Part shown: piece after piece, positions 1-64,000 of the stretch
How positions within the stretch are numbered: position 1 is the first letter of the stretch
Layout: every line of letters begins with the position of its first letter
From: an uncultured delta proteobacterium
GTDB lineage: Bacteria; Desulfobacterota; BSN033; UBA1163
DNA length: 64,000 nt
NCBI GenBank assembly: GCA_963708295.1
Contig: CAVPSJ010000014.1
Coordinates: forward strand, 1-64,000
Reading direction: 5' to 3'
Notes under the pieces: model-generated
Database searches by the model: none
What the model saw: only the letters and a program-made list of their open reading frames with translations
Told to the model about the DNA's origin: nothing
Position numbers and translations under genes: made by a program

Positions 1-112
1 CCTTTCGTTGAGCTCCGTGAGGGAGCGGGTTCACGTGACGTCCCGTTGAAGGACGAACCGGGTTCCGGCGGCGACCGACGCATCTCGATCGACCAGGCCC
101 CGGTCGAGCCGA

Positions 113-899
113 CTACGTGACGTCGCGACGTATCGTCCGGACGACGCCGGCGGCGAGCGGGACCGCCACCCAGAAGAGGACCGAGACCGAGATCTGCGGC
201 ACGTGACCGCCCCATTCGTTCTCGAGCACCCAGTTCCAGGTTGTGGACATGTCGATCCAGTCAGCGACCAGCGTCGATGCGGTGCCGAGCAGCGCGAACG
301 GCGACGGGGAGGGCGAAGGAGGCGGCGATGGCCGTCGCCGAGCTCTGCAGCAGCGCCCCGAGCGCGACGCCGGCGAGGACATTGAGGAGCACGAAGAGCA
401 GATAGCCGGTGATGGCGCCGACGGTCAGGTTCGCCTCCAGGGCGCGGCCCGAGGCCGACGCCAGCCCGAGGCCGGCGGCGGTGACCACCCCGCCGAAGAC
501 CGCAGCACCACCACCCAGTATCAGCGACGCCGCCAGCTTGGCGTTGACGACTCGGATGCGTCGCGGTTCCTGGGTGAACGTGGTGATGACGCTGCGTTGG
601 CTCCATTCACCGGTGAGCATCAGGATCGCCACCACGGGCAGGAGGATCACCTGCGCGAGGGCGGCAACGCTCGAGGTAGCTCGTGTAGGTCTGATCGAAG
701 CTCGTTGGGGCGAGGATCGGCGCCAGCATCATCCCTGCGGTCGACAGCGCCGACGAGAGCGAGGAGCCAGCGGGCGGCGCGGGTATCGGTGGCCTTGGCC
801 CACTCGACCCGGACAAGCCGTGGGAACGGGATCGGTCCGAGGGCCGACGACGGTGCCGCCTCGATGCCGAGGGTTCGAGGGGAGAGTGGACGTGGTCAT
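113..899 (-). CDS. ABC transporter permease (ABC-2 type), split by frameshifts
   Basis: Hydrophobic ORF pieces 261..650 (ILLPVVAILMLTGEWSQRSVITTFTQEPRR) and 113..382 join into one permease directly downstream of the ATPase; ATG at 899. Confidence 0.75.
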
Positions 900-1814
900 G
901 CTGCAGCCTCCTGGGGCGGAGCCGCCTTGGCGGCGGTGAGAGAGAAGAACAGCTGCTCCAGCCCGTTGGTCTCGGACTGACGCAACTCGGTGAGCAGCAC
1001 CTGGTGGTCGCGGGCGACGCCCGCCAGCACCTCGGTCGTGACCCGACCACCGGAGACGTCCACGGTGAGCACATCATCCGGCCCGGCGACGTAGTCGATC
1101 CGCGCAGCTTGGAGCGCCGCGGCCAGTGCAACGGGGTCGGGGCTGCGCACGAGGATCGTGGAGCTGGCAAGCAGATCGTCCAGCCGACCGGCGGCCACCA
1201 CGGCACCGTCGGAGATGACGACGAGATGATCGGCGGTGGCCTGCACCTCGTGGAGCAGGTGACTCGACAGCAGCACCGTGCCGCCATGGTCGGCGAAGTC
1301 GCGCAGGAGCGTTCGCATCCAGGCGATGCCCTCGGGATCGAGCCCGTTCGCCGGTTCATCGAGGATCAGCGCCGCCGGTTCACCGATGAGGGCCTGGGCG
1401 ATGCCGAGGCGCTGGCGCATGCCGAGTGAGTAGGTCCCGACCCGCTTCTCCGCGGCATCGGCGATCCCGACGAGGTCCAACAGGTGCTCGACCCGCCTCG
1501 TGTGAACGCCTGCCAGCCGCGCTGCGATCGTGAGCGTCGCCCGGCCACTGCGCCCGGGATGCATCGCAGACGCGTCGAGCAGCGTCCCGACCACGCGCGT
1601 CGGGTTGGGCAGCTCGACGAACGGTCGGCCGTCGATGGTCGCCGTGCCGCGATCGGGTCGCACCAGCCCGACGATCATCTTCAGCGTGGTGGACTTGCCG
1701 GCGCCGTTGGCCCCGAGGAAACCGGTGATGGTCCCGGGTTCGCAGCGCAACGAGACGTCGCGGACGACCGGAACCTTCGTTGTAGCTCTTGGTGAGAGCG
1801 GTTGTCGTGATCAT
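896..1814 (-). CDS. ABC transporter ATP-binding protein (frameshift near 5' end)
   Basis: Walker A GANGAGKST, signature YSLGMRQR, Walker B LILDEPANGLD, H-loop SSH; N-terminus MITTTALTKSY in another frame from 1814. Confidence 0.9.
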
Positions 1815-1975
1815 GTGGCCAGCCTGAACCGCCCGGTGCGCCGGCGCATCGGGCGGACGGCCACGATCCGATGTCCGAAGGGACGGCTGGCCGCTACCGA
1901 CGTCTCGCCTTTCGTTGGTTGCAGTGTCGACTTTCGTCGATGTTGCACGGGGCGCCCGGGCCGTACGCTCGGGTC

Positions 1976-3205
1976 ATGTCCTGGCTGCGCAGATGGTGGG
2001 CCCAGACCGCCCCCACGGCGATGCTGGCACCGAGCGACTCGGCTCATCCCGACACGGTGGCGCCCAGGACTGCGCGTGACTGGTCCGTCGACGCCGGTGC
2101 GTTCGTCATCGCCGCCGCTCTCGGCGCCCTCATCCTGAGCGTCACCGTGGACGACGCCGCCAATCGGATGACCTCGGGGCAGGTGGCCACCGACGCCGTG
2201 TTCGGAGCCCTCTGCTGTCTCTCACTGTGGTGGCGGCGGCGCTGGCCGTTCGGGGTGGCGCTGGTTTGCGTCCTGTTGGGCGCGTTCTCGACGTTTGGCA
2301 CGGTCGCCGGTCTGCTCGCACTGTCCTCGCTGGCTGTGCACCGCCATGTCCGGCCCGCCCTGCTCGTCGCCGCGCTGTTCGTTCCGTCCGCAGTGGTGTG
2401 CTCGATCTGGCTCGGGCGGACCAATACCTGGTCGGTGATGCTGCCGACGACGGCGCTTGCCGCCGCCGCAACCGCATGGGGCATGTTCGTCCGCGCCCGG
2501 CGTCAGCTCCTCTCCACCCTGCGCGACCGTGCCCAACGGGCCGAGGCCGATCAGCTCGTCCGCGCCGAAAGTGCCCGCCTGGCCGAGCGAACCCGCATCG
2601 CACGGGAGATGCACGACGTGCTCGCCCACCGCATCTCCCTGGTGGCGCTGCACGCCGGTGCGCTCGAGGTCGCACTCGACCTGCCTCCCGCCCAGGTGCG
2701 GGAGAGCGCAGCGCTGTTGCGGTTGACGGCCCACCAAGCGCTGGAAGAGCTGCGGGACGTGATCGGCGTGCTGCGGGAGGAGCCGGGGCAGGAGCGGCCG
2801 TCGACGGTGCCACAACCGACGTTGGCTGACATTCCACGCTTGGTGGAGGAGACTCGCCGTTCCGGCGCAAAGATCGACTTCGAGATGCAGGTGGACGGTG
2901 CAGCTGCCGCACCTGGCCCCTTGGGTCGTGACGCATACCGCATCGTGCAGGAAGCGCTGACCAACATCAGCAAGCACGCTCGCGGCACCCTCGCCCAGGT
3001 TCGCGTGGCGGGAGCGCCGAACCGCGGCCTGCACGTCAGCGTTCGGAACCCACCCGCAGTGGGCGCCCACGACCGTCCGGCTCTGCCGGGTTCCGGCACC
3101 GGCCTCCTTGGTCTGCAGGAGCGGGTGACCCTGGCCAATGGCGTCCTGGTGCACGGACCGGACGCTTCCGGTGACTTCGTCGTCGAGGCCGACCTGCCGT
3201 GGTGA
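1976..3205 (+). CDS. Membrane sensor histidine kinase (HisKA_3 / NarX-like)
   Basis: ERTRIAREMHDVLAH H-box, YRIVQEALTN N-box, GSGTGLLGLQERV G-box, N-terminal TM helices; start uncertain (ORF open from 1871). Confidence 0.9.
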   Translation: MSWLRRWWAQTAPTAMLAPSDSAHPDTVAPRTARDWSVDAGAFVIAAALGALILSVTVDDAANRMTSGQVATDAVFGALCCLSLWWRRRWPFGVALVCVLLGAFSTFGTVAGLLALSSLAVHRHVRPALLVAALFVPSAVVCSIWLGRTNTWSVMLPTTALAAAATAWGMFVRARRQLLSTLRDRAQRAEADQLVRAESARLAERTRIAREMHDVLAHRISLVALHAGALEVALDLPPAQVRESAALLRLTAHQALEELRDVIGVLREEPGQERPSTVPQPTLADIPRLVEETRRSGAKIDFEMQVDGAAAAPGPLGRDAYRIVQEALTNISKHARGTLAQVRVAGAPNRGLHVSVRNPPAVGAHDRPALPGSGTGLLGLQERVTLANGVLVHGPDASGDFVVEADLPW

Positions 3206-3852
3206 AGGTCCGGGTGCTTCTGGTCGACGACGACGCGTTGGTGCGTGCCGGTCTCCGGATGATCCTGTCGTCGTCAGAGGAGCTGGAGGTGGTGGGCGAG
3301 GCTGCCGACGGCGCCGACGCCGTCGCGGCCGCGCAGGCGCATCGACCCGATGTCGTCCTGATGGACATCCGGATGCCCGGGATGGACGGCATTGCCGCCA
3401 CGTCGGCCCTACGCCGTCTTGCGACTCCGCCGCACGTGATCGTCCTGACCACATTCCAGGCCGACGAGCATGTCATGAGCGCGCTTCGGGCCGGCGCCGA
3501 CGGGTTCCTGTTGAAGGACACCGCGCCCACGGAGATCGTCAACGCAGTGCGCCTCGTGGCTGCAGGAGAAGCGATGCTCTCACCGTCGGTCACCCGCACA
3601 CTTCTCTCTCACCTCGGCAACGACGAAATGACAGATCGCCGTCGCTTCGCTGCCCAGCGCCTGACGTCGCTCACAGACCGGGAGCGGGAGGTCGCGACTG
3701 CGGTGGGGTCCGGCGCATCCAACGCCGAGGTTGCCGCATCTCTGTTCATGAGCGAGGCCACCGTCAAAGCGCACGTCTCGCGTCTTCTCACCAAGCTCGC
3801 AGTCACGAACCGGGTGCACATCGCGATTCTCGTGCACGACGCGCAATCGTGA
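3199..3852 (+). CDS. NarL/LuxR-family response regulator
   Basis: VLLVDDD...DVVLMDIRMPGMDG receiver domain, LTDREREV...SEATVKAHVSRLLTKL HTH; overlaps kinase stop. Confidence 0.93.
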   Translation: MVKVRVLLVDDDALVRAGLRMILSSSEELEVVGEAADGADAVAAAQAHRPDVVLMDIRMPGMDGIAATSALRRLATPPHVIVLTTFQADEHVMSALRAGADGFLLKDTAPTEIVNAVRLVAAGEAMLSPSVTRTLLSHLGNDEMTDRRRFAAQRLTSLTDREREVATAVGSGASNAEVAASLFMSEATVKAHVSRLLTKLAVTNRVHIAILVHDAQS

Positions 3853-4588
3853 CTTGACCGCCATCTCCCTGAGCGCCTTCCCAGGCGGGCTATCGGCCCG
3901 GGCCGACTCCAGCGCGAGGTCGGGCTCCGCGAGCTAGCGAACCGGCCTCGGAAGGGTTCCGCTCAGAGTCTGCGATCGTGCGACGCTCGGGGCCGCCACA
4001 TAACGACGGGCGCGGCGCTCGTGGCGGTCGCGCATACCCGGCGATCGCGCGGTGCGCCGAGTGTCCCATAACCACGACGCCAACGATCCTCATGTGATGC
4101 CGATAGGCCCGATGCTTGCGTCAGCAAGCGGTCTCGAAACGTCGTGCTCGGGACGCCACACCGAACGACCAATCGGTCGTTGCCTCCCAGCCACTCGAGT
4201 GCTCGATGGCCGTGCGCCCAATGTCCGTGATGGGCGCGGCGGCGCCAGCCTGACCGTGCACAGAACGCGTCTTCTGTTCGGTGTCCGAGAACAACGGGAA
4301 TGATCCCGAAGCCGTCCGTGTCATCAAACGCCGGATCGGGCCATGGTCTCGGCCGAGTCGCACGCCATCACGGTGGGCGTTCAGTGTTTGTCGGGGCCGA
4401 GTCGGCAGGCTGGCCCAGCTCTGGCCCGTAGATCACGTCGATGGCCAGCGCGTGGCTGGGGACCGGGTTCCCGGCGGCGACGGAAGCTCGGAATGCCTGC
4501 GACTCCGCAAGGTTGCTCCTCGAAGGCGCGGCGCTGGACGTTTACGCAGCGCTGCCTTGCCGATGTGGGCACGATCGCGGTCCGACGG

Positions 4589-4991
4589 TCAGGTGGCTGA
4601 GCTGAGCTCTCGGACCCTGGCGGTGTCGGTGTGCTGCTGGAAGGTGGTGGCCTTGCCGTCGCGGAAGGTCCAGACCTGGGCCATCTTCACCGAGGCCGGC
4701 GCTCCGGTGTCCTTGTGCTTCCAGGAGAGGTGGCCGAGCGTGATGGTTGACGGTGTCACCATCGGCGACGAACTGCTCGGGCGACACGGCGAAGTGGTCG
4801 CCGATCTCTCCGAGACGCATGAAGACGCCTTCGAGCACGGCCTGGGGGCCGACGAAGGTGCCGGCGATCGGGTAGCCGTCGGGCTCGACCCACTGGATGT
4901 CGTCAGCGAAGGCGGCAAGCGCGGCGGGGACGTCGCCGGCCGCGAAGCTCGCGTAGGCCTGCTCGATGAGCTCCTTGTTCGTGGTGGTCAT
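4589..4991 (-). CDS. SnoaL-like / NTF2-like protein (one frameshift)
   Basis: MTTTNKELIEQAYASFAAGDVPAALAAFADDIQW... continues in a second frame as ...VWTFRDGKATTFQQHTDT. Confidence 0.8.
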
Positions 4992-5091
4992 CTGGAAACC
5001 CCTCTCGGCGTGGCGACGGCTGTCGCCTACAGGGAAGGCGTTCGTTCCTGACGTCCACGCGGTTCTTTCGGAACGAACCACCTCATCCTCG

Positions 5092-6448
5092 TCAGGTGGT
5101 CCAGACGATGTCGACCTTCGGTTCGTAGCAGCACTCGACGCCCGTGACGATCGACTCCTCGAGGGTGCGCGGCGACATCCGGCGCTCTTGGACGCCAGCT
5201 CCCCGATGGCGTGGCGGATCGTCCTGGTCACGTTGACGCGGGCCTTCTCGGCTGGTGAACCCGACCGCCGGGCCGGCCCCCGAGTCCCGTCGCTCGCTTG
5301 AGCTCCTCGATCAACGCCTCACGCTCGGCAGTCTGCTCAGCCTGCCGCTTGCGATCGCCGCGGAGCGCCGCCGCGTGATTCGAGCGCTCGATCCAGCTCG
5401 GCGAGGCGTTGTCGATACTTGCGGAGCGCCTCCCGATCGAGCACCGGGCCGGTGTCGGCGGTGGGGAGCGGCTGTCGCTCGATGCTCCGATGAGCGAGAG
5501 CGCGGTCACGGGTTGGTGGGGCCACGAGCAGCTCGCGGGAGGTGCCAGAGGCCCTTCAGGTCGGGCATGTGAACGTCGGTGCCGTTGTACTGGATGTGCC
5601 AGGTACCGCCGTCTGGCCGAAGCGTCGCTCGGTTCGTCGCCTCGGCCTGCAACAGCCTCCGGAGGAGCGTGTCGATCGACCAGCGATGTCGACCTCGCGT
5701 GACTCCTCGGCGAACGGGATCGTGTCGTGGAGGAGCTGCGATGCGGTCGCTATGTCGCCCTGCTTCTCGGCGACCGCAGCGACCGCGAGGAGCGACGAGG
5801 CCATCGATCCGTGTACGTAGCCCATGCGGACCGTGCCCAGCTCCTGGCGGACCTGCAGTGCCCGATCCAAGAACCTTCGCGCCGTGACGAGCTCCCCTCG
5901 TGCCTCGAACAGCTCGCCCAGGTCGTTGCAGCAGATCATCTCCCCGATCCCGGTCCCGTGCGCGGTACAGAGCTCGTTGCACTCCCTCAACGTCTCGATG
6001 GCGCCGGCCTCGTCGCCGGCCGCGTGCGGCCGGGCGTTCCCCAGCTGCCACACGCAGTAGGCCTGGCCCCACGAGCCCGGGTACCCCGACGCGAGCTCGC
6101 AGGCGGTCGTGGCGCGCGAGGGGCGGACGCCGGATCTCCGTTGATGGCGTCGCACTCCGCACGGATGCCGTGCAGCATGGCGAGGATGAGCGGCGGTTCG
6201 TCCGTGTCGACGGCGGCGACGACCTCGATCCCGGCATCGACGAGCTCGGCCGCGGCGGACCAGTCGTCGGTGTCCTGGGCGAGGAGGAAGGCCTCGCAGA
6301 ACAGGCCCGTCGCCCGCAGCTCGGCCGGTGGGTCCGGTGCCGCCTCGTGGCCTCGCTCGAGCCAGACGCGACCCTCGTGTAGCCTGCCCTGGGACCACCA
6401 GAAGAGGTTGAGGTTCGCCGCCAGCGCCAACACGGCCTCGGGGTCGCA
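5092..6448 (-). CDS. C-terminal part of a TPR/ATPase-type transcriptional regulator, frameshifted and cut at the composition junction
   Basis: Fragments FWWSQGRLHEGRVWLER, TPR-like helices, PVLDREALRKYRQRLAEL, EREALIEELKRATGLGGR, ARVNVTRTIRHAI typical of actinobacterial regulators. Confidence 0.65.
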
Positions 6449-6484
6449 GATTTTAAATTTTTAAAAAACTTTTGGAGCAAAAAA

Positions 6485-6616
6485 ATGAAATGTTATAAAT
6501 GCAATTCGGATGTGAACAGGTTAAATTATTACTTTGTACCTTCAAAAAGAAAAGAAGGCAAGAGATATTGCATTAAATGCGCAAGAGAAGAAGAAAAAAT
6601 AATTACTCTTGTATAA
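6485..6616 (+). CDS. Small CxxC...CxxC zinc-finger protein, 43 aa (not in ORF track)
   Basis: MKCYKCNSDVNRLNYYFVPSKRKEGKRYCIKCAREEEKIITLV*, GGAG upstream. Confidence 0.6.
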   Translation: MKCYKCNSDVNRLNYYFVPSKRKEGKRYCIKCAREEEKIITLV

Positions 6617-6693
6617 ATCCGGGTATCTTTAAAAATTTAATTCAAATAAATTTCAGTTTACTATTTTTAAATAATTTTTAATTTATTTTAAAA

Positions 6694-7180
6694 TTATTTT
6701 ATTTTTGTATCTATTTTTATTTTACCATTGACGGTGTCAATATCAATGCTTCTGTTGCCTGTTGATAAAGATTTATATGATCCTCTTGATGATACTTTAT
6801 TACCATTTAGATACACGTTGCCGTTAACAGTTCTGCAATTAATATTATAATCCGTTATTTTCCCAGGTAGTCCTGTTGCCTTTACTTTTCCATTTACTGC
6901 GTGAAGTTTTATATTAGTTACATCTCCGCTATCTACCGACACTAAACCGTTAATGGTACGGAAATCCAGAACTTTAATGGTGTTTCCTATTGAATAACAT
7001 CTTCCGTTAGTACTTGATGCACTGATTTGATCAATTTGACTATCAATTAATTTAATAATACCATTTTGAACACTTATATTAGCATTTGCGATCTTTACAG
7101 AATTTGTCTCAATCTTTCCGTTTATGGATTTCAGATTAAGGGTATCGATTTTTATTTTATCAGGAATCTGAACCAGTACC
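6694..7180 (-). CDS. DUF4097-like beta-strand repeat protein, C-terminal part
   Basis: Repeated (S/T)xNGxI units (SINGKI, STNGRC, TINGLV, TVNGNV, TVNGKI); the ORF-track N-terminus is an artefact of the junction. Confidence 0.7.
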
Positions 7181-7189
7181 AGATTTTGC

Positions 7190-7393
7190 TTGCTGTGGAA
7201 CCAGAACCTATGTTTAAATTTCCTGGGAGTGGAACTCACGGCCGGCGCGATCATTCCGCTTTTACTTTTTCTTTCCCCTTTCACAAAACGCTGGATTCCC
7301 GCGTACGCAATCGCCGCTGTTTTAGTCATGATCGGGATTTTTGCCATGCGATGCATCATGGTCATCGGGGGATTGACTCTTCCCTTAAGCTGA
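7190..7393 (+). CDS. NrfD/PsrC-family membrane anchor, C-terminal fragment
   Basis: FLGVELTAGAIIPLLLFL...AAVLVMIGIFAMRCIMVIGG ending typical of NrfD; directly upstream of the molybdoenzyme. Confidence 0.7.
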   Translation: MLWNQNLCLNFLGVELTAGAIIPLLLFLSPFTKRWIPAYAIAAVLVMIGIFAMRCIMVIGGLTLPLS

Positions 7394-7403
7394 AGGAATA
7401 AAG

Positions 7404-9602
7404 ATGTCCGAAATCAGCCGAAGAGACTTTATCAAATGGGGCGTTGGAGGAATGGCCGTCTTGGCCAGCGGACTTCCGAAGGAAGCGGCCCCAGTAGAAA
7501 AAGGAAAAAGCATCTCACGGACGACGGGAAGAATGCGGAAGTCGATCCCCAGTGCTTGCATGATGTGTCCCGCCAGCTGTGGGATCTTGGGATATTTAGA
7601 ATATGGAAAGGTGGTCAATATCGGGGGAAATCCACTTGATCCGAATAGCCGAGGCAGACTCTGCGCCAAAGGGATTGCAGGACTGAACCATCTTTACAAT
7701 CCCGATCGCATTCCATTTCCGCTGCGGCGGGCAGGAAAGCGGGGCGAGGGACGATGGAAGCAAATTTCATGGGACGAGGCTTTCCATGAAATCACCCTGC
7801 GGCTGAAGGCACTTCAGGCGGAAAGACAACACCACGATTTCGTCCTCCGGAATACCTGGGATTTGTCAAGTAATGATCTGGCCTGGAGATTTGCCTCTGC
7901 CTTCGATAGTTCAACGACTTTTCATCAGGCTGTTCTGGAATCTCCCAACGGAGCTTTCGCGATTCATGATGTCGCGGGCCACGCCATGGGGGTGGGGGAC
8001 GTGGCCCGCACCCGATATATCCTCAATTTCGGAGCGAATCCCTACGAGTCCCATTATTTGTACGTCCCCTTCATCCAGCGGCTGATGGATGCCAGGATCA
8101 ACCTGGGTGCAAAACTCGTCACCTTTGACGTCAGGATCTCCCAGACGGCGGGGAAAAGCGATGAATGGTTTCCGATCATTCCCGGGACCGACGGTGCAGT
8201 AGCCTTGGCGATGGCTTATGTCATTGCGAGCGAAAATCTTTGGGACCGCGGATTCATAGAACAGCAGACCAATACTTCTCCTGCGAAACTCTTGCGACAC
8301 CTCAGTGCCTATACGCCTAAGAAGGCGGAGGTCCTGAGCGGCGTGCGGGCGTCGGACATCAGACGCATTGCGCTGGAATTTGCTTCGGCAAGGCCAAGTG
8401 TGGCCATCGGGGGAGGGGGGGCTCTGAAACATGTCAACGGAACGTCAAACCAAAAGGCTATTCTCCTTCTCAATGCTGTGGTGGGGAGCCTCGATGCGAA
8501 GGGAGGGTTTGTCTTTCCCCAGGGCCATCTTCTTGATCCCCCTGATCCAAAACCTCCAAAATCGCGAAGAATGAAACCGGAGTCCCAGAACCTTTTTGTC
8601 CGGGTCTCGCAAGGGGCTCAGTCCCTCGGGGTGTTGATGACCCACATGGATAATCCCGTTTATACGGGACCGAATTCAAAGATGATTTCACACGTCCTTC
8701 AGGACGAGGGGAAAGTTCCTTTCCATGTTTCGATCGATCCATTTCTCAATGAAAGCAACCTTTTTGCAGATCTCATCCTGCCCGAGGCAACTTATTTGGA
8801 ACGGTGGGATCTCCTCTCGCCTCCTCCGATGGAAGGCATTCCTTATATTGCTTTGAGGCAACCTCTTGTCAAACCCTTGGGACAGTCTCTCCCCTTTCCA
8901 GAGATTCTCATCGAATTGGCCCATCGCGTCGGGAACGGGATGGAGCGATATTTCAGATTTGGAAGGATGGAGCACTATGTCGAAGCCATGATTCGCAAGA
9001 TTCCAAAGCTGGTGGACGCAGGGGGCATCGATTTCTTGATGGATAAGGGGATTTGGGTCGATCCGGGGACGAAACCGGGGCCAAAAAAATTAAGGACGAG
9101 CTCCGGCAAATTTGAATTTGAGCCTTTCCTCCCCTATTCTCCAATTCTTCATCACCAGCAGTTGAGAGCGAACGAATTTCATCTCACCACCTTCCAGTGG
9201 AACGTTCATTCTCATGCCCAGACTGCGAACTGCAAATGGCTTGCGGAAATTGTCTATCGAAACCCGCTCTGGATCAATGAAGAGACCGCTAAGAAAATGA
9301 GATTGAGCAATGGCGATCGGGTCAGGGTGACCTCTTCGCTGGGATCCATTATCACTCCAGTGCTTGTGACACAAGGGATTCATCCGCGGGTAGTCGCCCT
9401 CTCCGACAGCTTGGGGCGCTGGAACTATGGCCGGACTCCCCAAGGAAAACCGTTTCAAAGCCAGGATCCGGAAACCCACCTACTCTGGTGGGGAAAACAC
9501 GGAACGGGCGTTCATCCAAATCCCATCATCCCAGCCCTGCAGGACCCCTTGGGAGAAGGACAGGGATGGATGGACACAGTGATCAAGGTGGAAAAGGCCT
9601 AA
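7404..9602 (+). CDS. Tat-exported molybdopterin oxidoreductase large subunit (Psr/Phs/Arr-like, DMSO reductase superfamily)
   Basis: SRRDFIK Tat signal, CxxCxxxC...CAKG [4Fe-4S] motif, PGTDGAVALAM, ADLILPEATYLER, C-terminal molybdopterin-binding domain. Confidence 0.9.
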   Translation: MSEISRRDFIKWGVGGMAVLASGLPKEAAPVEKGKSISRTTGRMRKSIPSACMMCPASCGILGYLEYGKVVNIGGNPLDPNSRGRLCAKGIAGLNHLYNPDRIPFPLRRAGKRGEGRWKQISWDEAFHEITLRLKALQAERQHHDFVLRNTWDLSSNDLAWRFASAFDSSTTFHQAVLESPNGAFAIHDVAGHAMGVGDVARTRYILNFGANPYESHYLYVPFIQRLMDARINLGAKLVTFDVRISQTAGKSDEWFPIIPGTDGAVALAMAYVIASENLWDRGFIEQQTNTSPAKLLRHLSAYTPKKAEVLSGVRASDIRRIALEFASARPSVAIGGGGALKHVNGTSNQKAILLLNAVVGSLDAKGGFVFPQGHLLDPPDPKPPKSRRMKPESQNLFVRVSQGAQSLGVLMTHMDNPVYTGPNSKMISHVLQDEGKVPFHVSIDPFLNESNLFADLILPEATYLERWDLLSPPPMEGIPYIALRQPLVKPLGQSLPFPEILIELAHRVGNGMERYFRFGRMEHYVEAMIRKIPKLVDAGGIDFLMDKGIWVDPGTKPGPKKLRTSSGKFEFEPFLPYSPILHHQQLRANEFHLTTFQWNVHSHAQTANCKWLAEIVYRNPLWINEETAKKMRLSNGDRVRVTSSLGSIITPVLVTQGIHPRVVALSDSLGRWNYGRTPQGKPFQSQDPETHLLWWGKHGTGVHPNPIIPALQDPLGEGQGWMDTVIKVEKA

Positions 9603-9852
9603 GTCCCCCTTCTCCCTTTCTTCCCCCCCACTTGAAGGGGAGGTAGGGGGAATTTAGGCAAACAGACATTCAATGGAAATTTCGAGATGCGAATATTTCG
9701 GCGATCACGACATCAGGCGCAGAGAAGGGTAACCTGATTCAGTGATGAATTTCGAATTTCGCCTGCCTGCCGCGCTCTCGGTCAAGACCAGGGGCGATAA
9801 GCCGGCACTTCGTATTTCGGTATTATTTCTAACTCGAGGAGGAAAATCATTC

Positions 9853-10644
9853 ATGGAAACAGTTCGATGGATATCGTTAATCGTCATCCTGGGGTTTCTG
9901 GGATTGAGCTTTCTCGGTCTTGCCATCAAGATCGTCAGGCAGTATGAACGAGGCGTGGTTCTCCGGTTCGGCCGACTCATCCGAACAAGAGAGCCTGGTT
10001 TTAACCTGATCATTCCCCTTGTGGATCGCATGATCAAGGTGGAACTTCGAGTGGTCACGATGGTGGTGGAACCCCAGGTGGTCATCACCAAAGATAACGT
10101 CACCATCAAAGTGGACGCTGTGGTCTACTTTATGGTGGTGGATCCCGTTAAGGCCGTTCTGCAGGTAGCCGACTACATCAAGGCAACCACCCAGATTGCC
10201 CTTACCACGCTCCGAAGCGTCCTCGGGCAATCGGACCTCGACGAGCTTCTTTTCGAGCGGGAGAAGATCAACAAACGCTTGAGTGAGATCATCGATCAGC
10301 ATACAGAACCCTGGGGGGTCATGGTAAGCGTCGTAGAGGTGAAGGATGTTCAATTGCCCGATCCCATGCAGCGGGCGATGGCGAAACAAGCAGAGGCGGA
10401 ACGGGAAAAACGGGCCAAGGTCATCCATGCTCAGGGTGAATACCAGGCTGCAGAAACTCTTCGGCAGGCAGCCCGGATCATTTCCATGGAACCTGCTGCC
10501 CTTCAGTTACGATATCTTCAAACACTGACTGAAATCGCCGGCGAAAAGAATAGCACCATCATTCCCATTTCGTTAGACATTGCCAACGGCATCTCCGCCA
10601 TCGGAAAAAAGGTGGGTGCTCCGGGAATGCTTACGAATGAGTAG
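9853..10644 (+). CDS. SPFH / stomatin-like (band 7) protein
   Basis: [55 protein letters not shown]. Confidence 0.93.
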
Positions 10645-10706
10645 TCTCTTATTGATGGGATTACACGCAATATACGATAAATCTATTTTTTGATCGGGCA
10701 GATTTC

Positions 10707-10859
10707 AAATTCGAAGCACAAGGTGCGAAATGGTTTAAACTCTAAACACTAAACTCTAAATCCGAAACAAATCCAAAAGTTAAAGGACACAACGGTTTTG
10801 AGTTTTGTGTTTTCTGCATTTGAGTTTGTTTAGAGTTTAGGGTTTCGAGTTTTGAGGTT
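10707..10859. repeat. Inverted heptamer-array palindrome (AAACTCT-like / AGAGTTT-like)
   Basis: Left arm aaactct aaacact aaactct aaatccg aaacaaat; right arm tttgttt agagttt agggttt cgagttt. Confidence 0.75.
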
Positions 10860-10924
10860 AACGTCTTTGTTTCGGATCGGAAGATCCGTCTAGTTCCGGC
10901 TATGACGGTCAGGAGGAACAGGCT

Positions 10925-12169
10925 TTGAATTTCAAAATTCCCAAGATTCCGCACCTCCCTTTTTGGGCTTGGAGTTTAGGGGGCGTTCTGGTCGTCCTGG
11001 GTGTCAATGCTGCGATTACACTCCCGACCTATACCACGACCAAGAAGGAATTCTGCGTCACCTGTCACCGCCAGCAGCGTGACCCCTCTTTCTGGGAGCA
11101 GTCGACCGTTCATCCCCAGATCAATTGCTCAGAATGTCATGCCACCGGCCATGCCCTGATGCCGAGCATCAATATCTTTCCGCTTAACAGCGAAGGGGAG
11201 CATGCCGGGTTTTCCGCCAAATTGGACCAGATCAATCCGAACTGTATTCGTTGCCATTCCCGCGTCTTTGATATAGAACGTGCCTCCCCCAAGATCAATC
11301 CCTATAATATCTCGATTCCTCACCGCTTCCATGTTCAACAACTGAAGAACTCTTGCACCTCCTGTCACTACAATATTTATCATGATCCCCATGACCCTCC
11401 TACGTTTCGGCCGCCGAAAGAGGCGTGTTTCGAATGTCATCGTCGGGAGAAAACCTCGTGCTCCACCTGCCATCCCAAAAAGGCGATTCCCCTGCCCAAG
11501 GCATTGGAGGTGTCCCATTCGGAGTGTGCAAAGTGCCACAAGGGATTTGAAGATGTAAAGATTAGTATTTATGGCCTTCCTTTTCCTCACAAGAAGCATA
11601 TTGCAAGAATATTGAACTGTGATGTCTGTCATGCTTCAGGAGAGGAGCACGGAAAGATTCGCAAGACCCGGGTGGAGTGCTTGAGGTGTCATCATCAAAC
11701 AGCATCGAATTGTACGAAATGCCACGAAACCCAGGTCAGGTTCATTCAAGGGGAATCCCTCGGAGAAAAAGAGAGTTTGCCCGATGTGATGGCGGAAAGC
11801 GTGAAGTGTGTGGAATGCCATAGGTCCGTCTCTCGCGGCCACTCCCTGGCGGAAGTGAAGAAAGCTTGCGTGCAATGCCACGAGACTCGATACGATGAGA
11901 TGACAGACGGATGGCAAAAAGAAATCTCTGACCAAATAAAAAAGCTGAAGCACTCCCTCGAGGCGCGAAGGGGACAGAAGAAGGGAGTTCCCGACCCGGA
12001 AAAACAAAAAATAGAGGCTCTCACCGGAAAGGTGGAAGAAGCTCTGAGCGCGATTGATCAAGATAAGAGCAAAGGGGTCCATAACTTCACCTATGCCAAG
12101 AAACTGATGTCGGAGGCGGAGAAAAAGCTTTGGGCGACCCAGAAGTCCGTTTCAAAAGGGGTGGAATAG
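10925..12169 (+). CDS. Membrane-anchored dodecaheme c-type cytochrome (NapC/NirT-like N-terminus)
   Basis: 12 CxxCH motifs counted; N-terminal TM followed by EFCVTCH; C-terminal helical bundle with DKSKGVHN. Confidence 0.88.
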   Translation: MNFKIPKIPHLPFWAWSLGGVLVVLGVNAAITLPTYTTTKKEFCVTCHRQQRDPSFWEQSTVHPQINCSECHATGHALMPSINIFPLNSEGEHAGFSAKLDQINPNCIRCHSRVFDIERASPKINPYNISIPHRFHVQQLKNSCTSCHYNIYHDPHDPPTFRPPKEACFECHRREKTSCSTCHPKKAIPLPKALEVSHSECAKCHKGFEDVKISIYGLPFPHKKHIARILNCDVCHASGEEHGKIRKTRVECLRCHHQTASNCTKCHETQVRFIQGESLGEKESLPDVMAESVKCVECHRSVSRGHSLAEVKKACVQCHETRYDEMTDGWQKEISDQIKKLKHSLEARRGQKKGVPDPEKQKIEALTGKVEEALSAIDQDKSKGVHNFTYAKKLMSEAEKKLWATQKSVSKGVE

Positions 12170-12235
12170 CGAACCACAGGCTGATCCAATCGTTATGCTT
12201 CGATCCAAGCAGGGCAAAGCGGAGAGGAGGGTGAT

Positions 12236-12496
12236 ATGGAAACGAGGGTGTTTAGCAGACGTTGGTTTTCCCCCATCATTTCTTATTCCATTCTTTCTTG
12301 GACAATCATCTGCTTCATAGGAACCTGGTTTGTCATTCTAAAGTATGGGATTTTGCTGCAAGGGTTGATCGCGATCATGACAACCTTCTTCTTCGCGGCC
12401 ACTCTCTGGATTATTCCGTTAACGGGTTTAATTCTTCTGTCCCTTTACGTAACCCCTTCAAAAAGAACCCCTCCTTCTATTATGCTTAAGGAGTAA
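12236..12496 (+). CDS. Small two-TM membrane protein
   Basis: GGAGG RBS, two hydrophobic stretches. Confidence 0.55.
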   Translation: METRVFSRRWFSPIISYSILSWTIICFIGTWFVILKYGILLQGLIAIMTTFFFAATLWIIPLTGLILLSLYVTPSKRTPPSIMLKE

Positions 12497-12581
12497 ATTC
12501 GGAAGGGACGAGGAGAAACGGAGAGTCAATGAGATAAGGAGTTTTATTCTATTCGCAAGAGGGGTAGGGAGGCGAGAGAGG

Positions 12582-12778
12582 GTGAAGAAGACCAAGGACG
12601 GGCTTATCGTTCAACTTTCGTTAATCTTGCTAGAGCAATGAGCTCCTCTCTGGAACTTCAAGAGGTCCTTCAGCAGATTGTGAAAAGCACCTCTGAGGCC
12701 GCGGGTTCGAAGGCTTGTGCGCTGTTGCTTAGATATTCTTGGTTGAAGTCAGCAGGATCTGGAGTCTTAGGTTATTAA
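12582..12778 (+). pseudogene. GAF-domain gene remnant
   Basis: After a frameshift reads YRSTFVNLARAMSSSLELQEVLQQIVKSTSEAAGSKACALLL, a typical GAF N-terminus, then degenerates. Confidence 0.55.
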
Positions 12779-13155
12779 ACAGGGGAGAAGTTCAGATTTG
12801 GTCCAAAATCACCGTTGATAACCTCTCTGAGTATCTCTTTGATTTTATCTATAATATAAGGTTTCTCTACGTAAGCCCAGGCGCCCTTCTCTTTAGCGAT
12901 CCTTCCGGTATCTTCACTCCCTCTCGCAGTGATGATGATAACCCGAGGGGCGGGCTGAATTTGTATCGCCGTTTTCAATACTTCCCATCCATCCGACTCC
13001 GGCATGATCAAGTCGGTGATAATGAAGTCAAATTTCTGCGTCTTCGCTGTCTCGATGGCTTTCCTCCCATCCTCAACGGAAACGACCTCATACCCTTCCT
13101 GGGAAAGGGCCTGGCTAAGAGACCATCGGATCAGGAATTCATCATCCGCAATCAA
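12775..13155 (-). CDS. Single-domain response regulator (CheY-like)
   Basis: IADDE...FDFIITDLIMP...IIITA...YVEKP. Confidence 0.88.
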   Translation of the reverse strand: MIADDEFLIRWSLSQALSQEGYEVVSVEDGRKAIETAKTQKFDFIITDLIMPESDGWEVLKTAIQIQPAPRVIIITARGSEDTGRIAKEKGAWAYVEKPYIIDKIKEILREVINGDFGPNLNFSPV

Positions 13156-13244
13156 GATCTTACCGGATTGAATGGCTACCCTCCTTTGAACTTCCCCGCT
13201 ATCTCAAGACACTTTCTAACCGAGAGCAGGTGCCCCTTCTTACA

Positions 13245-13412
13245 AGCAAGATGTATACCCTTAATAAGCACCTCTCTGTAGATTTTCAAAAATAGTCTAA
13301 CCGGTTGAATTGATTATTATTTTATTTCTTCATATTTTATCTTAAATCAGAGGAAAGATTTAATCTATCCAAATTATGTCATTTCCCACAGCCCAGTGAG
13401 TAAATTTACGCA
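13245..13412 (-). promoter_or_regulatory. Putative sigma-54 promoter with tandem upstream activator sites
   Basis: Minus strand GG-TATACATCTT-GC at 13259..13246; paired 16-bp sites at 13375-13390 and 13397-13412; AT-rich IHF-like spacer. Confidence 0.55.
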
Positions 13413-13567
13413 CTCTTGAACGCTTCTTAAGCAGGTTGTTTCAACCTGTTAGAATTCTTGCCTCGCAGTAAGATGCGAAAAACTTGAAGGAGGGCACGTG
13501 ATCGGGATATATTTATAAGTATGGTAGGGAAGATCCTTGTCGAAAAGACTTTAAGTTATCTAAAAAT

Positions 13568-13633
13568 GTCATTCCTGCGAAAGCAGGAATCCAGACGTCC
13601 CTAGCAATACTGGACTCCGCATGCGGGAGTGAC
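13568..13633. repeat. REP-like palindrome pair (GTCATTCC type)
   Basis: GTCATTCCTGCGAAAGCAGGAATCCAG ... CTGGACTCCGCATGCGGGAGTGAC; degenerate relative at ~14316-14386. Confidence 0.7.
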
Positions 13634-13755
13634 GAATTAGCAATTATGAGAGGTTTCCTTTGATGGTAATAGCCGTGGTTTGAGGGTAATGAATATTTTG
13701 CCAGATCCCGTGTCAAATTCATAGGTAATCGAAATAGTATCAAAGGAGAAAAGAA

Positions 13756-14217
13756 ATGAAAACAGGAGCCTTTATTCTAACATTCCTCATGTTTTTTACC
13801 TTCTCAACAGCTGTGTTTGCCGCATCGTTTAAGGTTTATCCGGGAGCCAGAGTGGAAGACATTTATGAGACAAAACAACCAGAGGTCGGAGCTAAAGTGC
13901 CGAAGGGTCCAAAGGTAATCATTTTTACGACAAATGACTTCTTTGAGAATGTTGTCGCTTTTTATCGTGGGACAGGGAGAGAATACAGGATGCCCGGCAC
14001 AGGCGGAAAGCCCACGAAACTCTCTTCAGGACAGGAGCTTAAGGAGGCCTATTTTATTTTCGACAACGCAGCAGACATCATGACCTCGAAGCACTGGATT
14101 AAGATTCAACGGCCTTATTTGAGCAGGGAGCGAACGAAGGAGGGCTCTCCAGGGAAATACGGAGCTGTCCGTGAAGTCACCGCCATCATCGAAGAAGACA
14201 AAAGAACCTATCCTTAG
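13756..14217 (+). CDS. Secreted hypothetical protein
   Basis: AAGGAG RBS, Sec signal ending AVFA, soluble mature domain. Confidence 0.75.
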   Translation: MKTGAFILTFLMFFTFSTAVFAASFKVYPGARVEDIYETKQPEVGAKVPKGPKVIIFTTNDFFENVVAFYRGTGREYRMPGTGGKPTKLSSGQELKEAYFIFDNAADIMTSKHWIKIQRPYLSRERTKEGSPGKYGAVREVTAIIEEDKRTYP

Positions 14218-14511
14218 AATGTCAGTGTCACCACTGGAGCTCACCGCCCCCGGGCGAAGCGCATTTCAGCAACAGGTGGACAACATTGCTGGGGTAAATC
14301 GAATTCGCCACAGCCTGTCATTCCCTCAAAAGAGGTATCCGGAATCGAGTTAGAAACATAGATTCCAAGCTTCGTAGCAATGACAACCGTTCTTACCATC
14401 CCTCGTGGACCCTCTTCCATTAAAAAAGCCCTCCATGACCAGGAATAACTTTTTTATTGCTTTTTTTAGAGATTGATATAGGATAACATTAGGCTGTATT
14501 CGGGGGATAAA

Positions 14512-14754
14512 ATGTCAGATTTCTGGGACGGGAAGATACCGTGCTGGAGTTTCTTTAATTGTTCGAAATATGTCTATCCCCGTTGTCCGGCCTATCTTAA
14601 TCCGGAAAGTCCCTGCTGGGAATGTGCTTATACACAAAATGAGGTCCTGCTCGGCATCAAAAGAGACTGCAAAAGCTGCAAGATTTTTAGACTTCATTCT
14701 GATTCTAAAACTGGCCTTCTTTCAGAAATTCCCTCGACGAAAGACATTGAATAA
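14512..14754 (+). CDS. Small Cys-rich protein (two-CW-domain-like)
   Basis: PCWSFFNC...CPAY...PCWECAYT...CKSC pattern. Confidence 0.65.
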   Translation: MSDFWDGKIPCWSFFNCSKYVYPRCPAYLNPESPCWECAYTQNEVLLGIKRDCKSCKIFRLHSDSKTGLLSEIPSTKDIE

Positions 14755-14970
14755 AGTGCCCGCCTCCTTTCCCAAGTTTCAACACGTTAGAGCATTATCT
14801 CGCACGATGACTTAACTGAAAACTATTATTGATACGCCGACGGCGTCAGACCCCAATCTCTAGGTCCGGGGGAAGTCGAGGGGTTGATTTTTGGAGAGCA
14901 AGAAGGTATAAACTAATCATTTCCTTCCCTCCCTAAATGTTCGCATATTTTGAAAAATCATTAAGGATGC

Positions 14971-16524
14971 TTGAGGTATTCGATGCGTTTCATCCTTCGA
15001 CAGACTTCTTTATTTTTTAAGGTTGTCTTTGTCACCAGCCTCATCTTAATTCTTGCCATTTCCTTCAATGTCTTGTGGAATACGGGTCTTCACGAGGCTA
15101 GCATAGAAAAATTGACTCACGAAAAAACAAAGATTATTTCGGAATTCATCGAAGAAAATGTCATCCGGGCAATGGAGAAGGGAAGGCATTTTGATATGCA
15201 CGGTATTCTAAGAAATTACCTCGTCTATAAGGATATTCGGAAGATTCTTCTCTTCAGTATGGATGGAATCATCAAGGCATCCACACAGGGTGACGAATTG
15301 AATAAGAGGGTCGGGGATGTTGATTTCTATCTCAAAGACCAGCATTTTATCCGGGAGGAGATGGTTCAGGGTAAGAACGGAGTGAAAGAAAGAGAAAGGG
15401 TCTATTACTACAACACCCCCATCTTGAACAGGCCGGAGTGTTTTCAGTGCCATGATAAGGGAAAGAAAGTCATCGGAGTCCTGACGGTGTCCAATTCCTT
15501 GAGAGAGATGGACACGATGATTTCGAAGATTGAAACCCACTCGATTATCCTTGCGATCCTTATTATTGGATTTTTGTCTTTTGTGTTAGGCTTTCTGTTT
15601 TTGAAATTCATCAACGTCCCGATCAAGAAGTTGACTGAGACGATGAAAAAAGCAGAGGAGGGCGACCTTACAGCAAGAGCGAGTGTAAAGGGCAGAGATG
15701 AAATGGGAAGTCTGGCTCAAAATCTCAACATCATGATCGAGAAGCTCCAATTCGCAAAGCAAGAGGCAGAGCAATATCATCAGGAACTGGTCCAGAGGGC
15801 TGATCGAATGGCCTCCATCGGAGAGTTGGCCTCGGGGATTGCCCATGAGATCAGAAATCCGTTGGCAGGGATCCAGGGAGCGATTCAGATCCTGGCAGAA
15901 GGGTTCCCGAAAGAAGATCCCCGAACCCAGGTGACGGATGAGATTCAGAAACAGATCTACAGATTAGAACGACTGGTGAAGGATCTTCTTAACTTTGTCA
16001 AACCCGTTCCCAAGAATTATTTGCCGATCGATATGAACGAACTGGTCGATAGAGTGCTCTCTTTCTTCGCCACACAACGGGGAAAAACAGAGGAGATGAA
16101 AATCGAAAAAAAACTTTTCCCCTCTTTGCCGAAGACGATGGTTGACCCAAGTTCCATGGAGCAGGCGTTGTTGAATATCATCCTCAATGCTCAAAAAGCC
16201 ATGCCCAGGGGTGGAACATTTACCGTCTCAACCCAGGCGTTTCCTCAGAGGAAAGACGATGGGAAGGCTGCCCGTGCAGTCCAGATCATATTTGAGGATA
16301 CGGGCATAGGAATTCCTGGTGAGAACTTGGACAAGATTTTCAACCCCTTCTTTTCAACCCGTCCGGACGGGACCGGACTGGGGTTATCCATCACGAAAAA
16401 TATCGTCGAGGAAAACGGGGGAAAGATAGAGGTGGAGAGCCAGGTCAATGTGGGAACGAAATTTATCATTACCCTGCCCGCCATTACGCAAAGCGCAGAG
16501 CGCATAGCGCAGAGCGAAAAATAA
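14971..16524 (+). CDS. Sensor histidine kinase with periplasmic heme-binding CxxCH and HAMP domain
   Basis: Two TMs, periplasmic ECFQCH, HAMP (GRDEMGSLA), IAHEIRNPLAGI H-box, DTGIGI, GTGLGL. Confidence 0.93.
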   Translation: MRYSMRFILRQTSLFFKVVFVTSLILILAISFNVLWNTGLHEASIEKLTHEKTKIISEFIEENVIRAMEKGRHFDMHGILRNYLVYKDIRKILLFSMDGIIKASTQGDELNKRVGDVDFYLKDQHFIREEMVQGKNGVKERERVYYYNTPILNRPECFQCHDKGKKVIGVLTVSNSLREMDTMISKIETHSIILAILIIGFLSFVLGFLFLKFINVPIKKLTETMKKAEEGDLTARASVKGRDEMGSLAQNLNIMIEKLQFAKQEAEQYHQELVQRADRMASIGELASGIAHEIRNPLAGIQGAIQILAEGFPKEDPRTQVTDEIQKQIYRLERLVKDLLNFVKPVPKNYLPIDMNELVDRVLSFFATQRGKTEEMKIEKKLFPSLPKTMVDPSSMEQALLNIILNAQKAMPRGGTFTVSTQAFPQRKDDGKAARAVQIIFEDTGIGIPGENLDKIFNPFFSTRPDGTGLGLSITKNIVEENGGKIEVESQVNVGTKFIITLPAITQSAERIAQSEK

Positions 16525-16541
16525 GAAGGGAGGAATTTTAA

Positions 16542-16898
16542 GTGATCAAATTCAGATTTCAGGATCTAAGGATTTGGCAATTAGCAATTCAGATTGCCGA
16601 TAAACTTTTCGATATAGCTGATTGACTAGAAGAGAAAAGATTATATCGTTTCGCCGAACAACTTAGAGGGGCGGCGATGTCGATGTCAAACAATATAGCC
16701 GAAGGGTCGGGCTCATCGTCCAAGAGGGAGTTTAAACAATTCTTAAATACGGCCAGAAGATCCACTTTTGAGAATGCCAATATTTTAATCTTATTGCAGA
16801 TGAGAAGTCATGTAACTAAGGAATCTTTGGACCAATTCTTGGATGAGCTTGATCATCTTTGTCGCCAGATTACGAATTTTCAAAATTCTCTTAAATAG
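16542..16898 (+). pseudogene. Four-helix-bundle (23S rRNA IVS protein family) gene with in-frame TGA, flanked by inverted heptamer repeats
   Basis: GTG 16542: MIKFRFQDLRIWQLAIQIADKLFDIAD*LEEKRLYRFAEQLRGAAMSMSNNIAEGSG...; TGA at 16623-16625; flanks gcgcagagcgcatagcgcagagc and cgctttgcgctttgcg. Confidence 0.8.
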
Positions 16899-16928
16899 AA
16901 ACGCTTTGCGCTTTGCGGGGTAAAAACC

Positions 16929-18305
16929 TTGTCCGAAACTCGAATCTTAGTCGTTGACGATGAGTATCTCATCCGGTGGACCCTCCAACAAAACCTGGAG
17001 AAGCAGGGTTACGAGGTCATCCTTGCGGAGACGGGCGAAGAGGCACTGGAAAAAGTAAGGGATGAAGCACCGGATTTGGCTCTTCTCGATATCAAACTGC
17101 CCGGGATGGACGGCTATCAAGTCCTCGAGAAAACGCTCAAGATCGATGAGGGGATTATTCCCATCATGATTACCGCGTTTGATGACGTAGACAAGGTTGT
17201 CAAGGCGATGAAGTTGGGAGCCTTTGATTATATTACCAAACCTTTTGATTTTAGTAAGGTCTACTTATCTATTCAGAAGGCGTTGGAAGCCTCGCAACTC
17301 AAGAGGGAGGTCAGGCATCTCAGGAGGGAGAAAAGAAACTGGTATGGTTCTGGTAACATCGTGGCCGTCAGTCCGGAGATGGGGAGGGTTCTCCAGATCT
17401 CTGAGAAGATTGCGCAAAGCGACGCGGCAACCGTGTTGATTCAAGGGGAAAGTGGCACAGGAAAAGAGGTGATCGCCCATCTCATCCATGAACGGAGTAA
17501 AAGGCAGAATATGCCTTTTGTTACCGTCAATTGTGCCAACTTCCCGGAACAGATGTTGGAGAATGAACTTTGCGGTCACGAGAAAGGAGCCTTCACCGAC
17601 GCCAGGGAGGTGAAGAAGGGACTTCTTGAGGTGGCCTATCAAGGGACGTTGTTCTTGGATGAGATCGGGGACATGAGCGTTAACCTTCAAGGGAAAATTT
17701 TGAGGTTGGTTGAGCAGAAAACTTTTCGAAGAATAGGGGGCCTTAAAGATATTCATGTGGATGTCAGAATCATCACAGCGACGAACAAGGACCTTCTCAA
17801 GCTGAAGGAGGAAGGCAAATTTAGGGAGGATCTTTTCTACAGAATCAATGTTGCTTCGATCAAACTTCCTACCCTTCGTGAGAGACCGGAGGATATTCTT
17901 CCCCTGACAAAATATTTTGTACATAAGTACAATGAAGAGTTTCATAAAAACGTCCAGACGATATCAAAAGGAGTGGAGACTTTTCTCAGAGAATATGGCT
18001 GGCCTGGTAATGTTCGCGAATTAAAAAATGTGATCGAAAGGGCCATGATCCTTGTCGAAGAAGATACGCTCCTCATGGAGCATCTGCCCATAGAGATTCT
18101 CGGTCAGGCTTCGAAACAGGGAGCAGCAATTGAAGGAGTTCGAATTCCACCGGGTGGGATTTCTCTGGAAAAGGTCGAAGAAGCCCTGGTGAGGCAGGCC
18201 CTTAAGATGACCAATGACAATCAAACCAAAGCAGCCAAGCTCTTGGATATCAGTCGAGACGCCCTCCGATACCGAATGCAGAAATTGAGACTCCTTGAAT
18301 CCTGA
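16929..18305 (+). CDS. Sigma-54-dependent NtrC-family response regulator
   Basis: Receiver domain, GESGTGKE, GAFTDA, LFLDEIG, FREDLFYR, WPGNVREL, Fis-type HTH. Confidence 0.95.
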   Translation: MSETRILVVDDEYLIRWTLQQNLEKQGYEVILAETGEEALEKVRDEAPDLALLDIKLPGMDGYQVLEKTLKIDEGIIPIMITAFDDVDKVVKAMKLGAFDYITKPFDFSKVYLSIQKALEASQLKREVRHLRREKRNWYGSGNIVAVSPEMGRVLQISEKIAQSDAATVLIQGESGTGKEVIAHLIHERSKRQNMPFVTVNCANFPEQMLENELCGHEKGAFTDAREVKKGLLEVAYQGTLFLDEIGDMSVNLQGKILRLVEQKTFRRIGGLKDIHVDVRIITATNKDLLKLKEEGKFREDLFYRINVASIKLPTLRERPEDILPLTKYFVHKYNEEFHKNVQTISKGVETFLREYGWPGNVRELKNVIERAMILVEEDTLLMEHLPIEILGQASKQGAAIEGVRIPPGGISLEKVEEALVRQALKMTNDNQTKAAKLLDISRDALRYRMQKLRLLES

Positions 18306-18330
18306 GCTGATTAGCTCCAGAAGATTGGAG

Positions 18331-18502
18331 GAATCCAGATAACGCAGATGCGTGGTACTACCTTGGACTGGTCTAGGCCAGAATGACCAGCTCCGGCAAT
18401 TCATTCCCTATTTTCAGGAAGCACGACGTATTGAGCCCCGATTTTAAGGAGACGCAAGATAACCTTGGGTTTGCCTATGAGATAGTAAAAAGAAGTCAAT
18501 GA
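18331..18502 (+). pseudogene. TPR-repeat remnant of a TMTC-like gene
   Basis: NPDNADAWYYLGLV* ... YFQEARRI ... FKETQDNLGFAYE resembles the C-terminal TPRs of 21759..23513. Confidence 0.5.
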
Positions 18503-18546
18503 GTACTGAGACCATGCAATAATGTTCACTTCAAAAAAAGGTAGAT

Positions 18547-20313
18547 ATGTTTAAGAGAGTCAAGGATATTCATTCCACAAAGAATTTGCGTGAACGTTGC
18601 TTGACGCTTATCTTTTACCTTTTGTCTTTGCTTTTTGCGGTGAGCCTGTTCAAGAACATCTCCTATCCTCTCCTTTGGGCCGATGAAAGCATGACTGTCA
18701 TGCACGGGAAAAGGGTATTAGAATATGGATATCCAAAGGTGCATGACGGCAAGAACGTGGTATATGACCTCCGTCATTCAAATCCAAATTTAGGGATTGA
18801 TGAAGAAACAGATGCTTACATTGGTGGTGCAAACTGGGGGATGTACTATGTTGCGGCCATAGGGGTAAAGCTGGCTGAATTGAGTGATGACATTTTTATA
18901 AAGACAGCGATCCTCAGAATCCCTTTTGCGCTAGCCGGATTAATAGGGCTGGCGATCCTCGCATTTCTCGGCGCCCAATTCTTCGAAAACAGGCTTTCCA
19001 AGTATGTTTTCTTGACCTTGTTTACTTTTCTTGAACTCATTTCAATACCCTTGGTGCTGCACTTGCGTGAGGCAAGATATTATTCTTTAGCCGTTTTTTT
19101 GACCGCTTTCATCATCTTTTCATATACTCGATATAAAATCCTGAAGAAGGCTAATTACTTGACCTATGCTGTGTTGTTAACCGTTTCCTTATTTCTACTG
19201 TTTGTCACTTTCTCGCCCGGTTATTTTATTTTCCTAATTGCCATATCTTTTTATGAATCCATTGGATTCCTGAAAGCTTTCCTATCAAGATACACTAACT
19301 CAAATGACCGGACTGCAGCTGGCATGCCCTCTCTTGGCCAGTCATTCAAACATTATCTTCGAGACTTACTCCCCCTCATTCTGTCCTTGATCGCAGTTTC
19401 TCCGCTGGTATCCTTTTTTAAGACCTTTTATATCGCCGAGGAGATGGCGAAGTTTAATTTTTTATTATTCGGTATCTCCAAATGGAATATGTATCTTTAT
19501 AACCTTTCAGTCATTTGGAGATATTTTGCATCCTTTGATCTCATTTATTTAGTGATCTTCCTCAAACTCTGCCTTTTCCTTTCTTGTGTTAGGTTTTCCC
19601 TCAGAGACGTTTCACCCTCAGATATACGCAAACTGATGTTTTCCAATTTCTTGACTGTCATTCTCATAGTCTATCTCTTTGCTATGGCTCGAATTCCGAA
19701 TTTCCCTTTTACCAGGTATTTAATCCCACTGCAACCGGTACTGGCGGTAATGGTTATTTTGGACATGGTTTTAATATTTAATCTTATCTCAATACGGCTG
19801 CCCCAGGTGGGTAAATATTTTAAAGTCATATTGCTGACGGTATTCGTAGGCTTCATTTCGAACCATATCGGGAACAATATTGAGTACATAAAGGGCCATG
19901 TCTACGAATTGTCCCATCAGTATAAAGGCCCGCTCGACTATGTCATACCGTTTATAAAGGATACATACGGAGACACCGAGAAACTTGTTATCGCCACCAA
20001 CTACGAAGAGACTTCATTCATGTACTACCTGAAATCGAAGGTAATCATCGGCTATGTGGGAAACAATTTGGAAGAAGATATGAAAATGGCACCGGATATT
20101 ATCATCTTTAGAAAAGGATGGAGGAATCTTAGTCCAAGAATATTTATTGACTTTTTTATGAGGCACCCATATCAGCGGGTATCTTTTCCTGTCGTTGATT
20201 ACAAGATGAATAACATACCCGAATTGAATTTTTCGCCTGAATATCAGCATCAATTTCGAACGTTGAATACAGAAGATGAAAGAATGAAAGTAGATATTTT
20301 TTTGAAAAAATAA
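18547..20313 (+). CDS. Polytopic membrane protein, GT-C fold glycosyltransferase-like
   Basis: LLWADES acidic motif after first TM, R(I)PF, EARYYSL, multiple TMs, soluble C-terminal domain. Confidence 0.65.
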   Translation: MFKRVKDIHSTKNLRERCLTLIFYLLSLLFAVSLFKNISYPLLWADESMTVMHGKRVLEYGYPKVHDGKNVVYDLRHSNPNLGIDEETDAYIGGANWGMYYVAAIGVKLAELSDDIFIKTAILRIPFALAGLIGLAILAFLGAQFFENRLSKYVFLTLFTFLELISIPLVLHLREARYYSLAVFLTAFIIFSYTRYKILKKANYLTYAVLLTVSLFLLFVTFSPGYFIFLIAISFYESIGFLKAFLSRYTNSNDRTAAGMPSLGQSFKHYLRDLLPLILSLIAVSPLVSFFKTFYIAEEMAKFNFLLFGISKWNMYLYNLSVIWRYFASFDLIYLVIFLKLCLFLSCVRFSLRDVSPSDIRKLMFSNFLTVILIVYLFAMARIPNFPFTRYLIPLQPVLAVMVILDMVLIFNLISIRLPQVGKYFKVILLTVFVGFISNHIGNNIEYIKGHVYELSHQYKGPLDYVIPFIKDTYGDTEKLVIATNYEETSFMYYLKSKVIIGYVGNNLEEDMKMAPDIIIFRKGWRNLSPRIFIDFFMRHPYQRVSFPVVDYKMNNIPELNFSPEYQHQFRTLNTEDERMKVDIFLKK

Positions 20314-20334
20314 GCTGAAAGATGTACGACTGAG

Positions 20335-21630
20335 ATGGTTACCCCAAGAGTCAAGGCCTTTGATCTCTCAATACCGTGCATCGTTCTGGTTGCGGTTGCA
20401 GCCGGATTGATTTTCATAATGGCCGGGACGAGCCGGTTCAACAGTCACCCTGATGAACACCTTCATTTCAAGGCCGCCCAATACTACATGTCCTATTGGG
20501 ATCCGCCGGCGGTGGGTGATGCGAGGAGCAAGGATACATACAGCTACTTCGGAATTTCCTACTTGGATGAACCTGACATCGTTTACCTCTTTGCAGGGAA
20601 ATTTACCGAAGCTTTCAACTTCACAGGATTATCCCCGTTTCTTCTGACTCGAGCGTTCAACTTTGCCCTGTTTGTCGCCCTTTCCCTGTTGTTGCTGAAA
20701 ATATCCCTTGAAACCGGGGTGCCGTTTTACGGGATCCTGCTTTTGAGTCCTCAGATTTGGTATGTCTTCAGCTACTTTAATGCCGATGCCTTCGGTTTTT
20801 TTGTCGGCAGTTGTCTGGTACTGGAGCTATCGAAGTTTATAAAGGATCCAGAAAAAGCCATGCCGCGAATGGGAATCGGGTTCTGGCTCGGAATGCTCCT
20901 GCTGGCAAAGAGGAACTACTACGTACTCATTCCAGTCCTTGGAGGAGTCGCCGTATGGCATTGGATTTTCTTTTCTAAGGCTGGGCAGAGGCAGGTTCTA
21001 TTAAAAAGATGGTTAAAGGTTGTCCTGATTGCCGCGGTGATTGCGTTGCCGAAAATCGGTTATCAGCAATGGGTGAACGAATTCAACCTTGGTGGGAAGC
21101 GAGTTGCACAAATGGAGAAGACAGCGGCTCGCGGATTCAAGCCCTCTCAGGTGACTGCTTCATATTCTCCGTGGCATGTGAATATGCAAGTAAAAGGCCG
21201 GTCCCTCCTGGAACTCCTATCGGTCCATCAATGGCACTCCATATCCTTTGAGAGCATGGTTGGAGTCTATGGCTGGATGAATGTTTTTAGCCCGAACTGG
21301 TATTATGGGGCGATGTTTCTTCTTTACGCCCTCTTATTGACGCGAGCTTGTGTGCCATCGAGGCCTTTCAAGTGGGCTGAACTGGCTTTGATTATTATTG
21401 GGATACTCGGGATGGCCACCACAGCGGTCGCTTCGTTGCTTAACTCCTGGACGGTCGCTTTTCAGGCCCAAGGGAGGTACCTCTTCCCGGTGTTCTGTAT
21501 CTTTCTTATTCTCCTGGCTTACAAATGGGAAAGATTGCCCAAGAAGTTCTTCTACTCGGGTTATTTAATTACGGGCCTTCTTTCGCTTGGGAATTTCATA
21601 TTTGTTGGGTTGCGAAACATACCGAAATGA
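20335..21630 (+). CDS. GT-C-like membrane protein (DUF2142-like)
   Basis: HPDEHLH motif after TM1, SYFNADA, QAQGRYLFP. Confidence 0.6.
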   Translation: MVTPRVKAFDLSIPCIVLVAVAAGLIFIMAGTSRFNSHPDEHLHFKAAQYYMSYWDPPAVGDARSKDTYSYFGISYLDEPDIVYLFAGKFTEAFNFTGLSPFLLTRAFNFALFVALSLLLLKISLETGVPFYGILLLSPQIWYVFSYFNADAFGFFVGSCLVLELSKFIKDPEKAMPRMGIGFWLGMLLLAKRNYYVLIPVLGGVAVWHWIFFSKAGQRQVLLKRWLKVVLIAAVIALPKIGYQQWVNEFNLGGKRVAQMEKTAARGFKPSQVTASYSPWHVNMQVKGRSLLELLSVHQWHSISFESMVGVYGWMNVFSPNWYYGAMFLLYALLLTRACVPSRPFKWAELALIIIGILGMATTAVASLLNSWTVAFQAQGRYLFPVFCIFLILLAYKWERLPKKFFYSGYLITGLLSLGNFIFVGLRNIPK

Positions 21631-21758
21631 GGCATGAGTGCCGTTCCTCGAGATGTCATTCATCTCAATGTAGAAAAAATATCAACGTGTATTTGCTCAG
21701 GTGGAAAGAAAGACTTTAATGATTTGCACAATCAATCTCTATCTTTATAGATAGTAGT

Positions 21759-23513
21759 ATGACATCAATGCCCGACATGCTTCGCCGTAAATCCAACTAT
21801 CTAATCGTTGCGATTTTAACTATCCTGATTTTATCCATCTATTGGCAGGTAGGGAAATATTCGTTTATCGCATTCGACGACGATGTGTATGTTTACGAGA
21901 ATCCTCATGTCCGACGAGGCCTCACTCTGGAGGGAATTGGATGGAGCTTTACGACTTTCCATGGCTCGAACTGGCATCCCCTGACATGGATATCGCATAT
22001 GGCGGATGTTGAGCTGTTCGGTATGAATGCCGGGTGGCACCACTGGGTGAGCGTATTGTTCCACCTTTTGAACACGGTTCTTTTGTACTTTGTTATGTGG
22101 CAGATGACTGGAGGAATTTGGCGCAGTGCTTTTGTAGCAGCCCTTTTCGGGGTTCACCCGCTGCACGTGGAGTCAGTGGCATGGATAGCAGAACGTAAGG
22201 ATCTTTTAAGCACCCTCTTTTGGATACTGACGATGGGAGTGTATTTGAGGTACGCCCGTCGCCCGAGTTTGGGACGATACTTGCCTGTCGCGATACTTTT
22301 TGCCCTCGGGCTGATGTGCAAACCGATGGTGGTAACATTACCATTTGTACTTCTCCTGATGGACTGGTGGCCCTTGCGGCGAATGACTTCACAGGATTCC
22401 CAAAATTCTGGATCCCCACCTTATTCGTTGTCAACTGTCTTCGGGTTAGTATTGGAGAAGATTCCTCTACTTGGGCTTTCGGCCATTTCTTGTTTCGTGA
22501 CGTTTGTGGCGCAATCCTGGGAGGGGGCAGTTCAACCCCTCGACTACATTCCTTTGGGAATCAGAATTTCCAATGCTTTGGTGTCTTACGTGAGCTACCT
22601 CTGGAAAATGGTTTGGCCCTCTTCGCTTACGGTATTCTACCCTCATCCATCAGTTGCCCAATTCGGTTTACCTGCTCGAGAGATTGTAGGAGCGGCTTTA
22701 CTGATCGGGGCATTCTCCTTATTAGCAGTATGGCAGAGGCATCGCCGGCCTTTTCTTACGATGGGGTGGCTGTGGTATTTGGGAACGCTTATTCCAGTGA
22801 TCGGAATTGTGCAGGTGGGTAATCAAGGGATGGCCGACCGATATACCTATATGACACTGGTCGGCATCTTTATTGCCGTGGCCTGGGCCGTCCCTTCCCT
22901 GGTTTTGAGCGGACGATTCCGCCAACTCCTGGTTGGGATATTGGGAGGCATGGTGATCATGGGACTTTCCGCGCTTGCCTGGCAACAAACAGCCTACTGG
23001 CGTGACAATGTCACGCTATTCTCAAGATCATTGGCAGTCACCAAGAATAACTGGTTGGCGTGGAATAACCTTGGATTCGCCTATGACAAACTCAACCATA
23101 CTCAACGGGCCATTACGTGTTACCGCGAGGCGATACGAATCAAGCCGGATTACGCTGATCCGTGGAACAACATCGGCGCCATCTACATTAAATCGGGTCA
23201 GACCGAACAGGCAATGGTTTATTTTAGGGAGGCCTTGAAGGCCAACCCATACCATACCAAAGCATTGAATAACCTTGCTGCGGCTTATTATGAGCTCGGT
23301 CAGCCGGAACAGGCAATTACGTATTACTGGAAAGCTTTGCAGACCAAACCGGATTACGCGGAGGGGTGGTATAACCTCGGATTAGCCTATATTCAATATG
23401 GACAGCTCGACCAGGCCGTTTCTTGTTTTCGGGAAGCGCTGCGGATTAAGCCAGATTTTAAAGAGGCGCTACTAAAGCTTTACGTGACGCAAAATCCTGG
23501 AAAACCTCATTAG
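21759..23513 (+). CDS. TMTC-like protein O-glycosyltransferase with C-terminal TPRs
   Basis: FDDDVYV, NWHPLTWISH, HPLHVESVAWIAERKD, ADRYTY, four TPRs. Confidence 0.85.
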   Translation: MTSMPDMLRRKSNYLIVAILTILILSIYWQVGKYSFIAFDDDVYVYENPHVRRGLTLEGIGWSFTTFHGSNWHPLTWISHMADVELFGMNAGWHHWVSVLFHLLNTVLLYFVMWQMTGGIWRSAFVAALFGVHPLHVESVAWIAERKDLLSTLFWILTMGVYLRYARRPSLGRYLPVAILFALGLMCKPMVVTLPFVLLLMDWWPLRRMTSQDSQNSGSPPYSLSTVFGLVLEKIPLLGLSAISCFVTFVAQSWEGAVQPLDYIPLGIRISNALVSYVSYLWKMVWPSSLTVFYPHPSVAQFGLPAREIVGAALLIGAFSLLAVWQRHRRPFLTMGWLWYLGTLIPVIGIVQVGNQGMADRYTYMTLVGIFIAVAWAVPSLVLSGRFRQLLVGILGGMVIMGLSALAWQQTAYWRDNVTLFSRSLAVTKNNWLAWNNLGFAYDKLNHTQRAITCYREAIRIKPDYADPWNNIGAIYIKSGQTEQAMVYFREALKANPYHTKALNNLAAAYYELGQPEQAITYYWKALQTKPDYAEGWYNLGLAYIQYGQLDQAVSCFREALRIKPDFKEALLKLYVTQNPGKPH

Positions 23514-23565
23514 GATAACCTTCAAAGATCGAAAATGATTTTGGAGGCCTTCGAAAGCACGAAAG

Positions 23566-25230
23566 ATGTTTGAATTCGTCAAGGAGATTTCTCCTTCTAA
23601 GCCATTTGCACCCCGCTCCAAGGGTATGCGAGCGAATTTTTCAAAGCCCTGGCCGTGGGTCGGTGTTGCCATCATCATCTTATTTGTCGCAGTGATTCGC
23701 ATACGGTTGCTGCAAACCCCCTTGGAACGCGATGAGGGAGAATTTGCGTATATGGGGCAACTGATGCTCCAGGGAATTCCCCCGTACCTTTTGGCTTATA
23801 ATATGAAACTCCCGGGAATTTATGCCGCATACGCCCTGGTAATGGCGATTTTTGGACAAACGATCGCCGGTATCCATATCGGCCTAATGGTTGCCAATGC
23901 GATTGCCATACTCCTTTTATTTCTCCTCACCCGTCGCCTTTTCGACGACGTTGGCGGTGTTGTCGCCGCCGCATGCTATGCCCTAACCTCCTTAAGCCCG
24001 TCTGTTCTGGGGACTTCGGCCCATGCGACGCAATTCATTGTGCCTCTTGCTCTGGGTGGAACCTTTTTCCTGGTTCAGGCGCTTGATTCCGGAAAATATT
24101 TGACACTCTTTGTGAGCGGATTGCTGTTCGGTTTAGCATTGATGATGAAGCAGCATGCGGTCCTCTTTATCGGTTTTGGGGTGATCTATCTACTATGGAG
24201 CATCTCTAGGAAGCAACCGTTTGATTTGAAGAAGCTCGTAAAAGGAATCAGTTTGTTTATACTCGCTTCGGCGACTCCTTTCATCGTTAGCTGTCTAATC
24301 CTCTATGAAGTCGGCGTCTTCCCAAGATTTTGGTTCTGGACCTTCACTTACGCGAGCCAATATGTTTCAGAGGTTACTTTATCGATCGGGATTCGACATT
24401 TCCTGATCTCTGCACACTGGGCGATCAGCCCATGGCTCTGGGCGACCTCTGGAGCGGGTCTGACGGCCATTTTCTGGAATGAAAAGACTCGGGCAAATTG
24501 GTTTTTTCTAATCGGATTTTCTCTGTTTTCATTCCTGTCGGTCTGTCCAGGATTCTTTTTTCGAAATCACTATTTTGTGACTCTACTTCCGGCAGTAGCG
24601 TTGCTGGCCGGCGTCGCCGCGAGTGCCGCGAGACAATTTCTACTTGATAAAAAGATGCCCCTCGCGATACAAATACTTCCGCTGCTGGTCGTAGCAGGGG
24701 CTATCATTGGTCCCATGTCCATATGGACCCGTTTTTTCTTTACGGCAACTCCGGCAGAAGCATGTCGCATGATGTATGGCGAGAACCCTTTCCCTGAATC
24801 TATAGAAATCGGAGAGTATATAAAGAACCATTCAACGGAAGATGACAAAATCGCGGTCATTGGCTCCGAACCTCAGATCTATTTTTATGCCAATAGAAAA
24901 TCCGCGACAGGGTATATCTACATTTACGGCCTGATGGAGCCTCAGGATTACGCTTCCAGAATGCAGCGCGAGATGATCCACGAGATTGAGAAAGCCCGTC
25001 CCAAGTATATCGTGTTCGTCAATGTCCCTTATTCTTGGCTTGTAAGACAGAATTCCGACATGACTCTTCTTAAATGGGCACAGAGGTACCTTGATTTGGA
25101 TTATCGTATTGTAGGGCTTGCAGATATTAACCCGAATGGGATCTCGAAGGTTTACTGGAATGATGAGTCCATGAAAAATGGGCCCAGATCGCAATTCAAT
25201 GTATATGTGCTGGAGAGAAGAGCAGGATAA
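23566..25230 (+). CDS. ArnT/PMT-family (GT-C) glycosyltransferase
   Basis: LERDEGEFAY, NMKLPG, MKQHA, HYFVTLLP; start may be 23626. Confidence 0.8.
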   Translation: MFEFVKEISPSKPFAPRSKGMRANFSKPWPWVGVAIIILFVAVIRIRLLQTPLERDEGEFAYMGQLMLQGIPPYLLAYNMKLPGIYAAYALVMAIFGQTIAGIHIGLMVANAIAILLLFLLTRRLFDDVGGVVAAACYALTSLSPSVLGTSAHATQFIVPLALGGTFFLVQALDSGKYLTLFVSGLLFGLALMMKQHAVLFIGFGVIYLLWSISRKQPFDLKKLVKGISLFILASATPFIVSCLILYEVGVFPRFWFWTFTYASQYVSEVTLSIGIRHFLISAHWAISPWLWATSGAGLTAIFWNEKTRANWFFLIGFSLFSFLSVCPGFFFRNHYFVTLLPAVALLAGVAASAARQFLLDKKMPLAIQILPLLVVAGAIIGPMSIWTRFFFTATPAEACRMMYGENPFPESIEIGEYIKNHSTEDDKIAVIGSEPQIYFYANRKSATGYIYIYGLMEPQDYASRMQREMIHEIEKARPKYIVFVNVPYSWLVRQNSDMTLLKWAQRYLDLDYRIVGLADINPNGISKVYWNDESMKNGPRSQFNVYVLERRAG

Positions 25231-25249
25231 TAATTAACCGGAACTCCTG

Positions 25250-25990
25250 TCATCTTTTGAAAATTGCTGACGAAAGAATTCCCCACTTCTGAAGGCGGAA
25301 CTGCAGCGAAGTCTTTAGCACACCCAAACCGTACATGAGGCTGCGCCGGAGAGTGATGGATGACGCCTCCGGGAAGTACTTCGTCGGGCAACTGACTTCG
25401 CCAATTCGATAGCCGAACCAGATGATTTGAGCAAGCATTTGATTGTCAAAGAGGAAGTCATTGGAGTTGTGCTCCAGTGGCAACCGCTCTAAGACCTCCC
25501 GGGAGAACGCCCGGTAACCGGTGTGATATTCTGAGAGCTTGTGATTCAATAGCAGGTTTTCGAAGAGCGTGAGAAAGCGGTTAGAAATGTACTTGTAGAG
25601 AGGCATCCCGCCCTGTAATGCGCCAATGCCCAAAATCCGGGAGCCGAGAACTGCATCAAATTCACCGTAGGCGATCATCGAAGCCATTGCCGGAATTAGC
25701 TTCGGGGTGTACTGATAATCGGGATGCACCATGATGACGATATCCGCCCCGATTGCCAGCGCCGTCCGGTAGCACGTCTTCTGATTGGCCCCGTACCCAA
25801 GATTTGTCTCGTGAATGACAGTTCTGATGCCTATTGCACGGGCGAGTTCTGTTGTCCGGTCGCGACTTGCGTCGTCAACCAGAATCACATCGTCAACAAA
25901 CTCGAACGGAATCTCCTTGTAGGTCTTCTCCAGTGTCTTTTCCGCGTTGTAGGCAGGCATGACGACAACGATCTTTTTGCCGTTTAACAT
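25250..25990 (-). CDS. GT2 polyprenyl-phosphate glycosyltransferase (Dpm1-like)
   Basis: [42 protein letters not shown]. Confidence 0.9.
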
Positions 25991-25999
25991 GGGTTCTCC

Positions 26000-27697
26000 T
26001 CATTCTTCTGATGAGCGGGGCGACTGTCTGGATTTCAGTCTCATCGCTGTTTCCAGGGCTTTTCGGGCTTCCGCCAAATCCGGGTCGAGGTGAAGGGCCT
26101 TGGTAAAATGGCGAATGCCCTCATCGAGATTGCCCTGCTTTGCAAAGGCAACACCCAGGTTGTAACGGGCAACAGCAAATTTCGGATTAATTGTAACAGC
26201 CCTGGTAAGATAGAAGATACTTTCATCGAGATTTCCTTGCTCCCCGTATGCCAACCCGAGGTAGTAGCAGAGGTCATCCGTATTCGGCCGCAGGGAGAAA
26301 GCGTCGTAGTAATGCAAAATCGCCTCCTCGATGTTGCCTCTTTGAAAAAACGCCAGCCCCAGGTTCATATGTGCAATATAGTTGTTCTTGACCGCCTGAA
26401 TCGCGTGTGTAAACAAGGTAACGTCATTCTTCCAATATCTGAGCTGTATCCAGGTTCCTATTGAGGACGCAGCAAGGACGAGGAGTGCCATGGCAGTGAC
26501 AATCGATCGCCGATAGGGCAACCGGTCTGCCAAAGCCGGGATTCCCCACGATATGATGATGAAAAGCCCAATCAGAGGTATGTAAGTATACCGGTCAGCT
26601 ATGACCTGTCGGCCAACCTGCACAAACCCGATGACCGGCACGAGGGTTCCGAGATACCAGAGCCACCCGATAACCAGAAAAGGATTCAACCGTGCGCGAT
26701 AGAAAACCGCGAGAGTTATTCCGAGCAAAATGAGACCGGAAATCGCTGCCTGCACCAACATCAAGGTTGTGGGGAGTGGATAGATGACGGCAAGATTATG
26801 CGGCCATAACATATTTTCAATGTACTTAATGTAGCTAACCAGCGCATTGATAAGACGGAATGTAAGAGGCACTGCATGTGCTCCGGCAACAGATCCTCCG
26901 TGAGCCTGCGCATAATAGGTGACCACGCTTGATAATAGGGAGAAGCAGAAGAAGGGAAGTTTTTCAAAAATCAAATGCGGTAGAGTTGAAGTTGAGGCCT
27001 CGTCGGGCATGCTGCATGCACCGTCTCTCTTGAGCAACGTTCCTAACCGTAACCTGCCAAGTGGCCAGAAGTCCCATAAGAGCATTACAAATGGAAGCGT
27101 TACCAGCATCGGTTTGGACATTAGGCCAAAGACGTACAAGAGTAAGCTGAGTATGTAGAGCAGCGGACGTGAATTTTTGGCGTACCTGGTGTAGAGAATC
27201 AATGTCGCGAGCATGAAGAATGTGCTGAGCACGTCCTTCCGTTCGGCAATCCACGCTACTGACTCAACATGTAAAGGGTGCAGGGCAAATAAGGCCGCGA
27301 CGAACAAGCTTTGCCAGTATTTCCGGGTTGCAGAAAATAACAGATACCAGAGCAAAAGGGTGTTTGCGATATGAAAAAGGACATTAGTCAGATGATGGCC
27401 TTTTGGGTTCAATCCATAAATTTGACAATCCAGCATATGTGATAACCATGTTAAGGGGTGCCAATTCGAGGCTTCGATTGTTGTCAAGGCCCAAAGCATG
27501 TTTCCATAAGTCAGTCCAGTATTGACATGGAGATTTTCTCTGACGTATGCATTATCGTCATAAACGATAAATTCGTGGCCTGTTGACTGCCAGAAGACAG
27601 CAAAGGTCACCACAAGAAGAAGGACGACCAGCACGGCTTTCTGATGGGCAGAATGGGTTTTAATCCTGTTATTAATTTCTAAATGAGATTCCGCCAT
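26000..27697 (-). CDS. TMTC-like protein O-glycosyltransferase with TPRs
   Basis: YDDNAYV, NWHPLTWLSH, HPLHVESVAWIAERKD, ADRYTYIP, TPRs. Confidence 0.85.
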   Translation of the reverse strand: MAESHLEINNRIKTHSAHQKAVLVVLLLVVTFAVFWQSTGHEFIVYDDNAYVRENLHVNTGLTYGNMLWALTTIEASNWHPLTWLSHMLDCQIYGLNPKGHHLTNVLFHIANTLLLWYLLFSATRKYWQSLFVAALFALHPLHVESVAWIAERKDVLSTFFMLATLILYTRYAKNSRPLLYILSLLLYVFGLMSKPMLVTLPFVMLLWDFWPLGRLRLGTLLKRDGACSMPDEASTSTLPHLIFEKLPFFCFSLLSSVVTYYAQAHGGSVAGAHAVPLTFRLINALVSYIKYIENMLWPHNLAVIYPLPTTLMLVQAAISGLILLGITLAVFYRARLNPFLVIGWLWYLGTLVPVIGFVQVGRQVIADRYTYIPLIGLFIIISWGIPALADRLPYRRSIVTAMALLVLAASSIGTWIQLRYWKNDVTLFTHAIQAVKNNYIAHMNLGLAFFQRGNIEEAILHYYDAFSLRPNTDDLCYYLGLAYGEQGNLDESIFYLTRAVTINPKFAVARYNLGVAFAKQGNLDEGIRHFTKALHLDPDLAEARKALETAMRLKSRQSPRSSEE

Positions 27698-27721
27698 ATT
27701 GTATAGGTAATGATTGCTTCC

Positions 27722-29365
27722 TTAAGGCTTCCTTTCTATGATTTCCAGATTATGTAACGCTTCCTTATTGCCGGGATCGATCATGCTCGCTCGAATAAAT
27801 GCCCGCTTCGCCTCAAGGATATTCCCCGTACTGTAATATGCAATCCCAAGGTTATTATAAAGCTTTGCATTTTTGTCATTCAAACTTAGAGAAAATAGGT
27901 ACTCGCTGATGGCTTCGTTGTATCTCTGAAGTTCTAAGTAAGAGTTGCCAAGCATGTAGCGAACTTCAAAATCGTTTGGTTTAACTTTTCTCAGGTATTG
28001 ATAATGAAGGAACTTCGCGATTTTGCGCTCCGATGTCGCTTTCTCAACATCCATCAAGGAACCATAGGCCTGCCCGAGTCTCTTATGAGCCGGCGCATTA
28101 TTGTCCGTCACTTCGATCGCGTGCTGGAATAAAACAATATCATTTTTCCAATATTGTTCTTGCTTCAACGTGACTAATGACAGAATAGACAATATTAAGA
28201 CAGAGAAACCAACGGTCAACCAGTTCTTTATATGGAGTTTGTTGCGCAGCTCATCAGCGCCCCAGACAAGCGTGACGAATAAACCAATCAGCGGGAGATA
28301 GGTATAACGATCGGCGTAGGCGTGATCGCCGATTCTGACAAAACCGATGACAGGAATGAGGGTTCCGAGATACCATAACCATCCCATCAAAAAATAGGGG
28401 CGTTTTTTCGTTTGCCGGAGGGCAAAGTATGACACAGTCAATATAAAAACTCCTGCTGCGATGACATTCACATAATTAATTTGGTCGGGATTAAAAGGAT
28501 AGATTGCAGCGAGAGGATGGGGCCAGAACATCTTGGCGATGTACCTTACGTAGGATATAAGACCATTACCCATATTAAGGATTAGAGGGGTATCGATATT
28601 GAGCGCTCCTGATTTTTTCTGGACAAAATAAGTGATAGTACTCGACCCGATGGCCAAAATGAATAATGGGAGTTTTTCTAAAACAAGAGAAGTCAAAGGT
28701 TTGGCGTCGGGTCTTCCCGTGGGAACATCAGAACATGATGCATTAAAATTCCACCTTTGCAGCGGCCAATAGTCCAAGAGTAATAGGAGAAATGGCAAGG
28801 TTACAAACATCTGCTTGGCCATGAGACTCAAAACAAAAAATAACAAAAGAAGAAGATACCTGGAATTCTTTGAATTTTTTGAAAAATCCACGTAGGCCAA
28901 TATAGCCAGGAAGCCGAACAAAGTACTGAGCACATCTTTCCGTTCAGAAATCCATGCCACAGATTCGACATGCAAGGGGTGGAAAGCAAAAAGGGCCGCA
29001 ACCAATAAACTCCTCCAGAAGGCTCCGGTCAATTTTCTGAATATTCCGAAAAGGAGCAAAGAATTCGCTATGTGGAATAAAATGTTAACAAGATGATGTC
29101 CCGTTGGGCCTAATCCAAAAATTTGCACATCGAGCATGTGAGAGACCCATGTTAAAGGATGCCAGTTATAGGAATGGACGGCCGTAAAGGCCCAAGTGAC
29201 CCCCTCCCAGGTGAGACCTGCCATCACCGGGGGATTTCCGGTTACATAGGCATGGTCGTCGAGATTTATAATGAACCCGTTGAAAAGAGCCGGCGCGTAA
29301 ATGGCGAAGACAACAATCGAAAAGAGCAACAAAATACTTACGTTGCGGTGGTTGGTCTCTGTCAA
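27722..29365 (-). CDS. TMTC-like protein O-glycosyltransferase with TPRs
   Basis: LDDHAYV, NWHPLTWVSH, HPLHVESVAWISERKD, ADRYTYLP, TPRs. Confidence 0.85.
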   Translation of the reverse strand: MTETNHRNVSILLLFSIVVFAIYAPALFNGFIINLDDHAYVTGNPPVMAGLTWEGVTWAFTAVHSYNWHPLTWVSHMLDVQIFGLGPTGHHLVNILFHIANSLLLFGIFRKLTGAFWRSLLVAALFAFHPLHVESVAWISERKDVLSTLFGFLAILAYVDFSKNSKNSRYLLLLLFFVLSLMAKQMFVTLPFLLLLLDYWPLQRWNFNASCSDVPTGRPDAKPLTSLVLEKLPLFILAIGSSTITYFVQKKSGALNIDTPLILNMGNGLISYVRYIAKMFWPHPLAAIYPFNPDQINYVNVIAAGVFILTVSYFALRQTKKRPYFLMGWLWYLGTLIPVIGFVRIGDHAYADRYTYLPLIGLFVTLVWGADELRNKLHIKNWLTVGFSVLILSILSLVTLKQEQYWKNDIVLFQHAIEVTDNNAPAHKRLGQAYGSLMDVEKATSERKIAKFLHYQYLRKVKPNDFEVRYMLGNSYLELQRYNEAISEYLFSLSLNDKNAKLYNNLGIAYYSTGNILEAKRAFIRASMIDPGNKEALHNLEIIERKP

Positions 29366-29507
29366 GGATTACCCTTCTTATTTTAGTTAGATTTCTTAGG
29401 TCAGCATGTAATCTATATTAAAATTTTAACTTGTGGCACCGCCGTCCCGCAAGGTCGGGTAGTCGGGTAGCACCCGTTTGGAGAGCTTGGCCTATCCAGA
29501 CGTATAC

Positions 29508-29752
29508 TTATTAATCAGGCCATAATTGAATTGACATCCGATTAACCCCACCCCCACCCTTCCCCTCCCCCTGAGAGGGAAGGAAATTGTTATATTCATC
29601 CCCTGAAGCGGACGGAAATCCTTATGTTCCTCCCCCTTCCCCCGGTCCCGCCCTATTAATAGACCGGGGCGGGGAAGGGGGAGGTCAGGAAGGGGATGGG
29701 GATTCGCCGCAGCAATATAACTACGTCGTCTCAATTATGGCCTCATTAGTAA
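29508..29752. mobile_element. MITE-like element with 22-bp terminal inverted repeats
   Basis: Left TTATTAATCAGGCCATAATTGA, right TCAATTATGGCCTCATTAGTAA (20/22 match); internal C-rich/G-rich hairpins; no ORF. Confidence 0.7.
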
Positions 29753-29809
29753 TTTGTTGGTCTGCCTGTAACGGATGAGAAACTGCTGAGCTGTGACTTG
29801 TCAATCGTA

Positions 29810-32488
29810 CTAACGAGGGGTGGAACAGAAGGTGTCGTAATCGGGCAGGTTATCCGAAAATTCTCGAGACATCCAATACCGCACATTTCCATTCTTGGGC
29901 ATAAAGCAGTAAGCCCGAAACAGGTCTTTCTTATTGAGAAAAAAGCCATGTCTGGCTAGCAATTGAGCCACCGTCTGCTCGTTACGGATGGCGGCGCCAA
30001 GCGTATCTTTTCTCTGTTCCAGGTAGGGGAGAATGCTTGCCTGGAATTGTGGGAGTTGCCATCGCGGGGGTAACGGCCATACGGCAGATTGTTTGTCGAA
30101 GTAGTGGAGATTATCAGTATTCATTCTTGTTTCGGCGCCTACCATTTTAGCCATCATTAGTTCATCCAGCCAGAAAAAGCCGGCGATATGGGCTACGGTG
30201 TCGATTTGGTATTCTTCCGCACGGAACCATTTGGGTAGTCTGTCAAGTTGTTGCTGCAAGCGTTCAGCGTTGAGAGAGAAAGGTTTAGGGGTTGCCAGGA
30301 GAAAAGCCTGGTCCGAGCCGTAGACATACCACAGTGTGGCATTGGGGAAGACGCGGCGGAACGTGTTCAGATGTATCCTGAACAAATCTCCTCTCATGGA
30401 ACCCAGCACCGGCACCCATTGCGCAAAGACCCCGCCAGGAAGCAGACGTTTTTGGACGGCTTTGTAAAATTCTTCTGTGTAGAGAATCCAGCTATCATAG
30501 GCGCGTGGATGGGTCGAATCGCAAATAATCACGTCATAACGTTTGTTGCTCGTGACCAGGTAGTTTCGGCCGTCGTCGTTGTGGAAATGGAATCGGGATT
30601 TATGAAAAATATCCCCGTTCACATCTGTAAACAAGTTGTTGATGCCTTCCACGTCGGGATTGAGATCGACCGTATCGAGGGAGGCGACCTGATCAGAGGC
30701 CAGTACAGAGCCTGCTGTAATTCCAGCTCCAAAGGCGATCACCAACACCTGCTTGGATCTCTCGGCCTCATGCACCAGTACCGGAAAGATCCCGAGGAGC
30801 TTGAACAGCTGGGCATGCCAATAGCGCGTTGACGCTTCCTCAACGCCGTTGAGGTACATGTCACGGTAAGTCCCCTTTTTGGGATCGCTCTGGTCAAGAA
30901 CGGTGACCATTGCCGCGCGTCCCTCGTGGATGAGTCTGACCTCCGCGGAACGCGCGCGTGTTGATTCCGCAATCTTTTGTGCATACAGGTTCGCCATTTT
31001 GGGCAGTGTCAGCGTAAAAACGAGGCCAAGCGCAATGATGCTCAAAGCGACGATCGACCAGCGATTAAAATTTCTGCCGGGGGAGAGCAGGCTGATGAAT
31101 CCCACGGCGGCGCAAATCAGAACAAGACCCGTCAGGGCACCCTGCATTCCAATCGCGGGAACAAGATAGTGGTTTACCAGACCCGAACCCAGCAGGCCGC
31201 CTGCAGTATTGAGAGCATAGAGCGTGGCCGCCTCCTGCGTCGCCTCGCCGCGCTTCTCCGGTTGAAGCATCCTGATCGCAATGGGCAACAGGGCGCCGAT
31301 TAAAATTGTAGGACCGATGATCAGCGCCAAAATTGGTAATGGATTTCTGGCGCTGGCGTCAGCAACCCGGGCAAACTGGTCATTGCTTACCACCCAATCG
31401 GTCAGGAGAAGATACGGGGTCAGTAAGATAAAGGCTCCTGCCGCAAGGGCGATGAAACCAAACAGACGGTTGCCGCTGTTTGTCTTACGGCACAACACCC
31501 CGTAAAGCCACGTCCCCAGTACGGCACTGATTCCTGTTCCCAAAAGAAAGCCAGTCAGCACGAGAGGGAAAACCGATATTGTGTTTCCCAGGTACAAAAT
31601 CCCCAGTCTCGTTAGCAGAACTTCATAAGCGAGTGCGACGAATCCAATGCCGAAGGTTGCGCAATTGAGAAAAAATCGTAAGCGGTTATTTACAGTTGAG
31701 TTGTTCCCGAGGGGAATCAGTTCTGCGGCGGCCTTCTTGGGTTTAGACTTTTTGACTTTCCTTCGCAGGTCCTTTTCCGGAGAAGGGCCGGATTCCCGGA
31801 CGGCCTCACCGAGTTTGGACTTCGCAATCGTGTTAGCCCCGAGTCCGCAAAGAGCCGCAAGAAGGTAGAGACCAAAGGCACAGATTAAGGTGGTTTGAAC
31901 GCCGAACTCGAACAAGAGATGGTACCCTGCCACAAAGCAGCCCAGGGCAGCGCCAAGGGTATTCAGGCTGTACAGGTAACCTGTACGTGCTGTCCGTTGT
32001 GATGGTGAATCGGGCGCTGCTCCAGAGATCATCGCAGGAAATGTCGCACCCATCAAAAAAGCGGGCAGGACAAGCGCAGCCAGGCTGACGACCATTCGCA
32101 CAATTGTCAAGGTGGCTCGATGGTGAACGCTTTCTGCCAATGATGTAAAGAGATGGGACAGCAGCTCGAATAGCGATGGCGAGAGGAGGACGTAAATGCC
32201 GATGGCGATCTCCAGCAATAAATAGGGTACGAAAGAAGCCGCTCGTTTACGAAAGATCTTTCCCCCCATATAGCTCCCAAGTCCAAGCCCTCCCATAAAG
32301 ACGACAATAATCATGGCGGTGGCGCTTAGTGAATTGCCCACGACCACGATGAGCATCCGATTCCATGTGACCTCCGCGATCAGACTGGCCGCGCCTGACG
32401 CAAAAAAGGCAACATAGATGCAGATCAAGAACAAGAATGAGCGGAAGCTAAAAGTCATCTGTCGGGGATGACTATTCGATGTAGCCAT
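29810..32488 (-). CDS. Fused MFS-like / spermidine synthase-like protein
   Basis: FFASGAASLIAEVTWNR, YSLNTLG, multiple TMs, then SAM-fold AFGAGIT, DDGRNYL, DVIICD, QWVP. Confidence 0.88.
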   Translation of the reverse strand: MATSNSHPRQMTFSFRSFLFLICIYVAFFASGAASLIAEVTWNRMLIVVVGNSLSATAMIIVVFMGGLGLGSYMGGKIFRKRAASFVPYLLLEIAIGIYVLLSPSLFELLSHLFTSLAESVHHRATLTIVRMVVSLAALVLPAFLMGATFPAMISGAAPDSPSQRTARTGYLYSLNTLGAALGCFVAGYHLLFEFGVQTTLICAFGLYLLAALCGLGANTIAKSKLGEAVRESGPSPEKDLRRKVKKSKPKKAAAELIPLGNNSTVNNRLRFFLNCATFGIGFVALAYEVLLTRLGILYLGNTISVFPLVLTGFLLGTGISAVLGTWLYGVLCRKTNSGNRLFGFIALAAGAFILLTPYLLLTDWVVSNDQFARVADASARNPLPILALIIGPTILIGALLPIAIRMLQPEKRGEATQEAATLYALNTAGGLLGSGLVNHYLVPAIGMQGALTGLVLICAAVGFISLLSPGRNFNRWSIVALSIIALGLVFTLTLPKMANLYAQKIAESTRARSAEVRLIHEGRAAMVTVLDQSDPKKGTYRDMYLNGVEEASTRYWHAQLFKLLGIFPVLVHEAERSKQVLVIAFGAGITAGSVLASDQVASLDTVDLNPDVEGINNLFTDVNGDIFHKSRFHFHNDDGRNYLVTSNKRYDVIICDSTHPRAYDSWILYTEEFYKAVQKRLLPGGVFAQWVPVLGSMRGDLFRIHLNTFRRVFPNATLWYVYGSDQAFLLATPKPFSLNAERLQQQLDRLPKWFRAEEYQIDTVAHIAGFFWLDELMMAKMVGAETRMNTDNLHYFDKQSAVWPLPPRWQLPQFQASILPYLEQRKDTLGAAIRNEQTVAQLLARHGFFLNKKDLFRAYCFMPKNGNVRYWMSREFSDNLPDYDTFCSTPR

Positions 32489-32500
32489 AAACGACTCCTG

Positions 32501-32677
32501 TTACTAAGAACTCCATAATTGATTAGACACAATTTTTCGGAAAATCTCCCCCTCCCCTCTTTGCTAAAGAGGGGCTATTCCTCCCTTTGGAAAAGGGAGG
32601 TGAGGAGGGATTTTATAAGAAATTTCTTGACTCTTGGATCATTAAATATGTTCTGTCTATTATGGACTGATTATTAA
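32501..32677. mobile_element. Second copy of the same MITE-like family
   Basis: Left TTACTAAGAACTCCATAATTGA, right TCTATTATGGACTGATTATTAA; internal CCTCCCTTTGGAAAAGGGAGG hairpin. Confidence 0.65.
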
Positions 32678-32832
32678 ATTGGCTCTTGGTGCCGATCTGT
32701 TATCGTTAGCGGACGTTGAACACGCAATTTTAACCTGAGCTCTCGTTATCCGCAATTGCAGGTGACCCTTAGTAGGTTGGCTTAATGGTGATTATTCCGG
32801 ATATTCGTGCGGGATCCCGGCTGGTCTTTCTG

Positions 32833-33255
32833 TCAAAAAATGTTTACCGTTCTTCCTCTTTTGAAAACAAACTTATCATAAAGAATAAAGTCTATGCAAG
32901 CGGCGATTCCTATGCCAACGGCTACGTTGAGGAGGTAGAAGACTCCCCATTTTTCAAGAACTGCGAAAAGAATAATTCTTAAAACTATGCCTGCTAACAA
33001 TGCAAGGTTGAAAGATATAAACTGGGCTACCAGGCTTTTCCCCTGCTTCCTGGGTGAATCTTTCCAAGTCCACAACCTGCTAATCGAAAAATTATAGACG
33101 GCGCTCATTTCAATGGCCAATATGTTAGCGAGGTTTTTCAAAAAATAGCCCTTAAATCCAAGAAGTTCTATGAAGATGGTTATAAGCAAGAAGTTCACGA
33201 GGGCAGCGCTACATCCAACAACGAGAAATTTCATTATCCGTTCGTTATAAGTCAT
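32833..33255 (-). CDS. GtrA-family lipid-linked sugar flippase
   Basis: MKFLVVGCSAALVN...YNFSISRLWTW...DFILYDKFVF, four TMs. Confidence 0.88.
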   Translation of the reverse strand: MTYNERIMKFLVVGCSAALVNFLLITIFIELLGFKGYFLKNLANILAIEMSAVYNFSISRLWTWKDSPRKQGKSLVAQFISFNLALLAGIVLRIILFAVLEKWGVFYLLNVAVGIGIAACIDFILYDKFVFKRGRTVNIF

Positions 33256-33439
33256 AACATTCACTTTCCAATCAAACGTACCGGGGCTTTCAAGAAGGAT
33301 GATCAAACAACAATATTTTAGACAATAATACATTCACGAGTTTTATTCCAATGAACAGGTAAGCCGTTTAAAAGAAAACGGTGATCGCTAGCCTAGTCAA
33401 GGTTTTGTATTATGTCATGCTTGTCCAAAATAACATTTT

Positions 33440-33675
33440 CATCGCAGAGCCGCAGAGAACGCGGAGAAAGGGTTTTTTGTTTGGCGGAGAAATACCGCCA
33501 AACAAAAAGCTTTCCGTCCTTTCAATGCAAGGCTCAGTATAGGTGCCAGAGCCACTATGAGAGTTCGATCTTGTTCCCGAAGGGGCGGAGTTTCTGCTCC
33601 AATTGTCCCGCCAGAGGCGGGATTGGAGCAGAAGAAAAATCTTCCTCAGCGATCTCGGCGTCTCAGCGGTGAAAC
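33440..33675. repeat. Long palindromic element with 9-mer arms (CGCAGAG-type) and internal hairpin
   Basis: atcgcagagccgcagagaacgcggaga ... cctcagcgatctcggcgtctcagcggtgaaa; internal tttgtttggcggagaaataccgccaaacaaa. Confidence 0.6.
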
Positions 33676-33888
33676 CTGGATTCGAAAGCAATGCATGTTA
33701 ATTCAAAAGTCCAATGAAATCAAGGTTCCCCACGAGAGATTCCCCTTAATTCGGACAGCAGTGGTATTATGTCGATTATTTCTATAATCTTTTAGTAGTG
33801 CCTCGCAGATTTTGTCTTTAATCCGGATTTAGACAACGACCGTTTACAAAACTTGAAAATATCAATACGGTCTGTTAGCTTTTAAAAG

Positions 33889-35463
33889 ATGACCAGAAAA
33901 ACAGCCAAAAGCTTCGCTAGCGATAACGAGCGAAAAGATGTGGCCGAGCAGGACACCCCGCTCAGCGTGAAAATGAACATATCGCCCCTTTATATTTATG
34001 TGCTCGCCTTTTTCTCCGGGATGTGCATCATGGCCGTTGAGCTTTGCGCGTCTCGGCTCATGGCCCCATTTTTCGGAACGTCCACCTTTGTCTGGACAAA
34101 TATCATCGGCATTATCATGATTGCCCTGTCGATCGGCTACTTTGTCGGAGGAAAGCTCGCCGATCGAAAGCCTCGGCTTCCCATCCTTCTGAAGCTTCTG
34201 ATGGCAGCCTCTGCCTTTCTCCTCGTGCTCCCCTTCCTGGCTCCACCGCTTGTCAGGTGGCTCGCGTCGCTCATGGGGAGCTTCAATTCATCCTTCTCGT
34301 TCATATTTTTCGGATCCCTTTCTGCCATAACGCTCCTTTTTTCCCCGCCTATCGTGGTGATGGGCATGACAAGCCCGTTTCTCATCAGGATCATCGCCCA
34401 AAACGGTCGCGTGGGCGACTCTGCCGGGCATATCTTCGGAATCTCAACCATCGGGAGCGTTTTGGGCACATTTTTACCCATACTCGTTTTCATTCCGATC
34501 TTCGGCACGGCGAAGACGATACTCTTTTTTGGGGCTGCACTTTTCGTTGTCACCGTGTTGGGCTTTGCCAATAGAAAGGCTGCACTCCTTTGTGTCGCCG
34601 TGGCTGTGCCGTTTTTTATTCCGGTACCGACCATGCGGGAGATCCCTGGAAAAGTCTATTCGACGGAGTCAGCCTACCAGTATATAGAGGTATTTGACAG
34701 AGGTTCTAACCGCTACCTTGCCTACAACGATGCTTTGGGGTTCCAAACGGTTGCCAACAAGACAAGCGTCTTCACCGGCCTTTATTACGACTATTATTCG
34801 CTTCTTCCTCTCTTGCTTGAGACTCCTCCGAAAAGCGCCCTCATTATCGGCCTGGGAGGCGGGATCATCGCGAATCAAATTCGTTATTTTTATCCGGAGA
34901 TTGGCGTTGACGGCGTTGAGATAGACCCAAAGGTAATAGAGATTGCCCGGACCTACTTCGCCCTTGTCGACACGGTGAGGGTGTTCAATCAGGACGGACG
35001 TATCTTTGTAAACCTGGGAAAAAAGAAATATGACATTGTCATTATCGACGCCTATACGCAGCAGGTCTATATCCCTTTTCATCTTACGACGAAAGAGTTC
35101 TTCAGCCAAGTGAAAAGGGGACTCTCGAACAATGGAGTTGTCGCCATGAACGTTTCCTCGGCAAAAAACGACTCACCCCTTATCAGGAGCATCACGAATA
35201 CGCTCCGACTTGTGTTCGGTCATGTATACCACCTCAGAATCCCGAACTCCGTTGATAACCTCGTGCTCGCCTCGGATATGAAGATTGATTTTGCGATTCC
35301 CGGTAGTGCGGTCGAAAAAGGGATGCAGAGCATAGCGCAGTACAGCCGGCGGTTTTTTACAGAGAGCCCATACGACGAAAGGTATAAGCCGCTCACTGAC
35401 GACAAGGCGCCGGTCGAGCATATGGTGGATTGGGAAATACTGAAGCAATTTGTTAAGGGTTAG
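33889..35463 (+). CDS. Fused MFS-like / spermidine synthase-like protein
   Basis: FFSGMCIMAVELCASRLMAPFFG, ISTIGSVLGT, IIGLGGG, GVEIDP, DGRIF, IIDAY, LTDDKAPVE. Confidence 0.9.
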   Translation: MTRKTAKSFASDNERKDVAEQDTPLSVKMNISPLYIYVLAFFSGMCIMAVELCASRLMAPFFGTSTFVWTNIIGIIMIALSIGYFVGGKLADRKPRLPILLKLLMAASAFLLVLPFLAPPLVRWLASLMGSFNSSFSFIFFGSLSAITLLFSPPIVVMGMTSPFLIRIIAQNGRVGDSAGHIFGISTIGSVLGTFLPILVFIPIFGTAKTILFFGAALFVVTVLGFANRKAALLCVAVAVPFFIPVPTMREIPGKVYSTESAYQYIEVFDRGSNRYLAYNDALGFQTVANKTSVFTGLYYDYYSLLPLLLETPPKSALIIGLGGGIIANQIRYFYPEIGVDGVEIDPKVIEIARTYFALVDTVRVFNQDGRIFVNLGKKKYDIVIIDAYTQQVYIPFHLTTKEFFSQVKRGLSNNGVVAMNVSSAKNDSPLIRSITNTLRLVFGHVYHLRIPNSVDNLVLASDMKIDFAIPGSAVEKGMQSIAQYSRRFFTESPYDERYKPLTDDKAPVEHMVDWEILKQFVKG

Positions 35464-35539
35464 ATCCGGTGTAACCTGAACTTCACCGGGGACATTTCAA
35501 ATATGAAAGAATAAAAAGTATCTTCACCAAATACTATAT

Positions 35540-35779
35540 TTAAGTCTCCAGCCCTAGACTTAATATGAGTGAAGAATCCACGGTTTTCGTCTTGGAAGAG
35601 CTCACTCTTCCAAGTTTCCTGATTAACCTCTTCTTATCAATGGTCCGGATTTGATTTAGCTTTACGACAGAATCCCTTTCCAAACCGCTTTCAGATGGCT
35701 TAATCTCCACATTGATAGGATATGCCTTGATTGCAGAGGAAATGGCGGCAACAATAGTAACTGGCGAAACTTCATTAAC
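35540..35779 (-). pseudogene. mazF: MazF/PemK toxin remnant lacking N-terminus
   Basis: VNEVSPVTIVAAISSAIKAYPINVEIKPSESGLERDSVVKLNQIRTIDKKRLIRKLG...ILSLGLET*; catalytic N-terminal RP motif and antitoxin absent. Confidence 0.75.
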
Positions 35780-35831
35780 TTGTCAACACCTTCCGTATCC
35801 CCGTCTGTCCATTTCTTATTTCCCCATCTCG

Positions 35832-35940
35832 TGACCGCAAGGCTTGATGATCTTGTGCCATTCAGGACGTTTCAGAAACTGTCAGCATTGAGATCCGCAA
35901 GACTGCTGAACTATCCGGAAATTGCACGTGATGCCTCCCT
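35832..35940 (+). pseudogene. Fragment of an AAA+/DUF4143-type ATPase gene
   Basis: RLDDLVPFRTFQKLSALRSARLLNYPEIARDA. Confidence 0.45.
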
Positions 35941-36136
35941 GGTTGGGGAAGGAGTGGCGAGGGGGTTTCAATGGGAAAATGATCCGAGAGTCGATGGTTA
36001 CCGGAGGAAACAAACAAGGCAATGAAATCCTGTAAACTACCCAAATGGGTTAACCAATAGCGTCAGGAACAAAGGCCAAATCAGCACTTCATGTCCTGAC
36101 GGCCGGATTTTAATTATTCTTAAGGAACTCTGCTAA

Positions 36137-36934
36137 TTAAGGGCAGACCGGTACCGCCGCTCCTCCACCCCCTCCTCCACCAGTCGTTGCACCGATGATG
36201 GCGATGGCTGCTATCCCCACTCCACTAATAATCGCTATCCATCCCCACGTCGGAATCCCTAAGAACTTGGAAGATTCGGCAGGGTTTGTGGTTTTCTCGC
36301 TCGCCTGCGCCACCATCACTTTTGGAGGGGTTTTCACAGTGACGGAAGGGAGGGTGACCGCGTCTTTGGAGGAAAGTGAAGCCAGGACACGCTTCTGATT
36401 TAAGACGGAGAGGGAACCCTGGAAACTCCTGACCGTGACTGCCCCGTTGGAATGGACCGAGATGGATCCGATCGTCGCTTCGCTCTTTGATGAAGCAGCC
36501 GAAAGGTTTTTGGAAGCCTCAAGGGATTTCGATTGGATAACCGTCAAATCCCCCACTTTGAAACTCAACTCAGTCGTGGAGGGAAGTCTGAAGTCAATGG
36601 TTCCCTCAGTCAGTTGAATCTGATCGCTTCGATCGAATGAAAGGAGGCTGTTTTCCTTTACCTCAATCAGACGATTGCCTTCTAACGTGATCAGGGAGGC
36701 CCCTTTTTCAATCTTTATTCTCATTCCCGAAAAAATTGGAAACTGGGAAAGCTCCACATTCTTCCATACCGCCTTCCTTGATTCAAACTTCACTTCTCCC
36801 CTTGAAACCATCTCACCCAGAGGCCGACCTATTTCCTTAGCCTCAACAATCATTGTATGAAATCCACTTGCCAGAAGCAAAAAGGACACGCAAAGGAAAA
36901 ACACCCAAACCTTGAAAGCAAATCCTCTTTTCAT
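36137..36934 (-). CDS. Exported FecR-like beta-rich protein with C-terminal TM and Gly tail
   Basis: Signal/TM at N-terminus, VKENSLLSF...LTEGTIDF..., C-terminal WGWIAII...GGGGGG. Confidence 0.55.
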   Translation of the reverse strand: MKRGFAFKVWVFFLCVSFLLLASGFHTMIVEAKEIGRPLGEMVSRGEVKFESRKAVWKNVELSQFPIFSGMRIKIEKGASLITLEGNRLIEVKENSLLSFDRSDQIQLTEGTIDFRLPSTTELSFKVGDLTVIQSKSLEASKNLSAASSKSEATIGSISVHSNGAVTVRSFQGSLSVLNQKRVLASLSSKDAVTLPSVTVKTPPKVMVAQASEKTTNPAESSKFLGIPTWGWIAIISGVGIAAIAIIGATTGGGGGGGAAVPVCP

Positions 36935-36975
36935 GTCTTTCCCTTCCCGGATGTTAAAGATGTTCTTTTTCTTAT

Positions 36976-37004
36976 AAAATACCCCCCTGCCCCCTTCCGG
37001 TCAA
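36976..37004 (-). promoter_or_regulatory. Sigma-70-type promoter of the FecR-like gene
   Basis: Minus strand TTGACC-N17-TATTTT. Confidence 0.45.
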
Positions 37005-37049
37005 GGGAATAATGGCCTTTGAAAATAGCTCACCTCATCTCAAGTTTCC

Positions 37050-37245
37050 ATGTCTCTTTATCACCGTTTCGCCGTGTCCCCGTGTCTAATTATCTATTTA
37101 TTTTTCCTTATCTCCCTGCCTCCTCATTCCCGATCTCGTCTTCAATGTTTCTCCCCGTCTCCCCATCGCCGTTTCACCGCGTCCCCCGTCTCATTATTTT
37201 GCTTATTCCCCCCACCGCCGTGTCCCCGCTTCTCCCAATCTCATT
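37050..37245. repeat. Degenerate octamer array (TCCCCGTN-like), single arm
   Basis: tcaccgtt tcgccgtg tccccgtg ... tccccgtc tccccatc gccgtt tcaccgcg tcccccgtc. Confidence 0.55.
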
Positions 37246-37254
37246 TACCTTGAC

Positions 37255-37440
37255 TGGGTGAGATTCCGCAAGAGGTGAGGGTTTCTCCGCTAATGAAATT
37301 CCAAATTTCACAAATTCACAAAGTCAGTCTATACTCAGGCGGGAGTAACCTTCTTAAGTTACTGAATTAAAATGAAATTTTTTGATATCAGAAAACAGGT
37401 CTTTCTGCCCGCCGAATAAGAAACTTGGTATGGGAATTGC
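37255..37440 (+). promoter_or_regulatory. Sigma-54 promoter of the nanowire operon with tandem activator sites
   Basis: TGGTATGGGAATTGC (GG-N10-GC) at 37426-37440; sites TGGGTGAGATTCCGCA 37255-37270 and TGAGGGTTTCTCCGCT 37276-37291. Confidence 0.7.
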
Positions 37441-37470
37441 GTTATACAGTCTAGTTGAAGTTAAGCCCAA

Positions 37471-38427
37471 GTGAAACGCGCCATGAAGATTAAACTGACG
37501 AGGTTATTCGTAGGATTTTTGTTAATTGTTCTTTTCGTGATGGGGATTTCGACTTCCGTCAAGGCGAATGTCAAGGCTGCGTTTCTATACAGCCTTTCTA
37601 ACTTCACAGGCAAGATACCTTATAGCGCCACAAGGATCAGCGTCGATAAACAATCGGGAGAGATTTACGTCATCTATGAAAACCTGCTGAAAGTATTTAA
37701 TCAAGCCGGAATGGAAATTTACCGTTTCGGTGAAGATTTAGATGTTGGACAAATCCTCGATCTGGCTGTCGATCCGAATGGTGACCTGCTGCTTCTTACG
37801 GTCAAGGATTCGAAACAGATGTTGGTCCAATGCAATTACAGGGGAGATCCGACATCCGAAATAGGGCTAAGAAACCTTCCCCCTGAGTTTTCCGGAGTTG
37901 TGGCGAATCGCCTGGTATGCCATGGCGAAAGCCTCTATTTCGGATCTGCCGGAGGGATGAAAATTGTCATTACCGACCTGGAGGGCAACTTTAAGAAAGG
38001 ATACGACCTGATCTCCCTTCTTGAGCTCAAAGAAGAGGACAGGGGAAACATGGAGATATTCGGTTTTAGCGTAGACGGGAACGGAAATATTCTATTTACG
38101 ATTCCTGTCCTGTTTAAGGCCTTCATGCTTTCAGATGATGGGAAAATTTCGTATTTCGGGAGGCCGGGCGGCGCCCCGGGCAAATTCAATATCGTTTCAG
38201 GAATTGTAAGGGATAGTAGAGGGAATTTTCTGGTGGTTGACCGATTGAAGTCCGCCGTGATGATTTTTGACAAGAAGCTTAGTTTCGTGACCCAGTTTGG
38301 CTATCGCGGTTTCAAGCCGGAAAACCTCTTTAACCCGGATGACATCGCCATTGATAGCAATGACAGGATCTATGTGACCCAGCAAAGAAAAAGGGGGGTA
38401 AGTGTTTTCAAGCTGACTTACGATTAG
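37471..38427 (+). CDS. Secreted NHL-repeat beta-propeller protein
   Basis: Signal peptide; FGRPGGAPGKFNIVSGI, FNPDDIAIDSNDRIYVT repeats; directly upstream of omcS-like gene. Confidence 0.85.
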   Translation: MKRAMKIKLTRLFVGFLLIVLFVMGISTSVKANVKAAFLYSLSNFTGKIPYSATRISVDKQSGEIYVIYENLLKVFNQAGMEIYRFGEDLDVGQILDLAVDPNGDLLLLTVKDSKQMLVQCNYRGDPTSEIGLRNLPPEFSGVVANRLVCHGESLYFGSAGGMKIVITDLEGNFKKGYDLISLLELKEEDRGNMEIFGFSVDGNGNILFTIPVLFKAFMLSDDGKISYFGRPGGAPGKFNIVSGIVRDSRGNFLVVDRLKSAVMIFDKKLSFVTQFGYRGFKPENLFNPDDIAIDSNDRIYVTQQRKRGVSVFKLTYD

Positions 38428-38631
38428 GCTTTAGTTGGCAGACACGTGACACAAAGCACGGTCACGTTTTTTCGATTTCACAGGGGGTAATTCGGGGGGA
38501 AATAAAAAATAAAGAAGGAGGTGGTCGAAGGCAATCGATAATAAGCAAGTGATCAGTGATCGGTAATCAGTAGGCAGTAAACAGTAAACACTAAGCAGGA
38601 AGCAGGAAAAAAAATTTATTAGGAGGACAAA

Positions 38632-39873
38632 ATGAAAGGATTGAAATTGAGTTTGGTTATCATGGCTGCAGCCTTGTTAACCATCGGTTTAGGCGGAGTG
38701 GCCTATGCCTTCCATGCCGGCGGCGTTGCGGAATGTGCCGGATGTCACAGCATGCATAGCCCAATGGGCGTACATCTATTACTTGCCTCAGATGCCAGTT
38801 CGACATGTTTGACCTGCCATGAGCACGCGGGAGATACGGGTCCGAGTTCGTATCACGTGAGCACTGCCCAGGCCAATTTGACGGTGGGAACCGCTCCCCT
38901 CCAGAGAGGTCCGGGAGGAGATTTTGCCTGGCTGAAGAAAAACTATGCCTATACGTCCCATGGAACGGCGAGTTATGAAGACGCCTCTATCCACGGCCAC
39001 AGCATTATTGCTGCGGATAACGGATATACGGTTGTTGATCCTGTGCATGCCACATCACCTGGTGGCAGTTTCATGTCAAGCAACCTTGGCTGCGACAGTT
39101 GCCATGACCCTCACGGAAAAGGCAGAATACTCAGCAGCGGCACATACGCGTCTACTGGCGCCCCGATCATAGCATCCGGTTCAACGGCCAGTGCTCTTCC
39201 CGCCGCTGGTCAGGCGTTTGGCCTCTACAGAATACTGGCTTGGCCAGGCTATGCCGGAGCTCCAGGCGCGACATACACCACATGGCCGATTGCGATATCC
39301 CCATCTAGTTACAACAGGACCGAAGCGGCCACCATGACTCGAATTGCGTATGGCGGCGGAGCTAGCGCGAATGGTTGGGGAAAATGGTGTGGAACTTGCC
39401 ATGCGGCTATAGCCAACAATTCAGGACTTCAAGGCCATCCTTCCCACAAGGTCGACACCGCGTTAGGCTCTACGTATGGAACTATTTACAATAATTACGT
39501 GAAAACGGGCGATATGTCCGGGACCTTTGGTGGCACAACGCCTGGTCCCTACACCTCACTCGTCCCGTACCAGGAAGCTACGAGTGCTATTCCGACTCTT
39601 TATAGTCATGCGAAAACCGACAATTGCGTCCTTGGCGGTCCCTCCACGAGCGATGAGGTAACGTGTCATTCCTGCCACAGGTCGCATGCATCCGGATGGA
39701 CGCATGCGTTGAGGTGGAATAATGACACAACGTTTATCGTGAGCAACGGTGTGTATCCTGCTGAGCAGGGCCGTACTGCTATAGAGACACAGGGGGCCTA
39801 TTACGACCGGCCGGCTACTGTCTTTGCAGCCTACCAGAGGTCGCTCTGTAACAAGTGCCATGCGATGGACTAA
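38632..39873 (+). CDS. omcS: OmcS-like hexaheme cytochrome (nanowire subunit)
   Basis: Signal ending AYA then FHAGGVAECAGCHSMH; HAGDTGPSSYHVSTA, PGGDFAW, CDSCHDPHGK, YNRTEA, CHRSHASG, YQRSLCNKCH; six CxxCH, collinear with Geobacter OmcS as recalled. Confidence 0.9.
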   Translation: MKGLKLSLVIMAAALLTIGLGGVAYAFHAGGVAECAGCHSMHSPMGVHLLLASDASSTCLTCHEHAGDTGPSSYHVSTAQANLTVGTAPLQRGPGGDFAWLKKNYAYTSHGTASYEDASIHGHSIIAADNGYTVVDPVHATSPGGSFMSSNLGCDSCHDPHGKGRILSSGTYASTGAPIIASGSTASALPAAGQAFGLYRILAWPGYAGAPGATYTTWPIAISPSSYNRTEAATMTRIAYGGGASANGWGKWCGTCHAAIANNSGLQGHPSHKVDTALGSTYGTIYNNYVKTGDMSGTFGGTTPGPYTSLVPYQEATSAIPTLYSHAKTDNCVLGGPSTSDEVTCHSCHRSHASGWTHALRWNNDTTFIVSNGVYPAEQGRTAIETQGAYYDRPATVFAAYQRSLCNKCHAMD

Positions 39874-39933
39874 TTCAACCCTTTTCTCTCTCTCCATCTG
39901 AAAGGAAGGTGGCTGGGAGTAAAGGAAAGAAGG

Positions 39934-39966
39934 AGGGGGCCGGTATCTACCGGCCCCCTTTTTTTT
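39934..39966 (+). terminator. Rho-independent terminator after omcS
   Basis: AGGGGGCCGGTA-TC-TACCGGCCCCCT followed by T-run. Confidence 0.85.
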
Positions 39967-40051
39967 GGTTGAATTCCGGTCTTTTATGAGTTTTAATAGA
40001 CGTTAAACAATTAGTTTGGATGGGCCGGAAATAAGGAGGTGAATTTCCATC

Positions 40052-41671
40052 ATGATTCCGAAAAAAGCTCCATGCCCCTTGCTCTCTGCCCTATGCCCTT
40101 TGCGCTCTCGCCCCTCAGGGGAGAGGGGAAAAGCCTGCCGCGTTCTTAATACCGGGGGGAGGGGTCGTATGCCTGCCCTCCGAAAGCTCGCTGCAGGAGG
40201 GCACTATGCTCTACCTGGCCTACGAAGCCTCCGATTCTGGGGCGTAGTGGGCTGCGCTATGCTGATTCTTGCAATGCTGGGTTGCCAGGCAGCCGTGACA
40301 AGGATTAGGCCTCCCCTTGAAGAGGAGGGGGAAGTCTATCTTTATATCCAGGCTTATCCTCAGGAGGCCGAGCGACTCCGGTTTACGGTTGACGAAGCAT
40401 TTGCAGTCAGCGCTGATGGAAGAGAATTCCCGTTGGATACTTATTTGCACGAAATAAAATCGAGTGACTTGAGAAGGCAGCGGCTTCTGGGTTCCGGCAG
40501 AATTCCACCTGGTTCCTATGTCGGTTTCTCGTTCAAGACCAAAAAAGCTACTTTAAGGGGCGAAGAGGGTGAAGCCGACCTTTTGGTACCCGAGAAGTCC
40601 GTGCGAAGTGAATTCAATTTCAGGGTGAATAGAAAGACCGGATATGTTTTCTTTCTTTCCTTCAAGTATAAGGAGTCGATCGAAGCCGGTTTCAGCTTCA
40701 GTCCTGTATTTTCCGTATCTGTTCCAGCTAAACCCATCTTAAGCCTTGCCGGGTATATAAGCAACGCGGTTTCCAGCAATCTCACGGTATTTGATAAGAA
40801 AGCGACGCAGGTTACAGGCTTAATACCTGTCGGACGGGAACCGTCGGGAATGGCACTCGACCAGAGATCAAGAAGACTTTACGTGGCGGACTCAGGAGAT
40901 AATGAAATCTTAGTCGTAGACATTCTGGCAGATCAGGTGACAAACAAAATTAGACTGACCAGTGGAGATCGCCCACTGGAGCTGGCCCTTACCCCTGACG
41001 GGAGGACGCTCCTTTCGGTCAATCATGGTTCGAATACCGTAAGTTTCATAGACCCTACTTCTCTGTTTGAGTTGAACAGGGTAAATGTCGGCAATGGCCC
41101 TCGCTCCATTGTGATCGATCCTGCCGGCAGAAGGGCTTATGTGTTCAATACCGTCTCTGGGACGATCACTGTGCTCGACATACCAAACCGGGCCATCATC
41201 ACCACGTTTTCCACGGACCCCGGTCCGTTAAGAGGGGACTTCAGCCCAAAGGGTGATAACCTTTATGTCATTCACGAGCTCTCTTCTTATCTGGCAGTCA
41301 TTGACCCTGTCTCATTCAGAGTCTTGAAGAGATTTTCGATTGGGCCTGGAATGATCTCGATCAAGGTCGACAGCCGGACAGGTCTGGTTTATATTAGCCG
41401 AAGGAATGATATTTTTGTGGGAGTATACAATCCCTTCTCTTTTGTTGCCGTCGATCTTATAAGAACCGGAGGGACAGTCAATTATATGACGATTGACGAT
41501 GAGGAAAATAACCTCTACATGGTTAGCTCTGAGATGAAGAGAATCATTGTGAGTAACCTCGTGAGAAAAAAGATTCTGTATGAGGTCGATGTGGGGGAAA
41601 CCCCCTACTGGGTGAGCGTCATGGGGGAACGTCTTCTGCAGATTATTAGAACACCCGTTTTTCGACAATAA
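40052..41671 (+). CDS. oscD: YVTN/YncE beta-propeller lipoprotein (OscD-like)
   Basis: Lipobox-like AMLGC; repeats LYVADSGDN, LLSVNHGSNTVSFID, AYVFNTVSGTITVLD; true start uncertain; symbol assigned by synteny. Confidence 0.7.
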   Translation: MIPKKAPCPLLSALCPLRSRPSGERGKACRVLNTGGRGRMPALRKLAAGGHYALPGLRSLRFWGVVGCAMLILAMLGCQAAVTRIRPPLEEEGEVYLYIQAYPQEAERLRFTVDEAFAVSADGREFPLDTYLHEIKSSDLRRQRLLGSGRIPPGSYVGFSFKTKKATLRGEEGEADLLVPEKSVRSEFNFRVNRKTGYVFFLSFKYKESIEAGFSFSPVFSVSVPAKPILSLAGYISNAVSSNLTVFDKKATQVTGLIPVGREPSGMALDQRSRRLYVADSGDNEILVVDILADQVTNKIRLTSGDRPLELALTPDGRTLLSVNHGSNTVSFIDPTSLFELNRVNVGNGPRSIVIDPAGRRAYVFNTVSGTITVLDIPNRAIITTFSTDPGPLRGDFSPKGDNLYVIHELSSYLAVIDPVSFRVLKRFSIGPGMISIKVDSRTGLVYISRRNDIFVGVYNPFSFVAVDLIRTGGTVNYMTIDDEENNLYMVSSEMKRIIVSNLVRKKILYEVDVGETPYWVSVMGERLLQIIRTPVFRQ

Positions 41672-41673
41672 GA

Positions 41674-42478
41674 AGCATAGAGCATGGCAACATAATGAGC
41701 ACCAAATTCCAAACCACAAATTCCAAATAAGCTCCAATGACCCAAATTCAAAAATCCAAACTCTTTGATTTAGAAGAAAGGTTCTTCGCTCTCCTCCAAC
41801 CATTCCCTCTTTGGCAAAAGGGTAGATCCGAACATTCCCCCCTTTGGAAAAGGGTAAATCCAAACACTCCCCCCTTTGGAAAAGGGGGGTGGGGGGGGAT
41901 TTTTAGAACATATGCTTTCTTATGATAAGCAGTTGAAATCGTTATCGCAGCATCTCAGAAAAAATATGACGGATGCTGAAAACCTATTGTGGTCAAAATT
42001 GAGGCGAAAGCAACTGAAAGGGCATCCGTTTTATCGTCAAAAGATTATCGGGAAGTATATCGTTGATTTTTACTGTCCGAAGGCAAATCTTGTTGTAGAG
42101 CTTGATGGTGGACAACACTATTCTGAGATAGGGCAAGTAAGAGATAGGGTAAGAGACGATGTTCTTGAGGAAATGGGATTAAAGGTCCTCAGGTTTTCGG
42201 ACAGGGATGTTTTTGAGAATATCGGCGGAGTGACGGAAATGATATGGAGTCGTTTATGACCTATAAAATCTCCCCTTGCCCCTCTTTACCAAAGAGGGGG
42301 AAAGAAAGAGAGAAATTTGCCAAAGAGGGGAAAAGGAAAAGGTCCGATGGATGCCAGGGGGGATTATTTGGAGCTTGGAATTTGGGATTTGGAGTTTTAA
42401 AAAAAGTTGATATGTCCCTTGCCAATTGTTCTATCCTTGTCAAATTTATCCCTCTGCTCTCTGCCCTCTGCTCTCTGC
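41674..42478. mobile_element. Nested palindromic cassette carrying a DUF559 gene
   Basis: Three concentric inverted-repeat layers (41674-41688/42451-42478; 41698-41760/42361-42398; 41786-41904/42265-42331). Confidence 0.6.
41912..42259 (+). CDS. DUF559 / very-short-patch-repair-like endonuclease
   Basis: LRKNMTDAENLLWSKLR, FYRQKIIGKYIVDFYC, VELDGGQH, RDDVL...GLKVLRF. Confidence 0.9.
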   Translation: MLSYDKQLKSLSQHLRKNMTDAENLLWSKLRRKQLKGHPFYRQKIIGKYIVDFYCPKANLVVELDGGQHYSEIGQVRDRVRDDVLEEMGLKVLRFSDRDVFENIGGVTEMIWSRL

Positions 42479-44670
42479 TGATTTTATTGTTGCTGTTGCC
42501 TATTGGGGCAAATGCCCAGGGTCTATTTCAGGGAATTACCGGCTCTTTGGAATTCAATTACAATTATTTGACTTCCAAGACAACCGATGCGACCGGAAAT
42601 ACGGTGAAAACAAGAGCACAGACCTATTTCCCTCGATTTCAATTTGATATCAACACGGATATCTTTCCCAATCTGAGACTAATGGCTGGCGGGATTGCGG
42701 AAGGGTTTATAACAGACCTTAAATCAGATGGGTCTGACGTCACGACGACGCAGCTTAATTTCAGACCATACATCGATCTTACTCTGAGGACGCCCTTTTA
42801 TTGGGCGAGTATGGGCTACGTGAGAAGACAGCAGATAACAGATGCCACGAATTCGTCTTCTATCAATCTTATCAGAGATGAGTATTACGGAATTCTTGGA
42901 TTGCGACCCGAGGGGTTACCATTCATGGAGTTGCAACTTAGAAAGAGAGATTCTTATGACGATGCCAAGTCAATCCTGAATACTACGGAGGAGTTGATCA
43001 GCCTCAATTCAAGATATCAATATAAAGGTCTTCTGCTTGATTATTACGGTACTTATCTGCATACGAAAGATGAAGTACGCAATCTTGACGTTGTCCAGCA
43101 GACCCATACGGGGAGAGCTTCCTATTCAGATTCGTTTCTTGATAAACGATTAGCGGTCAATACCAATTATAACGTATTGTACCAGGGAACGACGACCAAA
43201 TCAACAAAACAAGGAGTCATAGACCAGGGAGTTGTAACCTCTCAGGCCTTTCCCACCGGAGGCCTCTTCGCCATAGATGATACACCTCTCGATGGTGCGT
43301 TAAATCCGAATCCTGCCCTCATTGATGGTGATCTGACAGCCAGTGCGGGAATCAATATCGGCCTGCCTCCGGGAGTAGATACCAGTCTGAGGAATATTGG
43401 TCTCGACTTCACGACCCCCACGGAGGTGAACCGGCTCCTCCTGTGGGTTGACAGGGATCTTTCTACGGCGTCCGATATTGTAAATTTCTTTTCTTTAAAC
43501 TTGAAGGTCTACGTCAGTTCCGATAATTTGAACTGGGTCGCCTGGCCAATCACTCCTCCAATCACTTTTGGACCTTTCGAAAATCGTTTTGAAATTAAAT
43601 TTGCAAACGTCGTTCCTCCCAGACGCTTTATAAAGGTGGTGACCCCTCCCTTGAGTCCGGCTGTTCCAGGGGCCTTTGGCTTTCCGAACATTTTCATCAC
43701 AGAATTACAGGCATTCCTTGATACATCAACAAGTACTTTCCAAAATAATAGGCAAAATAAGACCAACACAATTACCAACAACTATGATATAGACTTGAAA
43801 ATGAGGATTCTGGACGATCCGTCTTTGTTCTATGAATTCTATGGTTACTACAATAACAGGCAGAACGCTGTTGACGAGACGAGGTATACCATCTCGAATG
43901 CATTTTACACTTTCCATAGATTTAACGAAGTCTTTTCAGGCAGGGCAAGGGTGGCAGTGGAAAATGGAAAGGAACTGGAAGATAAGAGGGTTGCTTATAT
44001 TTATGATGCTGCGCTTATAGCCGACCCCTTGAGAACGCTCCACAATAGCCTCGTCGTCAACGGCAGGAACGAAGAAATAGGCGGGAGACCTAATGATGTG
44101 AATTCGGTATTTCTATATAACACCGCGCAATTGTATAAAGGGATAGATGTGAGTCTTAATGGCGGTGTAAATTTTACAAAGCAGGAAACGGGTGAAAGCG
44201 GAAGAGATTTTATTATTACTTTTCAGACGAATATCGTACCTCACAGAACGCTGACTCTGGGACTCAATTACAATAATACGGTAGCCCAGAAATCAGGGGG
44301 AAATCTGGGTTCCACGTCAACCACTACACAAATCCTTGATATTAATTTGAATTACAATCCCTTCACGACTTTAAATCTTTTTGCTTATCTCCAGTATGTT
44401 AGGGAATCGGGACAGAAGGATAGGATCCTTCAGAATTACGCTATCAACTGGATGCCTTTTCCCGATGGAGCACTTCAGTTTAATATTGCTTATAATGAAA
44501 ATTATAGGTCCGAGGACCACTTAACGGAAAGAATTTTCGTGCCAAGCGTCCGATATTACCTTTCAAAACGGTCATACTTACAAGTTTCATATCAATTAAT
44601 TCGAAGCAGTAGCGATATCGAGAAGATAGATTCGAACCTGTTTAGTACAAGTCTAAAGATATATTTCTGA
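42412..44670 (+). CDS. oscE: Outer-membrane beta-barrel with inserted soluble domain (OscE-like)
   Basis: Signal ending ANA, amphipathic beta strands, C-terminal aromatic LKIYF; symbol assigned by synteny. Confidence 0.65.
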   Translation: MSLANCSILVKFIPLLSALCSLLILLLLLPIGANAQGLFQGITGSLEFNYNYLTSKTTDATGNTVKTRAQTYFPRFQFDINTDIFPNLRLMAGGIAEGFITDLKSDGSDVTTTQLNFRPYIDLTLRTPFYWASMGYVRRQQITDATNSSSINLIRDEYYGILGLRPEGLPFMELQLRKRDSYDDAKSILNTTEELISLNSRYQYKGLLLDYYGTYLHTKDEVRNLDVVQQTHTGRASYSDSFLDKRLAVNTNYNVLYQGTTTKSTKQGVIDQGVVTSQAFPTGGLFAIDDTPLDGALNPNPALIDGDLTASAGINIGLPPGVDTSLRNIGLDFTTPTEVNRLLLWVDRDLSTASDIVNFFSLNLKVYVSSDNLNWVAWPITPPITFGPFENRFEIKFANVVPPRRFIKVVTPPLSPAVPGAFGFPNIFITELQAFLDTSTSTFQNNRQNKTNTITNNYDIDLKMRILDDPSLFYEFYGYYNNRQNAVDETRYTISNAFYTFHRFNEVFSGRARVAVENGKELEDKRVAYIYDAALIADPLRTLHNSLVVNGRNEEIGGRPNDVNSVFLYNTAQLYKGIDVSLNGGVNFTKQETGESGRDFIITFQTNIVPHRTLTLGLNYNNTVAQKSGGNLGSTSTTTQILDINLNYNPFTTLNLFAYLQYVRESGQKDRILQNYAINWMPFPDGALQFNIAYNENYRSEDHLTERIFVPSVRYYLSKRSYLQVSYQLIRSSSDIEKIDSNLFSTSLKIYF

Positions 44671-44822
44671 TGGAAATGGTTGAATCTTACTATACCGGCG
44701 GCTAACCCTTCTCTCCCCACTGGGAGAGGGAAGAGACGGCTCCCATTGATTTCTGCTTTTTTTTCAGTAATATATAAAATGCACAATTCTTCACAAAATA
44801 ATTTTTAACGGGGGGGGATATT

Positions 44823-45407
44823 GTGATTGGTAAAATGAGAATTAGGCATCTAAAAATTTTCCTCATTTTTTCTGTCTTCTTCTTAACCTCATGTGCGACT
44901 TCATTAAGGGATGTCTATATCGACCCGAATATGGACTTCGGGGCAGTTAAAAGTATAGCCGTAATGCCTTTTTTGAGTCTTGCAAGAGATCCGGTTGTGG
45001 CCGACAGGGTAAGAGATGTCTTTATTAACAAGCTCTTGGCAACAGGCGCTGTCTATGTCCTGCCGGTTGGAGAAGTCGCCCGGGGAACCGCAAGGGCGGA
45101 AATTCAGAATCCCTCTGCGCCCTCTCCTGAAGAGGCGGTGAAGTTAGGGGGAATTATCAAGGTCCAGGCAATCATTACAGGGACGGTAAGGGAATACGGT
45201 GAGGTGAGATCCGGAACAGCTGCCGCAAATGTTGCATCTGTTAGCGTTCAGATGATCGAGACACAGACCGGCAAAGTCGTGTGGTCGGCTTCCTCTACGG
45301 AAGGTGGAGTTAATATATGGGACCGTCTTTTCGGCGGAGGTGGCAAGCCGATGAATAAAGTGACCGAGAAAGCAGTCGATGATCTTATCCGAAAACTATT
45401 CAAATAA
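44823..45407 (+). CDS. oscF: CsgG/GNA1162-like lipoprotein (OscF-like)
   Basis: Lipobox LTSC, SIAVMPF, AIITGTVREY, MIETQTGKVVWSAS. Confidence 0.7.
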   Translation: MIGKMRIRHLKIFLIFSVFFLTSCATSLRDVYIDPNMDFGAVKSIAVMPFLSLARDPVVADRVRDVFINKLLATGAVYVLPVGEVARGTARAEIQNPSAPSPEEAVKLGGIIKVQAIITGTVREYGEVRSGTAAANVASVSVQMIETQTGKVVWSASSTEGGVNIWDRLFGGGGKPMNKVTEKAVDDLIRKLFK

Positions 45408-46541
45408 ATTCATCTTGATTCTGATTCTGAGCTCTATTCCTCTTTCCAAACTTCGCAGTTAGCGAAGAGCTTGGAAAAGAAAATGTTGCCGCGACGAAGG
45501 AAGGAATCCGGGTTGCCGTCTTGCCACTTGAAAACCTCAGTGGGACAATGGCGCCTATCAAAGAGATCAGGCAGATCTTCATTGAAAAGTTGAGAAAGGC
45601 GGGGGTTGACGTTCTCAATGAAGAGGCTTTAGAGAAGTTTATGGCAAAGCACCGTATCCGGTACACGGGCGGGATCGACAAGAATACAGCTCAAGCGTTT
45701 AAACAAGAAGTAAACGTCGACGGTGTCTTCATTGCCTCATTAGAGTTCTACAGCGATGCCAACCCCCCAAAGATTTCTTTGATCTCCAGATTGGTTTCAA
45801 CAGGGGAAAGTCCTTCTATTTTGTGGATGGACGGAGTTGGATTAGCCGGAGACGATTCAAGAGGTCTTCTGGACCTGGGGCTGATCGAGGACCCCAAAGT
45901 TCTTTTGGACAAGGCGATGAACGTGATGTTCGATTCGCTGTATCGGTATCTTTCGACGAAAGCAGATGCAGAGAGAAGGGCATGTTGCCAAGAGGAAGTT
46001 TCGACCCAAAATGTTTTACCGTTCTCCAGCCCTGGATCAGGAAAGAAAATATACGGTGGCCATTGTTCCCTTCGTGAATTTGAGCGGGAGAAAATATGCG
46101 GGAGATATTCTCGTCCTTCATCTTGCCAAGGAACTAAAAAAATATGACAATTTCAATGTGATTGAATTTGGCATGGTGAGACAGACTTTCCTTGAATTGA
46201 GGATTATTATGGACCAGGGAATCTCACTGCCCCAAGCTGATCCTATCTTTGCCTTATTGAACGCAGACCTGATTCTGTCAGGAGATGTTACCGATTATGA
46301 CGATTACCATGGAATATGGGGAATACCCAAAGTTGGGTTTACCACTCAGCTCATCGCAAAAAAGAATCGGGAGGTCGTTTGGAGTTCAGATGGATACAAC
46401 GAAGGAGAGGATGGGGTCTTCTTTTTCGATCTGGGGAGAGTGAATACGGCACATGTTATGGCTTCTCAGATGGCACAGTGGATTGGTAAAATGGTGCTGG
46501 GCCAGGAGAAAAAGGTTCAAGCCTCTTCCAGTAAAGATTAA
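45379..46541 (+). CDS. oscG: Tandem CsgG-like-domain protein (OscG-like), two frameshifts
   Basis: Joined frames: signal, RVAVLPLENLSG domain 1, TVAIVPFVNLSG domain 2, REVVWSS. Confidence 0.65.
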
Positions 46542-46576
46542 AATACGGAGAGATTTGGGAATCGAAGAGAGGTGAT

Positions 46577-48207
46577 ATGAGACATTTTACTGGGGCGTCA
46601 AGAATCATACTGGTGCTTGGTTTTCTTCTTGGAATTTCAAGCATCGGGTTAGGACAAGATCTGCCAATGATTAAAGGGAAGAAGACTGTTGCCATCGTAA
46701 ACGGGGAGCCCATTACCTTAAGCGAATTCAATCAGGAACGGCGCGGGAGTAGAAAGCGAAGAGAAGAGGCTGGATTTACTCCGGCGGTTGATTAACTCAC
46801 GGCTGATGATTCAGGAAGCGAGAAGAATGGGGATTGATCAGTTAAAGGAATTAAAAGAGAGGGTTGACGTATTTGCGAAGGTGACACTCCGGGAAAAGTT
46901 GCTGGAAACACATATTAGAAATATTAAACCCGATGAGAAAAGAAGTAGAGAAGGTCTACCGGGAAGCCGTCAAAGAGTTCAAAATCAAATCGATCGTTTT
47001 TGATAAAGAAGAAGACGCCAACCAGATGGAGGGCTTGCTTAAGGACGGGAAGGACTTCGATAAGGTGTTGGAGAAATTTCTCTCGGAAAAAAAGGGGAAG
47101 GGGAGTCAGGAAGGAGTCTTTTTGAAGAATAAGGCATTGTTGCCGGAGATCGCAGAGGCCGTTTCAAAAATGAATGTTGGATCGATTAGCCCAGTTGTTC
47201 GAATTAAATCAGGCTATGTCGTTTTCAAAATCGAAGACATCCGTTATCCTGAAGACCCTGAAATAAAGAAAGAAGTGGAACTGGACCTGCTTACAAAAAA
47301 GCAGCAGGAAGCCATATCCAAATACTGTGAGGACCTAAACAAAAAGTACGCAAAAGTAAATCAGGAGCTTCTCAAGAGCCTGGATTTTGAGTCGAAAGAA
47401 CCAGGGTTCGAGAACCTTATCAAGGATAAGCGTGTGGTGGCAGAGATAAAGGGGGAGAGACCCATCACGGTGGGTGAGCTCACGGATTATATGCGGCAGC
47501 AGCTTTATCATGGCGTAGAGATGGCCGTTGAATCAAAAAGATTGAACAAGAGAAAAGCAAAAATACTGGATGAAATGCTTCAAAAAAGAACCCTCAGGGT
47601 AGAAGCGCTCCGGTTGGGTCTGGACAAGAAGGAAAGCTATAAGAACCAGGTCAAAGAACACGAAAACTCGTTAATCTTCGCTGCTTTCATTCAAAAGGCT
47701 GTCGCCCCGGACATCAAATTGAAAGAAGAGGAACTTAGGGCCTACTATGATCAACATATTAACGATTACACCCATCCTGAGATGATGAAAATAAGCGGTC
47801 TCGTCTTTTCAAAAAGGGATGACGCAGAGAAGGCCATCACCAACTTGCGAAAGGGGACAGATTTCCGGTGGGTGAAAGAGAATGCTGAAGGGCAAATCAA
47901 TCAAAACGAAAAGGGTGTGTTGGTTTTTGATGGAAGGCTCCTCACGACAAAAGATCTGCCCGAAGGAGTGAGCAAGGCCGTCACCGGGGCCAAAGCGGGC
48001 GATTTCAGACTTTATGAAAGCCCGGAGAAACATTATTATGTTTTGTACGTTCAGGAGGTTAATCCCTCGAGACCCCAGCCCTATGCAGAGGCGAAAGAAG
48101 AGATTGCGAAGAAGATCTATAATGAAAAACTTATCAAAGCCGTGGAGGACTATGCGGACAAATTGAGAGCCGTTTCGGAGGTAAAAATTTTTCTAAAGGA
48201 CAACTAA
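46577..48207 (+). CDS. oscH: SurA/PpiC-type peptidyl-prolyl isomerase chaperone (OscH-like), two frameshifts
   Basis: VAIVNGEPITLSEF, LINSRLMIQEA, VGSISPVV, VAEIKGERPITVGEL, two parvulin-like repeats. Confidence 0.75.
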
Positions 48208-48213
48208 ATGCAA

Positions 48214-48445
48214 AGAGCATAGCCTAAAGGAGAAGCGCCAAATACCAAATACCAAATTTCATAAGGATATCAAAGCTTCAGTTTCCTGAACGACCCAATT
48301 GAAAACTATTTGAATTTTGGTCATTGGAGTTTATTTGGGATTTGGAGATTGGAATTTGGAGTTTATCTGAAGTTTGGGATTTGAAATTTGTCATTTGGGA
48401 TTTGAACTGTATACGCTATGCCCTCTGCCCTCTGCTCTATGCTTG
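48214..48445. repeat. Nested heptamer palindrome without cargo gene
   Basis: gagcatagc / gctatgccctctgccctctgctctatgc outside; ccaaataccaaataccaaattt / tttgggatttggagattggaatttggagttt inside. Confidence 0.65.
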
Positions 48446-48463
48446 AATTAAAAGGGAGTTGCC

Positions 48464-50465
48464 ATGTCATTCTTACGATCGAAAGTTAAAGTGCTCCTCT
48501 TAGGGATAGTCCTTTTACTCTGTGGAGTTCTGCTGTATGCCTGTGCCGAAGCGCCGCGGCAAAGGACCCTGGGAGGGGCTGCAGGTACGGGGAAGCGATT
48601 TGCACAGAAAGATTGCCTCGATTGTCACAAGAAGTTTGCGGACAAATATCTTGGGATGAAATATGTCCATGGGATGGTTAAAGAGAAAAAATGTGAAGAT
48701 TGCCATTTGCGTCATGGTCTTGTTCCAAAATTGATTCTGAAAAAAGAAGGTAACGAAATTTGCTATCCCTGCCACAGCCGGGAAAAGATAGGGCTAAACA
48801 AACCGAATGTTCATACGGCCCTGAAGAGAGGGAAATGCATTCAATGCCATAATCCCCATGCCTCCCAGTTCAGTCACCTGTTAAAAGCAGAAGGGAATGA
48901 AGCCTGCTATCAATGTCATAAAAAGGAGAATTACGAGAAGAAAGTCGTCCATAAAGTAGGGGCAAAAGGTTGTACGACGTGCCACTCTTCCCATAGTTCT
49001 GACCAGAAAGACCTTTTGGTGAAAGCGGAGACTCCTCTCTGCCTCAGCTGCCATGACAGCGGCAAGGAACCTTTTAAGAAGGCCCACGGGAATTATCCGG
49101 TGAATCAAGCCTTATGCTCAGGTTGCCATAATCCTCACTCTTCATCTCAAGTAAAGCTTCTGAAAACGAGCGCCCATAGTCCTGTGGCTTCAAAAGAATG
49201 CGATGCATGCCATAAGCCCCCGTCAGACCCAAAGCCTTTTGCGACCACGGAGGCAGGGAGCAAGCTCTGCTATAATTGTCATGACGCCTCAAAATTGAAA
49301 GCCGGTGGAAGTGTAGAACATGGTCCTTTTAAAGAAGGAGAATGTCTTACTTGTCATACCGCCCATACTTCGGAATACCCGCAGCTTCTTGCTAAGAGAG
49401 GGAATCTTCTCTGTTTTGATTGTCATAAGGAAAAAAGTGAGAAGCGTGGCCGTCAATCATGCTCCTGTCACCAGTGAAAAGGGATGCCTTTCCTGCCATC
49501 CGCCTCACGCCGCCAAATACAAGAATCTTCTAAACACAAAAGACGCAGCTCTATGTTTTTCATGCCATACGAAGACAAGGGACGCGCCGAAGTCTAAAGT
49601 ATCTCATGCTCCCTTTTGTCGAAGGGGAATGTAATTCATGCCATAATCCTCATGGTTCGAATATCAAAAATATTATTAAGGACAGGATGGACAGGGTTTG
49701 TTATACGTGCCATTCCGATGCCGAAGCAAAGTTTTTGAAGACCTATACCCATAAACCCGTCGTGGATGCGAACTGTGATGCCTGCCATCAGTCCCACGGA
49801 TCGAATGAGAAGAATCTCCTGAAATTTAGCGGTTCCAAGATGTGCGCTCAGTGTCATGGCGATCTCATGAAAGCGGAGACGAGCGGCACGAACCATAACC
49901 CTTTTGCAGAAGGGGAATGTCTCACATGCCATGATGCCCATGGGAGCAATATTAAAGGGATGACCGTGAATAAAGAAGGTGCTCTCTGTTTCTCTTGCCA
50001 CGGAGATGTGAGCAAAGGGCTAAAAGCTGCAAAGAGCCAGCACAAGCCCCTGTTAACGGATGAATGTACGAAGTGCCACAGCCCTCACAAGACAAAATTA
50101 GACAAACTTCTTTTGGCAAAGAGTCCTGATCTTTGTCTGACCTGTCATAAAGACCTGAAGACCAAGATGGAAAAGGAAAAGGCGCATCAACCGGCTGCTC
50201 GGGATTGCGAGAGATGCCATAAGCCCCATTTTTCAGCGGAGTCGCCTCCTGATGAATCAGGCCATTCAGCCCTTATGCGGGGAATGCCACGATTTTAAGA
50301 AGCCAGCCTTTGGCAAGGCTCACCTCGATATCGAGGCGGCGTGTCATGGATTGCAGAACTTGCCATGATCCCCATGCTTCAAAAGACCCGAAGTTCTTCA
50401 AGACTGTTATTCATCCTCCGTTTGCGGGAAGGTCGTGTGAGGACTGCCACGTCGTCAGTAAGTAA
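48464..50465 (+). CDS. 26-heme c-type cytochrome lipoprotein (GSu_C4xC__C2xCH repeat type), about four frameshifts
   Basis: Lipobox LYAC; CxxCH counted across joined frames 12+2+9+1+2=26; ends SCEDCHVVSK* at 50465. Confidence 0.8.
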
Positions 50466-50563
50466 AGATGCAAAGCGCATAGAGCATGAGGGCACGGGGC
50501 ATAGGGAAAGAGAGAAAAGATATTACGGACTGACGGATTGAAAGAGTTATGAAAGGGTATCCA

Positions 50564-51901
50564 ATGAAATTGCGATTGAAATGGTTCTTCTTATTCACAG
50601 GTTTGATTTTGATTCTGGTTTTTTCGGCGGCTTATGGGCAGCAGAATAAATTCAAGCTGAAACCTGGCGCCCAGGGGAAACTCTGTCTGGAATGTCATGA
50701 TGCCTTCAAGGAAAAGCTCAAGAATCCATTTGTCCATACCCCCGTGAAGACGGGAGAATGCACGGAATGTCATAATCCGCATTCTTCCTCTCATGGAAAG
50801 TTGCTGGACGAAGATCCAAACAAAATCTGCAATAAGTGCCATGAAGGGATTGTGCCCAAGGATCCAAAGAGCATTCATAAAGTTGTGATGGAAGGCAATT
50901 GCGTAAAATGCCATGACCCCCATGCCTCAAAAAACAAATTCGTCCTTCTGAAAGCGGGAAACGAACTCTGTTTTGATTGTCACAAAAATATCGGCAATGC
51001 CGTCACCAAAGCAAAGTTCAAGCACAGTCCTGTGGAGAAAGGATGCGTCGGTTGCCACGAGCCGCATGCTTCGACCAAAGGAAAACATCTTCTGAAAAAT
51101 GATCTGGTGGCTCTCTGTGTGAGCTGTCACAAGACGGACCAGGCTTCCTTTTCAAAGCAGCATATGAATTATCCCGTGGCGAAGTCAGACTGTTCGTCTT
51201 GTCATGACGCCCATGGCTCGAATAAGGCAGGAATATTATTCGATAATGTGCATGCATCCGGTTGCGAATAAAATGTGCAACCAGTGCCATGAAGCCTCCA
51301 CTTCTCCCGATGCGCTCAAGACCAAGAAGGCCGGGTTTGATCTGTGTCGTGGTTGTCACAGCAGCATGATGAATGAGGCATTTAATAAGAACCGGATCCA
51401 CTGGCCTCTGGTGGATAAGGTGGGTTGTTTGAACTGCCATGAGCCCCATGCCTCGCAACAGAAAAAGCTTCTGATGGGGGACATGAAAACCTTGTGTGGA
51501 AAGTGTCATATGGACACCATGGAGTCACAGGAAAAGCTTGTCAAAAAAGAGAAGCAGGAAAATGCTGCTGTCGGAAAGGTGGCCGCGATCAAGGGTGCCA
51601 TCACGCACAATCCCATACAAGAAGGAAATTGCGACGCCTGCCATTCGTCTCATGCGCTCTGATAGTGTTTTCCTTTTGAAGCGGCCCTTCCATTATTGAA
51701 AGTCTGCGGAACCTGCCACGATTGGACGAAACATACGAGCCACCCCATGGGGGAGAAGATCATTGACTCGCGAAATAAGAACATTACCATGCAGTGCCTG
51801 AGTTGTCATCAGGTCTCACGGAACCGGATATCGGATATCTGATGCCTTTCCCGACGGTCACGGATCTTTGCGTCCAGTGCCACAAACAATACAAGAGGTG
51901 A
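50564..51901 (+). CDS. 16-heme c-type cytochrome, frameshifted
   Basis: Signal peptide; CxxCH counted across frames 8+5+3=16; ends LCVQCHKQYKR* at 51901. Confidence 0.8.
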
Positions 51902-51920
51902 TCAGCAAGAAACTGCGATA

Positions 51921-52056
51921 ATTGGAGTGTTGGAGTAGTGGAGTATTGGAAGAAAAAATGAATAGTGGGTGGTGGAAATATTGGGAGAGGATCAAAGATA
52001 GAAAGCTTTCGGTGGTTTTCGTTTCATCCAGCACTCCAATACTCCATTACTCCGAA
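51921..52056. repeat. Inverted octamer-array palindrome (TGGAGTAN / NTACTCCA)
   Basis: ttggagtg ttggagta gtggagta ttgg ... ccagcactccaatactccattactcc. Confidence 0.7.
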
Positions 52057-52102
52057 TGCCCCTTGTTACTCGGGTGAGTCTGGTCTTGAAAGAGGTGAAT
52101 CA

Positions 52103-53016
52103 ATGGTAGGAACTTCGATTAAAATCATAATGATTATTGGCATTCTGCTTTTGCCGATGAAGTCTTTTAGCGCTGAAACGGTGAAGTTTAGGTACCTTCA
52201 ATCTGTCTATTTCGATGAGAAAGGGTGGAGGCATGAAGCAACCGGAAGGAGTTGCCTGCGGCGAAAAGGATCTCTCTGATCGTTGGCGATACCGGAAAAC
52301 GATCGTCTTCTCCGGTATACCTTCCAGGAAAAGAAGTTTAAAGGCTGGAACCGAGATTAAAATCCCGCAGCTATCCAATCCGATCCGACTTCAAATCAAT
52401 TCCAAGGGAGAAATTTTTGCTCTGGATGGTAAGAAACGGCGCATCATCCGGCTGAATCCTGACGGAACGTTCAAAGGCTATGTGGATGCAGAGGGTATCC
52501 CTTCCCCTTCAACCTTCGTTCCGAGGAGCTTTAAGATAGACAGGAATAATAATATCTACATCCTCGATATATTTTCAGGCCGTGTGCTGGTCCTCAACTC
52601 CGGAAGGCAAATACCAAAAACAGATTCCATTCCCGAAAGATTATGGATTTTTCTCCGACCTATCCGTCGATTCGAAAGGTACGCTGTTCTTAATCGACTG
52701 TGTCAAGGCCATGGTTTTTTCGGCCGCTAAGGATTCAAACAGCTTTTCTCCGTTAACAAAGAATCTGAGAGAATATCTAGATTTTCCAACCAGCATCACA
52801 ACGGATAACCGGGGGACCATTTTTATCGTCGACCAAAATGGGAGCGGCATCGTTATTCTCGGACAGGATGGGTCTTTTCAGGGGCGGCAGTTGAACATGG
52901 GATGGAATGAGGGTCTTCTATACTATCCTTCTCAGATGTGTATCAACGAAAAGGGAGAGGTTTTCATCGCCGACCGGGGCAATAGCCGGGTTCAGATATT
53001 TACGCTCGTTAAATAG
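52103..53016 (+). CDS. Secreted NHL-repeat beta-propeller protein, frameshifted
   Basis: Signal; MKQPEGVAC, IYILDIFSGRV, YYPSQMCINEKGEVFIADRGNSRVQIF. Confidence 0.78.
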
Positions 53017-53077
53017 AAACCTTCGGGTATTATTATTGAGAGCAGGGAATAGTTTGCATTTGGGATTACAAGAAGCT

Positions 53078-53170
53078 GTCATTGCGAGCCCGCCCCGTTC
53101 CGGGATTCTTCGGAAGAGGCCGTGGCAATCTCGCTCTGAGATTGCTTCCTCGCTACACTCCTCGCATGAC
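53078..53170. repeat. REP-like palindrome (GTCATTGCGAG type)
   Basis: GTCATTGCGAG...GTGGCAATCTC gctct GAGATTGCTTC...CTCGCATGAC. Confidence 0.7.
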
Positions 53171-53220
53171 CTACTAGAACCGCGATACAAATTATAATAT
53201 TTTCTGTTTAATAAATGAAA

Positions 53221-53267
53221 ATAAAAAGAGGGCCAGCGGGTAATCTGCCAGCCCTCTTTGTTTTTTT
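53221..53267. terminator. Bidirectional terminator between the convergent osc operon and second omcS-like gene
   Basis: AAAAAGAGGGC...GCCCTCTTTGTTTTTTT. Confidence 0.7.
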
Positions 53268-53301
53268 GCCGAACGGCTTGAATTCTATCCCCCCGACAAG
53301 G

Positions 53302-54543
53302 TCAGTCCATCGCATGGCATTTGTTACAGAGCGACCTCTGGAAGGCTGCAAAGACAGTAGGCGGCCGGTCGTAATAGGCCCCCTGTGTCTCTATAGCCGT
53401 ACGGCCCATCTCGGCAGGATACACGCCGTTGCTAACGATGAACGATGCCTCATTATTCCACCTCAAGGCATGCGCCCAACCGGATGCGTGCGACCTGTGG
53501 CACGAGTGACACGTTACCTCATCGCTCGTGGAGGGGCCACCAAGGACGCTATTGTCGTTTCTCGCATGACTTGCAAGGGTCGTAATAACACTCGTGGCTT
53601 CCTGGAACGGGACGAGTGAGGTGTAGGGACCAGGCGTTGTGCCACCAAAGGTCCCAGACATATCGCCCGATTTCACGTAATTATTATAAATAGTTGCATA
53701 CGTAGAGTTTAAAGCGGTGTCGACCGGGTGGGAAGGATGGCCTTTAAGTCCTGTCATGTTGGCTATGGCCGCATGGCAAGTTCCGCACCATTTCCCCCAA
53801 CCATTAGCGCTACCGCCGCCGCCATAAGCAATTCGAACCATATTCGTCGCTTCGGTCTGGTTGTAAGTAGACGGAGAAACTGCGATCGGCCATGAGGTAT
53901 AAGTCGCACCTGGAGCCCCGGCATAACCTGGCCAGGCCAGAATCCTGTAGAGACCGACCGCCTGACCAGCTGCTGGAACAATGCCTGTGGAGCCGGATGC
54001 TATAATCGGGGTGCCGGTACTCGCATATGAGCCGTCGCTGAGTCTCCTGCCCTTTCCGTGAGGGTCATGGCAACTGGCACAGCCAAGGTTGCTTGACAGG
54101 AAACTGCCACCCGGAGATGTGGGATGCACAGGATCAACAGTCGTATAGTTGTTGTCCGCAGCGATAATGCTGTGACCGTGGACAGATCCGTCTTCGAAAT
54201 CGGCCCCCTGCGCCGTCAGGGCATAGTTTTTCTTTAACCAGGCAAAATCTCCGGCCGGACCTCTCTGTAAGGGAGCGGTTCCAACGGTCAAATTGGCGTC
54301 TGCAGTGCTCACGTGGTACGAAGTCGGACCCGTATCCCCTGCGTGCTCATGGCAGGCCAAACATGTTGAACTGGCTTCTGAGGAAATTAAGAGATGGGAA
54401 CCCGACATTGGGCTATGCATGCTATGACACCCGGCACACTCCGCAGCGCCGCCCGAATGGAAGATCTGTTGCGCTAATCCGTTGACACTCGTGATTAATA
54501 GAAATGCAACAACGATCCCCAGACTTAACTTTGGTGCTTTCAT
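53302..54543 (-). CDS. Second OmcS-like hexaheme cytochrome
   Basis: MKAPKLSL signal, QQIFHSGGAAECAGCHSMH, six CxxCH; closely similar to 38632..39873 along its length. Confidence 0.9.
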   Translation of the reverse strand: MKAPKLSLGIVVAFLLITSVNGLAQQIFHSGGAAECAGCHSMHSPMSGSHLLISSEASSTCLACHEHAGDTGPTSYHVSTADANLTVGTAPLQRGPAGDFAWLKKNYALTAQGADFEDGSVHGHSIIAADNNYTTVDPVHPTSPGGSFLSSNLGCASCHDPHGKGRRLSDGSYASTGTPIIASGSTGIVPAAGQAVGLYRILAWPGYAGAPGATYTSWPIAVSPSTYNQTEATNMVRIAYGGGGSANGWGKWCGTCHAAIANMTGLKGHPSHPVDTALNSTYATIYNNYVKSGDMSGTFGGTTPGPYTSLVPFQEATSVITTLASHARNDNSVLGGPSTSDEVTCHSCHRSHASGWAHALRWNNEASFIVSNGVYPAEMGRTAIETQGAYYDRPPTVFAAFQRSLCNKCHAMD

Positions 54544-54636
54544 TTTTCCCTCCTTCTTTCTTACTCTTATTCCGTAGTCCCGGCCCTTCATCAAACCCTT
54601 TTTCCCCTATTTTTCTTTATCGTTTGGCCTGCCAAC

Positions 54637-54825
54637 TGTGTAAAAATCCTCAGCAGATGAGAATTTTCCCCCTGGCATATGCTGAATTTCTCATAAACAT
54701 TCCATCCCCCTGAAATCGGTCTTTTCTCTTTCTTCCTGTAATTTTTTGATTTTTAAAGATAATTTGGAATATCAGGAATAATTTTACTAAAGAAGAAATG
54801 GCAAGGGGTATGGAACAGAAATTGC
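54637..54825 (+). promoter_or_regulatory. Sigma-54 promoter with tandem activator sites, divergent from second omcS-like gene
   Basis: TGGAACAGAAATTGC at 54811-54825; sites TGTGTAAAAATCCTCA 54637-54652 and TGAGAATTTTCCCCCT 54658-54673. Confidence 0.6.
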
Positions 54826-54865
54826 TTCCACATATGAAAATAAAAAGCCGCCTTAACCCCAGGGT

Positions 54866-54974
54866 GGTCGCGAGAAACGTGGCTCGTAGGCTGGTTTCTC
54901 CCCCAGAGCTAAGACGGCAAGAAGTATAAGGATATACGTCTAGGTAAACGGAAGACACGTTCTACCTCGCGACC
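54866..54974. mobile_element. Small MITE-like element
   Basis: GGTCGCGAGAAACGTG ... CACGTTCTACCTCGCGACC inverted ends. Confidence 0.45.
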
Positions 54975-55214
54975 TTCTCTATCTAAGTCACACCTTAAGA
55001 AGAATGTCAAGAATTTTCTTCGAGCGGGGGGCCGCCACGAAGCGAACACCTTCTTATACTTGATTGCCCTTATTCTACCAAAAACCTCTCATTTTGAATC
55101 CTCTTAAATTGTTGCCACGAAATCTATCTAATTATCTTTTTTTGATTTTTGACCCTTTCCGTGGTAAAAATTGAATATAGGTTTATTGACTACAAACAAT
55201 AGGAGGAAGGTCCG

Positions 55215-55451
55215 ATGAAGTGTTACGTTTGTGCGAAATTGGGAGTGGATAAGGATGCCGTAGCGATTTGTATCGTCTGCGGGATGGGGCTCTGCACGGG
55301 GCATGCCTTTAAGGAAGAACTCCTGGTCAGGGATATCATTGATTGGGGGTTCGGGGAGGAGAAGATCACCTATCCTCATACGCTGCCTCGGTTCATCTGC
55401 GCAGAATGCAAGCTGGCCATCGAACAGAGGACAAAGCCGGAAAGAAGATGA
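55215..55451 (+). CDS. DUF2180-like zinc-binding protein
   Basis: MKCYVC...AVAICIVCGMGLCTGH...ICAEC; AGGAGG RBS. Confidence 0.75.
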   Translation: MKCYVCAKLGVDKDAVAICIVCGMGLCTGHAFKEELLVRDIIDWGFGEEKITYPHTLPRFICAECKLAIEQRTKPERR

Positions 55452-55586
55452 TAAAGGTCGAAGTTTGGAGTCAAGAATTGAGGGAATTAGAAATGACAAG
55501 TCTCCGCTGGAACGAGGTCCCTGCTTCTCGATCGAGAAATTGAAAAAAAGGTTGTGTTTTCACAGGAGATTATCAATAATAATCCT

Positions 55587-55964
55587 ATGAAGAAGACGAT
55601 TTTGGTTGTTGAAGATGAAGAGAGCCTCAGGCTTTTCTACGAAGAAGAACTGAAGGGGGAGGGGTACGACATCCTGACCGCCAAAAACGGCAGAGAAGCC
55701 ATTCGACAATTGGAGACGGGGAAGCCCGATTTGATCATTCTCGATATTGTAATGCCTGTGATGGATGGGATGGAGACATTGGGCCGGATTGTCAGCAAAG
55801 AAAGGAAGATCCCCGTCATCCTCAACACCTCCTATTCGGGGTATCGGCAGGATTTTATGAGTTGGGCCGCTGATGCCTATGTCGCAAAGTCTCACGACCT
55901 CACCGAATTGAAAAAGAAGATCCGAGAACTTTTAGAGGTTTCTGAAAAGTCCAGAAATCTCTGA
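55587..55964 (+). CDS. Single-domain response regulator
   Basis: ILVVEDEE...PDLIILDIVMPVMDG...AADAYVAKS. Confidence 0.9.
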   Translation: MKKTILVVEDEESLRLFYEEELKGEGYDILTAKNGREAIRQLETGKPDLIILDIVMPVMDGMETLGRIVSKERKIPVILNTSYSGYRQDFMSWAADAYVAKSHDLTELKKKIRELLEVSEKSRNL

Positions 55965-56056
55965 TTACACGGATTATGAAACGATTACACCGATTGGGAA
56001 TCCGTTGGAAATAAGGGAAAATCTGTGGAATCATTCTTTAGAATCTCTGTAATCAA
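55962..56056. repeat. Inverted repeat with GATTACAC-type arms
   Basis: tgattacacggatt...gattacaccgatt / aatctgtggaatc...aatctctgtaatca. Confidence 0.55.
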
Positions 56057-56107
56057 GAGAGCGAAAAGCGGTGTTTCAGAGCTCTCTTTAGAGAAGGGTA
56101 AAGGCCG

Positions 56108-57313
56108 GTGAAGAAAGTCTTGGCCATGGTTTTAGCAGGCGGCCGGGGAGAAAGACTCTATCCGCTCACTCGGGATCGGGCCAAACCTGCTGTTCCTTTC
56201 GGCGCCATTTATCGGATTATTGACTTCACGCTTTCCAACTGCATTAATTCCGGCGTACGTCGCATCTATGCCCTCACCCAATATAAATCGACCTCTCTCA
56301 ATCGCCACATCCAATTAAGCTGGGACATCCTCTCGGCTCCTCTGGGAGAGTTCGTTGAAGCGATTCCCGCGCAACAGAGAATTGATGAGCATTGGTACCA
56401 GGGAACCGCCGATGCGATTTTTCAAAACATCAACATCTTACAGGAGGAGAGACCCGACCTTGTACTCATCCTCTCCGGTGATCACATTTACAAGATGGAC
56501 TATCGAAAGATGATCGCCTTCCACCTGGAGAAGGAAGCAGATCTGACGGTTGCGGCCATCCGGATGGACCGAAAGCTTTCCAGAGAATTTGGTGTCATGG
56601 AAATAGATGAGAATTGGCGAATCGTTGGCTTTCAGGAGAAACCCGAAGAGCCCAAAGCGATTCCCGGAGACCCGGGAGGGATTCTGGCCTCCATGGGAAT
56701 TTATATTTTCAATACCGAAGTATTGGTCCGGCGATTGATTGAGGATACTCGGTCGGACTCAAGCCACGATTTTGGCAAGGATATCATTCCCATGATGATT
56801 GGAAGAGATCGCGTCTTCTCTTTTGATTTCAGACGAGGAGATTGCGGAGGGAAGGGATATTGGAGAGATGTGGGGACGATCGATGCCTTTTACGAAGCGA
56901 ATATGGATTTGATCTCCATCACGCCCGAGCTCAATCTTTATGATGCTCAGTGGCCCATCCTGACCTACCAACCGCCTTCCCCCCCCGCAAAAACCGTGTG
57001 GATCGAGGAGGGAAGGGTCGGCATGGCTCTCAACTCGATCATCTCAAATGGCTGCATTATCAGTGGCGGAAATGTCAGGCGATCGATCCTCTCGCCCAGA
57101 GTAACGATTCATAGCTTTGCTGAGATTGAAGATTCCATCCTCCTGGAAGGGGTGGATGTTGGAAGGAATGCCAAGATCAAGAGGACGATCATCGATAAGG
57201 GGGTTGAAATTCCTCCATCGATGGAGATCGGGTACCATCTGGAGGAAGATGCAAAACGATTCACGGTGACTCCTTCAGGGATTGTGGTCGTTCCAAAAGG
57301 GATTCGGCTTTAG
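56108..57313 (+). CDS. glgC: Glucose-1-phosphate adenylyltransferase
   Basis: VLAGGRGERLYPLTRDRAKPAVPFG, WYQGTADA, LSGDHIYKMDY, FQEKP, YWRDVGT. Confidence 0.97.
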   Translation: MKKVLAMVLAGGRGERLYPLTRDRAKPAVPFGAIYRIIDFTLSNCINSGVRRIYALTQYKSTSLNRHIQLSWDILSAPLGEFVEAIPAQQRIDEHWYQGTADAIFQNINILQEERPDLVLILSGDHIYKMDYRKMIAFHLEKEADLTVAAIRMDRKLSREFGVMEIDENWRIVGFQEKPEEPKAIPGDPGGILASMGIYIFNTEVLVRRLIEDTRSDSSHDFGKDIIPMMIGRDRVFSFDFRRGDCGGKGYWRDVGTIDAFYEANMDLISITPELNLYDAQWPILTYQPPSPPAKTVWIEEGRVGMALNSIISNGCIISGGNVRRSILSPRVTIHSFAEIEDSILLEGVDVGRNAKIKRTIIDKGVEIPPSMEIGYHLEEDAKRFTVTPSGIVVVPKGIRL

Positions 57314-57440
57314 CAAGCTGCTGAAAAACGCTCATCTGCGTCGTTGTCCTCATCCTTCGTCGTTGCGGCGTACAGCCCAGTACGCCTCACTTCTCAGGAT
57401 TTCAGGCGCCTTGCATCTAAGCATTTTTGAGCAGCCTGCT
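57312..57440. mobile_element. MITE with AGCAGGCTGCTGAAAAA-type ends overlapping the glgC stop
   Basis: AGCAAGCTGCTGAAAAA ... TTTTTGAGCAGCCTGCT (15/17 match). Confidence 0.65.
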
Positions 57441-57770
57441 GAGAACAGCTTTTTGAACAATTCAATACCAATCCTTGGCGTTCAGGGTCCGGCCGAGGGC
57501 AATGCCCGCAGATTGAGCGTTCGGCCCGAACTCAAACCGAAGGACATCCGACCGGCTTCGGGCCGGGGAGTCGATGTGTTGATTCGTTCAAATGTTCGAA
57601 CGGGTTGCTAGAGGAACGGCTCCCGCCTTTCGGCCGTTGCCCCATTATGGCGTATGGGTATACGAAATCAAATGATCTCTGGGGAGACAGTGAATGTTCT
57701 CCGGGCTGAACAGAAAATAAAATCTTCCTGGACGGATTCGGCTTCCTTCTCCACGGAGCCAAGAATTTGC

Positions 57771-57799
57771 TTGACAAAAAAACCGACATTTTGTATAAG
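57771..57799 (+). promoter_or_regulatory. Sigma-70 promoter of TRAP operon
   Basis: TTGACA-N17-TATAAG. Confidence 0.65.
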
Positions 57800-57985
57800 C
57801 CCTCTATACATAGTTAAACTTAGATAAGATCGAGCGCCGATTTGAGAACTTAGGCAGAGTTCCGGGGGCTTTTTATAAAACCTTACAAACATCAATCCAC
57901 TGAAATCCTGTCACTGAAAACTGTTCCGTGCATTCCCGTAATTCTATTGGCATATTTCGGTCAATTCCTTTAAATAATAAAAGGA

Positions 57986-58474
57986 GTGGGAATGGAAACA
58001 ATATTTCGCATTCTTCAGAGGGTGAGTAAAATCCTTAATTATATCGGCGGCGCAGCGCTCACTTTCATGATGTTTTTGACTGTGGCGGATGTGCTCTTGC
58101 GAGCCGCGGGCCACCCTATCCTGGGCACTTACGAATTGGTATCATTAACTCTGGCGATTGTCATCGGTTTCACGATTCCTAAGGTCTCCTTGGACCGCGG
58201 GCACGTGTATATGGAAATCCTGCTGGAAAAGCTTTCGAAGAGAGATAAGGCCATCATGAACACCTTTACGCGGATTCTGGGCATCGTTTTATTCGCGATC
58301 ATAGCGTATAACCTCATGTTAATCAGCAAAGAGTTCCATGCATCGGGTGAAGTCTCCTCCACACTCAAGTTGCCCTTCTTCCCCATTTCTTTCTTCGTCG
58401 GCGTCTGCTGCTTCATCGAGTGCTTCGTTTTCATGTTGGATATCGTAAAAATCTGGAGGGGTCAATATGAATGA
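57986..58474 (+). CDS. dctQ: TRAP transporter small permease
   Basis: VADVLLR...PILGTYEL...GHVYMEIL, four TMs. Confidence 0.88.
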   Translation: MGMETIFRILQRVSKILNYIGGAALTFMMFLTVADVLLRAAGHPILGTYELVSLTLAIVIGFTIPKVSLDRGHVYMEILLEKLSKRDKAIMNTFTRILGIVLFAIIAYNLMLISKEFHASGEVSSTLKLPFFPISFFVGVCCFIECFVFMLDIVKIWRGQYE

Positions 58475-59768
58475 GATCACCGTGGGCATTATGGCCCTCG
58501 TTGTGCTGCTGCTGCTTTTCGCTACGGGCATTGAATTGGGCATCGCGATGGCATTGGTGGGGTTTGTGGGTTTTGCTTACCTGAACGGCATTCAGCCGGC
58601 CATGCAACTCGTAGGGCGAGACATATACGATGTCATCACGAATTACGGGTACACGGTTTTTCCTCTTTTTATTCTGATGGGTCAAATCGGCTTCAACTCG
58701 GGGATTGCGGTCAGACTGTATGGTGCAGCACACAAATTCATCGGCCATATTCCCGGTGGCTTGGCCATGGCCACGGTAATGGGAGCCACCGGGTTTAAGG
58801 CCATCTGCGGCTCCTCAGCAGCTACGTCGGCGACGTTCGCCAGCGTCGCGATCCCCGAAATGGACCGGTATGGGTATGACAGGAAACTGTCTACAGGGAT
58901 CGTTGCGACCGTGGGAACGCTCGGTTGTATCATTCCCCCCAGTGTGGTGCTGATCGTATTCGGTATTATCACCGAGCAGTCCATCGGGCAGCTTTTCCTT
59001 GCGGGGATCATCCCCGGATTGATCATCGCTCTCTTTTTCATCGGGATCATTTATGGATGGGTGAAGATCAATCCAAAGATTGCGCCCATGTCGGAGCGGT
59101 CTACCTGGAAAGCTAGGATTCGCTCGCTTCCGGAGGTGGTCTGGATCATCCTTGTCTTTCTCCTGGTCATCGGAGGGATCATGCAGGGTTTCTTTACGCC
59201 GACGGAGGCAGGGGCGGTTGGTACCTTTGCAGTTCTGCTGCTGGCGGTAGTTAAACGAACTTTGAATTTCAGCGGATATTTGAAATCCCTTTCGGAAGCC
59301 CTTCGCACGGCGGGGATGATTCTCATGCTCATTACGGGCTCTGTGATCCTTGGCCATTTCATCGTGGTGACCAATATTCCCGAGAATACGGCGGAGTGGT
59401 TAGTGGCTCTCCCTTTGAACCGCTACGTCATCATGCTTCTGATCTGTCTCGTTTATGAGATAGGAGGGTCGTTCATCGATGACCTTGCGTTCATGATTCT
59501 TGCGACGCCTATCTTCTACCCGGCGGTACAAAAGCTCGGTTTCAATCCTATCTGGTTCGGGATCGTCATCGGCGTGGTCGTAATGATCGGTGTGGTGATT
59601 CCTCCGGTGGCTGTGTGTGTTTTTGTGGTTAAGAACATCACCAAGGAACCTATCGGCCGGATCTACAAAGGCGTCGCTCCGTTCTTGATCTCTCTCGTTA
59701 TTGTCTGGGGTCTTCTGTTCGCCTTTCCCCAGCTCGCCCTCTGGCTCCCCTCATTGTTTTATAAATGA
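58467..59768 (+). CDS. dctM: TRAP transporter large permease
   Basis: PLFILMG, PGGLAMAT, GSSAAT, GTLGCIIPPS, FTPTEAGA. Confidence 0.93.
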   Translation: MNEITVGIMALVVLLLLFATGIELGIAMALVGFVGFAYLNGIQPAMQLVGRDIYDVITNYGYTVFPLFILMGQIGFNSGIAVRLYGAAHKFIGHIPGGLAMATVMGATGFKAICGSSAATSATFASVAIPEMDRYGYDRKLSTGIVATVGTLGCIIPPSVVLIVFGIITEQSIGQLFLAGIIPGLIIALFFIGIIYGWVKINPKIAPMSERSTWKARIRSLPEVVWIILVFLLVIGGIMQGFFTPTEAGAVGTFAVLLLAVVKRTLNFSGYLKSLSEALRTAGMILMLITGSVILGHFIVVTNIPENTAEWLVALPLNRYVIMLLICLVYEIGGSFIDDLAFMILATPIFYPAVQKLGFNPIWFGIVIGVVVMIGVVIPPVAVCVFVVKNITKEPIGRIYKGVAPFLISLVIVWGLLFAFPQLALWLPSLFYK

Positions 59769-59883
59769 GAAGGGAGATAGAGAAGGGAAGGATATATTTG
59801 TTTAAGCCTGTTTGCAGATGGGTTTGAAAAAGGGAAGAAAATAGATCACAATTTAACGCAACAAAAAGAAAGGAGGCATTAAA

Positions 59884-60948
59884 ATGGGAAGAAAGGTCGC
59901 ATGGGTAGCGTTTGTGGTATCGTTTTTGTTTTTAATGGTTTCTTCTCCCTACGCAGCGGAGGCGATCAAGCTCAAGCTGGCGAATTATTTTCCGCCCACA
60001 CACATGAATTCAGTGATGATGGGCAAATACTGCGAGGAGTTGAACAAAAAACTGGCCGGCAAGGCGGAAGTCACCCAGTATACGGGCAGCACCCTTCTTT
60101 CGGCACCCAAGATGGCTGCCGGGGTAGCCGCCGGTATCGCGGATATCGGCCTCTCCAACCTCTCTTACACAAGAGGACGGTTTCCGGTCATGGAGATCAT
60201 GGAACTACCCCATGGTTTCCCGAGCGCCTGGATCGCAGGGCACGTGGCGAATGACTTTTATAGCAAATATCAGCCGAAGGATTTCGACACGTATCAGGTG
60301 CTGATGCTCAGCACGTCTCCGATTAACGTCATTCAGACGCTTAATAAACCTGTCAAGACGCTGGAGGACGTGAAGGGGCTGAAACTGAGAGGCACGGGGA
60401 GGCTCGGCGATATCGTCAAAGCGCTTGGGGCCAGCCCCATTCCTATTGAGACGCCCGACCTGTACGATGGGTTGAAAAGGGGTGTGATTGAGGGCGCATT
60501 GCTCCCCCTCGAAACGATGAAAGGTTTTAAGACGGGCGAATTGATTAAATACGTCACAGCTTCCTGGCGGGTTGGAAGCGCCTATTGCTTCTATGTGCTG
60601 ATGAATAAGCAAAAATGGAACGGTCTTCCTGCCGATGTCCAGAAAACCATGTCCGACTTCTCCAAGGAATTTATTGAAAGATGGACACTGGAGTGGAACA
60701 GAATCGATATCGAAGGTAAGGAGTTCTTCATGAAACAGGGCGGCCAGATCGTGACCGTTCCCGATGCGGATAGCCCCCAGTGGATCAAGGCGGTACAGCC
60801 CGTGCTCGGCGACTACAAGAAAGACCTGACCGGAAAGGGCTTTAAGGCTGCGGACATCGAGGAATGGATCGGCTTCGTGAACAAACGCATTCAGTACTGG
60901 AAAGGCGAGGAAAAAGCGAAGAAAATACCCACATCGTATCAGTACTAA
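59884..60948 (+). CDS. dctP: TRAP transporter substrate-binding protein
   Basis: Signal peptide, YTRGRFP, VKTLEDVKGLKLR, LYDGLKRGVIEG. Confidence 0.92.
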   Translation: MGRKVAWVAFVVSFLFLMVSSPYAAEAIKLKLANYFPPTHMNSVMMGKYCEELNKKLAGKAEVTQYTGSTLLSAPKMAAGVAAGIADIGLSNLSYTRGRFPVMEIMELPHGFPSAWIAGHVANDFYSKYQPKDFDTYQVLMLSTSPINVIQTLNKPVKTLEDVKGLKLRGTGRLGDIVKALGASPIPIETPDLYDGLKRGVIEGALLPLETMKGFKTGELIKYVTASWRVGSAYCFYVLMNKQKWNGLPADVQKTMSDFSKEFIERWTLEWNRIDIEGKEFFMKQGGQIVTVPDADSPQWIKAVQPVLGDYKKDLTGKGFKAADIEEWIGFVNKRIQYWKGEEKAKKIPTSYQY

Positions 60949-60972
60949 CGACTGTCAGTCTTTGCCGAGAAA

Positions 60973-61017
60973 GAGGAGGTACACTTCAGCCTGTTCGGGC
61001 TGGAGTGTGGCCTCCTC
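60973..61017 (+). terminator. Stable hairpin after dctP
   Basis: GAGGAGGTACACTTCAGCC...TTCG...GGCTGGAGTGTGGCCTCCTC; no T-tail, so may be a stabiliser. Confidence 0.45.
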
Positions 61018-61273
61018 GCTGGATAGGAGTTAGATCTTTAAAGTGAGGGACTACGCCGGCCTGCAAAGGGACCACCCCGGAAAGAGTTGATTTTTCTCGT
61101 ATCCTCCCTACGCAAGATTTCATAGATCTCCTTCTGGAATCTCTCTCTTATCCTGGTTGAAGGGGAGGTGATGGCGTGTTATAGATTTTTGACTGAACGA
61201 TCCGTCGCGTGAACGAGCGACATCGTTGGAACCGAGATTGCGGCCGGGGGTTTGATGATTCGATGCCGACAAA

Positions 61274-62614
61274 ATGGAGAATGAGGTGAAACTGATGAAA
61301 GAGGAAATAAAATACTGGAATCCGGCCATAGAGACGATGCCGAGGGAGAAGCTTGTCGCGATTGAGTTGAAGCGTTTTAGAGAGCTTCTCCGATGGAGTC
61401 AGGAGAACTCTCCTTTTTACAAAAAGAAATTCCATGGAATCGAGCCGGAGGACATTCGAACGCTTGAAGACCTTGCAAAGGTTCCCCTCACGGAGAAAGA
61501 TGAACTGAGAGAGGCCCAGGTGGGAAAGGAACCCTATCTTTATGGCGACCTTTTGGCCGTCCCTACCGAACGACTCTCCATATACCATCAAACCTCGGGG
61601 ACAACCGGAAAGCCCGTGTATATTCCGGATACCTACGAAAGCTGGCAATGGGTTGTGGAGGTGTGGTGTTACATCCTTTACGGGGCAGGCTTTCGACCGA
61701 CAGACCGGGTTTTTCTCCCCTTTGTCTACAATGTCTATATTGCCTTCTGGCAGGGGCACTACGCCGCGGAAAAGTTGGGATGTGAAGTAGTTCCAGGAGG
61801 AGGTCTTGAGACAAAGGCGCGTATTCAGAAGATGATGGAGGTGAAAGCGACGGGTCTGATGAACACTCCGACCTACGGCCTTCACATGCTAGAAGTGGCC
61901 AAAGAGATGGGGATTGATCCGAAGCGAGATCTAACGATTAAGAAGATGATCTGTGCCGGCGAACCTATGCCCGAGCCGACTCGACTTCGCTTGGAAGAAG
62001 GGTGGGGGGCGGATGTTTTTGACCATCTTGGAGGTACGGAGCCAGGAGGATGGGCGGGGATGTGCACCGAAAAGAAAGGGATGCATGTGATCGAGCCCCA
62101 CTTTCTGTTAGAAATGATAGATTTAGAGACGATGTCGAAGCCCATTCCCGCGGGGACGAAAGGGGTGGCGGTGATTACCTCTCTTTGCCGGAGATCCATT
62201 CCCCTCATTCGATTCAACTTGAAAGATATCATGATGGTCAGGACCGACCCCTGTGCATGCGGAAGAACTTCCATTCGTATTGATCAGGTCGGGGGACGAG
62301 TGGATGATCTCAGAAAGATCCGAGGGGTTTTCTTCAGTCCGAGCGTCGTGGAAGAGGTGATCCGCGGAAAATTCCCGGAAGTGGTGGAGTTTGAAACGAT
62401 CCTAACGCAGGAAGGCATCATGCCCGTTCTGACACTCAGGGTGGAGATGGATCCATCGCTGGCCGAATCCGGGCAAAAAGAGCTTCGGAAAGTCATCCGG
62501 GAGAAGCTGAAAATCAGGACGAATCTTACTTTTGAAATCGAATCTGTCAAACCCGGAGGCTTGCCTCGTTATACCTTAAAGTCGGCAAGATTTAAGGATC
62601 TGACGAAGAAGTAG
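61274..62614 (+). CDS. paaK: Phenylacetate-CoA ligase family protein
   Basis: HQTSGTTGKP, MNTPTY, AGEP, PLIRF, CACGRT, GRVDD...IRGV. Confidence 0.85.
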   Translation: MENEVKLMKEEIKYWNPAIETMPREKLVAIELKRFRELLRWSQENSPFYKKKFHGIEPEDIRTLEDLAKVPLTEKDELREAQVGKEPYLYGDLLAVPTERLSIYHQTSGTTGKPVYIPDTYESWQWVVEVWCYILYGAGFRPTDRVFLPFVYNVYIAFWQGHYAAEKLGCEVVPGGGLETKARIQKMMEVKATGLMNTPTYGLHMLEVAKEMGIDPKRDLTIKKMICAGEPMPEPTRLRLEEGWGADVFDHLGGTEPGGWAGMCTEKKGMHVIEPHFLLEMIDLETMSKPIPAGTKGVAVITSLCRRSIPLIRFNLKDIMMVRTDPCACGRTSIRIDQVGGRVDDLRKIRGVFFSPSVVEEVIRGKFPEVVEFETILTQEGIMPVLTLRVEMDPSLAESGQKELRKVIREKLKIRTNLTFEIESVKPGGLPRYTLKSARFKDLTKK

Positions 62615-62783
62615 ACCCGGTTTAGAATTCCAATGGTTGCGACCCTTCGACATACTCAGGGTCGTGGGTCGCGCGAAGCGCGGGATCGGACGACCCGAAA
62701 CCGAGCGGATATTAAACCCAGCCAAAATTATTTGAGAGGATGCCTTGCCGCAAAGTAGCGGGCTGTCCTGTCTAACGGGTAAA
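62612..62783. mobile_element. MITE-like element overlapping paaK stop
   Basis: TAGACCCGGTTTAGA ... TCTAACGGGTAAA imperfect inverted ends, internal hairpins. Confidence 0.4.
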
Positions 62784-62803
62784 AGGTAAAAGGGAGAGAA
62801 GGC

Positions 62804-62971
62804 ATGGAATACGATTTGAAAGCAATGGATCTGGAGATCAAGGCGATCGAGGAGAGAACAAAGAAGCTGAGGGAATTAGGCAGTGGATTTATGACGATTG
62901 AACGAAATACGGATTCAATCCTGGCCTTTGTCTATCTTCTCAAAAAGAACATTTGTGACTTGGTAGAGTAG
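62804..62971 (+). CDS. 55-aa helical protein (not in ORF track)
   Basis: MEYDLKAMDLEIKAIEERTKKLRELGSGFMTIERNTDSILAFVYLLKKNICDLVE*; purine-rich RBS. Confidence 0.7.
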   Translation: MEYDLKAMDLEIKAIEERTKKLRELGSGFMTIERNTDSILAFVYLLKKNICDLVE

Positions 62972-63089
62972 AATCAAAGACGCATTCCCCATGCAACCCC
63001 TTCTGTGATAAGAATGATTTTTCCGGGGAATATATTACGCGAAGGGCCTGCCCCCAAATCCGTCTCTGACCTGAGACGGAATCTTACGC

Positions 63090-63266
63090 TTACAGCAGAT
63101 CTTTCACATCACTGATGTTGATCTCCAGCATCTTCACCGAGGCAAGGATTCGAACCGTGTTTCGGTCGACTGCCGGAATTCTGCTCGAGAGCGCTTTCAA
63201 TTCTTGAGCCGCTTTCTTGATTGTCTTAATTCGAGTATCGAGCTTATTCATCTCCCTTCGAGTCAT
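63090..63266 (-). CDS. 58-aa helical protein, paralogue of 62804..62971 (not in ORF track)
   Basis: MTRREMNKLDTRIKTIKKAAQELKALSSRIPAVDRNTVRILASVKMLEINISDVKDLL*; AAGGAG RBS. Confidence 0.72.
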   Translation of the reverse strand: MTRREMNKLDTRIKTIKKAAQELKALSSRIPAVDRNTVRILASVKMLEINISDVKDLL

Positions 63267-63299
63267 CGTGTTCTCCTTGTCATTTCGATTGCTTTAAAA

Positions 63300-63467
63300 T
63301 AAATCCGAAATCCGAATATCGGGCGAAGCGTCCGTCTCGGACCAATACGAAACAAATTCGAAATTCGAATTTCTAAATGCTCCAAACTCAGGTGCTTTAG
63401 TTTGGAATTTTGTATTTTGGTCATTGGGATTTGTTTCGAGCTTCGGATTTCGTGCTTCGGATTTTCT
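63300..63467. repeat. Inverted heptamer-array palindrome (AAATCCG / CGGATTT)
   Basis: aaatccg aaatccg aatatcg ... aaattcg aaattcg / tttgttt cgagctt cggattt cgtgctt cggattt. Confidence 0.75.
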
Positions 63468-63469
63468 CA

Positions 63470-64000
63470 TCAATTGTGTTTCCTTAGATCTTTAAATCGT
63501 TTGGCCTTGACCTCGTAACGGGGCAGGGAGTTGAAGGGGTGGACCTCGATATTATAGCCCAGGTTGGTTTTCAATCGAAGTTGATCTTTCAGTTGGATGA
63601 GGATGGTTTCACGGCTTTTTTCTTCTTCGGGTAAAAGCTCGATCTTGAGCGTGATGTCGTCGAGATCCCCTTTCTTCGTGACGATCACCTCAAATTCGTT
63701 GCTCAAGCCTTTAATGGAACGGACCACCTCTTCAATGGCGGAGGGAGCTACTAAGACGCCTTTGATTTTCGTAATGTCGTCCGCCCTTCCTGCCACACCA
63801 CCCTGAATCAGGCGAAATGTCCTTCCGCAGGGGCAGGGGTCTTTGGCCCATTCTGCCACGTCCTTGGAGTCGAAACAGATACAGGGCTGGGCGATTCGGT
63901 CAAGGGCCGTGATGACGATTTTTCCCTTTCGACCCGGTTCCTGAATGATCTCTCCTGTTTCAAGGTCCTCCAATTGGACGAGAAACATGGTTTCGTTGAT
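63470..64000 (-). CDS. paaK: Second phenylacetate-CoA ligase family protein (C-terminal part, runs off window)
   Basis: CPCGRTFRLIQGGVAGRADDITKIKGV...LPRYEVKAKRFKDLR. Confidence 0.85.
   Translation of the reverse strand: MNETMFLVQLEDLETGEIIQEPGRKGKIVITALDRIAQPCICFDSKDVAEWAKDPCPCGRTFRLIQGGVAGRADDITKIKGVLVAPSAIEEVVRSIKGLSNEFEVIVTKKGDLDDITLKIELLPEEEKSRETILIQLKDQLRLKTNLGYNIEVHPFNSLPRYEVKAKRFKDLRKHN

What the first reader, a model, noticed from the sequence alone, without database searches (positions are those of the whole stretch)
37255..54673. Complete OmcS cytochrome-nanowire locus in an apparently non-Geobacter deltaproteobacterium
Seen: NHL gene, hexaheme cytochrome, beta-propeller, beta-barrel, two CsgG-like proteins, PPIase, 26-heme and 16-heme cytochromes, NHL gene, second hexaheme cytochrome. 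Known: Geobacter sulfurreducens OmcS starts FHSGGVAECEGCHTMH and polymerises through His16 ligating a heme of the next subunit; the omcS-companion (osc) cluster supplies OscD, OscEFG and OscH. Both copies here keep the FHxGGxAECxGCHxMH motif including His16. Inferred: the organism builds conductive filaments; moderate GC and the neighbouring TRAP/PaaK/glgC genes suggest a non-Geobacter lineage, but no marker gene is in the window.
Basis: partly seen in the sequence, partly recalled or inferred. Interest (0 to 1): 0.85.

Follow-up and report, generated by a model that had tools for sequence, protein, structure and literature searches.

The report
OmcS nanowire gene cluster outside Geobacter
This stretch holds the full gene set of the kind Geobacter uses to build and export its conductive OmcS protein wires, here in an unrelated sulfite-reducer-type bacterium that would likely make such wires too; such clusters outside Geobacter are already in print, so the find is sound but ordinary.

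Summary
Two full-length OmcS-family hexahaem genes (38632-39873 +, 53302-54594 -; E 2.9e-88 and 1.5e-90 to PDB OmcS over chain residues 1-407; six CXXCH; His16 kept) bracket an eight-gene block. Its order matches what papers describe for Geobacter GSU2500-2493, the osc 'omcS companion' cluster. The block holds a YVTN propeller, a predicted ~28-strand outer-membrane barrel, two lipoproteins, a prolyl isomerase, a 26-haem and a 16-haem cytochrome, and an NHL protein.

- Five of the eight accessory genes are split by about 16-17 single extra bases as assembled.
- The haem counts of 26 and 16 appear only when these bases are skipped.
- The breaks are most likely assembly errors. They cause no internal stops, relatives lack the bases, and a near-identical second assembly reads across one break.
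- The 'CsgG-like' proteins score below Pfam's cut-off. Their nearest solved relatives are PelC and GNA1162.
- By position the hexahaem gene matches GSU2501 (oscC), not omcS itself.

The host is not Geobacter. Named RpoB relatives at 87-89% carry Syntrophaceae, Thermodesulfobacteriota, Desulfobacterota or Deltaproteobacteria labels, and the genome has dsrA.

Spread outside Geobacter is already published (Shen et al. 2025, title only seen; Portela et al. 2024), so this is a new member of a known kind. One modest extra is that the subunit phylogeny conflicts with the machinery phylogeny.

The parts
37471..38427 (+). NHL-repeat propeller protein with a signal peptide (NHL1), in the GSU2502-like position upstream of the hexahaem gene
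   Evidence: PF01436 at 30 bits and DUF5128 at 30 bits. Intact against the G009 orthologue, with 0 frame events. Conserved next to the hexahaem gene in L001-L005, L022-L027 and L029.
38632..39873 (+). OmcS-family hexahaem cytochrome, copy 1 (predicted filament subunit; oscC/GSU2501 position)
   Evidence: phmmer against PDB 6EF8/6NEF gives E 2.9e-88, query 27-413 on chain 1-407. Six CXXCH. His16 is present. The signal peptide ends AYA before FH.
39934..39959 (.). G+C-rich 11-bp-stem hairpin just after the subunit gene (possible attenuator; hint only)
   Evidence: The number of terminator-like sites in the region is no higher than in shuffles.
40052..41671 (+). YVTN-type beta-propeller, probable lipoprotein (OscD position). 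The true start is probably near 40205.
   Evidence: TIGR02276 at 97 bits and PF10282 at 54 bits. 57-60% identical to same-genus orthologues. 0 frame events.
41876..42259 (+). DUF559 endonuclease-like gene inserted in the propeller-barrel spacer, preceded by three 32-nt tandem repeats (41795-41890)
   Evidence: PF04480 at 120 bits. Repeats. The spacer is 139-187 bases in G025, G016, G009 and L008, but 760 and 1878 in G011 and G017.
42244..44670 (+). Large outer-membrane beta-barrel (OscE position). The likely start is 42409. About 28 strands with an inserted domain at residues ~266-448.
   Evidence: AlphaFold2 pLDDT 81.9, pTM 0.60. The Foldseek top hit is MtrB 6R2Q_B, E 2.7e-9, TMq 0.29. VIA Z is 14-17 and all 50 rows are OM barrels. 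No Pfam, NCBIfam or PDB sequence match.
44823..45407 (+). Small lipoprotein (lipobox LTSC), PelC/GNA1162-like (OscF position)
   Evidence: Profile A3 against PDB: 5T0Z E 8.5e-6, PelC 9H80 E 6.1e-5, GNA1162 4HRV E 2.1e-4. Pfam CsgG, GNA1162 and LpoB are all under their cut-offs.
45461..46541 (+). Two-domain lipoprotein-like protein whose C-terminal half is PelC-like (OscG position). Split by one extra base near 45959.
   Evidence: Both halves lie in one frame in 7 of 7 relatives aligned. Profile A4 against PDB: 5T11 E 4e-5, PelC 9H80 E 0.002. P0506 from a near-identical second assembly reads across the break in one frame.
46574..48207 (+). SurA/PpiD-like prolyl isomerase (OscH position). Its N-terminal part is split by frame breaks near 46760 and 46938.
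   Evidence: PF13145 at 117 bits and PF00639 at 28 bits. HSPs in three frames. Extra base at 46938. Relatives' contigs lack a base at 46936.
48464..50465 (+). 26-haem lipoprotein cytochrome (OscI/GSU2495 position), split by four extra bases (49445, 49611, 50248, 50342)
   Evidence: With these bases skipped it reads 665 aa with 26 CXXCH and no internal stop. 78% identical to the intact 26-haem orthologue of G017.
50549..51901 (+). 16-haem cytochrome (OscJ/GSU2494 position), split by five frame events (51257, 51657, 51688, 51810, 51835)
   Evidence: With these skipped it reads 448 aa with 16 CXXCH and no internal stop. 82% identical to the G017 orthologue.
52106..53016 (+). Second NHL-repeat protein (GSU2493 position), split by five extra bases (52220, 52272, 52297, 52334, 52599)
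   Evidence: PF01436 at 44 bits.. Reads 301 aa when the bases are skipped.
53302..54594 (-). OmcS-family hexahaem cytochrome, copy 2 (likely start 54546). It forms a 1.2-kb inverted repeat with copy 1.
   Evidence: phmmer against 6EF8 gives E 1.5e-90, chain 1-407. 82% identical to copy 1. Inverted arms are 84-90% complementary. dN/dS 0.26.
40063..40104 (.). Short 7-nt repeat array in a gene spacer. Like arrays lie at 42366-42479 and 48340-48443.
   Evidence: families D4 and D5. Very high contig depth at 48227-48483 in all four runs laid.

Best explanation
The locus is an osc-type ('omcS companion') cytochrome-nanowire gene cluster in a non-Geobacter, dsrA-bearing bacterium, and it is predicted to export an OmcS-family hexahaem protein that would likely polymerise into conductive filaments outside the cell.

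Shown here:
- There are two full-length OmcS homologues with six haem motifs and His16.
- The gene order is NHL, hexahaem, propeller, barrel, lipoprotein, lipoprotein, PPIase, 26-haem, 16-haem, NHL.
- The same order is found in 14 other genomes or MAGs.

Inferred pathway:
1. The apo-protein crosses the inner membrane by Sec and receives its haems in the periplasm.
2. The prolyl isomerase helps it fold.
3. It passes the outer membrane through the ~28-strand barrel, which is gated or funnelled by the two PelC-like lipoproteins.
4. Outside the cell, His16 of one subunit ligates a haem of the next, as in Geobacter OmcS.
5. The lipoprotein 26-haem and the 16-haem cytochromes feed electrons across the periplasm.
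6. The propeller modulates filament morphology, a role taken from citing papers.

The frame breaks in five genes are taken to be assembly errors.
For: Homology to OmcS:
- Homology covers the whole mature chain.
- There are six CXXCH.
- H16 and 11 further His are invariant in 30 homologues.

Gene order:
- The eight-gene block after the hexahaem gene matches passages read in bioRxiv 10.1101/2025.11.06.686851 (GSU2501 plus GSU2500-2493; GSU2495 has 26 haems). It also matches PMC13194489 (oscC=GSU2501, oscI=GSU2495, oscJ=GSU2494; OscH folding, OscEFG secretion, OscD morphology).
- Synteny is kept in G009, G011, G015, G016, G017 and G025, in G089, G175, G292 and G415, and in L001-L005.
- G292 is Geobacter-like: one of its copies scores 495 bits against PDB OmcS.

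Parts:
- The barrel fold is supported.
- The two lipoproteins are PelC-like.

Frame breaks as errors:
- 15 of the 16 events placed are one extra base.
- The corrected frames hold no stop codon.
- Four control genes have no events.
- Relatives' contigs lack a base at or within 3 bases of five of the placed events, and within 11 bases of a sixth.
- A second, near-identical assembly reads across the 45959 break. It carries a break in OmcS1 where the window is intact.
- Both subunit copies are under purifying selection, dN/dS 0.26.
Against: - No filament, expression or protein data exist for this organism.
- Only G. sulfurreducens OmcS itself is known to polymerise. The functions of OmcT, OmcJ and GSU2501 are unknown (bioRxiv 10.1101/2025.11.06.686851).
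- The window's copies are no closer to the OmcS-like copy of G292 (41% identical) than to its GSU2501-position copy (45%).
- As assembled, five accessory genes are broken. The breaks are clustered in 45.4-53.1 kb, while about 12 other genes compared in the window are intact. Uniform error would not give this pattern.
- No Geobacter-type PpcA reaches its cut-off in the genome: 40.8 bits against 120.
- I could not compare directly with G. sulfurreducens Osc proteins, and I could not read Shen et al. 2025.
Confidence: 0.75

Rival explanations
1. The cluster exports a cell-surface hexahaem cytochrome that stays monomeric or forms only short oligomers. It would be an OmcT/OmcJ/GSU2501-like role rather than a micrometre-long wire.
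For: - Only OmcS is shown to form wires, and its paralogues have unknown roles (passages in bioRxiv 10.1101/2025.11.06.686851).
- The window's genes sit in the GSU2501 position.
- In the tree they lie apart from the copy most like PDB OmcS.
Against: - His16 and the whole N-terminal motif are invariant.
- In four relatives that carry the full machinery (G009, G011, G016, G025), this type of protein is the only OmcS homologue found in the genome. There it must be the machine's substrate.
Confidence: 0.18
2. The 3' half of the cluster is truly decaying in this strain. The frame shifts are real, so the organism no longer assembles anything.
For: - About 16-17 frame events are concentrated in 7.7 kb.
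- The 5' half and about 12 other genes compared in the window have none.
- No public run holds this exact strain, so the bases could not be checked.
Against: - Nearly all events are one extra base, and there are no nonsense codons in 665+448+301 corrected codons.
- The broken genes are the best conserved of the cluster: 72-86% identical to same-genus orthologues, against 41-60% for the intact subunit, propeller and barrel genes and 67-71% for the first lipoprotein.
- A near-identical second assembly lacks the 45959 break and has another break elsewhere.
- A deletion bias of real bacterial gene decay would also argue against this. That point is recalled, not tested.
Confidence: 0.12
3. The contig is misbinned or chimeric, so the cluster does not belong to the Syntrophaceae-labelled, dsrA-bearing genome.
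For: - The first 6.5 kb of the window and contig have 67-69% G+C against about 50% elsewhere. They carry an ABC ATPase, a HisKA_3 kinase and a SnoaL gene.
- Genome contamination is 5.6%.
Against: - From 6.5 kb onward, G+C matches the genome.
- Flanking genes on both sides of the cluster are 75-88% identical and syntenic with the same-genus genome G015.
- The machinery tree groups the window with family f1.
Confidence: 0.04

Closest known systems
omcS-companion (osc) cluster of Geobacter sulfurreducens, GSU2504-GSU2493. Source is Shen et al. 2025, Cell Chem Biol 32:239, of which only the title was seen. Content comes from passages in PMC13194489 and bioRxiv 10.1101/2025.11.06.686851.
   Same: - A hexahaem OmcS-like gene is followed by an eight-gene block.
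- The fifth gene is a prolyl isomerase and the sixth a 26-haem cytochrome.
- The block holds a propeller, a channel-like trio and NHL proteins.
- The same order occurs in the Geobacter-like genome G292. There the proteins are 27-59% identical to the window's.
   Different: - There is no omcS-omcT pair upstream.
- The only subunit genes are a GSU2501-position copy and a second copy, 82% identical, placed after the last gene in inverted orientation.
- A DUF559 gene is inserted.
- The host is a dsrA-bearing, Syntrophaceae-labelled lineage without a Geobacter-type PpcA over cut-off.
OmcS filament subunit (PDB 6EF8, 6NEF)
   Same: - Alignment is full-length, E 1e-88 to 1e-90.
- All six CXXCH, His16 and the other conserved His are kept.
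- The mature N-terminus begins FH.
   Different: - Many positions differ across the aligned chain; I did not compute a percent identity.
- Two short deletions lie near the N-terminus and C-terminus.
- It is not the specific orthologue of GSU2504.
PelC-PelB outer-membrane export gate of the Pel polysaccharide system (PDB 5T0Z, 5T10, 5T11, 9H80). The ring-and-porin architecture is recalled from Marmont et al. 2017 and was not read here.
   Same: Small lipoproteins whose nearest solved relatives are PelC chains sit next to a large outer-membrane barrel gene.
   Different: - The sequence similarity is weak, E 1e-5 to 1e-3.
- The cargo would be a folded haem protein, not a polysaccharide.
- The barrel is far larger than a PelB-type porin. 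No oligomeric state was tested.
MtrB of the MtrCAB porin-cytochrome complex (PDB 6R2Q chain B)
   Same: It is the top Foldseek match of the barrel model (E 2.7e-9) and gives the longest VIA alignment (440 residues, Z 14.5). It is a wide barrel that houses a multihaem cytochrome.
   Different: TM-score is only 0.29 and identity 7-8%. TonB-dependent receptors, ushers and LptD score alike. The likeness is therefore that of large barrels in general.

Membership tests
OmcS-family hexahaem cytochrome (PDB 6EF8/6NEF) | Sequence homology over the whole mature chain | tested here: met
   E 2.9e-88 and 1.5e-90, with chain residues 1-407 covered.
OmcS-family hexahaem cytochrome (PDB 6EF8/6NEF) | Six CXXCH motifs and enough conserved distal His for bis-His ligation | tested here: met
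   Both copies have six CXXCH. In 30 homologues 12 His are invariant and H2 and H49 are nearly invariant.
OmcS-family hexahaem cytochrome (PDB 6EF8/6NEF) | His16 in the N-terminal FHxGGxxxCxGCHxMH motif. Its role as the inter-subunit haem ligand is recalled from Wang et al. 2019 and Filman et al. 2019. | tested here: met
   Present in both copies. H16 is invariant in alignment A1.
OmcS-family hexahaem cytochrome (PDB 6EF8/6NEF) | Polymerises into filaments | not testable with these tools
   This needs protein work or microscopy.
OmcS proper (orthologue of GSU2504, as against OmcT, OmcJ and GSU2501) | Groups with the copy most like PDB OmcS and sits upstream of omcT and GSU2501 | tested here: not met
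   - The window's copies form a clade of 7 (100/99). It excludes L021_990, the G292 copy that scores 495 bits against OmcS.
- Copy 1 sits directly before the propeller, which is the GSU2501 position.
osc (omcS-companion) cluster | Hexahaem gene followed by an eight-gene block in the order propeller, three channel-like genes, PPIase, 26-haem cytochrome, second large cytochrome, NHL | tested here: met
   The order is compared with passages in bioRxiv 10.1101/2025.11.06.686851 and PMC13194489. The assignment of letters D-H to GSU2500-2496 is my own arithmetic from oscC=GSU2501 and oscI=GSU2495.
osc (omcS-companion) cluster | Sequence similarity of each accessory protein to the G. sulfurreducens Osc proteins | tested here: inconclusive
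   No G. sulfurreducens sequences were at hand. Against the Geobacter-like G292 cluster the identities are propeller 37%, barrel 27%, lipoproteins 59% and 41-42%, PPIase 38%, 26-haem 58-59%, 16-haem 54% and NHL 38-47%.
osc (omcS-companion) cluster | Open reading frames intact | tested here: not met
   Five of eight accessory genes are split as assembled. This is most likely assembly error.
CsgG family (Pfam PF03783) | Score at or above Pfam's gathering cut-off | tested here: not met
   18.2 and 17.8 bits against a cut-off of 20.8.
PelC / GNA1162-like lipoproteins | Significant profile match to solved PelC or GNA1162 chains, plus a lipobox | tested here: inconclusive
   - Profile matches have E 8.5e-6 to 2e-4 for A3 and 4e-5 to 0.02 for A4.
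- The lipobox LTSC in the first lipoprotein was seen by eye.
- Pfam GNA1162-like scores 23.4 bits, under the cut-off of 25.9.

The most novel reading that the evidence does not exclude
One conserved export and assembly machine serves interchangeable filament subunits.

- Within a single genus and family the machinery genes follow the organisms' kinship. The hexahaem subunit genes fall into at least three unrelated clades, whose nearest relatives sit in other families and in MAGs labelled Acidobacteriota.
- This genome keeps two diverged subunit paralogues (82% identical, both under purifying selection). They form inverted repeats around the machine.

Nanowire subunits would then be swapped or sorted like pilins or flagellins, perhaps to tune redox or surface properties.
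Probability: 0.3. Interest if true: 0.5.

Novelty: new member of a known kind. Interest (0 to 1): 0.3.

Why it matters
- The locus adds a dsrA-bearing, Syntrophaceae-labelled lineage to the organisms that carry the full OmcS-type nanowire kit. Contigs from relatives of this lineage were found in wetland and peat metagenome runs. It is in line with the published view that the kit is widespread.
- In such habitats conductive filaments could link these bacteria to iron minerals, humic matter or methanogens. That would bear on carbon and methane budgets, but it is inference only.
- For annotation the useful points are practical:
  - The cluster's barrel has no family model, although about 900 clusters of relatives exist.
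  - The 'CsgG-like' lipoproteins are better called PelC-like.
  - Frame breaks in this assembly should not be read as pseudogenes.

Tried and rejected
**Searches and predictions that gave nothing usable**
- Complex prediction with two copies of mature OmcS1 on alignment A1 returned no answer (score 0.01 against a mark of 0.42). It is evidence neither way.
- The look-up of sequencing runs listed no RNA holder and no run with more than 0.08 of the stretch's words. Expression and the exact strain's bases could therefore not be checked.
- The contigs laid are mostly 90-95% alike. They are relatives, not this strain.
- A search for a near-identical full-length 26-haem protein found none above 56% identity (search for homologous proteins, 'longer'). 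It also missed the 80%-identical G015 orthologue, so the blank means little.
- Exact look-up of four cytochrome fragments found nothing, probably because the gene starts differ.
- The profile of the barrel against PDB sequences gave no real match.
- The protein atlas gave no taxa for RpoB.
- The promoter and terminator scan gave counts equal to shuffles.

**Literature**
- Shen et al. 2025 could not be opened by PubMed id or PMC id.
- A search for 'omcS-companion' found 0 papers.
- A search for OmcS together with Syntrophales, Syntrophaceae or Syntrophia matched 23 papers on two or more terms. None of the 12 listed holds 'OmcS'. I saw no paper on this host lineage, but the search is weak.

**Readings considered and dropped**
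- That the two 'CsgG2' ORFs are separate genes. They lie in one frame in 7 of 7 relatives.
- That the host is Acidobacteriota, because the best genome-contig hit carries that label. RpoB says otherwise.

Full report
**What is there**

Window 37.4-54.6 kb holds the following genes on the + strand:
- an NHL-repeat protein, 37471-38427
- a hexahaem cytochrome, 38632-39873
- a YVTN beta-propeller, 40052-41671 (TIGR02276, 97 bits)
- an inserted DUF559 gene, 41876-42259
- an 808-codon ORF with no Pfam or NCBIfam family, 42244-44670
- a small lipoprotein, 44823-45407
- a second lipoprotein-like gene in two frames, 45521-46541
- a prolyl isomerase, up to 48207 (PF13145, 117 bits)
- two large multihaem cytochromes in several frame pieces, 48464-51901
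- a second NHL protein in pieces, up to 53016

A second hexahaem cytochrome lies on the - strand at 53302-54594. The two hexahaem genes form an inverted repeat of about 1.2 kb, 84-90% complementary, with 13.4 kb between the arms.

**The hexahaem proteins are OmcS homologues**

- phmmer against all PDB chains finds OmcS (6EF8, 6NEF) with E 2.9e-88 and 1.5e-90. The alignment covers chain residues 1-407, which is the whole mature protein. The next hits have E near 1e-3.
- Both have six CXXCH.
- Both carry the N-terminal FHxGGxAECAGCHSMH with His16.
- In a 30-row alignment of homologues, C9, C12, H13, M15 and H16 are invariant, and so are 10 further His.
- The two copies are 82% identical. With dS 0.42 and dN/dS 0.26, both have been kept by selection.
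- The genome has no third copy.

**The companion genes**

The paper that named the osc cluster (Shen et al. 2025) is not held. I rely on passages in papers that cite it.
- PMC13194489 gives oscC=GSU2501, oscI=GSU2495 and oscJ=GSU2494. It assigns the roles OscH folding, OscE/F/G secretion and OscD morphology.
- bioRxiv 10.1101/2025.11.06.686851 says that every genome with a GSU2501-like hexahaem gene has the eight-gene block GSU2500-2493 downstream. It also says that GSU2495 has 26 haems.

The window has exactly such a block, with a prolyl isomerase in fifth place and a 26-haem cytochrome in sixth.

*The barrel.* An AlphaFold2 model built on a 9-row alignment has pLDDT 81.9 and pTM 0.60. It shows about 28 long strands (residues 43-265 and 450-752) and a less confident inserted domain.
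- Foldseek's best PDB hit is MtrB of the Mtr complex (E 2.7e-9, TMq 0.29). TonB-dependent receptors, ushers and LptD follow.
- In the VIA second look all 50 rows are outer-membrane barrels, Z 14-17.
- The reading 'large OM barrel' is therefore confirmed, but no specific family is.
- The barrel family has 901, 667 and 386 representatives of 50%-identity clusters at E 1e-3, 1e-10 and 1e-30.

*The two lipoproteins.* The Pfam CsgG matches are under the cut-off. Profiles built from orthologues find PelC chains (5T0Z, 5T10, 5T11, 9H80) and GNA1162 (4HRV) as nearest solved relatives, at E 8.5e-6 and 4e-5.

**Frame breaks**

Five genes are split as assembled. I aligned the DNA to the intact orthologues of the same-genus genome G017 while allowing frame shifts. 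The events found are:

| Gene | Events | Positions |
|---|---|---|
| 26-haem cytochrome | 4 | 49445, 49611, 50248, 50342 |
| 16-haem cytochrome | 5 | 51257, 51657, 51688, 51810, 51835 |
| NHL2 | 5 | 52220, 52272, 52297, 52334, 52599 |
| Second lipoprotein | 1 | 45959 |
| PPIase | 1 in this alignment; a second near 46760 by tblastn | 46938 |

All events but one are a single extra base. The four control genes (NHL1, propeller, barrel, first lipoprotein) have none.

With the extra bases skipped, the genes read as follows, each to its own stop and with no internal stop:
- 665 aa with 26 CXXCH
- 448 aa with 16 CXXCH
- 301 aa

Further evidence that the breaks are errors:
- Contigs of relatives from four public runs lack one base at 46936, 49445, 50237/50240, 51655, 51687, 51704 and 52599. 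That table shows the best-supported rows only; 21 more were not shown.
- A second, near-identical assembly, known only through protein ids, helps. Its P0506 reads in one frame across the window's 45959 break. Its P0008 shows OmcS1 broken where the window is intact.
- Frame-split homologous genes are also seen in three of the five loci labelled MFD: L002, L003 and L005.
- Another gene on this contig, at 76.7 kb, is split in the same way.

I put about 0.8 on assembly error. The clustering of the breaks in 7.7 kb remains unexplained.

**Host**

- The genome has 4.95 Mb in 20 contigs, with completeness 91.5% and contamination 5.6%.
- It has a G+C content near 50%.
- Its RpoB is 92% identical to that of the genome behind L008, which is labelled 'uncultured delta proteobacterium'.
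- Its RpoB is 89% identical to that of the same-family genome G025.
- Named relatives at 87-89% carry the labels Syntrophaceae bacterium, Thermodesulfobacteriota bacterium, Deltaproteobacteria bacterium RBG_13_53_10 and Desulfobacterota bacterium. Only these 4 of the 120 listed carried an organism name, and none is Geobacter.
- Against G292, RpoB is 72% and 57% identical in two pieces. G292 is Geobacter-like, since one of its OmcS copies scores 495 bits against PDB OmcS.
- dsrA is present over its cut-off.
- A Geobacter-type cytochrome c7 (PpcA family) is not present over its cut-off.
- Genes flanking the cluster are syntenic with the same-genus genome G015, so the cluster belongs to this lineage.
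- The first 6.5 kb of the contig have 67-69% G+C and look foreign.

**Distribution**

- An OmcS homologue at E<=1e-20 was found in 5 of 14 other species of the genus and in 6 of 24 genomes of the family. It was found in 0 of 13 genomes from two other families of the class and in 0 of 3 further genomes.
- At E<=1e-30 it was found in 12 of 400 genomes drawn from the phylum.
- The protein database held 3281 homologues at E<=1e-10 among 8000 candidates scored. Their labels include Thiovibrio, Nitrospirota, Deferrimicrobium and Desulfobacteria.
- The gene order, or as much of it as each locus covers, recurs in every locus I fetched around a good match. These are six genomes of the family, four others of the phylum, and MAGs labelled Acidobacteriota (2), delta proteobacterium, Desulfurivibrionaceae and Nitrospirota.
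- A terminal second subunit gene in inverted orientation also occurs in G017 and G175.

**Subunit against machinery**

Accessory proteins are most similar to same-genus orthologues, but the subunit is not:

| Protein | Same genus | Other genomes and MAGs compared |
|---|---|---|
| Propeller | 57-60% | 37-46% |
| 26-haem cytochrome | 72-86% | 50-59% (30-32% in two MAGs whose loci lack the orthologue) |
| NHL2 C-terminal piece | 78-86% | 47-54% |
| Hexahaem subunit | 41-48% | 55% (G089), 54% (an Acidobacteria-labelled MAG) |

- A tree of propeller plus barrel plus lipoprotein keeps the family together (SH-aLRT 92).
- In the subunit tree the window's pair sits in a clade of seven (100/99) with G009, G011, G025, G089 and that MAG. 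G015 and G016 lie elsewhere.
- An AU test rejects a single clade of the family's subunits (delta lnL 122.7, p 1.7e-47). I named that group after I had seen the tree.
- Three rows were dropped before the tree: two duplicates and one truncated copy.
- The conflict can come from horizontal replacement or from sorting of old paralogues, and I cannot tell which. The Geobacter preprint already reports frequent loss, gain and duplication of omcS-like genes within Geobacter.

**Verdict**

The locus is a real, well-conserved osc-type nanowire cluster in a non-Geobacter host. Filament formation is inferred. Both the kind of system and its spread beyond Geobacter are already published, so interest is modest.

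Noticed in passing
window 1-6500: The first 6.5 kb of the window, which is also the contig start, have 67-69% G+C against about 45-53% for the rest. They encode an ABC ATPase, a HisKA_3 histidine kinase and a SnoaL-like protein. This is probably a chimeric contig end or foreign DNA.
   Followed up: partly
window 41795-42480; L026 15264-16024; L029 5248-7126: The propeller-barrel spacer seems to be an insertion site.
- Here it holds three 32-nt tandem repeats and a DUF559 gene.
- In G011 it is 760 bases, with a small ORF that looks GIY-YIG-like by eye.
- In G017 it is 1.9 kb, with a 562-codon ORF.
- In four other relatives it is 139-187 bases.
   Followed up: partly
window 40063-40104, 42366-42479, 48340-48443: Arrays of 7-nt units fill three gene spacers of the cluster. 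The bin 48227-48483 has a contig depth of 71-416 in all four metagenome runs laid, so the element is very common.
   Followed up: no
protein P0349: An 857-aa metagenome protein carries PPIase domains (PF13145, PF00639) fused to a multihaem cytochrome. This natural fusion links the two functions that are neighbours here.
   Followed up: no
L005 6793-16515: The Nitrospirota-labelled MAG has six tandem OmcS-like genes ahead of the propeller and barrel. One is broken, and two gave identical alignment statistics.
   Followed up: no
L021 17960-19201: In the Geobacter-like genome G292 the OmcS-like copy after the last NHL gene lacks His16. It reads CHSKT where the others read CHxMH.
   Followed up: no
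G000:C4:967076-968203: The dsrA match holds one in-frame TGA. I did not check whether this is an error, a selenocysteine or a real stop.
   Followed up: no
G000:C14:76690-77447 (outside the window): A 256-codon gene is split over three frames when compared with its G015 orthologue. This is a second spot of frame breaks on the contig.
   Followed up: no
G000:C5:58770-63173 (RpoB): Matches of this RpoB in genomes outside the family break at residues ~432-524.
   Followed up: no
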